The notes below the pieces were generated by a model. The model was not told the DNA's origin. It saw only the letters and a list, made by a program, of their open reading frames with translations, and did no database searches. A stretch of 64,000 bases of DNA from Gemmatimonadales bacterium. Lineage in GTDB: Bacteria > Gemmatimonadota > Gemmatimonadetes > Gemmatimonadales > GWC2-71-9. Below, piece by piece: positions 1-64,000 of the stretch. Every line of letters starts with the position of its first letter. Within the stretch, counting starts at the first letter, position 1. The DNA lies in the NCBI GenBank assembly GCA_036555275.1, contig DATBLR010000092.1:242-64241 (forward strand). Direction: 5' to 3'. The translations under genes and the position numbers were made by a program.

Positions 1-1
1 G

Positions 2-625
2 TTCCGGAGCTTCTACCGGAGCGGCCCGGGACCGGGGCCGCTCCTGGAGCAGGTGCAACTGAGCGACAAGCGGCGCGCCCGGGTGGGCCAACTGTCTGGA
101 GGCCAGAAGCAGCGTCTGGGGCTCGCCTGCGCCCTGGTTGGTGAGCCGGAGCTGCTGTTCCTCGACGAGCCTACGACCGGGCTCGATCCGCAGTCGCGGC
201 GCCAGTTGTGGGGGCTGATCGCCGGCCTGAAAGCAGCCGGGCGTACGGTAATCCTGACCACTCACTACATGGAGGAAGCGGAGCGGCTCTGCGACCGGGT
301 GGCGATCATCGATCTCGGACGGGTGATCGCACTGGGAACTCCGCGGGAGCTGGTCGCCGCGCTCGGCGCGGAACAGGTGGTCGAGATTCACCTGGGAGAA
401 GGAGAACGCGGCGGGGACCTGTGGCGGGGGGTGACCGGCGTTGTCGACGTCCGGGAGGAAGGAGAGCTGGTCACCCTCAGGGTGAGCGCGCTCCAGCACA
501 CCCTCCTGGACCTGCTGGATGCGCTTCGCCAGCGGGGGATCCCCATCCAGGAGCTCCGGACCCGCGTGCCGACACTCGAGGACGTCTTCGTCGCGCTCAC
601 CGGCCGGCACCTGCGCGATGGCTGA
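2..625 (+). CDS. ABC transporter ATP-binding protein (ABC-2 type), 5'-truncated by window edge
   Basis: LSGGQKQR signature, LLFLDEPTTGLDP Walker B, TTH H-loop; frame open back to base 2. Confidence 0.93.
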   Translation, partial: FRSFYRSGPGPGPLLEQVQLSDKRRARVGQLSGGQKQRLGLACALVGEPELLFLDEPTTGLDPQSRRQLWGLIAGLKAAGRTVILTTHYMEEAERLCDRVAIIDLGRVIALGTPRELVAALGAEQVVEIHLGEGERGGDLWRGVTGVVDVREEGELVTLRVSALQHTLLDLLDALRQRGIPIQELRTRVPTLEDVFVALTGRHLRDG

Positions 626-1664
626 GATCGCCTCCAGCCTGCGGGCCCTGGTCTCGGTCCGGCTGCGCGAGTTCTTCCGCGAGCCGGAAGCGGTGTTCTG
701 GACTTATGTGTTCCCGGTCCTGCTCGCCGGCGGTCTGGGTATCGCCTTCCGCAGTCAGCCCCCCCAGCCGGTTCGGGTGGGTTGGGCCGAATGGGTGGAC
801 GGCGACCCGCGGTCGCGCGCCGCGCTCGCCGGAGACAGCGGGATCGTCCTGGTGCCCCTTCCCGACTCCGCCGCTGCCGCGGTGGCGCTGCGACAGGGTC
901 GGGTCGCCCTGGTCCTCCTCGCTCGCCACGACGGAATTCACTATCGCTTCGACGACACCCGGGCCGACGCGCCGGCTGCCCGACTCAGGGTCGACGAGGT
1001 CCTGCAGCGCGCCGCAGGGCGTGTCGACCCGCTCCCGGTCTGGAACGAGCTGGTCCGGGAGCGGGGATCGCGGTACATCGATTTCCTCCTCCCCGGCCTT
1101 ATCGGCCTGAACCTCATGGGAAGCGGAGTGTGGGGTACCGGCTACTCCATCGTGGACGCGCGGCGCCGGAAGCTGCTGAAGCGGCTGCTGGCAACCCCCA
1201 TGTCCCGGGCCGAGTACCTGCTGTCCTTCCCCCTGGCCCAGCTGCTGCTTCTCTTCATCGAGGTGGGTACGATCCTCGCCTTCGGCGTGTTCGTGTTCGG
1301 CGTGCCGGTTCGGGGCTCCCTGGGCACCGTTGCCCTGGTTTGTGTCGTCGGGTCGCTGACCTTCGGGGCGCTCGGCCTGCTTGCCGCCGCCCGTCCCACT
1401 ACCATCGAAGGCGCGTCGGGCGTGATGAACCTTCTGCTGATGCCGATGTGGGTGGTCTCGGGAGTGTTCTTCTCATCGGAGCGATTCCCCCAGGCCGTGC
1501 AACCGGTGATCAAGGCCCTGCCGCTCACCGCGCTGGTAGACGCCCTCCGCCGCATCGTGCTGGAGGGAGCGGCGCTCGGATCGGTCGTGGGTCAGCTGGC
1601 CGTGCTGGCGGGCTGGCTGGTGGTATCCTTCCTGGTGGCGCTCCGGATCTTTCGCTGGCAATAG
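618..1664 (+). CDS. ABC-2 type transporter permease
   Basis: ATG 618 overlaps the upstream stop; multiple TM helices; SRYIDFLLPG and LKRLLATPM motifs. Confidence 0.9.
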   Translation: MAEIASSLRALVSVRLREFFREPEAVFWTYVFPVLLAGGLGIAFRSQPPQPVRVGWAEWVDGDPRSRAALAGDSGIVLVPLPDSAAAAVALRQGRVALVLLARHDGIHYRFDDTRADAPAARLRVDEVLQRAAGRVDPLPVWNELVRERGSRYIDFLLPGLIGLNLMGSGVWGTGYSIVDARRRKLLKRLLATPMSRAEYLLSFPLAQLLLLFIEVGTILAFGVFVFGVPVRGSLGTVALVCVVGSLTFGALGLLAAARPTTIEGASGVMNLLLMPMWVVSGVFFSSERFPQAVQPVIKALPLTALVDALRRIVLEGAALGSVVGQLAVLAGWLVVSFLVALRIFRWQ

Positions 1665-1720
1665 CCTCACCCCCTAGCCCCCTCTCCAGCTCCGCGGGAG
1701 AGGGGGTTAGGGGGTGAGGC
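1664..1720. repeat. REP-like palindrome (24-bp stem, 9-nt loop) between convergent genes; likely bidirectional terminator
   Basis: gcctcacccccta(g)ccccctctcc / ggagagggggttagggggtgaggc, one G-T wobble. Confidence 0.85.
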
Positions 1721-2845
1721 AAACCGATCCGGCCGGAACGGCTTGAGATCGAACGCCGGCACTTCTCCCATCGCCATGTCGCTCAGGATCTCGCCGATCA
1801 CACTGGCGAACTTGAAGCCGTGCCCCGAGCATGCGCTCGCCAGGAGGACTCGCGGTTCGCCGGGGAGCGCGCCCAGCACGAAGTGGTGATCAGGGGTGTT
1901 GGTGTAGAGACAGGTCGCCGCGTCGATCGGCTGGCCGCCGGCATCGGGGATGCGGGTTCGGAGCAGGGTTCGCATGGCGGCGATTTCCACCGGGCCCACC
2001 GTGCGATCGACCCGATCGGGGGATGCCACCGCCCCATCGTGGTGCCGCGCGACCTTGAGTCCCGCCCCGTGGTCGGGGATGCCGTAGAACAGCCGGTCAC
2101 GTTCCCATTCCCAGATGAAGACCGGCAAACGATCGGCGAGAAACATCTCCGGATTGTGCTCGGGTTTGAACCAGTACATCACCTGGCGCTCGACCTCCAG
2201 GGGGATCACCGAATCGGAGATCAGGCCCGGCAACCAGGGGCCGGCGGACAGGATCGCGGTGCCGCATTCGACCGCGCCGCGGCTGGTGGCGAGGGCTAGT
2301 CCGGCGCCACTCCGCCGCCAGCTGGTCACCTCGGTATCGAGATCGAGCACCGCTCCAGCCCGTACGGCGAGCTGGAGTGCGCTGGACACGCAGACCTCCG
2401 GATCCAGAAACCCGGCCCGGGGCTCCAGCAGACCCATCTCGCCGGGATCCGGCCGCAAGGCGGGAAACCGGCGGCGGATCTCCGCCGCACCCAGCAGCTC
2501 GAAGGGCAGGCCGTGGGCCCTCGCGCTCCGCTCAGAACCGGTCAGCAGCTGTCCATCCGGCCGCCCGATCATGAGCCCGCCGGTCTGCCACAGCAGGCGT
2601 TGCCCGCTATCCCGTTGCAGCGCTTCCCAGAGCTGGTAAGCTCGCCGCACCAGTGGCACGTACACCGGCGATTCGTAGTAGGCCTCCCGGATGACCCGGG
2701 AGCGGCCGTGGGTGGACCCGAACTGGTGGGGTGGGGAGTAGCGATCGAAACCGATGACCTGGATGCCGCGGCGCGCCAGTGCGAGGATCGCCGCGCTCCC
2801 TGCCGCACCCAGACCGACGACGGCGACGTCGGCGCGGCGGGACAC
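1667..2845 (-). CDS. solA: N-methyl-L-tryptophan oxidase / monomeric sarcosine oxidase family flavoprotein
   Basis: GTG start; VVGLGAAG FAD motif, GSTHGRSRVIR, CLYTNTPD (covalent-FAD Cys), CSGHGFKF. Confidence 0.88.
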   Translation of the reverse strand: MSRRADVAVVGLGAAGSAAILALARRGIQVIGFDRYSPPHQFGSTHGRSRVIREAYYESPVYVPLVRRAYQLWEALQRDSGQRLLWQTGGLMIGRPDGQLLTGSERSARAHGLPFELLGAAEIRRRFPALRPDPGEMGLLEPRAGFLDPEVCVSSALQLAVRAGAVLDLDTEVTSWRRSGAGLALATSRGAVECGTAILSAGPWLPGLISDSVIPLEVERQVMYWFKPEHNPEMFLADRLPVFIWEWERDRLFYGIPDHGAGLKVARHHDGAVASPDRVDRTVGPVEIAAMRTLLRTRIPDAGGQPIDAATCLYTNTPDHHFVLGALPGEPRVLLASACSGHGFKFASVIGEILSDMAMGEVPAFDLKPFRPDRFASPPNPLSRGAGEGARG

Positions 2846-2846
2846 C

Positions 2847-3179
2847 CTATCGACCGGGGAGGCGATGGCGGGCGAGCAGGAAGCGCTGTTCCTCCATGAT
2901 GACGCGCAGCGGGATGCCTTCATCCAGCCGGGCGGCCACCTCGCCGTCATGGACCCGCAGCACCGTGCCCCGGATGTCGAGGCTGTCGCCCCCCTTGAAG
3001 CGAACCTCGCCCTGGACCTCGAAGCCCGGCTCGGGCGCGGCCAAGTCTCCCAGTCGGAACCGGATGCCGCGCTCGCTGATGTCGAGAACTTCGAAGGCAA
3101 CACCCTGGACCACGAGCTTAGGGCGCAGAGCGGTTGGATAGGCGACCCGGTAGTGCTCGCGCTGGTGTATCCACCCCAT
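2847..3179 (-). CDS. PilZ domain protein
   Basis: REHYR (RxxxR) and DISERG (DxSxxG) c-di-GMP motifs. Confidence 0.85.
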   Translation of the reverse strand: MGWIHQREHYRVAYPTALRPKLVVQGVAFEVLDISERGIRFRLGDLAAPEPGFEVQGEVRFKGGDSLDIRGTVLRVHDGEVAARLDEGIPLRVIMEEQRFLLARHRLPGR

Positions 3180-3188
3180 GGCGAGAAA

Positions 3189-3530
3189 CTACCAGAGCAG
3201 TCCGGTGCGCCGGGGGCTCGCCGGTCCCACCGGCACCGGACTGCCGGCGAGCCGATCCTGGCCTTGCAGGAGGCGAATGGCCGCCTCCGTCCCGTTGACC
3301 CGAAGGACCCGGCCCTCGATTTCGACCGTCCGGTCCGCCGGGAAGCGAATCGTGGCCCGGAGCACTTCGCCGATGGTCAACGCCGGCCGGCCCTCGACCG
3401 AGCCCCGGAACCGAAGCCCATCGGTCGAGAGGTCCAGCACCTCATAGCTCTGGTCCGGCGTTTCGAGCCGGGGCGCAGGGCGACCCGAGAAGGTGAGCCG
3501 CGGCGCATGCCGACGGGGCGAATTCATCAT
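3189..3530 (-). CDS. PilZ domain protein
   Basis: RHAPR and DLSTDG motifs; ATG 3530 in ATGA overlap with upstream stop. Confidence 0.82.
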   Translation of the reverse strand: MMNSPRRHAPRLTFSGRPAPRLETPDQSYEVLDLSTDGLRFRGSVEGRPALTIGEVLRATIRFPADRTVEIEGRVLRVNGTEAAIRLLQGQDRLAGSPVPVGPASPRRTGLLW

Positions 3531-4312
3531 GCGGTCGTTGTCCTCCAGGCCGCCAGGTCGGTGGCGGTGCCGGTCAGAATCCGGGCCCGGTCGACCGGGG
3601 CGAGGTCCAGCAGGTCCAGTCGAGCCAGGGGTGTTTCGGGCAGCCGGAGCGGCTGCCCGCTGCCGAAAAGGAATCGGGTGGGCCCCATCGTCGCAAGCAG
3701 GTGGGCCAGATGATCCTCCGGCGGCCCCCAGACCCAGGAAATGTCCCACCACACCCGCCGCGCCTCCGCCGGGGTCGATCCGTAGTGCGTTTCCTCGATG
3801 AACCCGCGGTCCGCGTGCGTCACGACCAGCAGCACGGAAGGATCGTGCCGGAGCCAGGCGCGCACCGCCCAGGGCGTCAGCTCCGGGGCAACGTCCAGCG
3901 GATGTCGCCCCCGGACATCCTCGAGCCGCACCGCGGCCAGCAGGGGTATCCCGGCGCCGCCGCAGGCGCGCACCAGCCTGAGCATTTCCGCACCGGCAGG
4001 CGCCAGCCCGAGAAACCCGGGGTCCGAGCGGACCGCAACGGCCCCTCGATCGCGGGCCTCGCGGACGTCATCCTCCCAGCGCGGCAGCCCAGGCTGGATC
4101 ACCGGCACCGCCAGGAACCTGGGGTTGCGCGAGGCGACCTGATAGAGCCATTCGTTGCCTTCCGCGGGATCCTTCCACCACAAGCTGGGAAGGTGCGACA
4201 CCCAAGCCTTCTCGACCCCGACCCGATCCATCGCCGCCAGTGTCGCCTCGGGGGAGGTGCCCGGCACCCGGCGCCACGGGTAGGCCCCGAGGAAGACGTT
4301 GACGTCAATCAC
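3527..4312 (-). CDS. amidohydrolase-family protein (degenerate metal motif)
   Basis: IDVNVFLG in place of IDxHxH; RFLFGSGQP; GTGA overlap. Confidence 0.75.
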   Translation of the reverse strand: MIDVNVFLGAYPWRRVPGTSPEATLAAMDRVGVEKAWVSHLPSLWWKDPAEGNEWLYQVASRNPRFLAVPVIQPGLPRWEDDVREARDRGAVAVRSDPGFLGLAPAGAEMLRLVRACGGAGIPLLAAVRLEDVRGRHPLDVAPELTPWAVRAWLRHDPSVLLVVTHADRGFIEETHYGSTPAEARRVWWDISWVWGPPEDHLAHLLATMGPTRFLFGSGQPLRLPETPLARLDLLDLAPVDRARILTGTATDLAAWRTTTA

Positions 4313-5103
4313 GACAACGCACCTGGTGGGAAGATCCGGATCGCGTTACCGGCGACAACCAGTTCGAAATCCTTCCGCGGAAGCAGCCGCTCCAGATGGC
4401 GCAGCTTGGCCCACCCAGTACAGAGCGTGGCGTCCGTGCCCCACAGGAGCCGTTCGGTCCCGACCGCCCGGTGGGCGGCCTCAAGCATGCCGCCATCGAC
4501 GCCGCTTCCCGACAGATCCAGATAGACGTTCGGCTGTCCCCGCACGGCGCGCAGGGTGTGCAGCCAATCGCCGCCGCCGCCGATGTGCGCTACGATGAAG
4601 TTGACCTTCGGGTGGCGCGCGGCCAGCCGGCACAGCTCGACGGCATCCGACGCCTCCTGTCCCGGCCATTCGTGGCGGCGATGCTGCCAGGCGTGATGCA
4701 GGACCGGAAATCCCAGGCGTGGCAGGATCTCGCACACCGGATCGAGCAGCGCGTCGTCGGCCCGGCGGCTGGCGGCCAGCTTGAGCCCGATCATGCCGTT
4801 CCGGGCGGCGAGCTCGATTTCCGCCACGGCGTGCTCGGTGTAGTTGGGATTCACCGTCACATAGCCGCGGATACGTTCCGGATGCGCGGCGGCGAGGTCC
4901 CGCATCTGCTGGTTCCCGTCGGTAAGATCGGTCGCCGACGGAAAGTAGGTCGGCGAACCCTGGCCCCAGCTGCCCAGGATCGATGCCAGGTGCCGGGTGA
5001 TGCCGATCCGTTCGCCGGCGGCGAGCCGGTTCGCGTTCAGCTCACGCCAGTCGCGGCGTCCCGAACGATCATGATAGAAATGGGCATGGACATCCACGAG
5101 CAT
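4309..5103 (-). CDS. amidohydrolase family protein (Amidohydro_2)
   Basis: VDVHAH, IVAHIGGG, YLDLSGS, RLLWGTD. Confidence 0.88.
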   Translation of the reverse strand: MLVDVHAHFYHDRSGRRDWRELNANRLAAGERIGITRHLASILGSWGQGSPTYFPSATDLTDGNQQMRDLAAAHPERIRGYVTVNPNYTEHAVAEIELAARNGMIGLKLAASRRADDALLDPVCEILPRLGFPVLHHAWQHRRHEWPGQEASDAVELCRLAARHPKVNFIVAHIGGGGDWLHTLRAVRGQPNVYLDLSGSGVDGGMLEAAHRAVGTERLLWGTDATLCTGWAKLRHLERLLPRKDFELVVAGNAIRIFPPGALS

Positions 5104-5150
5104 GCGGGAATCTGGTGCCCCGCAGGCAGGCACGTCTAGGGCCGAAACTC

Positions 5151-6338
5151 TTACGGTGCCGCCCGCGGGAGCGCGCGGACCCGCAGGCCGTCCCGGATGA
5201 GATCGCTCGGATAGCGGATCACCGGCTCCCCCGCCTCGAGTCCCCCGACGATTTCGACATCGGATGCGCCGCGATGCCCGGGGGTGATCTGGCGAGCCCG
5301 GGCCCGGCCGTTCTCCACGACGAACACCGTCCAGGCGTCACCCTGGCGAACCAGCGCGCTCAGCGGCACCTGGAGCGCCTGGGCAACCCCCCAGAGCACG
5401 ACCCGGACCTCGACCCGGTACCGGTCGCCCAGCGGACCCGGTGGATCGGTCAGGTCCGCCACGACGTTCACCCGCTGCTCCTCGACACCCAGCGCCGAGA
5501 CCTTGGTAAAACCCGAGGGCTCCACCATCCGAACCCGGGCGCGGAGCGTCTGGCCGCCACCCCATTCTTCGACCAGAACGGTGTCGCCGGGCCGCACCTT
5601 CACCGCATCGGTGGACAGCAGGTCGGCCACGACCTCGAGTCGCGCGGGATCGCCCACCTCCAGGACCGGCGTCCCGGCGAGAATCACGCGTTCACTCTCC
5701 TCCAGCAACCGGAGTACCTGGCCGGCTACCGGGGCGCTGATCGTGCTGCGTCCGCCGCGCGGGGTCTGGCTTTCGGAGGAGGCGAACAGCGCGGCGCGGG
5801 CTCGCTCCAGATCGTGGGCCGCGGTTTCCGCGCGGGCGCGAGCGGCATCGAGCTCTCGCCGGCGAGTGGTTTCCAGGAGCTCCGCCTCCTCACGCTGGGA
5901 TGGTGCCACATGACCCTGGGCGGCGAGGCTCTCTGCCCGCGCCCTTCCCCGCACCCCCTGCTCCAGCGCCGCCTCGGCCGCCAGGGTCGCCGCATCCGCC
6001 GCCCGGCGCGCGTCCTGGGCCGATTCCACCGCCGCAACGGCCGCCCGCCGGGTCCGCGCGTCCAGCGGCGCAGGCTCGAGCCACGCCACCACCTCGCCCC
6101 GATCCACCCGGTCGCCCGCCCTGAGCCGCACCCGTCTCAGTCGGCCCGTGACCGGCGCCGCCACGACGTATCGGTCGCGGACCCGGGTCTCCCCGTCCTC
6201 GGCGATCGTCTCCCGGAGCGGGCCCGTCCGGACCGGCACCGTTTCGACATCGAGGGCGGATGGACGGAGCCTCCACACCACGACCAGTACGACGGCCGTG
6301 AAGGTCAGCAGCAGGCGCCAGTGCTTCTTGAGGAACAT
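5151..6338 (-). CDS. efflux RND/ABC periplasmic adaptor subunit
   Basis: N-terminal TM, biotinyl-like hairpins, coiled coil, FTKVSALGVEEQRV. Confidence 0.9.
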   Translation of the reverse strand: MFLKKHWRLLLTFTAVVLVVVWRLRPSALDVETVPVRTGPLRETIAEDGETRVRDRYVVAAPVTGRLRRVRLRAGDRVDRGEVVAWLEPAPLDARTRRAAVAAVESAQDARRAADAATLAAEAALEQGVRGRARAESLAAQGHVAPSQREEAELLETTRRRELDAARARAETAAHDLERARAALFASSESQTPRGGRSTISAPVAGQVLRLLEESERVILAGTPVLEVGDPARLEVVADLLSTDAVKVRPGDTVLVEEWGGGQTLRARVRMVEPSGFTKVSALGVEEQRVNVVADLTDPPGPLGDRYRVEVRVVLWGVAQALQVPLSALVRQGDAWTVFVVENGRARARQITPGHRGASDVEIVGGLEAGEPVIRYPSDLIRDGLRVRALPRAAP

Positions 6339-6344
6339 GGCCCC

Positions 6345-8714
6345 TCACTCCCGCGTCTTGAGCACCGTGACCAGGTTGAGCCGGCCGATTCGGCGCCACA
6401 CCACGAAGCCGGAGCCTACCGCCGCGACCAGCACCACCGTCACGGCAAACACCCGGCTGAAATCGCTGATCACCAGCGGAATCCGAAACAGGTCCGACGT
6501 GAATCGCGTGACGACCAGCCAGTTGAGCAGCCGCCCCAACGCCAGCCCGAGCGGGATCGCCAGCACGGTGAGCACCGCCTGCTCGCCCAGCAGCATCGCC
6601 GCGACCTCGCCTCGGGTGAAGCCGAGCACCCGGAGGCTCGCCAGCTCCCGACCGCGTTCGGCCAGCGAGACCCGGCCGGCGTTGTACACCACACCACCCG
6701 CGATGATCACCGCGAACGCCACCAGGCTCACGATGGAGATGCGGAAGCTCTCGGCGATCGTCGTCTCGAATCCGCGACGCAGCGCATCGAGCCAGGTCGC
6801 GCTCTGGATGGCCGGGGTCTGCTTCAGCCGCTGATCCAGCTCGGCGCGCCGGTGGCGATCCGCCGCGAGCAGGGCGCCCGTTGCCAGGGGCGGATCCCCG
6901 AGCATACGGTTGAGGGCGTCGAAGGCCATGTACGCCGACAGGCCGAGCAGGTCCCCAACCACACCCGCCACCGGAAGCTCCAGGATTCGCCGGCGTCCCT
7001 CCAGCACCTCCACCGAGAGGGTGTCACCCGGCACGACCCGCAGCCGCTCCGCCAGGGCGGTGGAGAGTAGCAGACCGCCGGACGGCGGCGGCATCGCGGC
7101 CCGGTCGGCGCCCATGATCCGCCGGAGTTCTGCCCCACTCTCGTAGCCCTGGATCGCGCTGCGCTCGCTGGCGGGGCCATGCCGCAGCCGGACCGGAACA
7201 TTGCAGATGAGCTCGACCCGCTGGACACCCGGCAATCGACCCAGGTCCCACCGTACCGAGGCCGGCACCCGACGGGTGAATCCAACGGCGAGGTCCTGCC
7301 GCCAGACGTCGAAGAACTCCAGCCGCTTCATGAAATCGACCGCGTCGAACATGAACCGGCCTGAGAGGGTGAGCGCCACCGCGAGCGCCAGACCGGTCAC
7401 GGCCAACAGCGCTCGCGCCGGGCGCCGCTGAAGGTTGCGGACGATGGTCCGTGCGGCGAGCGGGACCTTCACCGGCAGGCCCACCCGATCCAGCAGGCCC
7501 GGCCGGAAGCTGGCCGGCGACTCCGGCCGCATGGCCTCGGCCGGAGGGAGCGAGAGCACGCGTCGCACCGCGCCGAGCGCGCCGATCAGCGCCGCGCCGC
7601 CGCTGGCCGCCACCGCCATGAGGATCACTCTCACGTCCGGGTGATAGGCAGTGTCCGGAAACTGGTAGAACCGGGCATAGATGCGCGCGAAGCCGGACGC
7701 CATCCAGACACCGAAGACGCCGCCGGCCAGGGTTCCGAGCGACACCGGCACCAGCGCGAAGAGGGCGTAGTGTCTCGCGATCGCTACGCTCCGGTAACCG
7801 AAGGCCTTGAGTACCGCGATCTGCTCCCGTTCCGTAGCCACCAGGCGGGAGAGCACCAGGTGTAGCAGGAATGCCGTCACCCCGAGGAAGACGCTCGGCA
7901 GAAGAACGCTGGTCACCTCGGTCTCGGTGATTTCGGAGGACACGAACTGGTGGGAAACCTGGTCCTTCCGACCGTATGCTCCGAGCCCCCCGTATGGGGC
8001 GAGCACCCGGTCGATCTGCGCGATCACCTCATCGACGACCGTGCCGGGCTGCAGCGTCAGGGCGACGTCGTTGAAGGCGCCGGTCATGTCGAACGCGGCT
8101 CCCAGCCCGCCCTCCGCCATCCAGAGGACTCCGAAGCGCCGGTTGTCCGGGAAGATCATTCCCCCGCCGGCGGGAATCTCGTAGATGAACTCGGGGGAGA
8201 TGGCGGTGCCCACAATCCGAAGTGTCTCCCACCTGCCGCGCAGGATCGCCCCCAGGCTGTCCGCCAGTCGAAGCCCGTTGGCACGGGCGAAGGCGTCGCT
8301 CACCACGACCTCGTCCGCCCGGCCGGCGGTGGGGTAGCGCCCGCTTCGGAGCACGATTCCGTTCAGCATCGGTCGCGGCTGCTCCGGGACCGACACCAGC
8401 CAGCCGGTTGCCGGCTCCTCCAGACCGGGCACGTCCAGCACCGCAGCGGCCACGACGCGCGGCTCCACCGCCTGCACTCCGCGGATCGCCCGCAGCCGAG
8501 CCGCCACCGGCAACGGCGCGCGCTCCACCTGCGCGAAGACCTCCGCGAAATGGTATTCGGCGTAATACGATGCCTGCCGGTCGCGGAGGTAGCCGTGCAT
8601 GCTTCGCATGGCGACGAACAACGCCACGCCACTGGCCATCACCACCGCAATCGCGCCAATCTGGCTGCGATAGTGCCAGGCGTCCCGCTGCAGTTTCCGG
8701 GTAAGGGGAGTCAC
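6345..8714 (-). CDS. ABC transporter permease (FtsX/MacB-like, duplicated)
   Basis: EREQIAVLKAFGY and ERGRELASLRVLGF repeats. Confidence 0.9.
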   Translation of the reverse strand: MTPLTRKLQRDAWHYRSQIGAIAVVMASGVALFVAMRSMHGYLRDRQASYYAEYHFAEVFAQVERAPLPVAARLRAIRGVQAVEPRVVAAAVLDVPGLEEPATGWLVSVPEQPRPMLNGIVLRSGRYPTAGRADEVVVSDAFARANGLRLADSLGAILRGRWETLRIVGTAISPEFIYEIPAGGGMIFPDNRRFGVLWMAEGGLGAAFDMTGAFNDVALTLQPGTVVDEVIAQIDRVLAPYGGLGAYGRKDQVSHQFVSSEITETEVTSVLLPSVFLGVTAFLLHLVLSRLVATEREQIAVLKAFGYRSVAIARHYALFALVPVSLGTLAGGVFGVWMASGFARIYARFYQFPDTAYHPDVRVILMAVAASGGAALIGALGAVRRVLSLPPAEAMRPESPASFRPGLLDRVGLPVKVPLAARTIVRNLQRRPARALLAVTGLALAVALTLSGRFMFDAVDFMKRLEFFDVWRQDLAVGFTRRVPASVRWDLGRLPGVQRVELICNVPVRLRHGPASERSAIQGYESGAELRRIMGADRAAMPPPSGGLLLSTALAERLRVVPGDTLSVEVLEGRRRILELPVAGVVGDLLGLSAYMAFDALNRMLGDPPLATGALLAADRHRRAELDQRLKQTPAIQSATWLDALRRGFETTIAESFRISIVSLVAFAVIIAGGVVYNAGRVSLAERGRELASLRVLGFTRGEVAAMLLGEQAVLTVLAIPLGLALGRLLNWLVVTRFTSDLFRIPLVISDFSRVFAVTVVLVAAVGSGFVVWRRIGRLNLVTVLKTRE

Positions 8715-8722
8715 GGGGCCGC

Positions 8723-9448
8723 CTACCAGCTGAGCTCCGAGGGCGACAACCGCCGCGCGTTCCGGCTTGTTTCCACGATCTGCCCGCTTCGCATCCGGAT
8801 CACCCGATCACCCATGCCGGCGATGGCGGCATTGTGGGTGATCACTGCCGTGGTCGTGCCCAGCTCGCGGTTGACCTGATCCAGGACCCGCAGCACCAGG
8901 ACGCCCGTTTCGTAGTCCAGCGCCCCAGTGGGCTCGTCACACAGCAGGACGTCCGGGCGCTTTGCCACGGCCCGCGCTATGGCCACCCGTTGTTGCTCTC
9001 CCCCGGAAAGCTGGGCGGGAAAGTGTTCCTGTCGGTCCTCCAGCCCGACCAGCCGGAGGGCCTCCCCCGCATCCAGCGGATGCTCGGCGATCTCGGTCAC
9101 CAGCGCGACGTTCTCACGCGCCGTCAGGCTGGGAATCAGATTGTAGAACTGGAAGACGAATCCGACGTGTTCGCGGCGGAACCGGGTGAGCGCCGCGTCA
9201 TCGTCGACCGCCAGGTCATGATCCAGGAAGCGGACTCGCCCGGCGGTCGGAACGTCCAGGCCCCCGAGGATGTTGAGGAGGGTCGACTTGCCGCTGCCGG
9301 AAGGACCAAGCAGCACGACGAATTCCCCCCGGAACAGCTCCAGGTCCACGCCGCGCAACGCCCATACCTCCACTTCGCCCATCCGGTACACCTTGGACAA
9401 GCCGTGGGCCTGAAACACCGCCTCGCCGGCAGGCGCTTCCGGTTTCAT
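8723..9448 (-). CDS. ABC transporter ATP-binding protein (LolD/MacB-like)
   Basis: [24 protein letters not shown]. Confidence 0.95.
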
Positions 9449-9460
9449 GAGGGCAAGCTA
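9449..9460 (-). promoter_or_regulatory. -10 element directly upstream of ATG (leaderless-type start)
   Basis: TAGCTT, 6 nt, then ATG on the minus strand; no SD. Confidence 0.5.
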
Positions 9461-9504
9461 TCGGGGCAACTGTGAGGTCATCTGAACGGAGCGTGAAGGA
9501 AGCT

Positions 9505-10677
9505 TCAGGGCGTCTGGCCGCGCAGTTCGCGGCAGGCTTCATCGAGGATCGCCACGCCGCGCCGCACGGAGCCTTCGTCGTGCGCCAGCGAGACGAAGTT
9601 GTAGGCCGTTCGCTTGAACAGGAGTCCGCGCCGCGCGGCGGCCCGGGCCAGACGGACCCCGGCCTCCTCGCTGGGGAAGCGCAGAAACAGCATCTCGGGC
9701 AGGCCGGCCACTCCGCTGATCAGATCAGGATAGCGATCCGCCAACCCCTCCAGCTCCGCGAACAGGCGGGCCCCCACGGTGGCGAGGTGCTCCGGTACCC
9801 GGTGCTCCACCATCGCGGTGAGCGTGGCATCGGCCGCCGCCAGAGCAACCATTTCGGTCGCCAGGGTGGAGGAGATCCAGGTGTCCCGGGCCCGCTCCAT
9901 GACCGCCTGCCGCCCACCGACCGCCGCAAGTGGAAAGCCGTTGGCGAGCGCCTTGCCCAGGACCACCATGTCGGCGGCGATGTCGTAGCGTTCGGCGGCG
10001 CCGCCGATCGCGATGCGGAACGCGGTCTTGATCTCATCGAGCACCAGGAGCGCTCCAGTCCTGGTGGTCTCATCTCGAAGCATGGTGAGCCACTCCGACG
10101 AGGGCGCCCGCTCCACCACCGGCTCGATCAGCACGGCAGCCAGTCGACCGCCCGCTTCCCGGATCGCCGAGCGGCCGCGCTCGCAGTCGTTGAACGGGAT
10201 CTGCTCGCTCAGAGAAAGTGCGGCCGCAGGCACCCCGGCGGTGCCGGCGGGCTGACACCAGTCGAGCCAGCCGTGATACCCCGAGCGGAGTATGAGGTCC
10301 CGCCCGGTGTGGACCCGGGCCAGTCGCACCGCGGCGGCGACCGCCTCCGCCCCGGTCTTGAGGAAGCGGGTGCGCTCCATCCAGGGCAGCAGCCCGGCCA
10401 GCCGCTCGGCGACTTGCTCCTCCAGCTCAGGCGGCAGCGGACCCACCGTCCCCGCGTCGATCGCGGCGTGCGCGACCGCGTTCACCGCAGGATCTCCGTA
10501 CCCCAGCGCCACCGCCCCGAGCGCCATGATGAAGTCGAGGTACTGCCGACCCTCCACATCCCAGACCTCGCAGCCGCGGGCCCGCGCCAGCCGAACCGGA
10601 AGGCCCCGTGGTGCCCCACTGCCGAAGAGCGCGTCCGGCCGCTTGCTGCCGGTCGAGGTGAACCCCGGGATTCTCAT
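9505..10677 (-). CDS. class III PLP aminotransferase (glutamate-1-semialdehyde aminomutase-like)
   Basis: DVEGRQYLD, FLKTGAEA, LVLDEIKTAFR, GKALANGFP; ATGA overlap at 10674-10677. Confidence 0.87.
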   Translation of the reverse strand: MRIPGFTSTGSKRPDALFGSGAPRGLPVRLARARGCEVWDVEGRQYLDFIMALGAVALGYGDPAVNAVAHAAIDAGTVGPLPPELEEQVAERLAGLLPWMERTRFLKTGAEAVAAAVRLARVHTGRDLILRSGYHGWLDWCQPAGTAGVPAAALSLSEQIPFNDCERGRSAIREAGGRLAAVLIEPVVERAPSSEWLTMLRDETTRTGALLVLDEIKTAFRIAIGGAAERYDIAADMVVLGKALANGFPLAAVGGRQAVMERARDTWISSTLATEMVALAAADATLTAMVEHRVPEHLATVGARLFAELEGLADRYPDLISGVAGLPEMLFLRFPSEEAGVRLARAAARRGLLFKRTAYNFVSLAHDEGSVRRGVAILDEACRELRGQTP

Positions 10678-13427
10678 CGGAGCAGGAGCCGTCCGAACCG
10701 TGCCGAGTCCTGGCGGTCGCCGCGCAGATAGCCCCAGCCTCCGCCACCGGTCCACACCAGCTGACCCAGTCGCCGTAGGCGGCCGGGGCGCATCTCGTTC
10801 ACGATGAGATCGAACCGTGGAGGAGAATGTCCCGGTTCCGGCGGCCATCCTGGGAGCTCGATCGCGAGGCTGACGAGGTATCCGTCCCCAGTCGCCTGCC
10901 ACGCCCCGCGAACGCTGTCCGCCCGCGCCGGCGTGCCCATCACTCCGCGAATCTGAAGGGCTGGGCTCTCCGGATCGGGAGCGATCAGCCAGCCGTGCGC
11001 CGCCTGGCCTTCGAGCTCGAGGTACACCTGGAGACCGTCGGAGTGAATGAGGTCGGACTCGTTGTCCAGCAGCAGCGGCGGGGCGTCCGTGCGCCGGAAG
11101 GTGAGTTCCGTCTTGAGTACCTCGACGGCGAGGTAGAGCGCCCGCTCATCCCAGCCGAGCCAGGCGCGGGCCGAAAACTCATCGGGGCCGGGATAGGGAG
11201 ACTCGGTGCGCCGGTACTGATCGTCGTGATCGAGATGCAACGGCGCATCGGTGACGAAGCCATCCACCCTGCCGTCCAGCCCCGGTGGCTCAGCCAGGTG
11301 GAACACGGTCGCTTCCGGAGGCGTGTACTTGGCAAGCTCGCTGCCCACCACCGGGAGGTCGAGACGGGCAAGCGGCTCGCGGCGGTGGCCGCGAAGGGCG
11401 ATGTGGCTCCCATCGCTCTTCACGTCCCAGCCCTCGCTGGTCTGACGATGGATCACCGTCCCCGACCCCGTCTCGACCACGATCTCCCCCGGTGCGAAGC
11501 GGGCAGACCGGAGTCCGGCTTCGTCGAAGGCCACGACGCTGGAGAAGCGGACGTATCGCCCCTGTTGCCGCAGGAGCAGGAACGGCCGTCCGCCCGTCTC
11601 CCCAGGGCGGCCCGGTCCCCGCGCGCGGATCAGCGATCCCCCGCCATCGAAGATCCCTTCCAGGACTCGACCGGCCCCGGCGACGGTCGCCCGCCAGACA
11701 ACGGGTCCCGGCCGGTCCGGAACGAATTGCTCAGCACCGCTGACGAACTCGTCGTTGAGCTCCGCAGGCTCCCATCGTCCGGCGGAGACGATCTGCAGCT
11801 CACCCTCCGGATGCCACGGCAGCTCCACCACATGCTCCTCGTCAGCAGCGAACTCGAGAACGTCGGTGATGGAGGAAGGTCCCGCCACGACGGTGCGGGT
11901 GAAGCCCCCGCACTTGGCCCGCACCCAGCCCCATCGGCCGTTCACGTCGTACATCTCGGCCCGGGCATCGGCCACCGGCTGCGATACTCCATCGACCCGC
12001 GGCGCGTTGTGAGCCAGGGTCGAGCGGTACCAGAAGAGATCCCGGGACACGTAGGACCCGGTTCCCGGATCGGCGAGCCAGTGCACCCCCCGGGCATGCA
12101 GGGTAAGGTGCAGCCGATCCGGGTGGCCGTGCCCACCGCCATATTCGCCGCATTCGACGCTGGCATAGCGGTCCTGATCGCGCAGGATCGCCAGCCCCTG
12201 CACCGGCAGCAGCGCGCTTGCCGGATGCCACGCCGCCGCCTCATCCGGCAGTTCGGGCAGCATGGCTGCAAGCATCCACCACGACAGGTCGGTGCGGCCC
12301 CGCGTCGCGGGCGGCTCCTCCCCTGCCTCATGCAGGTAGGAGTCGAACGGCTCGGCCACCGGCGCCGGGAGGGTATAGAGATGGCGCAGCCAGCCGGCGA
12401 GCTCCCCGGCCTCGTCGAGATGACCGGTCGAAACGAGCAGCGTTGCCCCGCGCTCCCACAGCTCGAGGTACATGGGCTGCGCCAGCGACACCCCGAACCG
12501 GGCATCCTTCCGGGCCGGAAACGTTCCGTCGGGCAGGGCCGACAGGATCGGCGCTCGTAGCACAGCCGCCAGCCGATCCTGACCCGCTTTCTCCTCGAAG
12601 AGATCCACCCCGGCGAGCCGGGCCCAGTCCGCACCGGTAAGCAGGCCGCGGAGCGCGAACAGATGGTAGTTCTCGCCCTCGTACCACATCCCGTCCGGCC
12701 CGAACCCGTCGACGAAATGGCCCACCAGGCCGCGCGGGCCCTCGATCGCCCGCTGGGCCAGGTCCGCGTCCTCGAACCAGACGGCGACGGCCGCCAGAGC
12801 GGCGTTGTGCCAGGTCTGGCGATTGCTCAGCCCTTCGTCGAACTCTCCGATGAGGCCGGCGGCTTCCTCCGCGACCGTGCTCGCCGCCTCGATTCCGGCC
12901 TCGTCCAGTGCGCCCCCTTCCCGAAGCAGATAGGCCCCGGCCAGATAGCTGGTCAGCCACACCGAGTCGAGATAGGTGGACGAGAACAGCCGCGACGGGC
13001 CGAGGACGTTATCGACGTTGGGAAAGCTGGCGTACCGACGGCCGTATTCGGCCACCATGGTTGCCGCCCAGGCCAGGACGGCCTCGTCCTCTGCAACCAG
13101 ACCCACGGTGGCCAGCTCCGCGATGCGCTCCGCCAGCCAGAGATGCGCCAGCCAGGCCCAGCGCCGGTCGTGCCGTTCGCCACTGAAGACCCGGCCGCAG
13201 CGCGGACAACGATGGCGGGTCGGACTCCAGGGATCGAACTCGAGCCGGTTCCTGTCCTCGGGACAGACGCCGCCGTCGGCGGTGAGCATCCCCTTGTGAT
13301 CGGGGACGCCGAGGTCCCGCGTCACGACGGTCGCCGCCCGGGCGGCGAGCCGATCACGAAGCGCCCGAAGGTCGGGGGCACCCGCGATGACCTCCTTTCG
13401 GAGCCCGAGCTCCTCCCCGCTCAGCAT
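10674..13427 (-). CDS. heparinase II/III-like (oligo-alginate/GAG lyase-type) protein with C-terminal carbohydrate-binding-like domain
   Basis: SNRQTWHN, DGMWYEGENYH, GGGHGHPDRL, RSTLAHN; N-terminal CP..C.C motif; no signal peptide seen. Confidence 0.8.
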   Translation of the reverse strand: MLSGEELGLRKEVIAGAPDLRALRDRLAARAATVVTRDLGVPDHKGMLTADGGVCPEDRNRLEFDPWSPTRHRCPRCGRVFSGERHDRRWAWLAHLWLAERIAELATVGLVAEDEAVLAWAATMVAEYGRRYASFPNVDNVLGPSRLFSSTYLDSVWLTSYLAGAYLLREGGALDEAGIEAASTVAEEAAGLIGEFDEGLSNRQTWHNAALAAVAVWFEDADLAQRAIEGPRGLVGHFVDGFGPDGMWYEGENYHLFALRGLLTGADWARLAGVDLFEEKAGQDRLAAVLRAPILSALPDGTFPARKDARFGVSLAQPMYLELWERGATLLVSTGHLDEAGELAGWLRHLYTLPAPVAEPFDSYLHEAGEEPPATRGRTDLSWWMLAAMLPELPDEAAAWHPASALLPVQGLAILRDQDRYASVECGEYGGGHGHPDRLHLTLHARGVHWLADPGTGSYVSRDLFWYRSTLAHNAPRVDGVSQPVADARAEMYDVNGRWGWVRAKCGGFTRTVVAGPSSITDVLEFAADEEHVVELPWHPEGELQIVSAGRWEPAELNDEFVSGAEQFVPDRPGPVVWRATVAGAGRVLEGIFDGGGSLIRARGPGRPGETGGRPFLLLRQQGRYVRFSSVVAFDEAGLRSARFAPGEIVVETGSGTVIHRQTSEGWDVKSDGSHIALRGHRREPLARLDLPVVGSELAKYTPPEATVFHLAEPPGLDGRVDGFVTDAPLHLDHDDQYRRTESPYPGPDEFSARAWLGWDERALYLAVEVLKTELTFRRTDAPPLLLDNESDLIHSDGLQVYLELEGQAAHGWLIAPDPESPALQIRGVMGTPARADSVRGAWQATGDGYLVSLAIELPGWPPEPGHSPPRFDLIVNEMRPGRLRRLGQLVWTGGGGWGYLRGDRQDSARFGRLLLR

Positions 13428-14404
13428 CGGGTCAGACCGGTTGCGGACCAGCGGGCCTCGAGCACGGTAGCACCGATCCGTCGCGCCGCTTCCCGCCCCG
13501 TGCTTCCATCTCGCATCAGGAAGAACATCGAGCCGCCCGCCCCCGCGCCGGCGGCCTTCCCTCCCAGCGCGCCTGCTTCCGCCATGGCCGATTCCAGCGC
13601 GGCCATCTCCGCAGTTCGCATGCTGAGGTCGAGCCGCTGCTGACAACCCCAGTTGGCGGTGAGTAGCCGGCCGACCTGAGCGAGGTCCCCCGCGACAAGA
13701 GCACCGGCCATCCGGTCGGCGATGGCAGCCATCTCGGAGAGCGCCATGCACACCATGGTGTCCCTTCGTTCGTAGGCCTCCATGACCCGAGCGATGGTGT
13801 CGCCGGAAACCCGCGACCGCCCGGTGTAACAGACCACCGTCCGGCGCTCCAGCTCACTCACAAACGCGGAGTCGAGACTCAGGCGCTCCACGGTCACCTG
13901 GTCTCCCCGGAAGCGGAAGCGGTGAAAGCCGCCCAGCGCCGCGGCGTATTGATCCTGCCGCCCACCCGGAATGCCGGCCTCCTCGATTTCGAGTTGACAG
14001 CCGTGGGCGGCGATTTCCTCGAGGCCCAGCTCCTCGCCCCGCACCGCGGTGAGGGTGCCGACCAGCGCCACATCCAGCGCCCCCGAGCTGCCGAGCCCTG
14101 ACCCGGGCGGGACGTCCGATCGGGTGCGCAGCGTCCCCGGTCCGGTCGGAAACATTCGGAGCGCGGCCTTGTGGAGCTGCAACGCGCCATCGGACATCAG
14201 GTCCGCCGCCCGCGTCACCCTGGCGGAGGCCTTGAGATCTTCCGCGACCAGCAGAAGGCCGTTCCCTCCCGGTTCGAACTCCGCCTGGACCCGGAGATCG
14301 ATCGCGGCATTGACCACCTCGCCACCTTCCCGGGTCGCGAAGGGAGGGACGTCGGTCCACCCGCCGGCAAAGTCGAGCCGGACCGGCGCCGACATCCGGA
14401 TCAT
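13421..14404 (-). CDS. GHMP sugar kinase (HddA / fucokinase / glucuronokinase-like)
   Basis: APVRLDFAGGWTD, PPGSGLGSS, GRQDQY, GAGAGG. Confidence 0.88.
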   Translation of the reverse strand: MIRMSAPVRLDFAGGWTDVPPFATREGGEVVNAAIDLRVQAEFEPGGNGLLLVAEDLKASARVTRAADLMSDGALQLHKAALRMFPTGPGTLRTRSDVPPGSGLGSSGALDVALVGTLTAVRGEELGLEEIAAHGCQLEIEEAGIPGGRQDQYAAALGGFHRFRFRGDQVTVERLSLDSAFVSELERRTVVCYTGRSRVSGDTIARVMEAYERRDTMVCMALSEMAAIADRMAGALVAGDLAQVGRLLTANWGCQQRLDLSMRTAEMAALESAMAEAGALGGKAAGAGAGGSMFFLMRDGSTGREAARRIGATVLEARWSATGLTRC

Positions 14405-15849
14405 CGAACGCTCCACTGCGCAACCGTGGCCAGCTCGCCCCGCAATCCGAGTTCCACCCCCCGCACTCTCCGGTTCACACCCTGGAGACCCTGCGCGTGA
14501 TAGAGGAACGCCACCGGCACGGAGTCCTGATAAAACCGCAACAACCGATCGGTGCCTTCGGGCACCGGGAGCCCCGACAGGACGGCGAGCGGTCGCAGAT
14601 AGCCGAGGTCGGGGTCCCCCGGCGTCCCCAGCACCGCGGCCTGGAAGTCGGGTCGGGTCGAATACACCCGGTCCAGAAACGCCGACAGCTCGAGCTGCCT
14701 GATAACGACGGTGATCCCGCCCCGCGCCAGTTGGGCCTGGAGCATCTGCTCCAGCGCCGCCTCCCCGCTCCCGACGGTCACCAGCTCGAAGCGCAACGGG
14801 GCCTCTTGAGAGTGCCCAGTGCCGAGTGCCCGATCGGTGAAATCCGGCTTATCGGGCACTGGGTACTGGGCACTGGGCACTGGCAGTTCCGGCGGCACCG
14901 GGCCATCGGCCGGAGTGGCGAAACCGTACGCGAATCCATCGACCAAGGCGCGGCGATCGACGCCGTCGGCGACCCGCCGACGCTGCGCCAGCGCGTCGAA
15001 CGGAGGCCGGCGGGTGTTGAACACGATCCCGGTGGTGAACAGCACCGGGTACTCGCGGACCACGAGTGCGGGGTCCCGCTCCGCGAACGTCGCGTAGGCC
15101 GGTTGCAGGGCGGCGAAGTCGAGCTCGCCGGAGGTGAGTCCTGCCAGCTTGGTCATGGGCTCATCCACCACGGCGATGACCAGCCGCTCCAGAAGAGGCG
15201 GGCCGCCGAGGGCGGCGGGGAAGTCGCCGTTCCGCTCGAATACCCAGCGACGATTGGGATCGTGACGAATGAACCGGAAGGGCCCGTTACCGACCGGACG
15301 CTCATTCCATGCTGCTTGCCGCAGCCGGGCGGCCGGGATGCTGTCGAGCAGGTGGGCAGGCAGAATGGCAAGGTCGGTCAGCACGTCGGGCATCGTCCCG
15401 GTGGCCGCGCCAAAGTCGAGCACCAGGGTGGTATCGTCGGTGGCGGCTGCCCTGGCCAGGAGGCGAAGGTCCGTCTGTCGCGGATACCCGGTGCCGGGAT
15501 CGCGGGCCTGGGTCAGCGTCCAGGCGGCGTCCCGCGCGGTGGTGGGTGCGCCGTCCTCCCAGCGCAGGCCGGGATAGAGTATGAGGGTGAGGCGGCGACC
15601 TCCCTCCGACCAGGACCAGTGCCGCGCCAGGTACGGCGCAATGCGCATGGCGCTGTCACGGCGTACCAGGGTCGTAAGCAGCACGTAGCGCTGGACCTGC
15701 CGGGCGAGCGGGTGGATCGTGAACAGCGGATTGATGCTCTGGAGATCCGCACCGGAGGCGTACAGCACCGTGTTGCCCCGCCGGCGGGCATCGGTCCCGC
15801 AGGCGGCGAGCAGACCGGCGAGGAGGAGCGTCGCGGCACGGCGGAGCAT
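14401..15849 (-). CDS. peptide/oligosaccharide ABC transporter substrate-binding lipoprotein (family 5)
   Basis: lipobox LLAAC; APYLA..W, PVGNGPF motifs. Confidence 0.88.
   Translation of the reverse strand: MLRRAATLLLAGLLAACGTDARRRGNTVLYASGADLQSINPLFTIHPLARQVQRYVLLTTLVRRDSAMRIAPYLARHWSWSEGGRRLTLILYPGLRWEDGAPTTARDAAWTLTQARDPGTGYPRQTDLRLLARAAATDDTTLVLDFGAATGTMPDVLTDLAILPAHLLDSIPAARLRQAAWNERPVGNGPFRFIRHDPNRRWVFERNGDFPAALGGPPLLERLVIAVVDEPMTKLAGLTSGELDFAALQPAYATFAERDPALVVREYPVLFTTGIVFNTRRPPFDALAQRRRVADGVDRRALVDGFAYGFATPADGPVPPELPVPSAQYPVPDKPDFTDRALGTGHSQEAPLRFELVTVGSGEAALEQMLQAQLARGGITVVIRQLELSAFLDRVYSTRPDFQAAVLGTPGDPDLGYLRPLAVLSGLPVPEGTDRLLRFYQDSVPVAFLYHAQGLQGVNRRVRGVELGLRGELATVAQWSVR
14811..14881. 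repeat. intragenic inverted heptamer repeat (AGTGCCC x3 / GGGCACT x4)
   Basis: 24-nt arms 14811-14834 and 14851-14874, 22/24 complementary, in frame within the SBP. Confidence 0.85.
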
Positions 15850-15876
15850 CCGGGAAAGGTGCGCCGCGTTGGCCGG

Positions 15877-15911
15877 AAAGCAAACACCCGCGGGGGCAAG
15901 CCCCGCGGGTG
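15877..15911 (-). terminator. intrinsic terminator of the lipoprotein gene
   Basis: cacccgcgggg-gcaag-ccccgcgggtg stem followed by TTTGCTTT on the minus strand. Confidence 0.7.
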
Positions 15912-15933
15912 CGGCACTGGTGGCACCAACCGG

Positions 15934-16854
15934 TCAGGAGGCGGTTGGTCCAGTGACGAGGGTGACGGTTGGATCCTGTCCGCAACCGTTGAAGACGATC
16001 GTGATGGTCGAGGTCCCGCTGGGACCGGTGTGCACAATCGTGAGTGTCCCGGATACGATCCTGTTGTCGGCGGCGCAGCTCGCATCGAAGTGCAGCGGGT
16101 CCGTGGTCTCGACCGACAAGCTCCGGATGAGGCCGCCGTGGGTCCGGGTCGTCTTTCCCACGACCGTGAGAATCCCGCTGGGCAGATGGAAACGATGAGA
16201 GAAGGTCGCGCCGGCGTCCGCCACGAAGTCAACCTGCCAGGCCTTGGCCAGCTCCGCGGTCGGGAACTGGCTGGACTCCCATGTCACCGTCGTGTTGTCA
16301 GTCGCCGAGAAGCCCGTCGCCGACGAGATTTGCTGCAGGACCCCGTCCACCCGCCGCAGGAAGAACGTGGTCTCGTTCACGGTCGTCTTCTTCTGGAAAT
16401 CCTGGAACTCGATCCGGATTCCGCGGTCGACGGCGGACGGATCCGAGATGGTCACGTTTCCGCTGAGCTCCAGGACGGCGTTCCCGCGGGGGCTCGTGAA
16501 GGTGCATTCCGCCGGGGGCTCGAAGCTCAGCGTCAGGTTGTCCGGCACTCCGTCCCCGTCGGTATCGGTCGGCGGATTCTCGGACGGTATGGGGCAGTTC
16601 GAGAGCGGATTGAAGAAGATCGGGCCGTGGAAGGCCCGATCGGCGCCTGGCAGAGCGGTCAGGGGCGGTGCCAGGAAATCCTGCACCGAGGCGCCCGAGG
16701 TAATCCCGGCCAGTTCGCCCTGCATCTCGTTGCTGATCGCCTGGGCGTCAGCCATCGTAAGCGGGGTGCCAGCCTCGGGCGAGCTGCTGTCGCTGCCGTT
16801 GCAGGCGGCCAGGATCAAGGTGATCGCCGCCAGGCCTGCGGACATTCGTGCCAT
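15934..16854 (-). CDS. hypothetical lipoprotein
   Basis: lipobox LILAAC; DTDGDGVPD Ca-binding-like motif; Thr/Ser-rich beta composition. Confidence 0.8.
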   Translation of the reverse strand: MARMSAGLAAITLILAACNGSDSSSPEAGTPLTMADAQAISNEMQGELAGITSGASVQDFLAPPLTALPGADRAFHGPIFFNPLSNCPIPSENPPTDTDGDGVPDNLTLSFEPPAECTFTSPRGNAVLELSGNVTISDPSAVDRGIRIEFQDFQKKTTVNETTFFLRRVDGVLQQISSATGFSATDNTTVTWESSQFPTAELAKAWQVDFVADAGATFSHRFHLPSGILTVVGKTTRTHGGLIRSLSVETTDPLHFDASCAADNRIVSGTLTIVHTGPSGTSTITIVFNGCGQDPTVTLVTGPTAS

Positions 16855-16964
16855 CGGACGACCTCAAGCTCGAAAGACTTCCCAAGCTGTCGAAGCACGA
16901 TCAGCCACGCCGTGACATCTCTCACCACCCCGGCGAGCGTCGCACCGGCGCTACATTCTGTGAC

Positions 16965-17927
16965 ATGTTCTCCCGCACGATAGGGCGGCTGCTGGCCGCC
17001 GCGGCCGTGGTGCTCGGCGTAGCCAGCCTCACCTTTCTCCTGCTCCAGGTCGCCCCGGGAGACCCAGCCCGGCACCTGGCGGGCCCGTTGGCAACGCCCG
17101 AGCAGGTGGCGGCTTTGCGCGACCGACTGGGCCTCGATCGACCGGTTCTCGTACAGTTCGTCGCCTGGATCGGGAGGGCTGCGGTCGGAGACTGGGGCGC
17201 GAGTCTCGCCACCGGGCGACCGGTCCGCACGATGCTGGCGGAGGCCTGGCCGTGGACCGCCCTGCTGGTCGCGTTGTCCCTCGGGTTGAGCTACCTGGTT
17301 GGGATCGCGGTCGCGCTGGTACAAGCTGGAAGCCGACGCGCCGCGGACACCGCGCTCTCAGTCCTGTCAGTCGTTCTGTTCGCCCTCCCGGGCTACTGGC
17401 TCGCCGTGATGCTGGTGTGGGTGTTCGCCTACCAGTTGCGGGTGCTGCCAGCCTTCGGCGCGACTGGACTGGATGCCGACTACCTGACCCCCGCGGGTCG
17501 GTTGCTGGACCAGCTCCGCCACCTGGCGTTGCCGCTCGCCACCCTGGTCCTGATTGGCCTCGGCGGGGCGGCGCGCTTCGTCCGGGGTGCGCTGTTCGAC
17601 GTACGGGGCGAGCCCTTCATGGTCGCCGCGCGGGCCCGCGGGATACCCGAACCAAGGGTCCTGCGGCACCACCTGCTCCCCAATGCGTTCGGCCCCGTGG
17701 CAACCCTGCTCGGGCTCTCACTGCCGGCGCTGTTTTCCGGAACGGTGTTCGTCGAGGGCATCTTCGCCTGGCCGGGCGTCGGCCGCCTCCTGATCGACGC
17801 CGTCAAGGCGCGCGACTACCCGGTCGTGATGGCCGCCGCCACCGTGAGCGCCCTGCTGGTGGTGGCGGGCAACCTGCTCGCCGACCTGGCCCGGAGCTGG
17901 CTCGACCCCCGGCAACGGCATGCCTGA
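16965..17927 (+). CDS. ABC transporter permease (OppB/DppB family)
   Basis: APGDP, LGLDRP, ARARG EAA loop, FAWPGVG, RDYPVV; TACATT 7 nt upstream of ATG. Confidence 0.92.
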   Translation: MFSRTIGRLLAAAAVVLGVASLTFLLLQVAPGDPARHLAGPLATPEQVAALRDRLGLDRPVLVQFVAWIGRAAVGDWGASLATGRPVRTMLAEAWPWTALLVALSLGLSYLVGIAVALVQAGSRRAADTALSVLSVVLFALPGYWLAVMLVWVFAYQLRVLPAFGATGLDADYLTPAGRLLDQLRHLALPLATLVLIGLGGAARFVRGALFDVRGEPFMVAARARGIPEPRVLRHHLLPNAFGPVATLLGLSLPALFSGTVFVEGIFAWPGVGRLLIDAVKARDYPVVMAAATVSALLVVAGNLLADLARSWLDPRQRHA

Positions 17928-18765
17928 CAGACGTCTGCTGGCGGACGGTCGCGCTCTCTCGGGGCTTTTGTTGCTTGGAGCCGTGGGCCTGCTCGCCCTG
18001 GCCGCACCGCTGGTGGCCGGCTACGACCCCGTCGCCCAGCCGGATGTCGTGGCCACGCGTTTCACCCCTCCGTTCGGGCATGACGGGTTAGGTGCCTTCC
18101 ATATACTGGGCACTGATCGGTTCGGGCGCGACGTGTGGAGCCGACTGGTGTATGGAGGCCGGGTGTCGCTCGGCACGGGCCTGCTCGCGACGGCGCTCGC
18201 CGTAGTCATCGGGGTTAGCGTAGGCCTTGTCGCCGGAGTTTGGCGCGGCCGTGTGGGACTCCTCCTGATGGCGCTGACCGACTTCTCGCTGGCCGTGCCC
18301 CGGGTGGTGCTGCTCCTGCTCCTGGCCGCCCTGTGGGAGCCCAGCGGCACCCTGGTGGTGGTGGTCCTTGGGCTCACCGGCTGGATGGGCATCGCCCGAC
18401 TGGTGTACGGAGAGGCGACCGCCATCATGGCCCGACCATTCGTGACCTCGGCGCGCGCCCTGGGAGCCGGCCGCCAGCAGGTGGCCTTGGCTCATGTGCT
18501 GCCCAATAGCTGGACGCCCGTCATCGTGGCGGCCGCCCTCGGGGTTGGGAACGCCATCACCATGGAGGCCGGCCTCTCGTTTCTCGGTTTGGGCATCCAG
18601 CCCCCCGCACCATCGTGGGGCTCGATGATCGCCTCCGGACGCGACACCCTCATCAACGCCCCCTGGGCCGCCGTGGCGCCCGGTGCGGCCCTGGTGCTGG
18701 TCGTGGTGGGGTGTACGCTGGTCGGTGACGCGCTCCGGGCCAGCCTGGAGCCCGGAAGCGAGTAG
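17920..18765 (+). CDS. ABC transporter permease (OppC/DppC family)
   Basis: LGTDRFGRD, SARALGA, LSFLGLG, PSWG. Confidence 0.92.
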   Translation: MPDRRLLADGRALSGLLLLGAVGLLALAAPLVAGYDPVAQPDVVATRFTPPFGHDGLGAFHILGTDRFGRDVWSRLVYGGRVSLGTGLLATALAVVIGVSVGLVAGVWRGRVGLLLMALTDFSLAVPRVVLLLLLAALWEPSGTLVVVVLGLTGWMGIARLVYGEATAIMARPFVTSARALGAGRQQVALAHVLPNSWTPVIVAAALGVGNAITMEAGLSFLGLGIQPPAPSWGSMIASGRDTLINAPWAAVAPGAALVLVVVGCTLVGDALRASLEPGSE

Positions 18766-18773
18766 AGGCCCAA

Positions 18774-18980
18774 GAGAACGGGGAACGCGAAACTGCGGGG
18801 AACGGGGAACAGGGAACAGGGAACGGGAAGAACAAGGCCGTTCAAGCGCATCGCCCACCAGAGGGACCAGAGTCGGTCCGGTTGCTTGTGCTCGGGAGTC
18901 AAACACGTTGCCTACCACGATACAGCCGAGTCAATCCCGTTCCCCGTTCCCTGTTCCCTGTTCCCCGGTTCCTGTTCCCC
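18774..18980. repeat. inverted tandem heptamer arms (GGGAACR / YGTTCCC) around a ~106-bp core
   Basis: left arm 18774-18828, right arm 18935-18980; about 30/32 complementarity in the inner part. Confidence 0.9.
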
Positions 18981-19011
18981 TTGCCGCATCCTATCCCTAC
19001 GACGAAATCCC

Positions 19012-19785
19012 ATGAACCCGCTGCTTGAACTCCCCGCCCGCCCGGTGATCGGTCATCGGGGCGCCGCTGCGTATGCTCCCGAAAACACTCTGGAGAGCTT
19101 TCGGTTGGCCATCCGCCTGGGGGCCGAGGCGCTCGAGCTCGACGTGCGCCGCTCGGCGGATGGCGAGGCGATGGTGTTTCACGACCCGACCCTCGACCGC
19201 ACTACCGATCTCTCCGGCCCGGTCGCGGCGCACACGGCCGAGGCCCTCGCGAGGGCGGACGCCGGATTTCACTTCCGCGACCACGAAGACCGGTATCCGT
19301 ATCGCGGCGCCGGGGTGCGGGTGCCGACGCTGCGCGCGCTGATCACCGAGTTCCGGGACGTGCCCCTGCTCATCGAGATCAAGGAACCGGAGATCGGGCA
19401 CGAGGTCGCCCGGATTCTGCTGGAGACCGGCGGTGCGTCCCGCGCGGTGGTGGCTGGATCGGATTGGCGGGCCCTGCGGCCGTTTCGAGGATCGCCCTTT
19501 ACCCTGGGCGCCAGCCGACGCGACATCGCCCGCGCATTCTTCGGCCTGGGCGCTCCCGACGACCGCTGCCGCTCGTACGCGGTTCCGGAACGGTACTACG
19601 GACTTCGGGTGCCCAGCCGGCGCTTCGTCGCAACGGCCCGGGCCCGCGAAAGCACCGTGCATGTCTGGACGGTAGACGATGCCCGCACCGCGATTCGCCT
19701 CTGGCGGAACGGCGTGAATGGCATTGTCACCAATCGCCCGGATGTGATCCGCGCCGCCCGGGACGCGGCGATGAATCCCCTCTGA
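19012..19785 (+). CDS. glycerophosphodiester phosphodiesterase
   Basis: IGHRG, PENT, ELDV, FHD, WTVD, GIVTNRP. Confidence 0.93.
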   Translation: MNPLLELPARPVIGHRGAAAYAPENTLESFRLAIRLGAEALELDVRRSADGEAMVFHDPTLDRTTDLSGPVAAHTAEALARADAGFHFRDHEDRYPYRGAGVRVPTLRALITEFRDVPLLIEIKEPEIGHEVARILLETGGASRAVVAGSDWRALRPFRGSPFTLGASRRDIARAFFGLGAPDDRCRSYAVPERYYGLRVPSRRFVATARARESTVHVWTVDDARTAIRLWRNGVNGIVTNRPDVIRAARDAAMNPL

Positions 19786-19809
19786 CCCGACGCGAGCGGC
19801 GCGGAGCGA

Positions 19810-20601
19810 TCACGCGCGCTCCGCCTGCCTCCGCACCGCGCGCACGAAATTGAGCTTGGAGTACTCTCCCCCCGAGGCATAGCCGACAACTCCCTCCCGT
19901 CCAAGGACCCGGTCCCGGATCCTGCGGTCGGTCCATCCCTCCCTGACCAATCGTTCAATCGACGTAACCATTTCCTCCACCCAGTCCGCCTTGGCGCGGA
20001 GCGCCTGGGCCGCGCCGCGCACCAGCCCGCGGTGGGCATCGAACAGCCGTACCGGGTCCCGCGCCGCGATCCGGCGCAGGGTCTCGACCTGCCGACGGGG
20101 GTCTTCCGCCGGATGAGCGACGCGGACCCGCACGCCGAGAAAGAGATCGCCCCCGACCAGCGTGCGGGTCGGAGGATCGAACACCACGTGGTGGTCGGGG
20201 CTATGGCCGGGCGTCGGAATGATCTCGAGATCGTCCGGCTCGAACGGTCGCACCACGGATAGAAGGGGAGGTGGAGCGCCCCACGTGAACCGACGGTACG
20301 GCCGGATGGCGGGGGGACGCGTCAGCCGCTCGCGGGTGAGCGGGGCAAGCCAGAGCGGCACGCCCCGGCGCGCCATGCGCTCGACGTTCCCGGCGTGGTC
20401 TTCGTGGGCGTGGGTGACGACGACCCCCCGGACCGTCTGCGTATCGAGCCAGCGCTCCAGCGCCGGCCCCACCTGAGGGAAGGCGGTGTCCACCAGAACC
20501 CCGCGGATGACGTACGCACTGACCGCAAAGCCGGCCAGCCGGCTTCGCCAGGTGGAGCAGAGGAGCTCGGTGACATCCCCATGGCCAATGACCCTGATCA
20601 T
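19810..20601 (-). CDS. MBL-fold metallo-hydrolase
   Basis: THAHEDHAG, TPGHSPDH, GGD, DAH. Confidence 0.9.
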   Translation of the reverse strand: MIRVIGHGDVTELLCSTWRSRLAGFAVSAYVIRGVLVDTAFPQVGPALERWLDTQTVRGVVVTHAHEDHAGNVERMARRGVPLWLAPLTRERLTRPPAIRPYRRFTWGAPPPLLSVVRPFEPDDLEIIPTPGHSPDHHVVFDPPTRTLVGGDLFLGVRVRVAHPAEDPRRQVETLRRIAARDPVRLFDAHRGLVRGAAQALRAKADWVEEMVTSIERLVREGWTDRRIRDRVLGREGVVGYASGGEYSKLNFVRAVRRQAERA

Positions 20602-20616
20602 CGCCGGCGCGGAACA

Positions 20617-20648
20617 GGCTGTCAGCTGACAGCTGTCAGCTGACAGCC
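20617..20648. repeat. perfect 32-bp palindrome of heptamer units (GCTGACA/TGTCAGC)
   Basis: ggctgtcagctgacagctgtcagctgacagcc equals its own reverse complement. Confidence 0.9.
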
Positions 20649-20665
20649 ATGAGCAGCCACCGCCC

Positions 20666-21103
20666 TCACCTTCCCGCCGTCGCCATGCACTCGATCTCCA
20701 CCCGGGCGCCCAGCGCCAGGCCACTGCCCGCGACGGTCGAACGGGCCGGCGGGTCACGGGGGAAGTAGCTCGAGTAGACCTCGTTCATCGCCGAGTACTC
20801 GCCGATGTCGGCCAGGAAGACCGTGCACTTGAACACGCGATCGAGCGAGCTGCCCGCTGCCGCCAGGACGGTCCCGACGTTGTCCAGCGCCTGCCGGGTC
20901 TCCGGCCCGATGCCTCCCGGGACGACCTCCCGGGTCCCGATGCGATTGCCGATCTGCCCCGACAGATAGATCACGTTCCCGACCTTCACGGCCGAGGAGA
21001 ACGGCAATCCCTGGACGGCGCCCGGAACCCGGAGCACCTCCTTCTCCTGGGCCGCCAGCGCCGGGACCGTCATGAGGCAGATCAGACCGAGCATCCGTCG
21101 CAT
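20666..21103 (-). CDS. RidA/YjgF family protein with N-terminal signal peptide
   Basis: YLSGQIG, MNEVY..YF..PPARST, VEIE; leader MRRMLGLICLMTVPALAA-Q. Confidence 0.88.
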   Translation of the reverse strand: MRRMLGLICLMTVPALAAQEKEVLRVPGAVQGLPFSSAVKVGNVIYLSGQIGNRIGTREVVPGGIGPETRQALDNVGTVLAAAGSSLDRVFKCTVFLADIGEYSAMNEVYSSYFPRDPPARSTVAGSGLALGARVEIECMATAGR

Positions 21104-21117
21104 CAGTTCCTCCTGGT

Positions 21118-23790
21118 TCAGGTCCATTCCACGAGGACCGACTTCAGCCCTCGGGGTCCCACGACGAGGGGAATACACCGACCCTCGTCCTCTAGCGGGA
21201 GATCGGCTACCGGAGTTTCATCCGCGCGCACCTCCGTTGCCCGACCCACACGCCGCCGGAACCGCAGGCAGCCGCGCGACACCGCCGGACGCAGGTTGTA
21301 GCAGCGGGCCACCGTTCCAGCAGTGCTCTCTGCCGGCTTGAGCGCGGAGAGCTGCAGTCCATCCCCTTCCAGGGTGCAACCGATCGCTTCGATCAGCGGT
21401 GCGCCGGCCTGATGATAGTCCCGGATCCACCGGGCGACCGGCGGCACAAAGATGTCCTCCCAAAGCTGCTCCAGCCGGGCCGGTTCAGCGATGTCCTCGG
21501 CCCGGACCAGCGCCAGGCCCAGCTCGACCTGCCCCTGGCCCATGCACTGGGCCTCCGGGGTCGCCGTTGGCCAGCCGGCGTGGCCGGGGCGGGTGCGCAG
21601 ATCGGCTTTGGAGAGCTGCCCCACCGCGCGCAGCAGGGTGATCATGAGTTCGCCACGGGAGTTCCACTCATATTCGAAGAATCCCGGGGCGAACACCGCG
21701 AGCCCGTAGCCTGTGCTCGCTGCCGCGACGAAGCGGTGAGCCGGCGCCGTTGGCACCGGGCTCTCCAGCCGCTGTGGGCCGCTCACCCGCGACGGCGGGG
21801 GCCGCCCCACTACGCCGAACTGAGCACCGGCCAGGATGGGCGTCCGCGCGAGGCCGGTCGGCAGCCGGAGCCGCAGCCGGTGATCCTGAGCCTGATTGTC
21901 GAGCGCAAGACGCAGGCGGAGGGCCTGAGAATCACCGATGGCCTCCGCCTGACAGTGTGCCGTGACGATGCCCGCCCGTCCCCCGATACCCGCTCCGGCA
22001 CGTAACACCAGCCGCCACTCGAGCGTGGCCAGGTACGGCCCGGAGGCCGTGACCCTGGGACGGCCGGAGAGCCGCCCTCGACGCACCCGGTCTCCCGGCG
22101 CCGGGCAGAAGCTGTAACTGTCGCCCAGGTCGCGCTCACTTTCCAGAACGAGCACCCCGCTGAAAGCCGTCGTGGTCCCTGGCACTCGCACAACTGCCCG
22201 GCCATCGCCGCCCAGCTCCAGCTTCACCTGGCTGTTCCAGACCGATCGTCCTGCGGCTCCGGCCAAGGCCGCGCCGGGCCGCGCCCTGCGAGGGTGGATC
22301 TCGAACAGCCCACCTCCGAACCCCTGCAGCGCCCGGTCTAGCGGGAATGCGATCCGCACCCGATCTACGTCGTCCAGATCCGGACAGTGCCGGCGAGCAT
22401 CGAGTCGCTCGAGACCGCGCTCCTGGACGATGATCTGGGGCACCAGCTCGGTCGGGCCGCCAACGGACCGAAGGACAAACGGCTTCATTCCCGGACCGCG
22501 CCGTGCCCGGCGGGCCCCCGGTGGGCCCACCAGAATGTCGCGGCGAAAGAAAGTCAGGTCGCAAACGACTACTCCGCCGCGCTCCCTGGCCACCGGATTC
22601 CAGAGCAGTAGGCGGGAGCCGTGGGAACCGCGTTCCCGCGCGAGGTCTGGATCATGCCCGGCCAGCTGGTCGCAGGCGTCGGCCACCACCACGTCCAGTG
22701 CCGCCTGGGCGGTGTCGAAGCGGACAGTCATGGCACGCGCCACCTGGTCGCTGCAGCAGCCGGCGATCGCATCGTGGAAGTGGCACTGGATGACCTCCCG
22801 CCATGCCTGGCGCAGGATCCCGGCGCCGGGCTCCCGTGTTGTCAGACTCACCAGAGGTTCGACCAGGCGAGTGAGCTGGAGCTCGATCAGGCTGTTACGT
22901 CGCTTGAGGGGCGCCCGTGTCCCATGCACACCCTGAAGCGCCCAGGTGTAGCCATCCGAGCGACGCTGCTCTCCGCGGAGCACAGCGAGCTCCCGCGCCT
23001 CGGCGCCAGCGGCCTGGAGAAAGTCGGCCAAGCGGGAAAACCGGAATTCCTCCCCTGCCTCGATCTTCGCCAGCCTCCCGCTCAGCTCGCCCAGATCGCG
23101 CGGTGGGGCGTGATGGTCCGCCCCAACCAGCACCGCAACATGCCGGGTCGCCGCCCGAGGGAGCACCTGGCCGGCGACGCGCTGCCACGCCGCAGCCAGC
23201 CGCTCCTCCGGAACCAGTAGGCCCGAACCGATCTCGTACCCGTCCGGCGGCAGGTGATAGACCAGCAGCCGGCGACTGTCCGGCCCGCTCCACCAGGCCA
23301 GATCCCGATTGTCCATCGCGGCGGGGCTCACGCCCCGCCACAGCACTCCGCTGGCCATGCCGAACTCTGCCCCCAGTTGGGGCAAGCAGCCGGGATGGCC
23401 AAAAGCGTCCGGTGAGTAGAGTACCGAAGCCGCGCCGCCGAATCGCCGAGTCGCCGCGCCACCCAGCAACAGATTCCGCACCAGCGACTCGGCGCCGGGA
23501 ATCTGTTCGTCAGCCAGCACGTACCACGGTCCGATATCGAGGCGGCCCGCCTGCACCAGCCGGGCGACCTCGTCCAGCCGTTCCGGCCGGACTTCCAGGT
23601 AGTCCTCCAGCAGAATGGTCTGACCGTCCAGCAGAAAGCCGGGAAGCCGGGGATCGGCGGCCAGCTGGGCGAGGAGCCCATCCAGCGCGCCAATCAGGCG
23701 GGCGCGGAAGGCACCGAGCGGGAGGTACCACTCGCGATCCCAGTGGGTGTGCGGAATCAGGTGAACGACGCGGCGGTCCGTGGTAAGCAT
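21118..23790 (-). CDS. glycoside hydrolase family 38 (alpha-mannosidase / MngB-like)
   Basis: HTHWDREWY, LDGQ, GPWYVLADE, YSPDAFGH, CHFHDAIAGC. Confidence 0.92.
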   Translation of the reverse strand: MLTTDRRVVHLIPHTHWDREWYLPLGAFRARLIGALDGLLAQLAADPRLPGFLLDGQTILLEDYLEVRPERLDEVARLVQAGRLDIGPWYVLADEQIPGAESLVRNLLLGGAATRRFGGAASVLYSPDAFGHPGCLPQLGAEFGMASGVLWRGVSPAAMDNRDLAWWSGPDSRRLLVYHLPPDGYEIGSGLLVPEERLAAAWQRVAGQVLPRAATRHVAVLVGADHHAPPRDLGELSGRLAKIEAGEEFRFSRLADFLQAAGAEARELAVLRGEQRRSDGYTWALQGVHGTRAPLKRRNSLIELQLTRLVEPLVSLTTREPGAGILRQAWREVIQCHFHDAIAGCCSDQVARAMTVRFDTAQAALDVVVADACDQLAGHDPDLARERGSHGSRLLLWNPVARERGGVVVCDLTFFRRDILVGPPGARRARRGPGMKPFVLRSVGGPTELVPQIIVQERGLERLDARRHCPDLDDVDRVRIAFPLDRALQGFGGGLFEIHPRRARPGAALAGAAGRSVWNSQVKLELGGDGRAVVRVPGTTTAFSGVLVLESERDLGDSYSFCPAPGDRVRRGRLSGRPRVTASGPYLATLEWRLVLRAGAGIGGRAGIVTAHCQAEAIGDSQALRLRLALDNQAQDHRLRLRLPTGLARTPILAGAQFGVVGRPPPSRVSGPQRLESPVPTAPAHRFVAAASTGYGLAVFAPGFFEYEWNSRGELMITLLRAVGQLSKADLRTRPGHAGWPTATPEAQCMGQGQVELGLALVRAEDIAEPARLEQLWEDIFVPPVARWIRDYHQAGAPLIEAIGCTLEGDGLQLSALKPAESTAGTVARCYNLRPAVSRGCLRFRRRVGRATEVRADETPVADLPLEDEGRCIPLVVGPRGLKSVLVEWT

Positions 23791-23879
23791 GGCTACGCGC
23801 CCGGCCTGTGCAGCGCCCTTTCCCCGGTCCCCGGCGGATGGCATCTTTGGGTCGGGCATCCAACCCGAGGCGGAAGGCT

Positions 23880-25037
23880 GTGACGACGATCGCTTGGAAA
23901 CCCCGCGAGCTTCCCACCCACGGGCAGCTGACCCTGCCTCGCCGGTATTTCACCGCGCCGGACATCCTCGCCGAGGAAATGGAGCGGATCTTCACGAGGC
24001 AATGGCTGTGCGTGGATCGGGAGGAACGCGTCGCCCGCCCGGGTGATTACTTCCTCCTGGATGTTGCCGGCGAGAGCCTGATCATCTTGCGAGACCAGCA
24101 GGGCGTGGTCCGGGGCTTCCACAACGTGTGCCGCCACCGCGGCAGCCGGCTGTGCGAGGAGCACCAGGGCCAATTCTCCGAGACCATCCAGTGCCCGTAT
24201 CACGCCTGGACCTACGCGCTGGACGGTCGGCTCATCGGGGCGCCGGCCACCAATGATCTCGAGGGGTTTCGCAAGCAGGACTGGTCGCTGCATCAAGTCC
24301 CGGTCGCCCTGTGGGAAGGCTTCATCTTCATCACGCTCGCGAACGACCCTGTGCCGTTCGCCGAGAGCCGGGCTCCGCTGCTTGGCCGGTTCACCCGGTT
24401 CAACCTGCCGCATCTCCGGCGCGGACGCACCATCGAGTATGACATCCGTGCCAACTGGAAGCTCATCGTCCAGAACTACTCCGAGTGCTATCACTGCGCC
24501 TTGGTCCACCCCACCCTCACCAAGCGGACACCGCCCACCCAGGGTGAGAACGACCTGGTCGATGGGGCGGTGCTTGGCGGCTACATGATCCTCGCCGAGG
24601 GGGCGGACAGCATGACGATGTCGGGACGGGTGTGCGGCCTCCCGGTGGATCCGGCCCTGCCCGTGGAGGATCACAAGCGGGTCTACTACTACTCGATCAT
24701 GCCGAACATGCTGCTGAGCCTGCACCCGGACTATGTGATGTTTCATGTCCTGTGGCCGGTGGCGGTGGACCGCACCCGGATCTCCTGCAGCTGGTTGTTC
24801 AATCCGGCCTCGCTGGAGGATCCCGCCTTCAATATTGACGATGGGATCGGGTTCTGGGACATGACCAACCGCGAAGACTGGCACGTCTGCGAGCTGAGCC
24901 AGGCAGGCATCACCTCCCGTGCCTACACCCCGGGGCCCTACTCGCGCCGGGAGACGATCTCTGCCGCGTTCGATCGGGACTATCTCCGCGCCATGGGGCA
25001 CCCGGTCAGCACGATCTTTCCCGATCCCAACGGCTGA
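23880..25037 (+). CDS. Rieske non-heme iron oxygenase alpha subunit (GbcA/choline monooxygenase-like)
   Basis: GTG start; NVCRHRG...CPYHAW, NWK...NYSECYHC...H, NREDW. Confidence 0.9.
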   Translation: MTTIAWKPRELPTHGQLTLPRRYFTAPDILAEEMERIFTRQWLCVDREERVARPGDYFLLDVAGESLIILRDQQGVVRGFHNVCRHRGSRLCEEHQGQFSETIQCPYHAWTYALDGRLIGAPATNDLEGFRKQDWSLHQVPVALWEGFIFITLANDPVPFAESRAPLLGRFTRFNLPHLRRGRTIEYDIRANWKLIVQNYSECYHCALVHPTLTKRTPPTQGENDLVDGAVLGGYMILAEGADSMTMSGRVCGLPVDPALPVEDHKRVYYYSIMPNMLLSLHPDYVMFHVLWPVAVDRTRISCSWLFNPASLEDPAFNIDDGIGFWDMTNREDWHVCELSQAGITSRAYTPGPYSRRETISAAFDRDYLRAMGHPVSTIFPDPNG

Positions 25038-25038
25038 A

Positions 25039-25150
25039 TAGCTATCGGCTATCGGCTCCCGACCATTCCGACCCAGCGGTACCTCGCAGCCCGGTACTCA
25101 CTGGGCCGATAGCTGATCGGCTAACGGCTGATAGCTGATAGCTGATAGCC
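25039..25150. repeat. inverted heptamer element (TATCGGC / GCTGATA) between convergent genes
   Basis: tagctatcggctatcggc ... gccgata gctgatc ggctaacg gctgata gctgata gctgata. Confidence 0.8.
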
Positions 25151-25152
25151 GC

Positions 25153-26475
25153 TTACAACACCCCCCGTCGCTTGAGCCGGTTGTACTGATCGACCACGGC
25201 GGTGCTCGCGCCGCTCGGGAGCACGTCAAGCACCAGCACCCCTCGGCTACGCATTTCCACGAGCGCGGCCTCCCGCGACTGCAGCAGCTCCTCCGCCGCG
25301 GCTCGTTCGAACGCCGCCCCCGCCGTTGCCGGCCGAGCCGTCGCCAGGTGCTCGAGCGAGGGATCCCGGAGCGTCACCGCCAGCGGGAGGTGCCGGGGCC
25401 GGAGGGTTCCTACCTGCGCCACCAGCGCTTCGCTCGCGGTGCGGTCAATCACGTCGGTAAACAGCACCGTGAGGGCCCGCTTCCGATTCCTGGCCGCCAG
25501 ATAGGCGAACGCCGCCGGGTAGTTCGGCTCCACCAGCGTCCCCTCGATGGCCGCCAGTGCCTCCAGCACGCCGCGCAACGCCCGGCGCCCGCGGGCCGGA
25601 GCAAGGAACTGCTGTACCTGATCGGCAAACACCATGAGGCCGATGTTGTCGTCGTGATCCACCGCGCTGTGCGCCAGGTGCAGCGCCGCCTCCACCACCG
25701 CCTCCAGACGGGGACGGCCGTCCACCTCCGCCGTCAACATCCGTCCGGCATCGATGACGAGTAGCACCTGCTGGCGCCGTTCGTCCTCGTACTGCCGCGC
25801 CATGATCTTGCCCCGGCGGGCGGTAGCCTTCCAGTCAATGGTCCGGGTGTCCTCCCCGGGGACCCATTCCTTGAGGCTCTCGAACATCCGCCCCTCGCCG
25901 ATTCGGCGAATGCTGCGGAACCCCGCCTCACGACGCCGTTGGGCCCGGGTCGGCAGCGACCGCAGCGAAGCCCCCACCAGGTTGGGATACACCACGGCAC
26001 TCCACGGAAGTTCGCGCCTCGCCTGCCGCCAGCAGAGTCCCCACTCGCCCAGCATCCTGAGATGCAGGGTACCGCCGGTCCCCTTGCCCCGTCGCTGTGG
26101 CCTGAGCATTACCTCCTCGCCGAGCGGGGACCTGGGCGGGAGCCGCAGACGGCGCTCCGTCGGGCCCACCGGGACGAGCGGGTCGGGGAGGACTTCGCGT
26201 ACCCGAAGGGTCACAGCGCGGCGGGTCGGGCTGGTCCAACGATACATGACGGGTAGCGACCGACCAACCGAGAAGGCCGGCGGAGCTTCCCTGGCAATCT
26301 CGAGCGCGGCCAGGTCCACCCCGGCGAGCCGCCAGGCGTCGATCGCGAGCGCGAGCAGCCACACCAGGTCGGCCGCGAGCAGGATCAGCGCCGCGCCGGG
26401 CCACACCAGCGCCAGGAGAGCGATGCCGGCGAGCAGCCCGGCGACGACGTACCAGCGACGGTCGGGAAGCAACAT
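25153..26475 (-). CDS. DUF58 domain protein
   Basis: FESLKEWVPGED.R.IDWKATAR, RQYEDER, vWA-like IDAGRM. Confidence 0.9.
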   Translation of the reverse strand: MLLPDRRWYVVAGLLAGIALLALVWPGAALILLAADLVWLLALAIDAWRLAGVDLAALEIAREAPPAFSVGRSLPVMYRWTSPTRRAVTLRVREVLPDPLVPVGPTERRLRLPPRSPLGEEVMLRPQRRGKGTGGTLHLRMLGEWGLCWRQARRELPWSAVVYPNLVGASLRSLPTRAQRRREAGFRSIRRIGEGRMFESLKEWVPGEDTRTIDWKATARRGKIMARQYEDERRQQVLLVIDAGRMLTAEVDGRPRLEAVVEAALHLAHSAVDHDDNIGLMVFADQVQQFLAPARGRRALRGVLEALAAIEGTLVEPNYPAAFAYLAARNRKRALTVLFTDVIDRTASEALVAQVGTLRPRHLPLAVTLRDPSLEHLATARPATAGAAFERAAAEELLQSREAALVEMRSRGVLVLDVLPSGASTAVVDQYNRLKRRGVL

Positions 26476-26509
26476 CAGTGCGGCCTCCCCCGGACGGGAT
26501 CCAGCGCCC

Positions 26510-27490
26510 TCACCGCGGCACCTCCACCCGCTCCACGATCGTGCGGAGCGCCTGGTCGGGGGTCACCCCCTCCAGCTCCAGCTCGGGGGCCACCGCGACC
26601 CGGTGGCGCAGGACCGGTGCGGCCAGGTGCTTTACGTCATCTGGGATCACGTAGTCGCGCCCATCGAGGAGCGCCGCCGCCTGGGCCAGCTTCAGCAGGG
26701 CAACGGAGGCCCGGGGGCTCGCGCCCAGGGTGAGCGCCGGGGCGTCACGGGTCGCCCGCACCAGCGCCGTGATGTACCCGATCAGCCCTGGCTCCACCCG
26801 GACTCGCCGCGCCGCAGCGCGCAGCTCAGCCAGTCCGGCGGCGTCCATCACCCGCGACACACCGAAGCTGGCCGGTTCCGCGGCTTCGAAACCTTCGAGC
26901 ACTCGGCGGAGCACACCCTGCTCCGCGGCGCTGTCGGGGTACCCGAGCAGGCTCTTGATGAGGAACCGGTCCAGCTCCGCCTCGGGGAGGGGGTAGGTCC
27001 CCTCGAACTCGATCGGGTTCTGGGTCGCGAAAACGGTGAAGCTTGCGCTGAGCGGGTGGCTGGTCCCGTCCACCGTAACGTGGCGCTCCTGCATCGCCTC
27101 CAGCAGCGCGGCCTGGGTCTTGGCGGGCGCGCGGTTGATCTCGTCTCCCAGCACCAGGTCACCGAACAGCGGTCCTGGCCGGAAGCTGAACTCCCCCTGA
27201 CTGGTCAGCAGATTCACGCCGGTGATATCGCTGGGCATCAGGTCCGGCGTGAACTGAATCCGGCGGAATTGCAGCCCCATGGCCTGACTCAGGGTGCGAA
27301 CCAGGAGCGTCTTGGCCGTGCCGGGCGCCCCCTCGAACAGCACATGGCCGCGCGCCATGAGCGCGAGCACTGTCTCACGGAGCACCGGATCCTGCCCGAG
27401 GATCACTCGACCAAGCTGCTCCAGCAGCCGCCGGCCCGCCTCGGCCTGAGTGCGGACCTGGTCTGGCGTCAGGGGCGCAGTTCCTCCCAC
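26510..27490 (-). CDS. MoxR family AAA ATPase
   Basis: EGAPGTAKT, RIQFTPDLMPSD, DEINRAPAK, YPLPEAELDRF. Confidence 0.95.
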   Translation of the reverse strand: MGGTAPLTPDQVRTQAEAGRRLLEQLGRVILGQDPVLRETVLALMARGHVLFEGAPGTAKTLLVRTLSQAMGLQFRRIQFTPDLMPSDITGVNLLTSQGEFSFRPGPLFGDLVLGDEINRAPAKTQAALLEAMQERHVTVDGTSHPLSASFTVFATQNPIEFEGTYPLPEAELDRFLIKSLLGYPDSAAEQGVLRRVLEGFEAAEPASFGVSRVMDAAGLAELRAAARRVRVEPGLIGYITALVRATRDAPALTLGASPRASVALLKLAQAAALLDGRDYVIPDDVKHLAAPVLRHRVAVAPELELEGVTPDQALRTIVERVEVPR

Positions 27491-28707
27491 ACGTCCTCCA
27501 CTGCGTTGGCGGCCCGGAGCACCGCCTCAGCGGATTGCCCGGGCCTGGTAACGGCGATGAGCGTACCGACCGCATCTGCCCCTCGGCGGCTCTGCACCTG
27601 CTCCTTCAGATGGCCCAGCCACGGGCGCCAGTCCCCGCGCGGCCGCTCTCCGGCCGGCTGCAGCCTTCGCCGCAGGCCCCCGATGATGGCTCCGATGGCC
27701 ACGTCGTGGCCGCGGGCGGCCGCGAGGGCAGTGGCCAGGGCCCGGACGTGCTCGAGGGGAGAGCGGCGTCGCCGCTCAATCACTCGCCTCGGCGGACCGA
27801 ACCGGAACGCCTGCCCCAGCAGGCTCAGGGTCCCGACCAACGTCAGCTGCCAGATGGCCCACCCCCACGGCGAGCGGCGGCTCCAGGCGAGAGTCGCGCC
27901 AGCCAGAGACCCGCCTTCTTCGAACCCATGGTGGGCTTCGTCGAACACCACCCGGTCATAGCGTCCGACCAGCAGCCCCAGTGCCCAGGGACCGGCGGCC
28001 GTCTGGCGCAGGGCCTGGTTGCGGAACAGGGCCGCATCGGCCACGAGCAGCACCGAACCTGCGGTGTCCGCCCGGGTCAGGCGAAGGCCGACCACCCGGC
28101 CCGACCCGCTCAGGAGCAGCGTGTCCACACGGGAGATCGGCGGCACCGCGCAGGTGGTCACCCCGGTATCTTCACGGCGGCTGGAGTCGCTCACCACGCT
28201 GTCGGTTGTCGCGGCGAGCACGCCCGCGACCTTGGGCCAGGGCCGTCCAGGCTCCACCACCATCGCCGCGCCACCGGCGGGCTGAACCTGGACGCTGTCG
28301 AAGTAGCGCCAGTCAACCGTGTAGCCGAAGCAGCGCATGATGGCCCGGGCGCCGGGTCCGGCCAGGACCAGATCGCCACCCCCCGCTCCCCTGGTCCAGG
28401 TCAGCAGGTGCTCGACCTCGGTCCCGCGGACCGGCTGGCTCGGGTCCAGTACCAGCAACGCCGATCCGGGCCCGCCACGGGAGCCCCCATCCAGCTCGCG
28501 GAAGTCGCGCCGGAATCGCCGTACCTCGACCCGGAGTCGCTGCAGGCCCTCGGCGAGTCCGCTCACCCCGAGTGGCCCGGTGAGAAGGCTCGAGGCGCGC
28601 GGGTCCGGGAGGACGCCACCGCCGCGTGACCGGCCAAGGCTGGTGGTAAGAATGGCGACCACCACCAGCAGGCCGAGGCCGATCGCCGCTTCAGTTCGTG
28701 CTCGCAT
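27469..28707 (-). CDS. DUF4350-like membrane protein
   Basis: N-terminal TM, VVFDEAHHG, FRFGPP, EHVRALA; typical MoxR-cluster position. Confidence 0.75.
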   Translation of the reverse strand: MRARTEAAIGLGLLVVVAILTTSLGRSRGGGVLPDPRASSLLTGPLGVSGLAEGLQRLRVEVRRFRRDFRELDGGSRGGPGSALLVLDPSQPVRGTEVEHLLTWTRGAGGGDLVLAGPGARAIMRCFGYTVDWRYFDSVQVQPAGGAAMVVEPGRPWPKVAGVLAATTDSVVSDSSRREDTGVTTCAVPPISRVDTLLLSGSGRVVGLRLTRADTAGSVLLVADAALFRNQALRQTAAGPWALGLLVGRYDRVVFDEAHHGFEEGGSLAGATLAWSRRSPWGWAIWQLTLVGTLSLLGQAFRFGPPRRVIERRRRSPLEHVRALATALAAARGHDVAIGAIIGGLRRRLQPAGERPRGDWRPWLGHLKEQVQSRRGADAVGTLIAVTRPGQSAEAVLRAANAVEDVWEELRP

Positions 28708-29326
28708 AGCGATCCGCGCTGCTCCGCTCGCGCCAGGCGGCAAACCCGGCGGCGTCAGAGGGCTCGCCCGCGTACACGTGGCGGTACAGGGCCCGGACCA
28801 GGCTCCGGAATCCGTCGATCGATGGTTCGGTCAGCCTGGCCTCATAGGTGTATTCGTTAGGCGTCTTCCCCGGGTGATAGCGCAGGACGTTCTGCGCGTC
28901 GAGCTCCAGCACCAGTCCCAGAAAGTCGGCAGACATCGCCTCCGGATAGCGTCCGGCCGCCGCCAGCCGCACGGCCTCCCGCCGGTACCAGGCGGCCCCC
29001 CGTGTTTCCCGAGCCGGAGTGATGGCAGGAGCCTCGGGCGGCGCCCCCGCCGCGCGCAGGGTCTGCGCCACGACCCACAGCGCATGCACGAAGATGGCGA
29101 CCAGAACGAGCAGCAGGACGGAGAGGACCGTCCAGTAGAGGACCGGCGAGCGGTCGGCCAGTCCGTCGAGCCAGCGGGCCAGATCGAGCCACCAGCGCCG
29201 CACCTGGAGGAACGGGTCCGGCGGCGGTGCCCAGCGGTAGTTCGGCGAGGCGAAGACCGAATCCAGAACGGCCCTCAGCGAGTCGGACGAGGATCGGGCC
29301 GCGTGCACCAGGAGCACGTGGGTCAC
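28691..29326 (-). CDS. DUF4129 domain protein
   Basis: GTGA overlap start; TM, then A...A..GRY.EA, KTPNEY, YRHVYAG. Confidence 0.75.
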   Translation of the reverse strand: MTHVLLVHAARSSSDSLRAVLDSVFASPNYRWAPPPDPFLQVRRWWLDLARWLDGLADRSPVLYWTVLSVLLLVLVAIFVHALWVVAQTLRAAGAPPEAPAITPARETRGAAWYRREAVRLAAAGRYPEAMSADFLGLVLELDAQNVLRYHPGKTPNEYTYEARLTEPSIDGFRSLVRALYRHVYAGEPSDAAGFAAWRERSSADRYASTN

Positions 29327-30120
29327 GAGGCGAGGCTGCCGGCGAGGATCTCGAGGTCGAAGGCCTCCTTCCGGACCCGCAGATCGTAGTACGCCACCGT
29401 GAGAATGCAGTAGGTGAGCGGGGCGATGATCATGTTGGCCACCAGCTGCACCCCCTGCTGAAGCAGGGTCAGCCACGGCGCCGGGCTCCCGCCCGGCTCG
29501 ACCGCATCGAAGCCGTCGAATACCATCGACACCAGCACGTTGACGCCCAGCACTACCACCAGAGTGAGGACCACCGCCACCAGAAGAAGCAGGAACATCC
29601 GCCAGCGGAAACCCCTGGACAGACTCCAGGCGCGTCCCATCGCTGCGGTGGCGCTTTCCGGCGATTCCAGGACCACCACCTGGGTAGTGATGATCAGGCC
29701 GCACAGCAGGATGATGCCGGGGATGAGAATCATCAGGGTGCCCAGACCGACCACCAGCCCCACCAGGAGACCCGTCGCCACCAGCAAACCCAGGCGGCCC
29801 CAGGTCCGCTCGACCGCATCACCCGCCTTCAGGGTGCGACCCAGGTAGCCCTCCGCGATGACCAGCACGCTGGCACCCATCGCCAGCTGCGTGAGCACGA
29901 TGTACCCGACGAGGAAGACCAGTACGACCAGCAGCACCCCCAGCACGTTGCTGAGCAGGGTGGGCATCACCACGGCCGCCCCTGCACCGAAGAGCACCAC
30001 GGGCAGCCCCGTCAGGGCCACGGCGATGGTGATCAGCGTCGCGAGGTGACGACGGTAGATGGCAAACGCGACATCGAGAATCTCGCCAACGGACATGGGC
30101 CGAAGGGAGGGCTGCGCCAT
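29323..30120 (-). CDS. integral membrane protein (LRPM..GEILD family)
   Basis: LRPMSVGEILD.AF.IYR start, YYDLRVRKEAFDL end, multiple TMs. Confidence 0.8.
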   Translation of the reverse strand: MAQPSLRPMSVGEILDVAFAIYRRHLATLITIAVALTGLPVVLFGAGAAVVMPTLLSNVLGVLLVVLVFLVGYIVLTQLAMGASVLVIAEGYLGRTLKAGDAVERTWGRLGLLVATGLLVGLVVGLGTLMILIPGIILLCGLIITTQVVVLESPESATAAMGRAWSLSRGFRWRMFLLLLVAVVLTLVVVLGVNVLVSMVFDGFDAVEPGGSPAPWLTLLQQGVQLVANMIIAPLTYCILTVAYYDLRVRKEAFDLEILAGSLAS

Positions 30121-30244
30121 AAGGCCTCACCGGAAGCTGGTCGCGCGGAGATTGATGGCGGAAACCCGAAGAAGATGCCATTGGTCGCAGCGCTTGGGAA
30201 TGGTGCCCTCTGCCCTCGCCCGCGACGACGCCATACTATGAAGC

Positions 30245-32068
30245 ATGGGAGCGCCCACCACCCAGGACTTCCGCCAGCACCTTGAAGTCGAGACGCCCGA
30301 GCACGTCCTGCTCGACTACGAGATTGCGGGGGTCGGGTCGCGGGCGCTGGCGGCCATCGGCGACACCGCCGTGATCCTGCTCTGGCTGCTGGCGCTCGGC
30401 TACGTCGTCGACCAGCTGTTTCCGGTCGGCTCGCACTGGGAGTTCGTGGTCCTGAGCCTGACTTGGTTTCTGACGGCGTGGGGCTACTTCGCCTTCTTCG
30501 AAGGCCTGCGTGAGGGCCAGACTCCCGGCAAGCGGTGGATCGGCATCCGGGTGGTGCGGGACACCGGACACCCGGTCACCTTCGGCGCCGCCGCTACCCG
30601 CAATCTGCTGCGCGTCGCGGACTTCCTCCCCGCCTTCTACCTGCTGGGCGCCGTCCTGGTCGCGCTCCATCCCCGGGCGAAGCGCATCGGGGATCTGGTC
30701 GCCGGCACCGTGGTGGTCCGCGACCGCCCGACGGAACACCCTGCCCCGGAACGGCCCCAGCCGGAATCCCCCGAGCCGGACGGCGGCGGCGTGCCCGAGC
30801 TCTCTGACGAAGAGTTCCACCTGCTCCGGCAGTACGCCGAGCGGGCCGCCGACCTCACCGAGGAGGTCCGGGGACGCCTGGCCGAGCGGCTCACCGCGCG
30901 GCTTGCCGAACGGTATCCCAGCCGGCCAGCGGAGAGTGAGCTGTTCCTGGCCTCCCTGTACCGCGACGAGCTGGCCCGCCGCCGCGGGAGGTTCGGGTCC
31001 CGGAGCGCCCCGTCCGAGAGGCGCCGTGAAGCGGGCAGCGGGGTGGTCGAGCGTTTGGTCGCGCGGAAATCGGAGCGCTGGGACCAGTTCCACGCCCTGG
31101 CGGAGCGTGCCGCTCGACACGGCCTCGACAGCTTCCAGGCGGCCGAACTGCCGGACTACGCCGCCCGCTACCGCGAGGTCGCGGCCGATCTGGCCCGGGC
31201 CAGGACCTACCGGGCTCCGGCGTCAGTACGGACCCGTCTCGAGCGGCTGGTGGCGGCGGGGCATAACACCCTCTATCGCGATGAGCGGCACACTGGAAGG
31301 CAGATCTGGCAGTTTATCGCGCGGGAATGCCCGGCCGGGATCATCGAGGCACGGCGCACAGTCGGCTTTGCGTTTCTGGCCTTCGCGGTTCCTGCGCTCG
31401 CGGGATATCTGCTCCTGAAGGAGCGCCCTTCCCTGGCGCAGGAGGTGCTCCCCGCGGTCATGCTCGACCGTGCCGAGGCAGGCGTGGAGCGACAGCGCGA
31501 AGGGCGCGGCTATTTCGAGGCGCGCGCTGAAGACCGTCCGCTCATGGCGTCGGCCATCATGACCAACAACATCCAGGTCGCATTCAGCTGCTTCGCCGGG
31601 GGTATCTTCGCGGGTGTCGGCTCGCTGATCCTGCTGGGCTATAACGGCCTCTTCATGGGGGCCATCTCCGGCCACTTCGGGAATCTCGGCTTGCTGGCGT
31701 ACCTGTGGACCTTCGTAATCGGCCACGGCGTCCTGGAGCTGTTCGCCATCTGGGTGGCCGGGGCGGCGGGGTTTCTGCTCGGCAGGGCCCTGATCGCGCC
31801 CGGAGACCTCACCCGCACCGAGGCCCTGGTCCTCACCGGCCGCCTAGCGATGCGCATGATCGGCGCGGTGATCCTGCTGCTGGTCATCGCCGGCCTCATC
31901 GAGGGCTTTGTCTCCGCCAGCGACGAACCGCTGTTCTACCGCCTGGCCGTGAGCGGCGGAAGCGTGGTATTCCTCATGGTCTACCTGCTGAGCGGCTGGC
32001 GCTACTGGCGCTATCGGAAGGGGTCGGGGCCTGCTGCGGCGGCTTCGGCCGGGCCCGCGGCCGGCTGA
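30245..32068 (+). CDS. RDD domain - stage II sporulation protein M (SpoIIM/DUF95) fusion
   Basis: ETPE, GSRALA..D, GQTPGK, KRIGDLVAGT (RDD); NNIQVAF, HGVLELFAI, IEGFVS (SpoIIM). Confidence 0.88.
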   Translation: MGAPTTQDFRQHLEVETPEHVLLDYEIAGVGSRALAAIGDTAVILLWLLALGYVVDQLFPVGSHWEFVVLSLTWFLTAWGYFAFFEGLREGQTPGKRWIGIRVVRDTGHPVTFGAAATRNLLRVADFLPAFYLLGAVLVALHPRAKRIGDLVAGTVVVRDRPTEHPAPERPQPESPEPDGGGVPELSDEEFHLLRQYAERAADLTEEVRGRLAERLTARLAERYPSRPAESELFLASLYRDELARRRGRFGSRSAPSERRREAGSGVVERLVARKSERWDQFHALAERAARHGLDSFQAAELPDYAARYREVAADLARARTYRAPASVRTRLERLVAAGHNTLYRDERHTGRQIWQFIARECPAGIIEARRTVGFAFLAFAVPALAGYLLLKERPSLAQEVLPAVMLDRAEAGVERQREGRGYFEARAEDRPLMASAIMTNNIQVAFSCFAGGIFAGVGSLILLGYNGLFMGAISGHFGNLGLLAYLWTFVIGHGVLELFAIWVAGAAGFLLGRALIAPGDLTRTEALVLTGRLAMRMIGAVILLLVIAGLIEGFVSASDEPLFYRLAVSGGSVVFLMVYLLSGWRYWRYRKGSGPAAAASAGPAAG

Positions 32069-32076
32069 CCGGGCCG

Positions 32077-32262
32077 TCAGCTCTCCTTAAGGATCCCCCG
32101 CATACGGACGGCGAGCGCCTCGATTTCACGGAGGCTCGTCAGCGTCTCCGGGTCCAGCTTGGACTCGTTGAGCAGCAGCAGCTGGGTCTCCGCGAGCAGA
32201 GCGGAGAGCGGGTTGGAGAGGTCGTGGCGAAGTTTGTGAACGCGATCGCTCTCAGGTATCAC
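32077..32262 (-). CDS. stand-alone histidine kinase dimerization/phosphoacceptor (HisKA) micro-protein, 61 aa
   Basis: LRHDLSNPLSALL H-box followed by an amphipathic second helix. Confidence 0.72.
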   Translation of the reverse strand: MIPESDRVHKLRHDLSNPLSALLAETQLLLLNESKLDPETLTSLREIEALAVRMRGILKES

Positions 32263-32342
32263 GTGTTTGCCTGGAAAGGGAAGCTCCGGTCGGGTCCGGA
32301 GGCCGGTAATATAAGGTTCTACCGCCTGCAGAGGAGGGCTCG

Positions 32343-32807
32343 GTGTTCGCGCCGGACGAAGCCCGTGGCCGTTTTGTCATCTCCACAGATCCCGCTCGCC
32401 TGGACGTCTCGGCGGTGCATGCCTACCTGAGTCGCTCCTACTGGGCGGAAGGCATTCCGCGGGAGATCGTGGCTCGCGCCCTCGCCGGCTCCCTCTGCTT
32501 CGGGCTGTATCTGGACGACCGGCAGATCGGGCTGGCACGGGTCATCACCGACCGGGCGACCTACGCCTATTTCTGCGACGTGTACGTGGTCGACGAATTC
32601 CGGGGCCAGGGCCTCGGCCGGTGGCTGTTGGACTGTGTGATGCACCATCCGGACCTGCAGGGGCTCCGGCGTTTCTCGCTGGTGACCCGCGACGCCCACC
32701 GGCTGTATACGCCCCTGGGGTTCGCACCCCTCACGCAACCTGAACGCCACATGGAGATTGCCCGTCCGGGCTTGGATCTCGAGCAGGGACCGATCGCCGA
32801 GGCCTGA
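32343..32807 (+). CDS. GNAT N-acetyltransferase
   Basis: SD gaggagg; SYWA, QIGLARVITD, FRGQGLG, DAH.LY..LGF. Confidence 0.92.
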   Translation: MFAPDEARGRFVISTDPARLDVSAVHAYLSRSYWAEGIPREIVARALAGSLCFGLYLDDRQIGLARVITDRATYAYFCDVYVVDEFRGQGLGRWLLDCVMHHPDLQGLRRFSLVTRDAHRLYTPLGFAPLTQPERHMEIARPGLDLEQGPIAEA

Positions 32808-32914
32808 CCGACGGCCGGGCAAAAGCGCTGTGGTGGCCGGTCGATTCCGCTTCTCTCGCGGCGGGCTGGGTGACGGAAGGGGGCCATGAACGTCCCCGAA
32901 CACCCGGTTCGCCC

Positions 32915-32943
32915 TTGACGCTCGGTCGGAGTCGGCCTATTTT
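32915..32943 (+). promoter_or_regulatory. sigma70 promoter of the rho operon
   Basis: TTGACG-17 nt-TATTTT. Confidence 0.7.
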
Positions 32944-33138
32944 GCGACGCTAGCGGTACGTTTGCGACCTCCCCTGACCGTCCCTTCAGACACATAAGGC
33001 AATCGCAGGCTGGCTCTCCGGCCGATTGCTCAATTCCGACCCCGACTACATTTGCCCGCCCCAAACAAGGCTCGTCCGCCAGCAGACCGGCGGCCCACTC
33101 CCGAGCGGAGTGCGACGACTGAGCGGAGTACCACTCCC

Positions 33139-34386
33139 GTGGATATTGCCGAGCTCAAGCAGAAGTCAGTGGCCGAATTGCACGCGCTGGCCGAGCAACT
33201 GACCATTACCAACTACTCCGGCCTCCGCAAGCAGGATCTCATCTTCCGGATCGAGCAGACCCTGCTCGATCAGGATACGGTGATCCGCGGAGAGGGGGTC
33301 CTGGAGATCCTCCCGGAGGGCTACGGCTTCCTGCGGAGCCAGGACTGGAACTACCTCTACGGTCCCGACGATATCTACGTCTCGCCCTCGCAGATCAAGC
33401 GGTTTGACCTGCGCACCGGCGACACCGTCATGGGACAGGTCCGCCCCCCCAAGGAAGGGGAGCGGTATCTGGCGCTCCTCAAGGTGGAGAGCGTCAACTA
33501 CGAGGAGCCGGAGAAGACCAAGCATCGGATCGCCTTTGACAACCTGCGGCCCCGCTACCCCGATGAGCGGATCCGGCTGGAGCGCACCAATGGCGATCTG
33601 TCCATGCGGGTTGTGGACCTGCTCTCCCCCATCGGGAAGGGTCAGCGCGGGCTGATCGTCGCCCCGCCCAAGGCGGGCAAGACGATCCTGATGCAGAAGC
33701 TGGCCAATGCCATCAGTGAGAACCATCCGGATGTCGTGCTGATCGTACTGCTCATCGATGAGCGCCCGGAAGAGGTCACCGACATGCAGGAGAACGTCAA
33801 GGCGGAGGTGATTTCCTCCACCTTCGACGAGCCGGCGGACCGCCACGTACAGGTGGCGGACATGGTGATCGAGAAGGCCAAGCGACTGGTGGAACACGGT
33901 CGCGATGTGGTGATCCTGCTGGACTCGATCACCCGCCTCGCCCGCGCCCACAACGTGGTCGTCCCCCACTCCGGGAAGATTCTCTCCGGCGGCGTCGATG
34001 CCAACGCGCTGCAGAAGCCCAAGCGATTCTTCGGGGCGGCCCGCAACATCGAGGGCGGCGGGTCGCTCACGATCATCGCCACCGCGCTGATCGACACCGG
34101 GAGCCGCATGGACGAAGTGATCTTCGAGGAGTTCAAGGGCACCGGCAACATGGAGCTCGTCCTGGACCGGCGCCTGGCCGACCGCCGGATCTACCCGGCC
34201 ATCGACATCCAGCGCACCAGCACCCGCAAGGAAGAGCTGCTCATGGACAAGGACGAGCTCAACCGGGTGTACCTGCTCCGGAATTTCCTTGCCGACATGC
34301 CGCCGGTCGAGGCGCTGGAATTCCTCCTGGAACGCATGAAGCGCACCAAGACGAACAAGGAATTCTTCGCGACCATGGCCCAATAG
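33139..34386 (+). CDS. rho: transcription termination factor Rho
   Basis: [38 protein letters not shown] start with ggag SD (alternative TTG at 33052). Confidence 0.98.
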
Positions 34387-34436
34387 GGGCTCCCGACCGG
34401 GACAGGGGCGCCCCTCCAAAGGCCATCGCCGCCACC

Positions 34437-34877
34437 ATGGCCATCCCGCACACCGGCCGCATCATCGCCATCGACTGGGGCGAGGTCCGACTGGGCCTCG
34501 CCCTTTCCGATGAAGGCCAGGTGCTCGCCAGCCCCCTGGATACCCTCCATCGCCGGGCCGGAAAACGCTTCCCCATGCCGGCGTTCCTGGATCACATCGC
34601 CCGGTACCAGCCGGTCGGTATCGTCGTAGGACTCCCCCTGACGCCTGAAGGTGACGAGGGGCCAAGCGCGCTGGCGTCAAGGGAACTCGCCGGTGTCGTG
34701 GCTGCACGAACCGGCCTCCCGGTCGAACTGGTGGATGAGCGAATGACTACCGCGCGAGCGCATCGGGAGATCCGCGCCGGGGGGGGATCGACCCGGAAGC
34801 GCCGGGAGCGGGTAGATGCGCTGGCGGCTGCGGTATTGCTGCAGGTATTCCTGGATCAGCGGAGGAATCAACGATGA
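34437..34877 (+). CDS. ruvX: pre-16S rRNA maturation nuclease YqgF / RuvX
   Basis: IAIDWGEVRLGLALSD, VVGLP, DERMTT, VDALAA. Confidence 0.93.
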   Translation: MAIPHTGRIIAIDWGEVRLGLALSDEGQVLASPLDTLHRRAGKRFPMPAFLDHIARYQPVGIVVGLPLTPEGDEGPSALASRELAGVVAARTGLPVELVDERMTTARAHREIRAGGGSTRKRRERVDALAAAVLLQVFLDQRRNQR

Positions 34878-35914
34878 TCAGGCAGGGGTACCGGGAACGG
34901 GGCACGGGGAACGGCGGCGGAAGGGCCCGTTCCCTGTTCCCCATTCCCCGTTCCCTGATCGCTTTGCTCCTCGCCTGCGCCTCGCCCGAGCCTGGCGGCG
35001 AGTTGGTCCGCGTCACGATCCCCCCCGGTTCCGGTTTCCGGGCCGTCACCGACACACTCGCAGCTCACGGGCTCACCGGATCGCGGCTCTGGTTCCGCGT
35101 GCTCGCCCGAGTTCGGGGCATCGACCGGGCCGTCAAGGCCGGAGTCTATGATCTGCCCGCCGGAGCGGGCGCTTGGGTGGTGCTGGATCAGTTGCAGCAA
35201 GGCAAAGTGGCGATGGCCCGGTTGACCGTGCCGGAGGGGCTTACCCTGGTCGAGCTGGCCAGCCTGGCAGACGCACGACTCGATATCCCGGCGGACAGCG
35301 TGCTCGCCCAGGCGCGCGATTCCGGCCGCCTGCGCCAGCTGGCTGTGGCGGCCCCAACCCTGGAAGGTTATCTGCTCCCGGAGACCTACAATCTCCCCCT
35401 TCCGGTGACCGCCGATGGCCTGGTGCAGGCCATGGCCGATGAGTTCACCCGCCGCTGGAATCCCGCCTGGGACCGCCGCCTGGATTCGCTGCACATGACG
35501 CGCGCCGAGCTGATCACGCTCGCCTCCATCGTTGAGGGCGAGGCCCGGCACGACGATGAGCGGGCGACAATCGCCGGCGTCTATACCAACCGCCTTCGGA
35601 GGGGCATGCTGCTGCAGGCCGACCCGACGGTTCAGTACGCCGTGCAGGTCGCCAGGGGAGAGCGCAAGCCGCGGCTGTTCTTCAAGGACCTGGAGATCGA
35701 TTCCCCCTATAACACCTACGTGCATGCCGGCCTGCCGCCGGGTCCGGTGAACTCACCCGGGCTCAAGAGCATCCAGGCGGCGCTGTACCCGACCGACGTT
35801 CCCTATCTGTATTTCGTCGCCGGGCCTGATGGGCATCACGTATTCAGCCGCACTCTCGCCGAGCACAACCACGCGATCATGCAGGTGCGGCGGCTCGCCG
35901 GCTCGGCGCCCTAG
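34874..35914 (+). CDS. mltG: endolytic transglycosylase MltG
   Basis: TVPEG, LEGYLLPETY, LASIVEGE, LQADPTVQY, SPYNTY..GLPPGP. Confidence 0.95.
   Translation: MIRQGYRERGTGNGGGRARSLFPIPRSLIALLLACASPEPGGELVRVTIPPGSGFRAVTDTLAAHGLTGSRLWFRVLARVRGIDRAVKAGVYDLPAGAGAWVVLDQLQQGKVAMARLTVPEGLTLVELASLADARLDIPADSVLAQARDSGRLRQLAVAAPTLEGYLLPETYNLPLPVTADGLVQAMADEFTRRWNPAWDRRLDSLHMTRAELITLASIVEGEARHDDERATIAGVYTNRLRRGMLLQADPTVQYAVQVARGERKPRLFFKDLEIDSPYNTYVHAGLPPGPVNSPGLKSIQAALYPTDVPYLYFVAGPDGHHVFSRTLAEHNHAIMQVRRLAGSAP
34876..34960. repeat. inverted heptamer element (GGGAACG / CGTTCCC) inside the mltG 5' end
   Basis: gggtacc gggaacg gggcacg gggaacg ... cgttccc tgttccc cattccc cgttccc. Confidence 0.85.
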
Positions 35915-35923
35915 GGGCGGGCC

Positions 35924-36541
35924 TCACCCCAGCGCCTCGGCGTACCGCTTCGCCGCAGCCTCGACATCCTGCTCCCCGAGGATACCCGATACCACCGCAA
36001 CCCCTGCCCCGCCGGCCCTGAGCACGGCCGGTATGTCCTCGGGACGCACCCCCCCGATCGCGAGGCATGGCCGTCCCGCGGCGAGAGCCGCGAGCCGGCG
36101 GAACCCGGCTTCCCCCAGCGCGTCCCCAGCCTCACGCTTGGTGCCGGTGACCCGCCATGGGCCAATCCCCCAGTAGTCCGCGCCCTGCATCACCTCCGCC
36201 TCCGCCGGGCTGCCTACCGAGCCGCCGATCACGGTCCCTGGGCGGAGAATGCCGCGGGCCAGATCGACCGGGAGGTCCTCCGCCCCAAGGTGCACGCCGC
36301 ACCTCGCGGCGGCCGCGACGTCCGGTCGGTCGTTCACCAGCACCGGGACTGGGAGCACCTCGGTCAGCCGCCGCGCCAGCATCAGGAGGTCACGGGCCGG
36401 CGCGTGCTTGAGACGCAGTTGTAGCGCGGTGACGCCACCCAGGACCGCGCGACGGGCGAGGTCCACGACGTCCCGCCCCGCCAGCAAACGGTCGTCGGTG
36501 ACCAGCATCAGGCGAAGGTGTTGCGCTAGATTATCGGCCAT
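35924..36541 (-). CDS. thiE: thiamine phosphate synthase
   Basis: LMLVTD, LQLRLK, VNDRPD, GVHLG..D, AIGG, VAVVSGI. Confidence 0.92.
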   Translation of the reverse strand: MADNLAQHLRLMLVTDDRLLAGRDVVDLARRAVLGGVTALQLRLKHAPARDLLMLARRLTEVLPVPVLVNDRPDVAAAARCGVHLGAEDLPVDLARGILRPGTVIGGSVGSPAEAEVMQGADYWGIGPWRVTGTKREAGDALGEAGFRRLAALAAGRPCLAIGGVRPEDIPAVLRAGGAGVAVVSGILGEQDVEAAAKRYAEALG

Positions 36542-36929
36542 GAACGATCCCAATCCGCTCCGGCTTCAGGGAATCCGCGGGGCCACGACGGTGGAAGCCA
36601 ACGACGCGCTGCAGATTCTGGAGGCCACCGACGAGCTGCTCCGCCGGCTGATCGAGGCGAACGACCTCACCCCGGACGATGTGGTGAGCGGTCTGTTCAC
36701 CATGACCAGTGACCTCAACGCCGCATTCCCTGCCCGGGCCGCCGAAATCTACGGCTGGAATATTGTCGCCCTGCTGCATTCGACCGAGATCCCCGTCCCC
36801 GGTTCCCTGCCGCGCTGTATCCGGCTCCTGGTGCATGCCTACACCCGCCGCACCCGCGAAGAAGTTCGCCACGTCTACCTGCGCGGGGCGACCGTGCTCA
36901 GGCCGGACCGGGCAGAAGGGACTGGATGA
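36540..36929 (+). CDS. aroH: chorismate mutase AroH type
   Basis: GIRGATTV, DLNAAFPARAA, SLPRCIR, HVYLRGA.VLRPD. Confidence 0.92.
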   Translation: MNDPNPLRLQGIRGATTVEANDALQILEATDELLRRLIEANDLTPDDVVSGLFTMTSDLNAAFPARAAEIYGWNIVALLHSTEIPVPGSLPRCIRLLVHAYTRRTREEVRHVYLRGATVLRPDRAEGTG

Positions 36930-37002
36930 CGGCAGAACGGAGGACGGCCGGCTCCCTACCAGCTCACCGTCTTACCGTCATGCCGTCCCTCCGACCTATG
37001 AC
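36926..37002. repeat. inverted 8-nt-period element (GACGG / CCGTC) bounded by ATGAC direct repeats
   Basis: gacggcag aacggag gacggccg ... accgtctt accgtcat gccgtccc tccgacct; atgac at 36926 and 36998. Confidence 0.7.
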
Positions 37003-38161
37003 CCTGCCCTCAGCAAAGGTCTCGGACAAAGGAGCCGATCGGTGGGCCGGAGGCCATCCCTGGATCTTCCGGAGCGACCTGCTGCTCGAACCCGAAGCCG
37101 CGGGTCTCTGCCGGGTGCTGGATCGACGGGGCAAACGGCTCGGCATCGCCCTCTACTCGCCCCGATCTGAAATCCGGCTGCGACTCCTCTCCCGCCAGGA
37201 CCACCCGATCAACGCCGCCTGGTGGCGGGAGCAGTTGGGACGCTGCCTGGCCCGCCGACAGGGCATCGATGCCTCGGCGTACCGACTGGTGCACGGGGAG
37301 GGAGACGGGATTCCCTCGCTCATCGTGGATCGCTACGATCGGTATCTGGTGCTTCAGCTGCTGTCCGCCGGCCTGGAGACCCTCCGCGCCCAGATCCTCG
37401 AGGCCCTGGTGGAGCTGGTTGCTCCCGAGGGGATCCTCCTCCGTAATGATTCGGGCGCGCGCCGACATGAAGGCCTGCCGGAAACCGTCGAGCTGGCGTT
37501 GGGAGAGGTGCCCGCCGAGGTGGAAGTCCGCGAGGGATCGATCCGCTACCGCGCGGCACCGTGGACGGGACAGAAGACCGGTGCCTTTCTCGACCAGCGC
37601 CCCAATCGTATCCTCGCCGGCACCCTGATGCAGCCTGGCGGCAGCGCTCTCGATTGCTTCGCCTATCATGGAGCCTTCGCCCTGCATTTGGCCGCGCGCG
37701 CTCGCCAGGTGGTCGCGCTGGACCTGAGCGCGGACGCGCTGGCGCGCGGGCGGGCGAACGCGGCCCTGAACGGGGTCGGCAACGTGGATTGGCTCGAGGC
37801 GGATGCGTTCGAAGCCCTGCGCCGGTTCGAGCGGGAACACCGCCGCTTCGATCTGATCGTGGTGGACCCACCAGCGTTCGCCAAGACCAGGAGCGCCGTG
37901 CCGCGGGCGCTCCGCGGCTACAAGGAGGTCAACCTTCGCGCCATGCGACTGCTCGCTGAAGCCGGCATTCTGATCACCGCCTCCTGTTCCCACCACGTCC
38001 GCCGGGACACCTTCCTCGAGGTGCTCACCGACGCTGCGGCCGACAGCGGCCGGCGCCTGGTGTTGACCCGCCTGCTGGGAGCGGGGGAGGACCACCCGGA
38101 AGTACTGACGATTCCCGAAACCGGTTATCTCAAGGGTGCTGTCCTCCGTTATGACGGCTAG
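36998..38161 (+). CDS. class I SAM-dependent rRNA methyltransferase (RlmI-like)
   Basis: GHPWIF PUA domain, GQKTG.FLDQR, DPPAF, YLK; alternative in-frame ATG at 36926. Confidence 0.9.
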   Translation: MTLPSAKVSDKGADRWAGGHPWIFRSDLLLEPEAAGLCRVLDRRGKRLGIALYSPRSEIRLRLLSRQDHPINAAWWREQLGRCLARRQGIDASAYRLVHGEGDGIPSLIVDRYDRYLVLQLLSAGLETLRAQILEALVELVAPEGILLRNDSGARRHEGLPETVELALGEVPAEVEVREGSIRYRAAPWTGQKTGAFLDQRPNRILAGTLMQPGGSALDCFAYHGAFALHLAARARQVVALDLSADALARGRANAALNGVGNVDWLEADAFEALRRFEREHRRFDLIVVDPPAFAKTRSAVPRALRGYKEVNLRAMRLLAEAGILITASCSHHVRRDTFLEVLTDAAADSGRRLVLTRLLGAGEDHPEVLTIPETGYLKGAVLRYDG

Positions 38162-38306
38162 CCGGGCCGCGGCGGAGTGGCCTAGATCCATGCCATCTCA
38201 CGGTTTACGACCCTGTTCCCGGTTGACACCCCCGCCATACCATACGACTTTGTAGCTGGCGATCCTGGTGGACATTCCCCGATCCGGAACGGGCTCGACG
38301 ACCTTC

Positions 38307-39170
38307 ATGCTCACTGCGCTTCAGCTTCAGCAGCAGCGCCGACGTCGCGCCGTCCCCTCGCTCAAGCAGCAGTACCACGAGTACATCCTGCAGCGGATCG
38401 AGAGCTACAAGAACAGTCTGTCCCGCCGGGAACTGCTCGAGCTGGGCAATGAGGCTGTGGCCGAAATGGAGGCTGCGGGAGACCAGTTCCTGCTCACCGA
38501 AGTGCTGCTTACCGACTGGGTGGACCGGCTGATCCACAAACGGCTCCGATTGCAGCCCTACGCACGCTGGTCCAGGCACTTCAAGCAACTGCGTGCCGCC
38601 CAGCGGGAACCGACTCACTGGGGCATTGACCAACGCAGTCCGGTGACCCGGCTGCTGCCGCGCCTCGAGCCCGGCGACACTGCCCTGGTCATCGGTTGGG
38701 ACGCCGCCCCGGTGGCCTGTCTCCTCGCGGCATACGAGGTGAGCGTCGTGTTCACCGGTTGCGACATGACTCTGGTAGACCAGGTCGAGTCGCGCGTGGC
38801 CGCGGAGGCCCTGGGACACTACTGCACCACCTACGTGGCCCCCACCGGCCAGTTCGGGCCGGGCTTTCCCGAGCAGGTCCACATCCTTGCGATTGACACC
38901 GCGACGCTCGAGGCGGAATCGGCGGCCAACCGGCGGATCATGGTCGAGCGCCTGATGGAGCGCACTGCGGCCGGCGGGGTACATCTGATCCTGCCGACCA
39001 CCCACGCCCTCACCCCCGAAGCGTTTCTCTCCCACTACCCGGAGTGGAGCCGGGAGGACCGCCCGGGCGCGAAGCGGCGCGCCGCCAAGTCCCTGGGCAT
39101 CATGCTGCACAAGCCGCCGACCACCGCGGAACCGGACCAGCCCTTTCACTCCCGCGACGTGCCCGCCTGA
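38307..39170 (+). CDS. hypothetical protein (helical N-domain plus degenerate methyltransferase-like domain)
   Basis: long ORF with protein-like composition; TTGACA upstream at 38223; alternative GTG at 38268. Confidence 0.75.
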   Translation: MLTALQLQQQRRRRAVPSLKQQYHEYILQRIESYKNSLSRRELLELGNEAVAEMEAAGDQFLLTEVLLTDWVDRLIHKRLRLQPYARWSRHFKQLRAAQREPTHWGIDQRSPVTRLLPRLEPGDTALVIGWDAAPVACLLAAYEVSVVFTGCDMTLVDQVESRVAAEALGHYCTTYVAPTGQFGPGFPEQVHILAIDTATLEAESAANRRIMVERLMERTAAGGVHLILPTTHALTPEAFLSHYPEWSREDRPGAKRRAAKSLGIMLHKPPTTAEPDQPFHSRDVPA

Positions 39171-39252
39171 CCTCCTCGGCGCACTTGCTCCTCCCCCGAT
39201 AGTCGATAGGATGCGGCAAGCGGTATCGCAGCCCCGGAGGGCCCACCTCGTC

Positions 39253-39281
39253 CTGCCCCGGCCTGCTGATCCGGCTATAAT
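39253..39281 (+). promoter_or_regulatory. probable sigma70 promoter of the fdh operon
   Basis: CTGCCC-17 nt-TATAAT; GGAGG SD downstream. Confidence 0.5.
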
Positions 39282-39323
39282 TCGACTGAAACGGTCGCCT
39301 TTGTTGGAGGGGCGCACATCATC

Positions 39324-42272
39324 ATGTCATCGATCAAGCTGAACGGACGATCCCTGCCTTTCACCCCGGGCCAGACCATTCTCGATGTGGCCAGGGCGAA
39401 CGGGGTGGACATCCCCACGCTGTGTTGGTATCCCAAGCTGCCCACGGTCGCCAACTGCCGCATCTGCCTGGTCTCGGTCGAAGGACAGGGCAAGCTGCAG
39501 CCGGCCTGTTACACTCCGGCCGCCGAGGGCATGGTGGTGGAGTCGGAGTCCGAGGCGGCCTCGGCCAGTCGAAAGTCGGTCCTGGAATTTCTTCTGCAAC
39601 GCTATCCCGGCGAGCATCTGGCCAACGGTGGCCGGGCCGATGCCCGGAACGTGTTCGAGGAATACTGCGTCCGGTACGACGCCGAGCCACCGGTCGCCCG
39701 GACGCTGGAACTGCGCCACGGCGACGAGCGGCCGGGCGACTGGATGATCCAGCACGACATGAGCCTCTGCATCCTGTGTACGCGCTGCGTCCGGGCCTGC
39801 GAGGACATTCAGGTGGTCGGGGTGCTGGATGTTGCACAGCGAGGCGAGCACGCGGAGATCGTCGTCGGGGGCGACGGGGATCCCGACCACGCCGGCTGCA
39901 CCTGGTGCGGCGAGTGCGTCCGGGTCTGCCCCACGGGGGCGATCTTCGAGTTCATTCCCAAGCAGCGGTTCGGCGCCGACGCCATTCGCCACCCGGACAA
40001 GGTGGCCCATTCGGTCTGTCCCTACTGTGGCGTCGGCTGCCAGATCGACCTTCACGTGAAGGGGGACCGCCTGCTGCGGGTCACCAGCCCGTGGATTGAG
40101 GACTACAGTCCCAACCAGGGCTCAACCTGCGTGAAGGGCCGCTTCGGGTACGACTTCACCCAGCATCGCGACCGGCTCAAAGCCCCCCTCATCCGCAAGG
40201 GCTGGCAGCATGACGGTGAACGCTGGGAGTGGACCGGCGAATGGCCCCGGCACCGCGAGGGCCCCTGGCAGCTCATCGAGGATCTGGGCAAGAAGGACAA
40301 GCCCCGTCCGCCGCGTCGCCAGGTAGGCAAGCCGCCCCTCACCGGGGTCGCCGTCCCGCTGCTGGATGAGGACGACGTGCGCGACCGGGTGGCCACCCCG
40401 CCGGCCTGGTACAGCGCCTTCCGGGAAGGGACCTGGGAAGAGGCGATGAGCCTCGTGGCCCAGGAGCTTGCGCGTATCCGCGACACCCGCGGCCCGGGAG
40501 CGCTGGCGTCGTTGTCCTCCGCCAAGTGTACCAACGAGGAGAACTATCTCTTCATGCGGATGGTGCGGGGCGCGCTGCGTACCAACAACGTGGACCACTG
40601 CACCCGACTCTGCCACTCGAGCTCGGTGGCAGCGATGAGCCGGGCGATGAGCACCTCGGCGGCTTCGGGCTCGATGCGGGAGATCGAGGAAGCCTGCAAC
40701 GTCATCTTCATCTCGGGCGCCAACACCACAGAGACCCATCCGGTGTTCGGCGCGCTCATTAAGCGGGCGGTGAAGCGGGGGGCCAAGCTCATCGTGGCGG
40801 ACGTGCGACGGACCGAGCTGGCGGCGCTGGCCGATATCCACCTGCAGATGATGCCGGGCACCGACGTCGTGCTCTATAATGCGATGCTGCAGCACATCAT
40901 CGCCACGGGGTTGGAGGATCGCGCCTTCATCGCCAAGCGGATGCACGACTGGGACGAACTGAAAGCGGCCGTGCAACCCTACACCCCGGACATGGCAGCC
41001 AAGATCACCGGCGTGCCCGCCGCCACGATCCGCGCCGCCGCCGAGATGTACGCCAGGGGCCCCAACACCTCGACCCTGTGGGCCATGGGGCTCACCCAGC
41101 ACAACACCGGCACCGATATCGTCGCCAGCCTGCTCAACCTGATGCTCGCCTGCGGCATGATCGGCCGATGGGGCGCCGCGATGATCCCGATTCGCGGCCA
41201 GAATAACGTGCAGGGTGCCAGTGACGTGGGCGCGATTCCTTTCGCGTATACCGACTACCGCTCGGTCGAAGACCCGGCCGTCCGCGCCATCTTCGCCGAG
41301 GCCTGGGGCCTCCCGGAGAATCACCTGTCCCTCAAGCGGGGGATGATGGTGACCGAGATCGTGGCGGAGGGAAGTCCCATCCGCGGCATGTACATCATGG
41401 GCGAGAACCCGGTCCTCTCCGACCCCAACATTGCTCACGCCGAGCACTGGGTCCGGGGCCTGGAATTCCTCGCCGTGCAGGATCTCTTTCTCACCGAAAC
41501 GGCCCGGTGGGCGGATGTGGTGCTTCCCGGGTCCGCCTTCGCAGAGAAAGAGGGCACGGTGGTCAACACTGACCGCCATATCCAGCTCATGGAGCCCGCC
41601 CAGGCCCCTCAGGGCGAGGCGCGACTTGATCTCGACATCCTGATCGAGCTGAGCAACCGGCTCGGCCTTCCCTCGCCGTATCAGGGCGCGGGAGACGTCA
41701 TGGATGAGATCGCCCGCGTCACCCCGGTCTGGCGAGGGGTAAACTACGAACGGCTGCGCCGGCTGCGGTCCTTGCAGTACCCGGTGCCGGACGTCCACCA
41801 CCCGGGGACCACCTTCCTCTTCGAGGATGCCTTCCCGACGTCTGATGGCCGGGCGCGGTTCATTCCGGTGGAGTATCTGCCTCCGGATGAGCTGCCCAAC
41901 GAGGAGTTCCCTTTCGTGCTCAATACCGGCCGGCAGATGTACCACTGGCACACCGGCACCATGAGCCGCCGCTCGCGCGGACTCGACAGCCGTGAGCCAA
42001 CGCCCATCATGGAGGTCCACCCGGCGGACGCGATCGCTCTCGGCGTGGTCGATGGAGACCCGGTCCTGGTGACCAGCCGCCGCGGATCCGTCCGCATCAA
42101 TGTCCGCGTGTCTGAGCGTCAGGCCCGTGGGCAGGTGTTCATTCCCATGCACTTCCGCGAAGCGGCGGCGAATATCCTCACCAACCCTCAGCTCGATCCT
42201 TATGCCCGGATTGCCTCCTTCAAGGTGAGCGCGGTCCGGGTGGAGCCGGTGGCCGCGGGAGTGGAGGTCTGA
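39324..42272 (+). CDS. fdhF: formate dehydrogenase alpha subunit (Mo/W-bisPGD, Cys type) with N-terminal Fe-S domains
   Basis: IPTLC..CRIC..PAC, CILCTRC, CTWCGEC, CPYCGVGC..CVKG, DHCTRLCH, RGQNNVQG. Confidence 0.92.
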   Translation: MSSIKLNGRSLPFTPGQTILDVARANGVDIPTLCWYPKLPTVANCRICLVSVEGQGKLQPACYTPAAEGMVVESESEAASASRKSVLEFLLQRYPGEHLANGGRADARNVFEEYCVRYDAEPPVARTLELRHGDERPGDWMIQHDMSLCILCTRCVRACEDIQVVGVLDVAQRGEHAEIVVGGDGDPDHAGCTWCGECVRVCPTGAIFEFIPKQRFGADAIRHPDKVAHSVCPYCGVGCQIDLHVKGDRLLRVTSPWIEDYSPNQGSTCVKGRFGYDFTQHRDRLKAPLIRKGWQHDGERWEWTGEWPRHREGPWQLIEDLGKKDKPRPPRRQVGKPPLTGVAVPLLDEDDVRDRVATPPAWYSAFREGTWEEAMSLVAQELARIRDTRGPGALASLSSAKCTNEENYLFMRMVRGALRTNNVDHCTRLCHSSSVAAMSRAMSTSAASGSMREIEEACNVIFISGANTTETHPVFGALIKRAVKRGAKLIVADVRRTELAALADIHLQMMPGTDVVLYNAMLQHIIATGLEDRAFIAKRMHDWDELKAAVQPYTPDMAAKITGVPAATIRAAAEMYARGPNTSTLWAMGLTQHNTGTDIVASLLNLMLACGMIGRWGAAMIPIRGQNNVQGASDVGAIPFAYTDYRSVEDPAVRAIFAEAWGLPENHLSLKRGMMVTEIVAEGSPIRGMYIMGENPVLSDPNIAHAEHWVRGLEFLAVQDLFLTETARWADVVLPGSAFAEKEGTVVNTDRHIQLMEPAQAPQGEARLDLDILIELSNRLGLPSPYQGAGDVMDEIARVTPVWRGVNYERLRRLRSLQYPVPDVHHPGTTFLFEDAFPTSDGRARFIPVEYLPPDELPNEEFPFVLNTGRQMYHWHTGTMSRRSRGLDSREPTPIMEVHPADAIALGVVDGDPVLVTSRRGSVRINVRVSERQARGQVFIPMHFREAAANILTNPQLDPYARIASFKVSAVRVEPVAAGVEV

Positions 42273-44050
42273 GCGGCGCCGGCCGGTCTCCCGGTCGGCC
42301 CTTCCGGGACCTGCGAGACTTCCTCGCCGAACTCGAGCGCAGAGGCGACCTCCGCCGGATCACCGTGGAAGTGGACCCGGTGCTCGAGGTTTCAGAGCTG
42401 ACCCAACGGGTGATCCGCGAGGACGGCCCCGCCCTGCTGTTCGAGCGCCCCCGCAACAGTGCCATTCCCCTGGTGATGAACCTGCTCGGCGCCCGCCGCC
42501 GGGTCGAGCTGGCCCTCGGCGCCGAGCCCCGGGCCATCGGGGCCGAGCTGGTGCGCGCAATCGAGCGGCTCAATCCCCCTTCCATCGGAGCGCTGTGGGC
42601 GTCCCGGAGGTTCCTGGCACGGGGACGCTTCCTGCACCCCAAGGAGGTCCGCCGGGCACCGGTGCAGCAGGTGGTCGAGCCGCCGGCCATCGACCGGCTG
42701 CCCAATCTGATGAGCTGGCCCCGGGACGGCGGCCGCTTCATTACCTTCGGGCCGACTCTCACCTGCGATCCGGTCACCGGCCGCCGCAACTTCGGACTGT
42801 ATCGGCTCCAGGTCTTCGGGCCGGCCGAGACCGGGATGCACTGGCAGAGCCTCAAGGGCGGTCGCGGGCATTACTTCGAAGCCGAGAAGCGAGGCCAGAA
42901 GCTCCCCGTGGCCGTGGTCCTGGGTGGCGATCCCGTCACCATGCTCTCCGCGATCCTGCCACTTCCGGAGGATGTCGACGAGCTGGCCTTCGCGGGCTAC
43001 CTCCGCGGCGCTCGCACCCGGCTGGTGCGGACCGTGGCGGGAGAGTTACTGGTCCCGGCCAATGCCGAGATCATCCTGGAGGGCTACGTGGCCCCCGGCG
43101 AGCGCCGGATGGAAGGGCCATTCGGAGACCACTTCGGGCACTATTCCGAAGCGAGCGAGTTTCCGGTCTTCCACGTGGAACGGGTCACCCGCCGGCGGGA
43201 TGCGCTGTACCCGGCCTCGGTAGTCGGCAAGCCGCCCCAGGAAGACAAGTTCATGGGGATCGCGGTGGGGGAGATGGTGGGTCCCCTGATCCGGCTGGTC
43301 AATCCCAACGTGGTCGATCTCTATGCCTACGACGCCGCGAGCTTCCACAACCTGCTCGCAGTGGCGGTGCGCGAGCGACATCCCAAGGAGGTGCTGAAGA
43401 CAGCGCTGGCGCTGCTGGGCACCGGGCAGCTCGCGCTCACCAAGGTGGCCATCATGGTCCGGGAGGGGGTCGACATCCGCAGCTTCGGCGCCCTGCTGCG
43501 CGAGCTGTGGTACCGCTTCGAGCCCCGCGACCGGATGATCCTGCTCCCCATAGGAACCCTGGATACGCTCGACTACACCTCCTTCACGATGCACGTTGGC
43601 AGCAAGCTCGTGCTCGATGCCACCGGGGACCCGGTGACGGACCGCCCACCCCCCGAGGCGGTCGGTAATCCCGCCGAGGCGGACCGCCGAGTCGCCGCCC
43701 ACCGGCTGCTCGAGGGTGGCTTCCTGGTGGTCTCGGTGGACCGTGACCCCCGGGCGGTGCTGCAGGAGCTACTCCGCTGGCCCGGCTTGGGGGAGGTTCG
43801 TCTGGTGACCGCAGTCAGCCGGGACGTGGACCTGCAGGATGAGACCAGCCTGCTGTGGGGGATCTTCACCCGATTCGATCCCGCGCGCGACATGATCTTC
43901 GCCCGGCAGGAGTTTCTCGGGGCCCGACCGGTCTATGGTGGCCCCATCGGCATTGACGCGACCTGGAAGGAAGGCTATCCGCAGCCGCTGGAGATGACCC
44001 AGGAGATCGTGCGCACGGTGGACAGGCGCTGGAAGGAGTACTGGAGTTGA
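42269..44050 (+). CDS. UbiD family decarboxylase (long, menaquinone-biosynthesis decarboxylase-like); probable CTG start
   Basis: conserved N-terminus FRDLRDFLAELE..GDL lies upstream of GTG 42365; NFGLYRLQ, EGPFGDH.GHY, GKPPQED, IDATWK. Confidence 0.9.
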   Translation: MSGAGRSPGRPFRDLRDFLAELERRGDLRRITVEVDPVLEVSELTQRVIREDGPALLFERPRNSAIPLVMNLLGARRRVELALGAEPRAIGAELVRAIERLNPPSIGALWASRRFLARGRFLHPKEVRRAPVQQVVEPPAIDRLPNLMSWPRDGGRFITFGPTLTCDPVTGRRNFGLYRLQVFGPAETGMHWQSLKGGRGHYFEAEKRGQKLPVAVVLGGDPVTMLSAILPLPEDVDELAFAGYLRGARTRLVRTVAGELLVPANAEIILEGYVAPGERRMEGPFGDHFGHYSEASEFPVFHVERVTRRRDALYPASVVGKPPQEDKFMGIAVGEMVGPLIRLVNPNVVDLYAYDAASFHNLLAVAVRERHPKEVLKTALALLGTGQLALTKVAIMVREGVDIRSFGALLRELWYRFEPRDRMILLPIGTLDTLDYTSFTMHVGSKLVLDATGDPVTDRPPPEAVGNPAEADRRVAAHRLLEGGFLVVSVDRDPRAVLQELLRWPGLGEVRLVTAVSRDVDLQDETSLLWGIFTRFDPARDMIFARQEFLGARPVYGGPIGIDATWKEGYPQPLEMTQEIVRTVDRRWKEYWS

Positions 44051-44060
44051 TAGCGCTACG

Positions 44061-44095
44061 CCCTGAAGGCCGCACCCTGAACGCTGAACCCTGAC
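44061..44095 (+). repeat. single-arm heptamer tandem (CCCTGAA)
   Basis: ccctgaa ggccgca ccctgaa cgctgaa ccctgac. Confidence 0.55.
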
Positions 44096-44101
44096 CCAGC
44101 C

Positions 44102-45151
44102 ATGCGCGCTCTCGTCAAGGTCGCACCAGGTGCCGGCATCGAAGTCCGCGAGGTGCCCCCGCCCTCCTACGGCCCAAGCGACGTTCTGATCAAGGTGCAC
44201 TACGCCGGGGTCTGCGGCACCGATCTCCACATCTGGGAGTGGGACGCCTGGGCGAGCGGCCGGCTCAAGCCACCGGTGATCGTCGGCCACGAGTTCGCCG
44301 GCGAGATCGTCGAACTGGGCCAGGAGGCCCGGTCGGAGGGGCTGCTGGCAGTGGGCGACCGGGTGACCGCCGAGGGTCATATCGTCTGCGGCCACTGTCT
44401 GCCCTGCCGCACCGGCGATGCCCATGTGTGCCGCCGGACCCGCATCATCGGAGTAGACCGCGATGGTGCCTTTGCCGATTTCATCGCAATGCCAGCTTCC
44501 AACGTAATGCAGCTGAGCGGCATCCCGACCGAGATCGGGGCAATCATGGATCCGACCGGCAACGCCGTGCACACCGTGCTGGAAGGGGGGAAGGTTCCCG
44601 GCAGCGCGGTGCTGGTGCTCGGATGCGGACCTATCGGTTGCTTCGCCGTCGGGGTCGCCCGGGCGGCAGGCGCCTCGCTGGTCATCGCCAGTGACCTCAA
44701 CCCTACCCGGCTCGATCTCGCCCGGAGAATGGGTGCCCACGCCACCCTCAACCCCACCACCGACGATGTGGTCGCCCGGTGTCGCGACCTGACGGGTGGC
44801 GATGGCGTGGACCTCGTGTGCGAGATGAGCGGGCATCCGGCGGGCCACCAGACCGCGTTCGGCGCGGCCCGCCTTGGGGGCCGGGTGAACTTCCTGGGCA
44901 CACCCAGTCAGCCTACCCAGGTGGATTTCGCCAGCGACGTGATCTTCAAGGGGCTGACCCTCTACGGCGTCACCGGCCGCCGCATGTATGACACTTGGCA
45001 GCAGATGTTCCGACTGCTCCGCGCCGGACAATTCGATCCCCGCCCGGTGGTGACTCACCGGTTCAAGCTGGACCAGATCGCGGAAGCGGTGCGCGTGATC
45101 AAGGACGGCTGTGCGGGCAAAGTCATCCTGGAGGTAAGCGGGGAGCGGTGA
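44102..45151 (+). CDS. tdh: L-threonine 3-dehydrogenase
   Basis: CGTDLHI, GHEF, EGHIVCGHC..C, GCGPIG; adjacent to kbl. Confidence 0.93.
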   Translation: MRALVKVAPGAGIEVREVPPPSYGPSDVLIKVHYAGVCGTDLHIWEWDAWASGRLKPPVIVGHEFAGEIVELGQEARSEGLLAVGDRVTAEGHIVCGHCLPCRTGDAHVCRRTRIIGVDRDGAFADFIAMPASNVMQLSGIPTEIGAIMDPTGNAVHTVLEGGKVPGSAVLVLGCGPIGCFAVGVARAAGASLVIASDLNPTRLDLARRMGAHATLNPTTDDVVARCRDLTGGDGVDLVCEMSGHPAGHQTAFGAARLGGRVNFLGTPSQPTQVDFASDVIFKGLTLYGVTGRRMYDTWQQMFRLLRAGQFDPRPVVTHRFKLDQIAEAVRVIKDGCAGKVILEVSGER

Positions 45152-45228
45152 GTGCGATGCGGGCCCGACGCCCTTCCTCCCGTTCCCCGTTCCCTGTTCT
45201 CCGTCCCCTCTTCCCCCGTTCCCCCTTA
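45134..45228. repeat. degenerate inverted heptamer element at the tdh-kbl junction
   Basis: gtaagcg gggagcg gtgagtg cgatgcg ... tcccgtt ccccgtt ccctgtt ctccgtc ccctctt. Confidence 0.7.
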
Positions 45229-45234
45229 TTCACC

Positions 45235-46437
45235 ATGTCCCTCATGTCCCTCGCCTCACGCCTGGATGCCGAGCTCGCCCAGTTCCGGAAAGACGGCGTC
45301 TACAAGGAGCTGCTGTACCTGGAGGGCCCGCAGGACGCCCGCGTCCGGATCGAAGGTCATGGCGAAGTCATTGTGCTTTCCTCCAACAACTACCTCGGGC
45401 TGTGCAACACGCCCGAGGTCGTCAGGGCGGGCACCGAGGCGCTGTCACGCTTCGGCGCCGGGACCGCATCGGTCCGGTTCATCTGCGGCACCTTCACCGT
45501 GCACCGGACCCTGGAGGCGGCCTGCGCCCGGCTGGTAGGGACTCCCGCCAGCCTGAGCTTCGTCAGCTGCTGGAACGCCAACGAGGCGCTGCCGGCCACG
45601 CTGCTCGGTGAAGAGGACATCGTCATCAGCGACCAGCTGAACCACGCATCGATCATCGACGCCATCCGCCTGGCCAAGGCGATCACCAAGTGCCAGACCG
45701 CGGTGTACCGCCACGCCGATCTGGCCGATCTCACGGAGAAGCTGAAGGCGGCACGCACCGGGCGGACCCGCATGGTCGTCACCGACGGAGTGTTTTCGAT
45801 GGAGGGGTCGATCGCCCGGCTGCCCGAAATCGCTGACCTCTGCCGCCGGTACGAGGCGGTGCTGGTCGTAGATGACAGTCACGCCACCGGAGTCCTGGGC
45901 CGGACCGGCCGCGGCACCGCCGAGCACTTCGACATGATGGGACAGGTGGACATCATCACCTCCACTCTGGGCAAGGCGCTCGGCGGGGCGGCGGGGGGCT
46001 TCGTGGCCGGCAGCGCTGCCGTATGCGACTACCTCACCCAGCGCGCCCGACCCCAGTTGTTCTCCAACGCCTTGCCCCCAACCGTGGCCGCCAGCGCGCT
46101 GGCCAGCGTGGAGTACCTCGAGCAGCACCCGGAGCGGGTTGAGACCCTGCGCCAGAATGCCCGCTACTTCCGCGAGCAGCTCCTGGCCACGGGCTTCCGC
46201 CCGCTGCCCGGTGAGACGCCCATCATCCCGGTGATCCTCGGCGAGACCGCCAAGGCGATCGAGATGAGCAAACAGCTGCTCCGGGAGGGCGTATTTGTGA
46301 CCGGATTCGGCTACCCGGTCGTCCCCCAAGGTCAGGCCCGAATCCGCTGCCAGATATCGGCGGCCCACACCCGGGAGGATCTGGACCAAGCCCTCCGAGC
46401 CATGCGAAAAGTCGCCGCGCGCCTCAGTCTGGTGTGA
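45235..46437 (+). CDS. kbl: glycine C-acetyltransferase (2-amino-3-ketobutyrate CoA ligase)
   Basis: SNNYLGL, SVRFICGT, LNHASIID, DDSHA, TLGKALGG; start could be 45244 or GTG 45148. Confidence 0.94.
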   Translation: MSLMSLASRLDAELAQFRKDGVYKELLYLEGPQDARVRIEGHGEVIVLSSNNYLGLCNTPEVVRAGTEALSRFGAGTASVRFICGTFTVHRTLEAACARLVGTPASLSFVSCWNANEALPATLLGEEDIVISDQLNHASIIDAIRLAKAITKCQTAVYRHADLADLTEKLKAARTGRTRMVVTDGVFSMEGSIARLPEIADLCRRYEAVLVVDDSHATGVLGRTGRGTAEHFDMMGQVDIITSTLGKALGGAAGGFVAGSAAVCDYLTQRARPQLFSNALPPTVAASALASVEYLEQHPERVETLRQNARYFREQLLATGFRPLPGETPIIPVILGETAKAIEMSKQLLREGVFVTGFGYPVVPQGQARIRCQISAAHTREDLDQALRAMRKVAARLSLV

Positions 46438-46450
46438 TATGGATCACACC
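46431..46450. promoter_or_regulatory. CRP/FNR-family-type binding site
   Basis: GGTGTGAT-atgg-ATCACACC, i.e. perfect TGTGA-N6-TCACA; TTGTGG-17-TAGTTT promoter at 46478-46506. Confidence 0.65.
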
Positions 46451-46577
46451 GCCGGTGTTTGTTCGGTATGAGCCTTCTTGTGGGATTGGCGGACTTCAAG
46501 TAGTTTGGAAGCTCAAAGCTCCAAGCAGAAGCAGCAAAAGCCCATAGCGCCACCCGAACATCCCTGGAGGCTTTCCG

Positions 46578-47225
46578 ATGCGCATGCTCGGCCGCACCGC
46601 CGTGGTGCTGGGGCTGGCTTGCCTGGTGCAGGTTCCAGCCGCCCACGCCCAGCTCACGGGGTTCGAGACCTTCAAGTGGTACGTCGGAGCCCACGGTGGC
46701 GTCGTCATCTTTGAGACCCCGTCTCAGACCCGCGGTGGAATCTTCGCCGCCGGTGGAGATCTCCTGGTCACTGCCAAGCGCACCGGCCTCCTGATCTCCG
46801 TGGAGGAGGGCATCGAGACCAACCAGCTCAGCTCCTTCACCGACTCGGCCGGCGCTACCCAGCAGGTCGTCTTCAACGATCTTCGGAAATACACCCTAGC
46901 CCTGCTGGCCTTCCCCCTCCGCACGATCGTTCAGCCCTACGTGGGGCTCGGCGTGGGATGGCTCCAGACAGTCAAGGAGTATCCGCAGGCTGGCGGCTCG
47001 CAGAGTCAGGCCGAGCGGGCAGGCTCGACCGGCTTCGGGACTCTCATCGGCGGGGTTCAGGCCCGCGTGAGCCGGTTCATCGTTTTCGGCCAGTATCAGC
47101 TCACCAGCGCCGCCGCCGCGAACAAGCTCTTTATTGGCCCGACCCACACCCTCACGGCCGGCATGAGGTTCAGCCTGGGGAACGCGCGGGAGGGCGTCGA
47201 GGGAAGAGGCTCGGGACCGGATTAA
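46578..47225 (+). CDS. outer-membrane beta-barrel protein (OmpA/OmpW-like, ~8 strands)
   Basis: SD ggagg; signal peptide AHA-Q; PYVGLGVG; alternating beta pattern ending AGMRFSLG. Confidence 0.8.
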   Translation: MRMLGRTAVVLGLACLVQVPAAHAQLTGFETFKWYVGAHGGVVIFETPSQTRGGIFAAGGDLLVTAKRTGLLISVEEGIETNQLSSFTDSAGATQQVVFNDLRKYTLALLAFPLRTIVQPYVGLGVGWLQTVKEYPQAGGSQSQAERAGSTGFGTLIGGVQARVSRFIVFGQYQLTSAAAANKLFIGPTHTLTAGMRFSLGNAREGVEGRGSGPD

Positions 47226-47278
47226 ACGCGCTGCAGGAGGCGGATGCGATCGAGAGAGGGCGGGCCAGCGACCCGCCC

Positions 47279-47890
47279 TCAGTCGTTCCCCCGGACCCGT
47301 GAGGTCCATGGAGAGCCTCGGACCACAAAGCGCAAGGGCCACGCTGTCGCCCGGGTGATGCCGATCCTCGGTGTGGCCGCGATCTTGGCTGCAGCAAGAG
47401 GCGGACTCGCCAGCACCCGGGCCGAGGAGGTCGGCATGGAAGTCTGGTCCAGCGCGCGTGTAATCCCAAGCGCCTGGGTCAGCCGGCCCGGGCCTGCGCA
47501 AAGAATCCGCCTTTCGCGGGTCGCACGCCGCCGGCACATCGCAGGGAGGCCGTGCACCGGTTCCAAGGCCCGGACGAGGACGGCGGTGGCCTGCCCCGGA
47601 GGACCGGCGACCAGGTTGGCGCACCAGTGGACGCCGTAGGAGCGGTACACGTACCAGTTGCCCGCCGGGCCGTAGAGTCCCTCGTTCTGGGCGTGCCGCC
47701 GGAACCGCCAGGCGTGCGAAGCGGGGTCTTCGACCCCGAGATAGGCTTCGACCTCCACGATGCGACCGACCGTGCGCACCCCGCGGATCTCGGTGACCAG
47801 GAGCTTGCCGAGCAGCTCTCGTGCGACCGTAACGGCGTCCTGCCTGAAGAAGCCAAGGGGCAGCGGGCGCGCCCGCAGCTCCAGGATCAT
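47279..47890 (-). CDS. DNA-3-methyladenine glycosylase (MPG)
   Basis: VARELLGK, IVEVEAY, YVY.SYG.HWCAN, GPGRL, RIGI. Confidence 0.93.
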   Translation of the reverse strand: MILELRARPLPLGFFRQDAVTVARELLGKLLVTEIRGVRTVGRIVEVEAYLGVEDPASHAWRFRRHAQNEGLYGPAGNWYVYRSYGVHWCANLVAGPPGQATAVLVRALEPVHGLPAMCRRRATRERRILCAGPGRLTQALGITRALDQTSMPTSSARVLASPPLAAAKIAATPRIGITRATAWPLRFVVRGSPWTSRVRGND

Positions 47891-49368
47891 TCCTCGGGCT
47901 TCTTCCGGGCCCTGCCCCCGGACTTCTTCCGCGGAGCCGCCGTCCGCTCGGCAGCCGGCTTAGCCGCCTTCTTGCGGCCCGCCCGGTGCTTGGCGGGCTC
48001 CGCCGCTCTCTCCTCTTCCAGGCTCACGACGCCGATCATCGGGATTACGCCCGGGGGAGCTCCCACCCGGGCGCCCCGGCGAAAGCGGATTCCACCTCGC
48101 TGTGTTCCGACTTCCTGGGATACAGGCGCGGCCGTCGGAATCACGCTGGACTGGTCCTGATCCGACTCAGCACCCCGCGCAGCCGGTGCAGCCCCGGCCA
48201 TCTCCACCCCCCGGCCGAGAATCTCGTACTCGCCTTCGGCGATCTTCCGAACGTCGGCCACCTCGGCGTCGTGGGCCTGCCGAAGGAGCCGCGGGAAGAG
48301 GGCCTGGGTGAGCATCGGATCCTCCTTGCCGTACAGGGCAGCCATCCGATTGCGGAGGACTTCCTGGTCAGCGGGGCTGGCCAGCTCGCCGAGCGCCCGG
48401 CGCATGAGCTCGAAGGAGCGCGCCAGGGTGAGCCCTTCCTGCCGGCGGCCATCACCCTGGGGGCCCGGCCGGACCGCAGGCTCGGCCTTTCGCTCTTCGC
48501 CTTCCCGCCCGCCCCGGCCCCGGCCCCGCCCCCGGCCGCGACGGCCGCGGCCCTCCCGCGCTGGTTCTTCCGCCGGACGCGCCTCGGCGGAGGCTGGCGC
48601 GGCCGGCTCGGCCGGGCCCACCTCATACTGGCCATTCTCCATCTTGTTGAGCTTGATCAGGCCCTTGCGACTCGCTTCCAGCACGAACTTGCTGAAGCGG
48701 CTGAAGCCGGCGTTCTTCTCCTCGAAGTTGGGATCGATCTGCTGCATCACCTGTTTCAGCCGGTCGGAGCGCATGACGTCACGCTCGCGCACCATCAGGG
48801 CCACCGCATCCTGCACCAGCTGCCACGGATCCCGCTGGGTCGAGGGGACCTCGGTCTCCTTGGTGAGGCCGGCGAGATCCGAATAGGAGAAGTACTCATC
48901 GCAATTCTGGATCAGCAGCTCGCTGGCGGACTCCCGGATGCCCACGCCGATCACGTACTTCCCGTATTCCTTGAGCTTGATCACCAGCATGGAGAAGTCG
49001 CTGTCCCCCGAAAGCAGGATGAAGGTCCCGATCTCGGGTCGGGTGAACACCAGTTCCATCGCGTCGATGGCCATCCGGATGTCTGTTGCGTTCTTCTTGT
49101 TGGTTCCGAAGGCCGGCGCGAAGATCAGATCGATCGAGGATTCCGACAGCGGTACGATGTACTGATGGTAGCGCCGCCAATCCGCATACGCCCGCGACAC
49201 CGCCACCTTGCCCTTGATGATGTCGCTGTTGAGGAGGTGCTTCAGTTCCTTCGTGAGATCGGAGCGGATGCCCAGCGTGACGTTGTCGAAATCGATGAGC
49301 AGAGCGGCGTTGGGGGCGTGCGCCGGTGGCTCCCCCGTACGCAGGTGACGAAGTTGGGGTGTGGTCAC
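47887..49368 (-). CDS. NYN (LabA/DUF88) ribonuclease-domain protein with OST-HTH/LOTUS domain and RG-rich linker
   Basis: IDFDN, KNATDIRMAID, SGDSDF, CDEY; DPNFEEKNAGFSRFSKF. Confidence 0.9.
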   Translation of the reverse strand: MTTPQLRHLRTGEPPAHAPNAALLIDFDNVTLGIRSDLTKELKHLLNSDIIKGKVAVSRAYADWRRYHQYIVPLSESSIDLIFAPAFGTNKKNATDIRMAIDAMELVFTRPEIGTFILLSGDSDFSMLVIKLKEYGKYVIGVGIRESASELLIQNCDEYFSYSDLAGLTKETEVPSTQRDPWQLVQDAVALMVRERDVMRSDRLKQVMQQIDPNFEEKNAGFSRFSKFVLEASRKGLIKLNKMENGQYEVGPAEPAAPASAEARPAEEPAREGRGRRGRGRGRGRGGREGEERKAEPAVRPGPQGDGRRQEGLTLARSFELMRRALGELASPADQEVLRNRMAALYGKEDPMLTQALFPRLLRQAHDAEVADVRKIAEGEYEILGRGVEMAGAAPAARGAESDQDQSSVIPTAAPVSQEVGTQRGGIRFRRGARVGAPPGVIPMIGVVSLEEERAAEPAKHRAGRKKAAKPAAERTAAPRKKSGGRARKKPEE

Positions 49369-49690
49369 TGGTGTGTTGGTTCTCCGCGCCCGGCCCGCCG
49401 ATGTCCTCGCCGACCTGCCCGGACCCGGTGCCGGGAAGTCGCGCGAGGCCCGCTGGTCCGGGCACTACTGCATGAGGCGGGGCCACTCGCCCCGCGGGTT
49501 TGAGCGCACTCCCGAGTGCCAGGGCTTCCCTTCCTCCTCCGGCGGTGTCCCGGGTCATCCGGGGCGGCGTCGGGATTGGAGTCCCCCCGAACCACCGGGT
49601 CGGGTGCGGAGGGGGGTTGGCAGGAGGCCCGCTGTGAGGTGCGCGACAGCGACCGAAATGTAGGCTGGAGTGTGACTTGCGGGTAGGCCC

Positions 49691-50782
49691 CTACGCGTCT
49701 GCGAGGATCGCGGCTATCCGCTCCCCTGCCTTGCCATCCCAGCCTTCGGGTCGGGCAGCGTGGACGCCGCCTTGGGCACGCTGCTCGAGCACGGCCGCCA
49801 CGGCCGCGTTGATCCCCACCCGGGTAGAGGGAACCAGTCGGTTGGTCCCTTCGGTGATGGTAACCGGACGTTCGGTATTGGGTCGCGCCGTCAGGCAGGG
49901 CACGCCGAGCACCGTGGTTTCCTCCTGGAGGCCGCCGGAGTCGGTCAGGACCAGGGCGGCACGGTCCACCAGGGAAATCGTCTCCAGGTAGCTCAGGGGC
50001 TCGAGCAGCCGGACCCGACTGGCCAGGCGGTCCAGTCCGAACTCATGGATGCGCCGGCGGGTCCGGGGATGAATCGGGAACAGGACCGGCATCCGCGTCG
50101 CAAGATCATCGAGGGCACCCAGGATCTCGGCGAGGGGTCCCTCGGAATCGACGTTCGACGGCCGGTGAAAGGTGGTGACGGCATACTCGCGGCCAGCCAC
50201 CTGGTGCACTTCCGGCGCTTGAAGCTTTCTGGCCTGCTCGCGGAGGGTAAGCAGGGTGTCAACCATCACATTCCCCACGAACCGGATCCGGGAAGCGGGA
50301 ATCCCTTCAGCCTGCAGGTTGGCGTCCGCGTCCCGGCTCGGGGTGAAGAGCAGGTCGGCCAGCTGGTCGGTCACCAGTCGGTTGATCTCTTCCGGCATGG
50401 TCCTGTCCCGGCTGCGGAGTCCGGCCTCCACGTGAGCGACCCGCACACCAGCCTTCGCGGCGACCAGGGTGCACGCCAAGGTGGAGTTCACGTCGCCGTA
50501 GACCAGCACCCAGGTCGGCTGCAGCCGCTCCAGGACCGGCTCGAACTCGGTCATGATCTTCGCGGTCTGCACCGCATGCGTGGCCGAACCGACCTCCAGG
50601 TTCACCGTCGGCCGTGGCAGCCCCAGGTCCGCGAAGAACCGGTCGCTCATGGCCTCGTCGTAGTGCTGACCGGTATGAACCAGGGCCTGATCGACCCCGT
50701 TGCGGACGGAGACGGCGCGGAGCACCGGGGCCACCTTCATGAAATTGGGGCGTGCGCCGACTACGTGCAGCAGGCGAATCAT
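49691..50782 (-). CDS. wecB: UDP-N-acetylglucosamine 2-epimerase (non-hydrolysing)
   Basis: GARPNFMK, HTGQHYD, HVEAGLRS, PEEINR, TDSGG.QEE. Confidence 0.95.
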   Translation of the reverse strand: MIRLLHVVGARPNFMKVAPVLRAVSVRNGVDQALVHTGQHYDEAMSDRFFADLGLPRPTVNLEVGSATHAVQTAKIMTEFEPVLERLQPTWVLVYGDVNSTLACTLVAAKAGVRVAHVEAGLRSRDRTMPEEINRLVTDQLADLLFTPSRDADANLQAEGIPASRIRFVGNVMVDTLLTLREQARKLQAPEVHQVAGREYAVTTFHRPSNVDSEGPLAEILGALDDLATRMPVLFPIHPRTRRRIHEFGLDRLASRVRLLEPLSYLETISLVDRAALVLTDSGGLQEETTVLGVPCLTARPNTERPVTITEGTNRLVPSTRVGINAAVAAVLEQRAQGGVHAARPEGWDGKAGERIAAILADA

Positions 50783-51876
50783 AGGCGTTGGGAGGCGAGC
50801 GGAAGGTCGAGTTGAAAGAAGAAGCGCGTTCCGGTATCGGGGGCCGTTTCCACCCGCAGGGTCGAGTGCATTGCCTCGACCAGCTTGCGGCAGATCGAGA
50901 GTCCCAGGCCGGCCCCCGAGAAGGCGTATTCGCCCTGCTTCTGGCGGCGTCGGAAGGGCTCGAACAGGGTCAGCATGGCATGGGGGGGAATGCCCCGCCC
51001 GGTGTCACGCACCGAGAACTCGACTCGGGTGCCGTCAAGCTGCTCGCCACGAACTTCGACGTAGCCCTCGGAGGTGAACTTGAGCGCGTTGGTGGTCAGG
51101 TTGAGCAGCACCCGGGAGAGTGCGACCGGATGCCCCACCCGGAAGTCATCGGGAGGTCCCTGCAGGCGAACCTGGAGGCCCTTTTCCTCGGCAATGGGCT
51201 GGACGATGTCCCGGACCGATTCGAAGATGTCCGCAACGGAAAAGGGCAGCGGATCCAGATCCACCAGCCGGTCGCCGCCCCGGGCCAACTCGATGACATC
51301 GCTGGCCAGGGAGGACAGCCCGAACGCGGCCGAATAGATCAGCCCCAGCTGGCGCTCCTGCACCGAATTGATCTGGCCGCTCCGGCCGCGCTGCAGCGTC
51401 TCCGCGAGGAACAGGATCGAGGTGAGGGGGGATCGCAGGTCGTGGGCGACTTCGACGACGAGTTCCATGCCGTCGGGGCCCGACAGGCGGTCGGCGAAAT
51501 GCTGCGCCCAGTCCGGCTCGAGGGCGCGGTGCACGTCTTCCAGCGCCTGCAGGAGCCTCAGCAGGGTCGTGCCGTCGGTGGGGCCAGTGGAGCTGGCCGC
51601 CCGTTCCAGAAACCGGCGGCGCAGCAGATCCGCCAGGCGCCGCGCCAGCACGGTGCGCGGCAGGTCATCGGAGGACTCACCCTGAGCGGCCGAGCGGACC
51701 GCACCACCCAGGCGGCCCAGGTGGGCCCGCACCTCTTCCTGCGCGGGGCTGTCCCCGGCGACCTGGTGCCAGTCGGCCTCCACCTCCTGAACGGCTTCGT
51801 CAAAGAGGGTCCAGAGGCTGTCGGGAACAGCAGGGCGCCCCCCCGGGGGACCGGAAGTCCCGCCCGCGTCCTTCAC
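50779..51876 (-). CDS. cytoplasmic sensor histidine kinase
   Basis: AHDLRSPL, NLTTNALKFT, DTGRGI, GAGLGL; no TM. Confidence 0.92.
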   Translation of the reverse strand: MKDAGGTSGPPGGRPAVPDSLWTLFDEAVQEVEADWHQVAGDSPAQEEVRAHLGRLGGAVRSAAQGESSDDLPRTVLARRLADLLRRRFLERAASSTGPTDGTTLLRLLQALEDVHRALEPDWAQHFADRLSGPDGMELVVEVAHDLRSPLTSILFLAETLQRGRSGQINSVQERQLGLIYSAAFGLSSLASDVIELARGGDRLVDLDPLPFSVADIFESVRDIVQPIAEEKGLQVRLQGPPDDFRVGHPVALSRVLLNLTTNALKFTSEGYVEVRGEQLDGTRVEFSVRDTGRGIPPHAMLTLFEPFRRRQKQGEYAFSGAGLGLSICRKLVEAMHSTLRVETAPDTGTRFFFQLDLPLASQRL

Positions 51877-53399
51877 TCAGGCGACCCCGTCAGCTCATCC
51901 CGTTGGAAATTGTGCTTGTCCATGAGGCGGTAGAGCGTCGTCCGGTCAATATTCGCGAGCCGGGCGGCCTTGGACATGTTGCCGCCGGCCCGCCCGATCA
52001 GTCGGGTGAGATATTCCTTTTCGAACTGAGCCACCACCCGGTCCTTGCCCACATGGTACGCTTCGTCCAGCACCGGGGTCGACAGGGATGACTCGGAAGC
52101 GTACTCCGAGCTGTCCTCATAGATAGGGATGTCGTTGGGCTGGATGACCTGGTCGGGCTCGGCCAGCACCGCGACGTGCTCGATCACATTCTGCAGCTCC
52201 CGCACGTTCCCGCGCCAGGGCCGGGAACGAAGAAACGCGATGCTCGCATCCGAGAGCTTCGGTACGCGGTCGCCCATCTGGCGATGCCGCTGCCAGTAGT
52301 AGGTCAGGAAATGGTTGGCGAGGAGCGGCGTGTCCTCAGGCCGCTTGCGCAGTGGCGGCAACTTGATCGGGACCACCCGGAGCCGATAGAACAGGTCGCC
52401 GCGCAGAATCCCCTGGTTGACGGCCTCCTGGGGATCCCGGTTGGTAGCGGCGATGTAGCGCACGTCCACGACCGCGTCCTGAGTCTCACTCCCCACCCGC
52501 CGCACCACGCCGTCCTGGATCACGCGCAGCAGTTTCGCCTGCAGCGGCTGGGACATCTCGGTCAGCTCGTCCAGGAACAGAGTGCCGCCGTTGGCTGTCT
52601 CCAGCAGCCCGGGCTTCTCCCGATCGGCCCCGGTAAAGGCGCCCTTTCGGTGGCCGAACATCTCGGACTCGAGCAGCGGCTCAGGGAGCGCGGCACAGTT
52701 GATTGCCACCAGGGTCCGGCTGGCACGACGGCTGTGCTGGTGGATGAACTGGGCGATCACTTCCTTCCCGGTGCCGCTCTCGCCCGAGATGAAGACCGAG
52801 GCATCGGTCGCGGCCACCTTGCGGGCCAGGTCCACGGCCTTGCGGAAGGTCGGGGAGATGCCGATCAGTGAGATCTTGTCGCTGTGGCCGCCCTGGCTGG
52901 CCAGCTGCTGCTTAAGATCGCGGGTTTCGCGGGCCACCATGACCGCGTGGGAGGCGCGCCCGATCAGGACCTGGAGGTGGGTCGCCGAGAACGGCTTGGG
53001 GAGATAGTCCCAGGCGCCCGCGCGCAGCGCCTCGATGCTGCTGGTCACGCTGGGGTTGCCGGTCATCACGACCACGATCGTGTCCCGGTTGAACTCCAGC
53101 GCCGAGCGCAGGATGTCCATGCCCGAGGTCTGGGACATGTACAGGTCGACCAGGATGACGTCGAACTTGCGGCGCTTGACGACCTCCAGAGCTTCTTCAC
53201 CTCGCCCGATGAGCGTGACGTTGTAGCCGTCCATCTGGAGCACGCTGGCACAGCTCTCCCGCAACGTGCGCTCATCGTCGATGATCAGAATCCGGATGCT
53301 GGCCTTGACCTCGACCGGAATGGAGAGCGGATCCCGCCCCCCCACGTCGCCCTGCCCGCCGTCGGGACGGCGCCCGGGGTGCGTCAACGAGGAACCCAT
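51873..53399 (-). CDS. sigma54-dependent response regulator (NtrC family)
   Basis: REC (IIDDE, VDLYM, KP), GESGTGKE, GAFTGA, WRGNVREL, Fis HTH. Confidence 0.95.
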   Translation of the reverse strand: MGSSLTHPGRRPDGGQGDVGGRDPLSIPVEVKASIRILIIDDERTLRESCASVLQMDGYNVTLIGRGEEALEVVKRRKFDVILVDLYMSQTSGMDILRSALEFNRDTIVVVMTGNPSVTSSIEALRAGAWDYLPKPFSATHLQVLIGRASHAVMVARETRDLKQQLASQGGHSDKISLIGISPTFRKAVDLARKVAATDASVFISGESGTGKEVIAQFIHQHSRRASRTLVAINCAALPEPLLESEMFGHRKGAFTGADREKPGLLETANGGTLFLDELTEMSQPLQAKLLRVIQDGVVRRVGSETQDAVVDVRYIAATNRDPQEAVNQGILRGDLFYRLRVVPIKLPPLRKRPEDTPLLANHFLTYYWQRHRQMGDRVPKLSDASIAFLRSRPWRGNVRELQNVIEHVAVLAEPDQVIQPNDIPIYEDSSEYASESSLSTPVLDEAYHVGKDRVVAQFEKEYLTRLIGRAGGNMSKAARLANIDRTTLYRLMDKHNFQRDELTGSPE

Positions 53400-53645
53400 G
53401 CGAACCCTCGAAAAGCGTTGTAACGTTGTATCCGCCGACTACCGGGTGTCGGCAGCCGGCGGTGCATTCCTGCTGCGGGAATAGCATCTTTGATACCACA
53501 CCTATGGCGCGGGCAAAACACCTATGACTGGACGCTATCAAGCCTGATGGGCATTTGCAACAGTGTTTCGAGCGTGCAACATCCCAGAACTAAGGCATTA
53601 CGCTTCACTGAACGAGCCGAGTCCGGGCCACAGTGACCCAGGCCA

Positions 53646-53661
53646 CGGTATCGCCCTTGCT
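53646..53661 (+). promoter_or_regulatory. probable sigma54 -24/-12 promoter of wzc
   Basis: cGGtatcgcccttGCt; upstream TGCAACA x2 and IHF-like aactaaggcatta; divergent bEBP gene. Confidence 0.6.
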
Positions 53662-53717
53662 GTGGGAACGGCGATTGGCTAGTTCAAGACAGGATTCGCC
53701 TGAAGAAGGATTGGCGC

Positions 53718-56114
53718 ATGGCAAGCAATGACATCGTAATCTCGTCGTTGGGAGACCAGTCCGGGTCACAGGGCCTGCAGCCCTACAGCCCCCCTCCGCC
53801 CCCGATGCTGGAGGGTGGAGACGAGGCGATCAACTGGGGCCGGTATCTCGCGGCGTTTCGACGTTACAGCTGGCTCATGGCCCTGGTGGTCGTGCTGGGC
53901 ACGACCGCCGGCGTGCTGGCCACTCGCTTCATGCAGCCAACCTACACCGCCAACGCCACCATCTGGGTAGAGAGCAGCGGTGGCAGCGCGGACGGACCCC
54001 TCCGCCCCAAGAACCTCCTCACCGCCGACAACTGGCTGGACCTGCTGCGCCGCAGCGTGGTGCTGGACTCGGTAGTGCTGCGGCGGCGGATGATCGTGCA
54101 GCCAGTCGAGACTGCCGACTCGGCGCTGTTCGCCTCGTTCCGGGTGGAGGAGCGATTCGCAACCGGCCACTTCGTGCTGGCCGTGAGCCCCGATGGCGAA
54201 AGCTGGGTCCTGCAACAGCAGAACCACGACCTGCTGCACGGCGCCGCGGGGGCGGCCATTGGATCCGGGCTGGGCTGGACCTGGGCCCCGGCGAAGGAGC
54301 TGTTGGGCCGGGGACGGGAGATCAAATTCTCGGTGCGCCAGCCCCGTGATGTCTCCGCGGACCTCAACCGGCGGCTGAGCGCCACCCTCCCGGAAAACGG
54401 CAATTTCATCCGCGTCGGCCTGGACGGTACCGACCGGCTGTCGCTGGCGCCGATCCTGAACGACATCTGCACCCAGTTCGTCTCGACGGCGGCGTCCCTC
54501 AAGCAGCGCAACATGAAGGAATTCAGGCTGGCCCTGGACTCCCAGGTCACCCAGGCCGAGCAGGGCCTGCGGGAGGCCGAATCGCGGCTGCGCAGCTTCC
54601 AGATGAGCACTATCACCAAGCCCCGGAACAGCCCGCTGGCGGTTGCGCCGGGCCTGGTAGCAACTCAGCCGGTCGCCACGGGCCAGTATTTCGCCCAGAA
54701 GAGCCAGCTCGATCTCATCCGTGCCGACCGGACCCAGCTCGAGGCCGTCCTGGCCCGGGCGCGGCAGGGCTCAGTAGTGACCGACGCCTTCCTGACCGTG
54801 ACGGCGGTCAAGGGCGCGCCCCAGCTGACGCTGGCTCTCAGTGAGCTCACCAAGGCAGAGGCGGACTACGCGGCCAACTCGCGGCGCTACACCCCTGAGC
54901 ACCCGCTGATGACCCAGCTCAGCGCCCAGATCCAGCAGCTGCGCAACCAGCGGATCCCCGACCTGACCCAGGGCCTCATCGATCAGCTGAAGGCACAGGA
55001 GGCGGAGCTGGAGGGTCGCATTCAGACCGCAGGCGTGGAGCTGCGCGAGGTTCCGGCGGTCACGATCTCCGAAATGCGGCTGACGCGGGAATACGAAGCC
55101 GCCAACGACCTGTACAAGATGCTGGCCGGCCGACGGGAAGAGGCCCGTCTCGCCGAGCTGGGCGCCATTCCGGACATTCACGTCCTGGAGGAGGCGGTTA
55201 CGCCCACCCGGCCATCCAGCAACCAGGCCCCCAAGATCATCCTGATTGCGTTGGTCGGGAGTCTCGGCGCGGCGGTCGGCCTGGCGCTGCTGCTGGACCA
55301 TCTGGACAGCCGGTTCCGGTATCCGGAGCAGGTCACCAACGAGTTGGGGCTTCCGATTCTGGGAGCCGTGCCTGCCTGCCGGAAGAACCGGGCGGGCGAG
55401 CTGGCACCGGATCAGGCGCAGCAGGTGGTCGAAGCGTTCCGCACCATCCGCCTGAACCTGGCGCACTCCTACGGCGCGGCGGGGCCGGTCACCCTGACTG
55501 TCACCAGTCCGGGAGCGGGCGACGGGAAGTCCTTCGTCTCCTCCAATCTCGCGGTCTCATTCGCTCAGGCCGGATACCGGACGCTGCTGATCGATGGAGA
55601 CATCCGCCGCGGTGAGCTGCATCGGATGTTCTCGGTGGAGCGGCGACCCGGTCTGCTTGACTATCTCACCGGGAACGCCAACCATGAGGACATCGTTCGT
55701 CCGACCTCACAGAGTGGGTTGTGGGTAGTGCCCTGCGGCATTCGCCGGCATCATGGACCCGAGCTGCTGGGTTCCGCCGCCATGTCGGGGCTCATGGCGT
55801 GGTTCAAGAGCCGCTTCAACGTCGTCATCGTGGACAGCCCACCGCTCGGCGCCGGCATCGATCCGTTTGTGCTCGGCACCATGACCGGTCACCTGATCGT
55901 GGTGTTCCGGGCTGGAGAGACCGACCGGCAGATGGCCCAGGCCAAGCTGCCGCTGGTCGAGCGGCTTCCGGTCCGACTGCTGGGGGCGGTGTTGAACGAG
56001 GTCGAGGCCGGCGGGGTGTACCGCTACTACAACTACATCTATGGGTACACCTCCGACGAGGAGCCGGCGGCGGGTCAGCTGACGGCCGGAGGCGGCGACA
56101 GTGCGTCGCCCTGA
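53718..56114 (+). CDS. wzc: polysaccharide co-polymerase / tyrosine autokinase Wzc
   Basis: two TMs around a coiled coil; EAFRTIR, SPGAGDGKS, IDGDIRR, VDSPP; Tyr cluster YRYYNYIYGY. Confidence 0.92.
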   Translation: MASNDIVISSLGDQSGSQGLQPYSPPPPPMLEGGDEAINWGRYLAAFRRYSWLMALVVVLGTTAGVLATRFMQPTYTANATIWVESSGGSADGPLRPKNLLTADNWLDLLRRSVVLDSVVLRRRMIVQPVETADSALFASFRVEERFATGHFVLAVSPDGESWVLQQQNHDLLHGAAGAAIGSGLGWTWAPAKELLGRGREIKFSVRQPRDVSADLNRRLSATLPENGNFIRVGLDGTDRLSLAPILNDICTQFVSTAASLKQRNMKEFRLALDSQVTQAEQGLREAESRLRSFQMSTITKPRNSPLAVAPGLVATQPVATGQYFAQKSQLDLIRADRTQLEAVLARARQGSVVTDAFLTVTAVKGAPQLTLALSELTKAEADYAANSRRYTPEHPLMTQLSAQIQQLRNQRIPDLTQGLIDQLKAQEAELEGRIQTAGVELREVPAVTISEMRLTREYEAANDLYKMLAGRREEARLAELGAIPDIHVLEEAVTPTRPSSNQAPKIILIALVGSLGAAVGLALLLDHLDSRFRYPEQVTNELGLPILGAVPACRKNRAGELAPDQAQQVVEAFRTIRLNLAHSYGAAGPVTLTVTSPGAGDGKSFVSSNLAVSFAQAGYRTLLIDGDIRRGELHRMFSVERRPGLLDYLTGNANHEDIVRPTSQSGLWVVPCGIRRHHGPELLGSAAMSGLMAWFKSRFNVVIVDSPPLGAGIDPFVLGTMTGHLIVVFRAGETDRQMAQAKLPLVERLPVRLLGAVLNEVEAGGVYRYYNYIYGYTSDEEPAAGQLTAGGGDSASP

Positions 56115-56118
56115 GCAC

Positions 56119-57060
56119 TCACGTGGCGGGGTGTTCCGGGGTTGTTTCGAAAGCACGCAACCGGTGGTCCGCAGAGCTGGTGTCGGTCAGCAGGCTGTGG
56201 AGCGCGGTGCTGGCCTGATGCAGGACCTGCTCGGCGTCGAGGCGGGCGGCGGAGAGATCGTTGATCACCGAATAGCCGGCGCGCAGCCGAATCGCCGGGC
56301 GGGCACCATTGATCTCCTGCTGCAGCACTCGCTCCAGTCGCTCGACCATCAGCACCGCGCCTCGCGCCTCGGTGTGGGGTGCGATGACAGCGTATTCCGA
56401 GCCCCCGAGCCGACCGATGGCGTCCGACGCGCGGCCATGCTGACGGAGGATGCCACCCACCGTTCCGACCAGGTCGCCGGCGTTCGCCGAGCTGCCGGAG
56501 GCCGGATCCGCTTCGGCCGTGAACACCACGCACGCCAGCGGGGCGCGCCGGCGCACAACCTCGGATCCGATCTCCCGCGCGCGGCGGGACAGCCCACGGG
56601 TGTTGTAGAGCCCGGTGACGGGGTCGACCAGACTCTCCTCCTGAAGCCCATCCGCATCGAACTTGGCGGTCAGGAAGGTCTGCAGGCGGAGCAGCAGGCT
56701 CTCTCCGTCCAGCGGCTGTCCCAGGAATTCCCAGGCGCCGGCCTGGTAGGCCTCGAGCCGCTGGGCGCGGCCTGACGGTCCAGCAGTCGTGATCACGATT
56801 GGCAGGGTGGCCGGAAACGACGGGTCGCTGCGCAGCTGACGACAGACCTCGACGCCATGCAGGTCCGGCATCTGGGCATCGAGTATGATCAGATCGGGAC
56901 GGGCACTGCGGGCACGCTCAAGCGCCTGTCGCCCGGTGTAGGCGCGAAGCACCGCGTAGCCACTGGGGGCCAGAATGCTCTCCAGGGATCGGGCGGACCA
57001 TTCCTGGTCGTTGGCGACCAGCACCAGAGGAGGCCGGGGGAATCGATCGCTCGCGGTCAT
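56119..57060 (-). CDS. response regulator with degenerate GGDEF domain
   Basis: REC (ILDAQMP; Lys replaced, FLGQP); DPVTGLYN; RLGGSEY. Confidence 0.85.
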   Translation of the reverse strand: MTASDRFPRPPLVLVANDQEWSARSLESILAPSGYAVLRAYTGRQALERARSARPDLIILDAQMPDLHGVEVCRQLRSDPSFPATLPIVITTAGPSGRAQRLEAYQAGAWEFLGQPLDGESLLLRLQTFLTAKFDADGLQEESLVDPVTGLYNTRGLSRRAREIGSEVVRRRAPLACVVFTAEADPASGSSANAGDLVGTVGGILRQHGRASDAIGRLGGSEYAVIAPHTEARGAVLMVERLERVLQQEINGARPAIRLRAGYSVINDLSAARLDAEQVLHQASTALHSLLTDTSSADHRLRAFETTPEHPAT

Positions 57061-57399
57061 GCGGTGACCATGCAGGGATCTCCCCGGATGTCTCCGTGGA
57101 CCGGGAGCGATGTGTGGAGCGCTCCGCGATTTCGGTCCCCAGACGTGATGGTAGTGATTGAGCAGAATAAGACGCGCACGAAACGGTCGCAATAGCCGAC
57201 CCGCAGGAGCCATCTTGGCCTGCCCACCCAGGTCCGCAGCGGCGTAGCGTCAGCGCCGCAACAGTTGCCTGGCGGCCCAGAGATTCCGCCGCCCAAATGG
57301 CGCCCTTGGCCGGCCGACCCGCGCCGGTCGGACCCATGGGAATCAGGGGCTCGCGCATACCATGTATAGGCTTACCACCTCGAACGGGAGTGCCCTCGT

Positions 57400-58215
57400 A
57401 TGACAAGCCAGTTGGACCTCACTGCAGCCCGGAAGCTGGTATGGAGCTTGCTCTTAGGGGTCACAATCGGGCTCCCTGCGCCCGCTCGAGCCCAAACCCA
57501 AAGCCCAGATGGACCGCGGGCCGTGGCCAGCCGGGAAGAGTTGGAAGCAGCGCTCACCGAGGCGGACCGGATCGCGGGGAGCGAGGGATACAGCGGAGCC
57601 TTCCGGGAATCGAAGCAACGCGAGGCGGCGCAGATCCGGGAACGGCTACAGGAAGGCGATTTCCAGGTCGGCGATCAGATTCAGGTCTCGGTTTTTGGTG
57701 AGGCGAGCACCTCGGGGTTGCAGACGGTCGGGCCGGGTCGACTGCTGTCCCTGGCGGGCTTGCCCGACATCCCGTTGCGAGGGGTGCTACGCTCCGAGAT
57801 CGAACCGTACCTGGGCGAACAGGTGGGGCGGTACATCCGTGATGCGCAGGTGAAGGCCCGCCCGATGATTCGCCTGTCGCTGATCGGAGGCGTGATCAAG
57901 CCGGGGTTCTACCAGATCGACGCCGACATGATGCTGAGCGACGCGATCATGATGGCGGGCGGGATCTCGACCACAGCAGAGTTCAAGCGGTCCGTGATAC
58001 ACCGGGGGGATGAGCGCCTGATCGCCGGTGAGAATTTCAACAAGGCCCTGGCCGATGGACGCTCCCTCGACCAGCTGAACCTGCGGGCCGGCGACGTCAT
58101 CGAGGTGGGCCAGAAGCCGACCCGATCGACATTCGAAACGGTACAGATCATCGCCATCATCCCGGGCCTGATCCTCGGGATCTACGGAATCGGGAAAATC
58201 GCCGGAGCATTCTGA
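57400..58215 (+). CDS. polysaccharide export (OPX/Wza-like) protein, Poly_export + SLBB
   Basis: FQVGDQIQVSV, GGVIKPGFY, DAIMMAGG, LRAGDVIEV; signal peptide and C-terminal hydrophobic helix. Confidence 0.85.
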   Translation: MTSQLDLTAARKLVWSLLLGVTIGLPAPARAQTQSPDGPRAVASREELEAALTEADRIAGSEGYSGAFRESKQREAAQIRERLQEGDFQVGDQIQVSVFGEASTSGLQTVGPGRLLSLAGLPDIPLRGVLRSEIEPYLGEQVGRYIRDAQVKARPMIRLSLIGGVIKPGFYQIDADMMLSDAIMMAGGISTTAEFKRSVIHRGDERLIAGENFNKALADGRSLDQLNLRAGDVIEVGQKPTRSTFETVQIIAIIPGLILGIYGIGKIAGAF

Positions 58216-58220
58216 CGCCA

Positions 58221-59000
58221 GTGAGAGATCACGTCCACGTGCAGCTTCAGGCAGGGAAGTCGAATTCGACCATGGCGGCCGCCTCGGTGCCGGTCGGGGA
58301 GTCCATCCTCCGGCCGTCCGCGGAAGCCGTCGTGGTCTCGGAGCCTCGCGCACGATCGGAAACCCTCTCGCGGGTCCTCAACGTGACGCTCGCCGCGATG
58401 GCGCTCGCCGCACTGAGCCCCCTCATGGCCGTCATTGCGGCCCTGGTGAAGATCAGCTCACCGGGACCGATCTTCTATACCCAGACCAGAGTCGGCCTTG
58501 ATCGCCGACGCCGGCGGCCGCCGTCCCCGGACCTGGCCTACCGCCGCCAGGAGGATCTGGGCGGCCGGGTGTTCACCATCTACAAGTTCCGCACGATGTA
58601 TGTCAACGCGGAGCATCTGACCGGCGCAGTATGGGCCGCTCCGGAGGATCCCCGGGTGACGGCCATCGGTCGCCATCTGCGAAAGTACCGGCTGGACGAG
58701 CTCCCCCAGCTGCTCAACGTGCTGCTCGGCGACATGAACATCGTGGGCCCCAGGCCGGAGCGCCCGAGCATCTTTGCCAATCTGCGGCAGACGATCCCCG
58801 CGTACGAGCACCGCCAGCAGGTGAAGCCCGGTATCACCGGCCTCGCCCAGGTAAACCAGCAATACGACACCTCCCTCGACGATGTGCGGCAGAAGCTGCG
58901 GTACGACCTCGAGTATCTCGGCCGGCAGAGCCTGTGGGAGGACATCCTGATCATGCTCAAGACCATCCCGGTGATCCTGTTCAAGCGGGGCGGCTGGTAG
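58221..59000 (+). CDS. priming sugar transferase (Bac_transf)
   Basis: FTIYKFRTM, DPRVT.IG, LDELPQL, VGPRPER, KPGITGLAQ; start GTG 58221 or ATG 58272. Confidence 0.93.
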   Translation: MRDHVHVQLQAGKSNSTMAAASVPVGESILRPSAEAVVVSEPRARSETLSRVLNVTLAAMALAALSPLMAVIAALVKISSPGPIFYTQTRVGLDRRRRRPPSPDLAYRRQEDLGGRVFTIYKFRTMYVNAEHLTGAVWAAPEDPRVTAIGRHLRKYRLDELPQLLNVLLGDMNIVGPRPERPSIFANLRQTIPAYEHRQQVKPGITGLAQVNQQYDTSLDDVRQKLRYDLEYLGRQSLWEDILIMLKTIPVILFKRGGW

Positions 59001-59004
59001 CAGG

Positions 59005-59080
59005 GCCGGGAGAGCGGAAAGCGGCGAGAACGCAAAGAAGGCGAGGACGAGTCCTCGCCTTCCGGCTTTTTCTCCCCGGC
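59005..59080. terminator. bidirectional terminator-like hairpin within a 9-nt-periodic inverted element
   Basis: gaaggcgaggac-ga-gtcctcgccttc with T-rich tails both ways; outer gccgggaga / tctccccggc. Confidence 0.7.
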
Positions 59081-59107
59081 GATTTCCGCGACCCGCCGTC
59101 TTCTCTG

Positions 59108-60277
59108 CTACGCCGGCCGACGGGTCGGCTCCCATGTCGCGTGGAGCTGGCCGGAGAACACCCGGGACCAGGCCAGAATACCGGCGAGATGGGCCGCGAG
59201 AGCGAATCCGCACAGCGCCACCAGCCGGGGGAGTTTCTTTCCCTCGGGCGCGCGCATCGCAATGACCCCCAGCAGGACGCCGAGCCCCACCAGCCCGACC
59301 AGCACCTTGGCGACATGCAGCCTGAAACTGAGCAGCACCAGCCCCGCCAGGGCGAGGGGGGCGGCGAGAAACACCAGCCAGCGAACCAGCTTGTGCGACC
59401 AGAGCATCCAGGCGAATGCCCCGTAACGGAGCGGGTTGAGCAGTCGGCGCTTATACCACAGGGTGCCCAGGCCCCGGGCCATCGTGCGGATCTTCCGCCG
59501 GAATTCGCGCTGCAATGACGTGGTGCGCGGAACCAGGCACACCGCCTGGTCCACCGATACCGCGCGAAAATCGTGTTCCCGCGCCGTAAGGGCCGAGGCA
59601 AAGTCGCGGGACAACCCCGGTGGGATCTCCACCTCGTGGAGCCGCCGGCGGATGGCGTAGAAGCACCCACTCGCCCCCACAATGGACCCGACCCGGGTTT
59701 CCAGCGAGCGTAGCCACATCTCATAGCCGACGTACCCGGATTCACCCTGGCTGGCCTCGACGGAGAGATCGCCCACGCTCACGTCCCGGCCCGAGGCCAC
59801 CCCGATCGTCGGGTCCTGAAAGACCCGGATGAGCGGCTTCAGGGAGCCGGGCGGAATCCGGATCGTGGCGTCGGTGTTGACGATGATGTCCCCCCGCAGT
59901 CTCGGTACCACCGCGTTTTCCATGGCGGTCTTTCCGATCCTCGTCGGCGCCCGGTACAGCTCGACCCCCCGCGCGGCGAAGCCTTGCACAATCTCATCGG
60001 TCCGATCGGTACTCGCATCGGAGAGCACCAGGATCTGGCGGCGATCAGGGGGATAGTCCAGCGCGAGCAAGGATTCCAGGGTCTCCCCGATCGTGCGTCC
60101 TTCGTTGTACGCCGGCACGACGATGCTGATCGAGGGCCACTCGGGCGGATCGCCGAAGGCGCGCCCCGACCTTCGGAATGCACCGGCCACTGCAAGCAGC
60201 ACGGGGTAGAGCAGGTAGGCGTATACGAACAGAATGCCCGGCAGCAGCACCAAAACGATTTCAAGGTCAGCGATCAT
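59108..60277 (-). CDS. glycosyltransferase family 2 (membrane-anchored)
   Basis: VPAYNE, SDASTD, NTDA, GASGCFYAIRR, REFRRKIR, SHK..RW. Confidence 0.9.
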   Translation of the reverse strand: MIADLEIVLVLLPGILFVYAYLLYPVLLAVAGAFRRSGRAFGDPPEWPSISIVVPAYNEGRTIGETLESLLALDYPPDRRQILVLSDASTDRTDEIVQGFAARGVELYRAPTRIGKTAMENAVVPRLRGDIIVNTDATIRIPPGSLKPLIRVFQDPTIGVASGRDVSVGDLSVEASQGESGYVGYEMWLRSLETRVGSIVGASGCFYAIRRRLHEVEIPPGLSRDFASALTAREHDFRAVSVDQAVCLVPRTTSLQREFRRKIRTMARGLGTLWYKRRLLNPLRYGAFAWMLWSHKLVRWLVFLAAPLALAGLVLLSFRLHVAKVLVGLVGLGVLLGVIAMRAPEGKKLPRLVALCGFALAAHLAGILAWSRVFSGQLHATWEPTRRPA

Positions 60278-60548
60278 CGGTCCAAATCCCCTGGCCCGCC
60301 GGCGAGGACGGTGAGGCGTATGGGCAAGCGGCCCGCCGGGCCGGCGCAGCGCTGCAACAGCAGTCCGACGAGGAACGCACTGATGCCTGCAAGACGTGTA
60401 CTGGGACCCCTTGCGCCCGCCCGTAGCGGTTCCCGCGCCATGAGGGCGAGGTCTCCCGAAGTCGCCCGACCTGCATGCACCGCAAACGCTTGCGTAAGTT
60501 ACTATGCTACAATGGCTTACAATGGTTACAGGACCCGGCCTCCACCGC

Positions 60549-61430
60549 TTACATATAGCCGTCGCGGCGCAGGGTCTCCAGCCCGCCGCCGTCGTCCTTG
60601 TCCTGGGCGCGTCCGGCACGCTCGGCGATATTGGCGAACTTTCCAGTCTGGAGTTCCACGATGATGTCCGGCACGTTGCGCGCGGTCGAGTCGACCGGCT
60701 TGGTGCAGGGACCGCAGCCAAGCGAGCGATAACGGCTGCCCGCTCCCTGATCGTAGTAGAGGGACACCGTCGGGATCCGCTCTCGCTCGATGTACTCCCA
60801 GATGTTGAGCTCGGTCCAGTCCAGCAGGGGATGGATCCGCACGTGGGTGCCGGGCGCGAATTCCATCTTGTACTGGTTCCAGAACTCCGGCGGCTGATCC
60901 CCCACATCCCAGACCGACTGCCTGTCGCGGGGGGAGAAGTAGCGCTCTTTCGAGCGGCTGCCCTCCTCGTCCGCCCGGGCACCCACAATCACGCCGGTGA
61001 ACGGCTCGGTGTTGGCATCCCGCTCATAGACCTTCCGGGCGTGGTTGAAGCGGTACCGCGGCCATTCCCCCGACAGGGTCTTTTTCAGCGCCTCTGTCTT
61101 GAGCAGGCCGCAGCAGGTGATCCGGTCGACGGCGCCATCGGGAAAGGTGCGCTTCTCCCGTAACGCCTCGGCGTTCTGCCCGTAGATCAGATCGAGGTTC
61201 CATTCGGCCACCAACCGATCACGGTAGCGGATCATCTCGGGGATCTTGAAGGACGTGTCGATGTGCACCAGCGGGAACGGGACGTGCCCGAAGAACGCCC
61301 GGCGCGTGAGCCACAGGAGTACGGTACTGTCCTTCCCGATCGACCACAGCATGCACAGGCTCTTGAAGTTGGCATATGCCTCCCTCAGGATGTACACACT
61401 TCGGTGTTCCAGCTGATCGAGATGGCTCAT
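60549..61430 (-). CDS. cysD: sulfate adenylyltransferase subunit 2
   Basis: [39 protein letters not shown]. Confidence 0.95.
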
Positions 61431-62782
61431 GGCGCTGCTGGTGGGGTCTCGGGCATTGTGGGTCGTGTCGCCGGGTCAACGGTCAGGCTGAGCCGATCAA
61501 GTACCTGCTGCGCCGCCGCCTCGACGCCGATGTCGGTTGTATCGATCACCAGGTCCGGACTCGACGGCGGTTCATAGGGATCGTCCAAGCCGGTGAAGTG
61601 GCGGATGTCCCCTGCGGCCGCCCTAGCATACAGCCCCTTGACGTCCCGGCGGGCGCATTCGGCGAACGGGGTCGAGATCCAGACCTCCACGAACCGCCGG
61701 CACAGCCCGCGCACGAACTGCCGGGACTCCTCGTAGGGCGAAACCAGCGCTGCCACGACCGTAACACCGTGGCGCTCAAGCAGGCTCGCGATCCACCCGA
61801 CACGGCGAATATGGGCGTCGCGCTCGGGGCGGGTGAACCCGGTGCCGGGAAAGAGCTCGCGGAGGGCATCGCCGTCGAGGTACTCGACCCGGCTTCCTTT
61901 CGCCTGCAGGGCCGCCACGACCCGCCTGGCGATGGTGCTCTTCCCCGAGCCGGAGAGCCCGGTGAACCACACCACCAGGCCGGCGCCACCCGCCGCCTCC
62001 GTCTCGGCGTCATCCAGGCCGATCACAAACCCGGGATTCTGGAGGTCCGGCAGATTGTAGGTCAGCGGCGACCTCCGCTCCCCGGTGTCCCCTGACCAGC
62101 GGAAGATACAGTCCCCTGCTGCCACGTCCCACTCCCTGGTGGGGCCGAAGCGGGCGTAGAGGTCGGCCTCACCTTCGGCCACGCGGCAGAACTTGAGGGA
62201 GCTCCCCAGCCGGATCCGCTGTGCCACCGGCAGTGATCCCAGATAGCGCTCAAGCTCCGGGGACGGATGGGAACGGCTTTCCACCACCCGCAGGGCCTGG
62301 CCGGGCAGCGGGGCCCGCGACCAGAGCCTCACCGGCTCACCCCCACCGACCCTCCTCCAGCTGCCGAGTCCCTGTCCGGCGTAGTACAGCTGCTCCAGCG
62401 CAGGGGCGTAGACCGCACCGAGCACCGGGACGCCGTCATCGATCATGGCGACGTTGACCGTGAACTCGCCGTTTCGCTGCAGAAACTCCTTGGTCCCATC
62501 CAGTGGATCCACCAGCCAGAAACGCCGCCAGGTCCGGCGGACGCTGTAGTCGGGGATTTCGCCTTCCTCGGACAGGACCGGCACCCCGGCGTCCCAGGCG
62601 CGAAGGGCCTCCAGGATGGCGGCGTGGGAGGCCAGGTCGGCCGTAGTTACCGGGGTGCGATCCTTCTTCAGCTCGACGCCCACCCCGGCGTGGTAGTGCG
62701 CCAAGGTGGCCCGGCCCGCCTGCACCACGATGGCCGCGAGCCGCACCAGGGCATCGGGCGATACCACAACCCGGTCGGTCAT
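61427..62782 (-). CDS. cysQ: CysQ (3'(2'),5'-bisphosphate nucleotidase) - CysC (APS kinase) fusion
   Basis: [25 protein letters not shown]; then [27 protein letters not shown]. Confidence 0.92.
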
Positions 62783-63546
62783 CGCCCCCCGTCGGACCGG
62801 GTCAGATTCCCGCGTGGTGGAAGCAGGTTGTAGCGGAGGATGTGACCGATGGCCGCGACCCCATCCCGCCACCCGATCTTCTTGCCTTCGGCGTAGGTCC
62901 GGCCGGCATAGGAAATCGGCATTTCCCACACGCGAGCCCCTGCCTGGGCCAGCCGGGCGGTCAGCTCCGGCTCGAAACCGAATCGCTCGCTGGTCAGGAC
63001 GAGCGATTTCATCAGCGGGGACCGCACCATCTTGTAGCACGTTTCCATGTCCGTCAGATTCAGATCGGTGAACATGTTCGAGAGCAGCGTCAGGGCCTTG
63101 TTGCCAACGGAATGCCAGAAGTACAGCACGCGATGTTCGCCGCCGAGGAAGCGCGACCCATACACCGCATCGGCTTTCCCATCGGCGATGGGGCGGAGCA
63201 GCCGGGGGAGCTCGTTGGGGTCGTATTCCAGATCGGCGTCCTGCACCACGATGACATCGCCGGACGCCGCCTCGATGCCGGTGCGGAGGGCCGCCCCCTT
63301 GCCGCGATTCCTCGGATGGTGCCGGACGACGTCCAGGAGGCCCTGGCTCTGGAGCCGGTCGAGGATGGCCCCGCTCTGATCGCGGGAGGCGTCGTTGACG
63401 GCAATGATCTCCAGCCGGAGGGGAACGGCCCGGACCCGTCGTACCAGCTCCTCGACCGTGTGCTCCTCGTTGTAGACCGGAATCAGAACGCTCACCTTCA
63501 GCGATTCAGCCCGGGTGCCGCCTGCGGGCAGCTGGTGTGACCCCAC
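62779..63546 (-). CDS. glycosyltransferase family 2 (polyprenol-phosphate glycosyltransferase-like)
   Basis: [39 protein letters not shown]. Confidence 0.92.
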
Positions 63547-63603
63547 CGGTCAACCTCCCGTCGGATGAAAAAGAGTCCATGCCTCCGCCTCCCGGGCACC
63601 CGT

Positions 63604-63999
63604 TCACCACGGCCGGAACAGTACCCCTTTGTCCTGCAGCAGCCGCTTGATGCGATCCACGCCCTCGGTCCCGGTCTCGTCGTCGCCGAGCACCAGGTCA
63701 CAGGCAAGATCGGTGGTGACCCGCTCCCCCACCCAGACCACCTCGATGCGGTCCGGGTCGACTGCGGTCCTGACCACCTCCAGGTCCTGCTGGGTGAGCT
63801 CCTGGGCCGTGACGATGAGCAGGGCACCGGCGTCTAGCAGGATGTTGGCGACCTCTCCCAGTCTGCGGAAGTGCTCGCCCCGGTTTTCGGCCTTGCGCTC
63901 GATGTCCGCGTCAACTCCGTAGACTACGTTCCCCATGCCCAGGAAGTACACCACCCGGCCGTCCTCGAAGAGCCGCGCCTCCAGCGCCTTGCCGAGTGC
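63604..63999 (-). CDS. cysN: C-terminus of CysN/CysNC with degenerate APS-kinase-like domain (5' part beyond window)
   Basis: GKALEARLF.DGR.VYFL, EHFRRLGEVANILLDAG; cys gene context. Confidence 0.65.
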   Translation of the reverse strand, partial: ALGKALEARLFEDGRVVYFLGMGNVVYGVDADIERKAENRGEHFRRLGEVANILLDAGALLIVTAQELTQQDLEVVRTAVDPDRIEVVWVGERVTTDLACDLVLGDDETGTEGVDRIKRLLQDKGVLFRPW

Positions 64000-64000
64000 C

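Follow-up and report, generated by a model that had tools for sequence, protein, structure and literature searches.

The question raised by this locus is what the short hairpin-forming repeats scattered through it are, and how they come to stand at gene junctions and inside genes. The window, which is the whole stretch of 64,000 nucleotides that was analysed, comes from a wetland bacterium of the Gemmatimonadales whose genome is 97.5% complete. The original prediction described ten sites as one dispersed family of periodic inverted-repeat elements and took them for empty or minimal versions of a hairpin-bounded insertion system, tolerated in operons because the RNA stem loops it out. On balance, we regard the elements as gene-less members of a selfish hairpin cassette family, which likely spreads as DNA by recombination and not by cut-and-paste transposition or RNA excision.

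The ten sites in the window

All ten predicted sites are present at their coordinates (Table 1). Seven of them fit a single family, while the site at 44061 has one arm only, that at 1664 is one of the DUF559-linked palindromes and that at 59005 is unclassified. Fold z-scores against dinucleotide shuffles are -10.2 (1664), -8.3 (14811), -7.8 (18774), -6.6 (20617), -4.9 (25039), -4.4 (34878), -3.8 (36926), -2.6 (45134), -2.7 (59005) and -0.8 (44061).

The unit of the 14811 element is also found in a four-helix cassette of this genome (G000:C112) and, judged from the alignment, the loop that holds the element may lie at the protein surface. The single arm at 44061 has the unit of the rex-arcA four-helix cassette of this genome (G000:C10). 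Among relatives, the gap at the 18774 junction ranges from -4 to 599 nt with 8-nt arms in some, the 25039 junction carries different units or no element, and tdh and kbl are in many cases directly coupled. The 1664 palindrome occurs in two copies in the genome, and in a relative, a stretch next to a DUF559 gene shares 93% identity with it over 43 nt. Comparison of 59005 with cassette arms gave no match above random level.

Table 1. Elements of the window and the genes that contain them
Feature	Position	Strand	Context
57-nt non-periodic palindrome, DUF559-linked family	1664..1720		convergent junction; last 16 codons and stop of solA-like gene
solA-like gene	1667-2845	-	
paired 7-nt (GGGCACT-type) arms	14811..14883	-	in frame, hypervariable loop of ABC substrate-binding protein
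ABC substrate-binding protein (SBP) gene	14401-15849	-	
paired GGGAAC-type 7-nt arms, 80-nt loop	18774..18985	+	between oppC-like gene (stop 18765) and glycerophosphodiesterase-like gene (start 19012)
loop-less self-complementary 7-nt array	20617..20650	-	between Rid gene and MBL-fold hydrolase gene
paired GGCTATC-type 7-nt arms	25039..25152		fill convergent junction, Rieske oxygenase / 440-aa gene
paired GGGAAC-type arms	34878..34958	+	immediately 3' of ruvX stop, within predicted signal-peptide region of mltG
mltG	34874-35914	+	in-frame reading of element from ATGA overlap at 34874
degenerate 8-9-nt (GACGG-type) arms	36926..36995	+	between aroH and rlmI-like gene (own ATG at 36998)
single CCCTGAA-type arm	44061..44096	+	before tdh; no partner arm
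imperfect pair: short left arm, CCCGTTC-type right arm	45134..45234	+	between tdh and kbl (own ATG at 45235)
imperfect hairpin	59001..59107		convergent junction; no clear period; membership unproven

Abundance in the genome

A genome-wide scan for tandem and inverted repeats, which had been proposed as a check, places their frequency far above that in a Markov control. Arrays of period 7, 8 and 9 number 490, 226 and 61, against 36, 5 and 5 in a fifth-order Markov genome, and 415 of the 490 7-nt arrays are intergenic. Paired arm elements number 273 against none in the Markov control, and units that differ share one architecture, as predicted; of 522 elements in total, roughly as many have a single arm as are paired. 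Intragenic elements (24/273) are near the proportion of 7-11% reported for the Xanthomonas heptamer repeats (PMC4692102). The elements hug the stop codon of the upstream gene, lying within 10 nt of it in 63% of 270 cases, and are mildly enriched at convergent junctions (11% against 7% and 5%). The commonest unit shows a single arm polarity in 73 of 73 cases, several units have no GGG run, and an uninterrupted helix of at least 11 bp is present in 223 of 269 elements.

Loops are mostly unique, with 9 similar pairs among 140. They gave no match to a cargo-gene profile and DNA matches at chance level only, and loops as cargo remnants were therefore rejected. Intrinsic termination was likewise rejected because at least five T in the next 10 nt follow just 17 of 182 elements; of the three terminator-like sites in 33000-47000, none is inside an element. 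A register between stop codon and unit is weak (0.96 against 0.76 matches of 3, n=156). Searches returned no Rfam match and no tRNA.

Cargo cassettes

Small four-helix-bundle and GxxExxY genes, to which the elements had been linked, are found between such arms in this genome, whereas the suggested link to DUF559 genes holds for the 1664 type only and is seen in relatives alone. Six of eight PF05635 matches lie between inverted arms, the other two being cut by contig ends, and so does the single PF13366 match, a GxxExxY gene. The cargo families are TIGR02436 (four-helix bundle) or TIGR04256. A full cassette consists of a left arm of repeated 7-9-nt units, a leader, the small gene and a mirror-image right arm. 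Across the order, an inverted-arm score of at least 30 was obtained for 65 of 69 four-helix loci and 18 of 30 GxxExxY loci, against 7-8% of shuffled flanks; in other phyla, inverted arms are present at 30 of the 40 loci with enough flank, against 4% in the control. Wherever flanks could be matched, the neighbours are protein genes. Cargo is antisense or convergent at 42 of 49 loci and sense within an operon at 6, and occurs in both orientations at two sites.

Unit families follow protein clades. In a quick tree, 33 rows with nearly all 8-9-nt units (SH-aLRT 99), 10 rows with one 7-nt family (SH-aLRT 99) and 6 rows with GGGAAC-type arms (SH-aLRT 100) each form a clade, a co-tracking that could arise by linkage alone. 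The cassette protein is under purifying selection (dN/dS 0.07-0.29 in 10 pairs). The four-helix gene is present in 37 of 41 genomes; it is absent from three that are 93-97% complete, and these have no paired element in 169 kb. Element density rises with cassette number (rho 0.57, p 0.005, n 23, kinship not corrected), and 10 of 32 elements match the cassette unit of their own genome, where 2.7 are expected. In the present genome, 44 of 273 elements match an intact cassette of its own with at most one mismatch; for the three commonest units, the assembly contains no intact cognate cassette. The four-helix bundle is, to our knowledge, known neither as a nuclease nor as a recombinase. In structure, the cargo is most similar to Xanthomonas XCC0516 (2GSC). 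A TTGA-N7-TTGA motif is present in 23 of 74 cassette leaders. The motif also lies upstream of 4 of 3582 genes here, and from their N-termini none of the four was recognised as a competence gene.

Orthologous junctions in relatives

Alignment of orthologous junctions, also proposed earlier, reveals empty, short and cargo-filled alleles with differing repeat units. At 13 junctions with cargo in relatives, this genome has cargo at four (one of them a GxxExxY gene where relatives hold a four-helix gene), a short paired element at four, a decayed array at one, no array at three and another gene at one. Sites are freely gained, lost and swapped, and the same junctions are repeatedly reused by different units and by cargo in either orientation. 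The view that the ten sites are emptied cassettes is not supported: of 258 loci, either fetched around genes of the window or sampled from relatives, none yielded a cargo gene, and elements without a gene are copied by themselves.

Reading frame and translation

The elements in the SBP loop and in mltG are read in frame, as anticipated. All 19 mltG element alleles are in frame, with a best MltG identity among relatives of 74%; this constraint, with no other start there, suggests that ribosomes read through the element. At solA, the element supplies the 16 C-terminal codons and the stop, but there is no read-through; orthologues of the genus mostly stop 0-6 codons past the same residue and a few at 9-12. 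The frames suggested for rlmI and kbl are open here from 36926 and 45148 but are not conserved, the only open alleles (1/15 and 1/6) being those of this genome, and a 4-nt deletion at 36955 in one population DNA contig breaks the rlmI read-through.

Preservation of frame is not general. Among 141 co-directional element junctions, the coupled frame class has 42 members and the other two 61 and 38, a mild skew (p 0.04, uncorrected) toward a class other than the coupled one. Only 18 of 50 ATGA/GTGA overlaps are in frame, and the bias in element length modulo 3 that was to be looked for is lacking (spans 45/53/43). Where selection requires it, and only there, the frame is preserved.

RNase III and the RNA level

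No RNase III domain was found in this genome, in 40 of 41 relatives or in any of 183 genomes from eight families of this branch, which is a single phylogenetic contrast. In literature outside subscription journals, no paper was found to report that this phylum has lost RNase III; Figure 2 of PMC3071783 may show it. Armed cassettes are also present in RNase III-positive members of the phylum (4/15 genomes). The proposed looping-out of the RNA is thus at odds with the lack of RNase III, with the in-frame constraint on mltG and with the rarity of cargo in sense within operons. Nor did the sparse RNA contigs lend support to excision or bypass: no skip joint is among those listed at 30000-47000 in three thin metatranscriptome contig sets, in which contigs cannot show absence, and none was found for the rex-arcA cassette. 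One contig from an RNA library, which may be DNA, runs uncut from the cargo gene over the arm into arcA.

Mode of spread

Four gene-less copies occupy loci unrelated to one another, and three of these copies share 93-95% identity over 108 nt; because most loops are unique, copying is documented for this one small subfamily only. Flanking direct repeats show no excess (at least 5 nt in 8.9% of elements against 9.4% of shuffled pairs, n 269, with fuzzy ends). In one clear sister pair, the sole case, with an mltG core 98% identical at codon positions 1-2, three junctions have been block-replaced including flanking codons. The data hold no young filled/empty pair, and the genome has no match to Y1 transposase (PF01797) or reverse transcriptase (PF00078). 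Taken together, the near-identical gene-less copies, the lack of target duplication and the block-replaced junctions point to recombinational copying, which is likelier than RNA excision because RNase III was not found in the lineage. The presence of comEC makes natural transformation a possible route of exchange.

In such a mechanism, the arms would provide the homology by which interiors are exchanged, both among loci and among relatives. The cassette protein may recognise its own unit and promote this exchange, and slippage together with arm-to-arm correction would maintain the periodicity of the arms. Survivors would be those at harmless places, namely just past stop codons, in predicted cleaved signal peptides and in variable loops; at the latter two only in-frame alleles would persist, and translation likely runs through them without interruption. 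With RNase III lost, long mRNA stems probably cost this lineage little.

Other explanations were weighed against the same observations. The repeats might be made by the host, polymerase slippage producing an array, template switching its mirror image and ectopic gene conversion homogenising them, with the small genes as passive passengers. Loops that are mostly unique and quick to decay, the abundance of single arms and the majority of elements here that have no intact cognate cassette agree with this, and the discussion of Rehm et al. cites slippage for heptamers (PMC4692102). We nevertheless hold it to be rather unlikely, as it leaves unexplained the fixed polarity of each unit in elements and cassettes alike, the tracking of protein clades by unit families, other phyla included, the tracking of cassette number by element density, and the three genomes devoid of both four-helix gene and paired elements.

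Purifying selection on the gene, its wide presence and the slight enrichment of elements at convergent junctions would also suit a domesticated host system, in which the protein binds or cuts cognate repeats and controls incoming DNA or stabilises or terminates transcripts, the repeats being retained for that use; SsnA with hairpin repeats in Neisseria is a precedent (PMC11893778). Free turnover of sites, the nearly complete genomes that do without the gene and the rarity of U-tracts make this quite improbable. Still less credible, in our judgement, is an insertion system tolerated through removal or skipping of the RNA stem, like the 23S rRNA intervening sequence, with the short elements as emptied cassettes. 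The long helices are in its favour, as are the protein family and the heptamer terminal stem shared with the Coxiella intervening sequence, which is removed by RNase III (PMC4990558); against it stand the missing RNase III, an mltG frame constraint that would be needless if the element were skipped, the prevailing antisense or convergent cargo and the uncut contig into arcA.

Relation to known systems

The closest published repeats are the inverted GGGAATC heptamer pairs of Xanthomonas and the related heptamers of Nostoc (Rehm et al. 2015, PMC4692102), which share with the present elements tandem 7-nt units, convergent pairs (70 and 75 cases in that study), a mostly intergenic location near the upstream gene and variation between sister species. 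As described there, each genus studied has one unit whereas many units and cargo cassettes are present here, and the heptamers are interpreted as G-quadruplexes; the main text mentions no cargo gene and does not contain the term 'helix bundle' (PMC4692102). In the Coxiella 23S rRNA intervening sequence (S23p), a four-helix-bundle gene is located in the loop of a terminal stem with tandem heptamers (PMC4990558), and a PF05635/TIGR02436 gene within a terminal stem is also found here. However, the sites here are mRNA junctions and not the 23S rRNA gene, the gene is under purifying selection, gene-less copies number in the hundreds and the searches for RNase III were negative.

Ssn nucleases with NTS/SRM hairpin repeats (Chenal et al. 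2025, PMC11893778) resemble the cassettes in having a small gene flanked by its own genome-dispersed repeat and protein-repeat pairs that diverge together, but have a whole conserved hairpin on each side of a GIY-YIG enzyme, whereas here two periodic arms enclose the gene. The flanked gene here is of TIGR02436 or TIGR04256 and not a GIY-YIG nuclease, and the 1664/DUF559 class fits the whole-hairpin layout of Ssn and RAYT-REP systems. In RAYT-REP systems, a transposase gene is flanked by whole hairpins of its own dispersed repeat, unlike in this genome with its lack of PF01797 matches. MITEs and repeats fused in frame (Delihas 2011, PMC3184786) have terminal inverted repeats, stem-loops, empty and filled sites, in-frame fusions and terminal extensions as here; in contrast, target-site duplication is lacking here, no cognate transposase was found among the families searched (PF01797, PF00078), and interiors are mostly unique apart from the four near-identical copies. 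The fold of Avd from diversity-generating retroelements is homologous to the cargo (PMC10053308), but the NF033474 match is weak (31.7 against a cut-off of 80) and the genome has no reverse transcriptase.

Implications

In literature outside subscription journals, we found nothing that links four-helix or GxxExxY genes to periodic arms. Only parts of the system were found in print, namely the Xanthomonas heptamer pairs, the Coxiella rRNA intervening sequence and the Ssn nuclease-repeat pairs. A bolder proposal, which we offer tentatively and consider possible, is that a four-helix protein, pentameric and Avd-like, recognises a repeat code of its own with 7-9-nt units and promotes the exchange of interiors between landing pads bounded by repeat arms. 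Such a phylum-spanning, transposase-free selfish class would be the source of the bacterial heptamer repeats, which have long lacked an explanation, and of rRNA intervening sequences and, after loss of RNase III, may have come to occupy hundreds of sites and to write new signal-peptide and loop sequence repeatedly into conserved proteins.

The finding connects the 7-nt repeats over-represented in bacterial genomes with the function of TIGR02436 and TIGR04256, two protein families that are very large and uncharacterised, and with the question of how rRNA intervening sequences arose. One genome supplies defined, testable protein-unit pairs, and a protein family whose specificity for short repeats can be programmed would, if true, be of interest as a tool. 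For this lineage, the missing RNase III alters the reading of every long hairpin.

Periodic inverted repeats in the window and the genome

The window (contig C93, 242–64241) belongs to a 3.71 Mb assembly, G000, with 67.5% G+C and 97.5% completeness, and this genome turns up in metagenomes from peat, wetland and soil. A purpose-built codon model served for gene calling and NCBIfam for naming; the names agree with the solA, mltG, rlmI-like, tdh and kbl of the original prediction; scores for the ABC substrate-binding protein (SBP) and rlmI lie under the curated cut-offs. All ten proposed sites are present, and seven have the periodic-arm architecture. Site 44061 is one arm alone and shows no tendency to fold (z −0.8), 1664 is a palindrome without periodicity that occurs twice in the genome, and no cassette arm matches 59005. 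The genome-wide repeat scan, proposed earlier as a check, reveals 490, 226 and 61 arrays of period 7, 8 and 9, where a Markov control has 36, 5 and 5, and 273 paired elements, where the control has none. Polarity is fixed for each unit (73/73 for the commonest), the stop-to-element distance is at most 10 nt in 63% genome-wide, and 24 elements are situated deep within coding sequence. A third palindrome family, similar to the SRM motif of PMC11893778, is found in relatives at some of the junctions that elements also use (L302, L284, L139).

Cargo cassettes and junction alleles

G000 contains eight matches to PF05635 (four-helix bundle) and one to PF13366 (GxxExxY). Inverted arms enclose the GxxExxY gene and six of the four-helix loci, forming cassettes; the remaining two four-helix matches are truncated at contig ends. 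Cassettes and window elements have units in common, since the arms on contig C112 consist of the 14811 unit and those on C10 of the 44061 unit. Four-helix genes are present in 37 of 41 genomes; inverted arms surround 65 of the 69 four-helix loci whose flanks are long enough, as well as 18 of 30 GxxExxY loci, compared with 7–8% for shuffled flanks. In other phyla they occur at 30 of 40 loci (47 sampled, seven left out owing to short flanks) against 4% in the control. The suspected cargo link therefore stands for both families. For DUF559, none of which was found in G000, it holds only in relatives of the 1664 palindrome, which flank these genes as whole hairpins (2/5 strong DUF559 loci in the genus).

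The cargo protein corresponds to TIGR02436, with a weak Avd match and a solved homologue (2GSC), and the dN/dS of the cassette gene is 0.07–0.29. Protein clades and unit families agree in a quick tree, a pattern for which linkage alone could be sufficient. A direct repeat, TTGA-N7-TTGA, is present in 23 of 74 four-helix cassette leaders (e.g. L111, L116, L120) and before only 4 of 3582 G000 genes; it is possibly a regulator site.

At 13 junctions with cargo in relatives, G000 has cargo (four), a short paired element (four), a decayed array (one), no array (three) or another gene (one). The rex–arcA junction accommodates four-helix cassettes in both orientations with five different units, and one more junction has GxxExxY in G000 and four-helix genes in two relatives. 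Thus the anticipated empty, short and cargo-bearing alleles exist at cassette junctions, but the window's own sites show only empty and short ones, with no cargo in 258 loci. Carriers at orthologous sites are dispersed on the species tree, adjoining empty sisters. By visual count, 7 of 23 genus rows have in-frame arms in the SBP loop, with units that differ.

Additional features observed in the window and elsewhere
Location	Feature	Observation
Window 19810–20601 (−)	MBL-fold hydrolase	Weak class B beta-lactamase model matches, far under cut-off
Window 44051–44101	Single arm between ubiD and tdh	Two relatives have an extra gene here, presumably UbiA-like (named from sequence); the arm is possibly a deletion scar
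Window 45234–45252	kbl start	9-nt direct duplication giving two in-frame ATGs
G000:C3:148406–151735	Single 1110-codon gene	Two in-frame GGGAAC-type elements, one of ~350 nt
G000:C29:8472–8669	Four-helix gene of other subfamily, contig end	Followed by purine-rich arm, opposite to usual polarity
L001:1131–1383	Cassette beside arcA	In one DNA run, 9/11 differences cluster in the cassette-proximal 5′ part of arcA, while the cassette itself has none; this may be a recombination tract

Reading frame

Frame preservation, and with it probable translation, applies to some sites only. An element is present in 19 of 38 mltG alleles, and all 19 are open from a start overlapping the ruvX stop; the SBP loop is also in frame. 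In contrast, the only open element allele is that of G000 itself at both rlmI (1/15) and kbl (1/6), the solA palindrome gives a new gene end without preserving the frame, and there is no genome-wide excess of the coupled frame class (42/141 junctions; 18/50 overlaps in frame). Therefore, the frame is maintained by selection at sites without another start, which implies that ribosomes would translate through the stem. Because a lipobox-like cysteine ends 36 of 36 in-frame MltG N-termini, cleavage is predicted to remove the inserted peptide. Stop-containing units are rare inside genes (1/24 versus 54/249, p 0.058), and a population DNA contig has a 4-nt deletion at 36955.

Mode of spread

Neither a Y1 transposase nor a reverse transcriptase was found in the genome, target duplications flanking the elements are not in excess, and comEC is present. 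Loops are mostly unique, with no cargo remnants seen. Four gene-less elements at unrelated loci share inner arms and loops (three are 93–95% alike over 108 nt) and have dissimilar outer arms, as expected if recombination within arms exchanges interiors. In one sister pair entire junctions, including flanking codons, have been replaced.

On balance we favour spread by copying through recombination, with the cassette protein as its promoter; recombination inside arms would then swap interiors between loci. The main rival, that host slippage and conversion make the arms, draws strength from the fact that only 44 of 273 G000 elements match an intact cassette of the same genome, a point that speaks against the protein acting directly. 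Element units equal cassette units of their own genome in 10 of 32 cases (2.7 expected), and element density rises with cassette number (rho 0.57, n=23, kinship uncorrected, two genomes with <20 kb omitted). We consider slippage and conversion rather unlikely.

RNA loop-out and relation to known systems

The original prediction attributed tolerance of the elements to looping out of the RNA stem, which our data do not support. Two Pfam models, tblastn and a motif scan found no RNase III domain in G000; TIGR02191 had a single hit among 41 genomes, located on a contig of 1.5 kb, and in a phylum sample it matched none of 183 genomes from eight families versus 16 of 17 from four others. Cargo at 49 loci is mostly antisense within an operon (23) or convergent (19), with six sense and one divergent; in other phyla it is sense in seven of eight clear cases, with 21 more unclear. 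Thinly covering RNA contigs show no skip across elements, and one of 190 nt runs unbroken from cargo through the arm into arcA. In phylum members that possess RNase III, 392 kb contained no paired arrays, whereas the genus had 32 in 1.00 Mb. Loss of RNase III is at most permissive, because 4 of 15 RNase III-positive members have four-helix genes, mostly with arms.

The nearest described case to the cassettes is the Coxiella intervening sequence (PMC4990558), an insert excised by RNase III that likewise combines a four-helix gene with tandem heptamers and a terminal stem. The heptamer pairs of Rehm et al. are gene-less and described without cargo (PMC4692102), whereas the elements here are linked to cargo cassettes. 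Chenal et al. (PMC11893778) couple a small nuclease with its own dispersed hairpins, and Delihas (PMC3184786) reviews in-frame repeat fusions. Ssn-SRM and RAYT-REP work in a similar way; our system departs in a defining feature from each of them, and likewise from MITEs and rRNA intervening sequences. Literature outside subscription journals yielded no paper tying cargo genes to periodic arms. New in the present analysis are the test of reading frames, the four gene-less copies, the bias in cargo orientation and the count of RNase III across the phylum.
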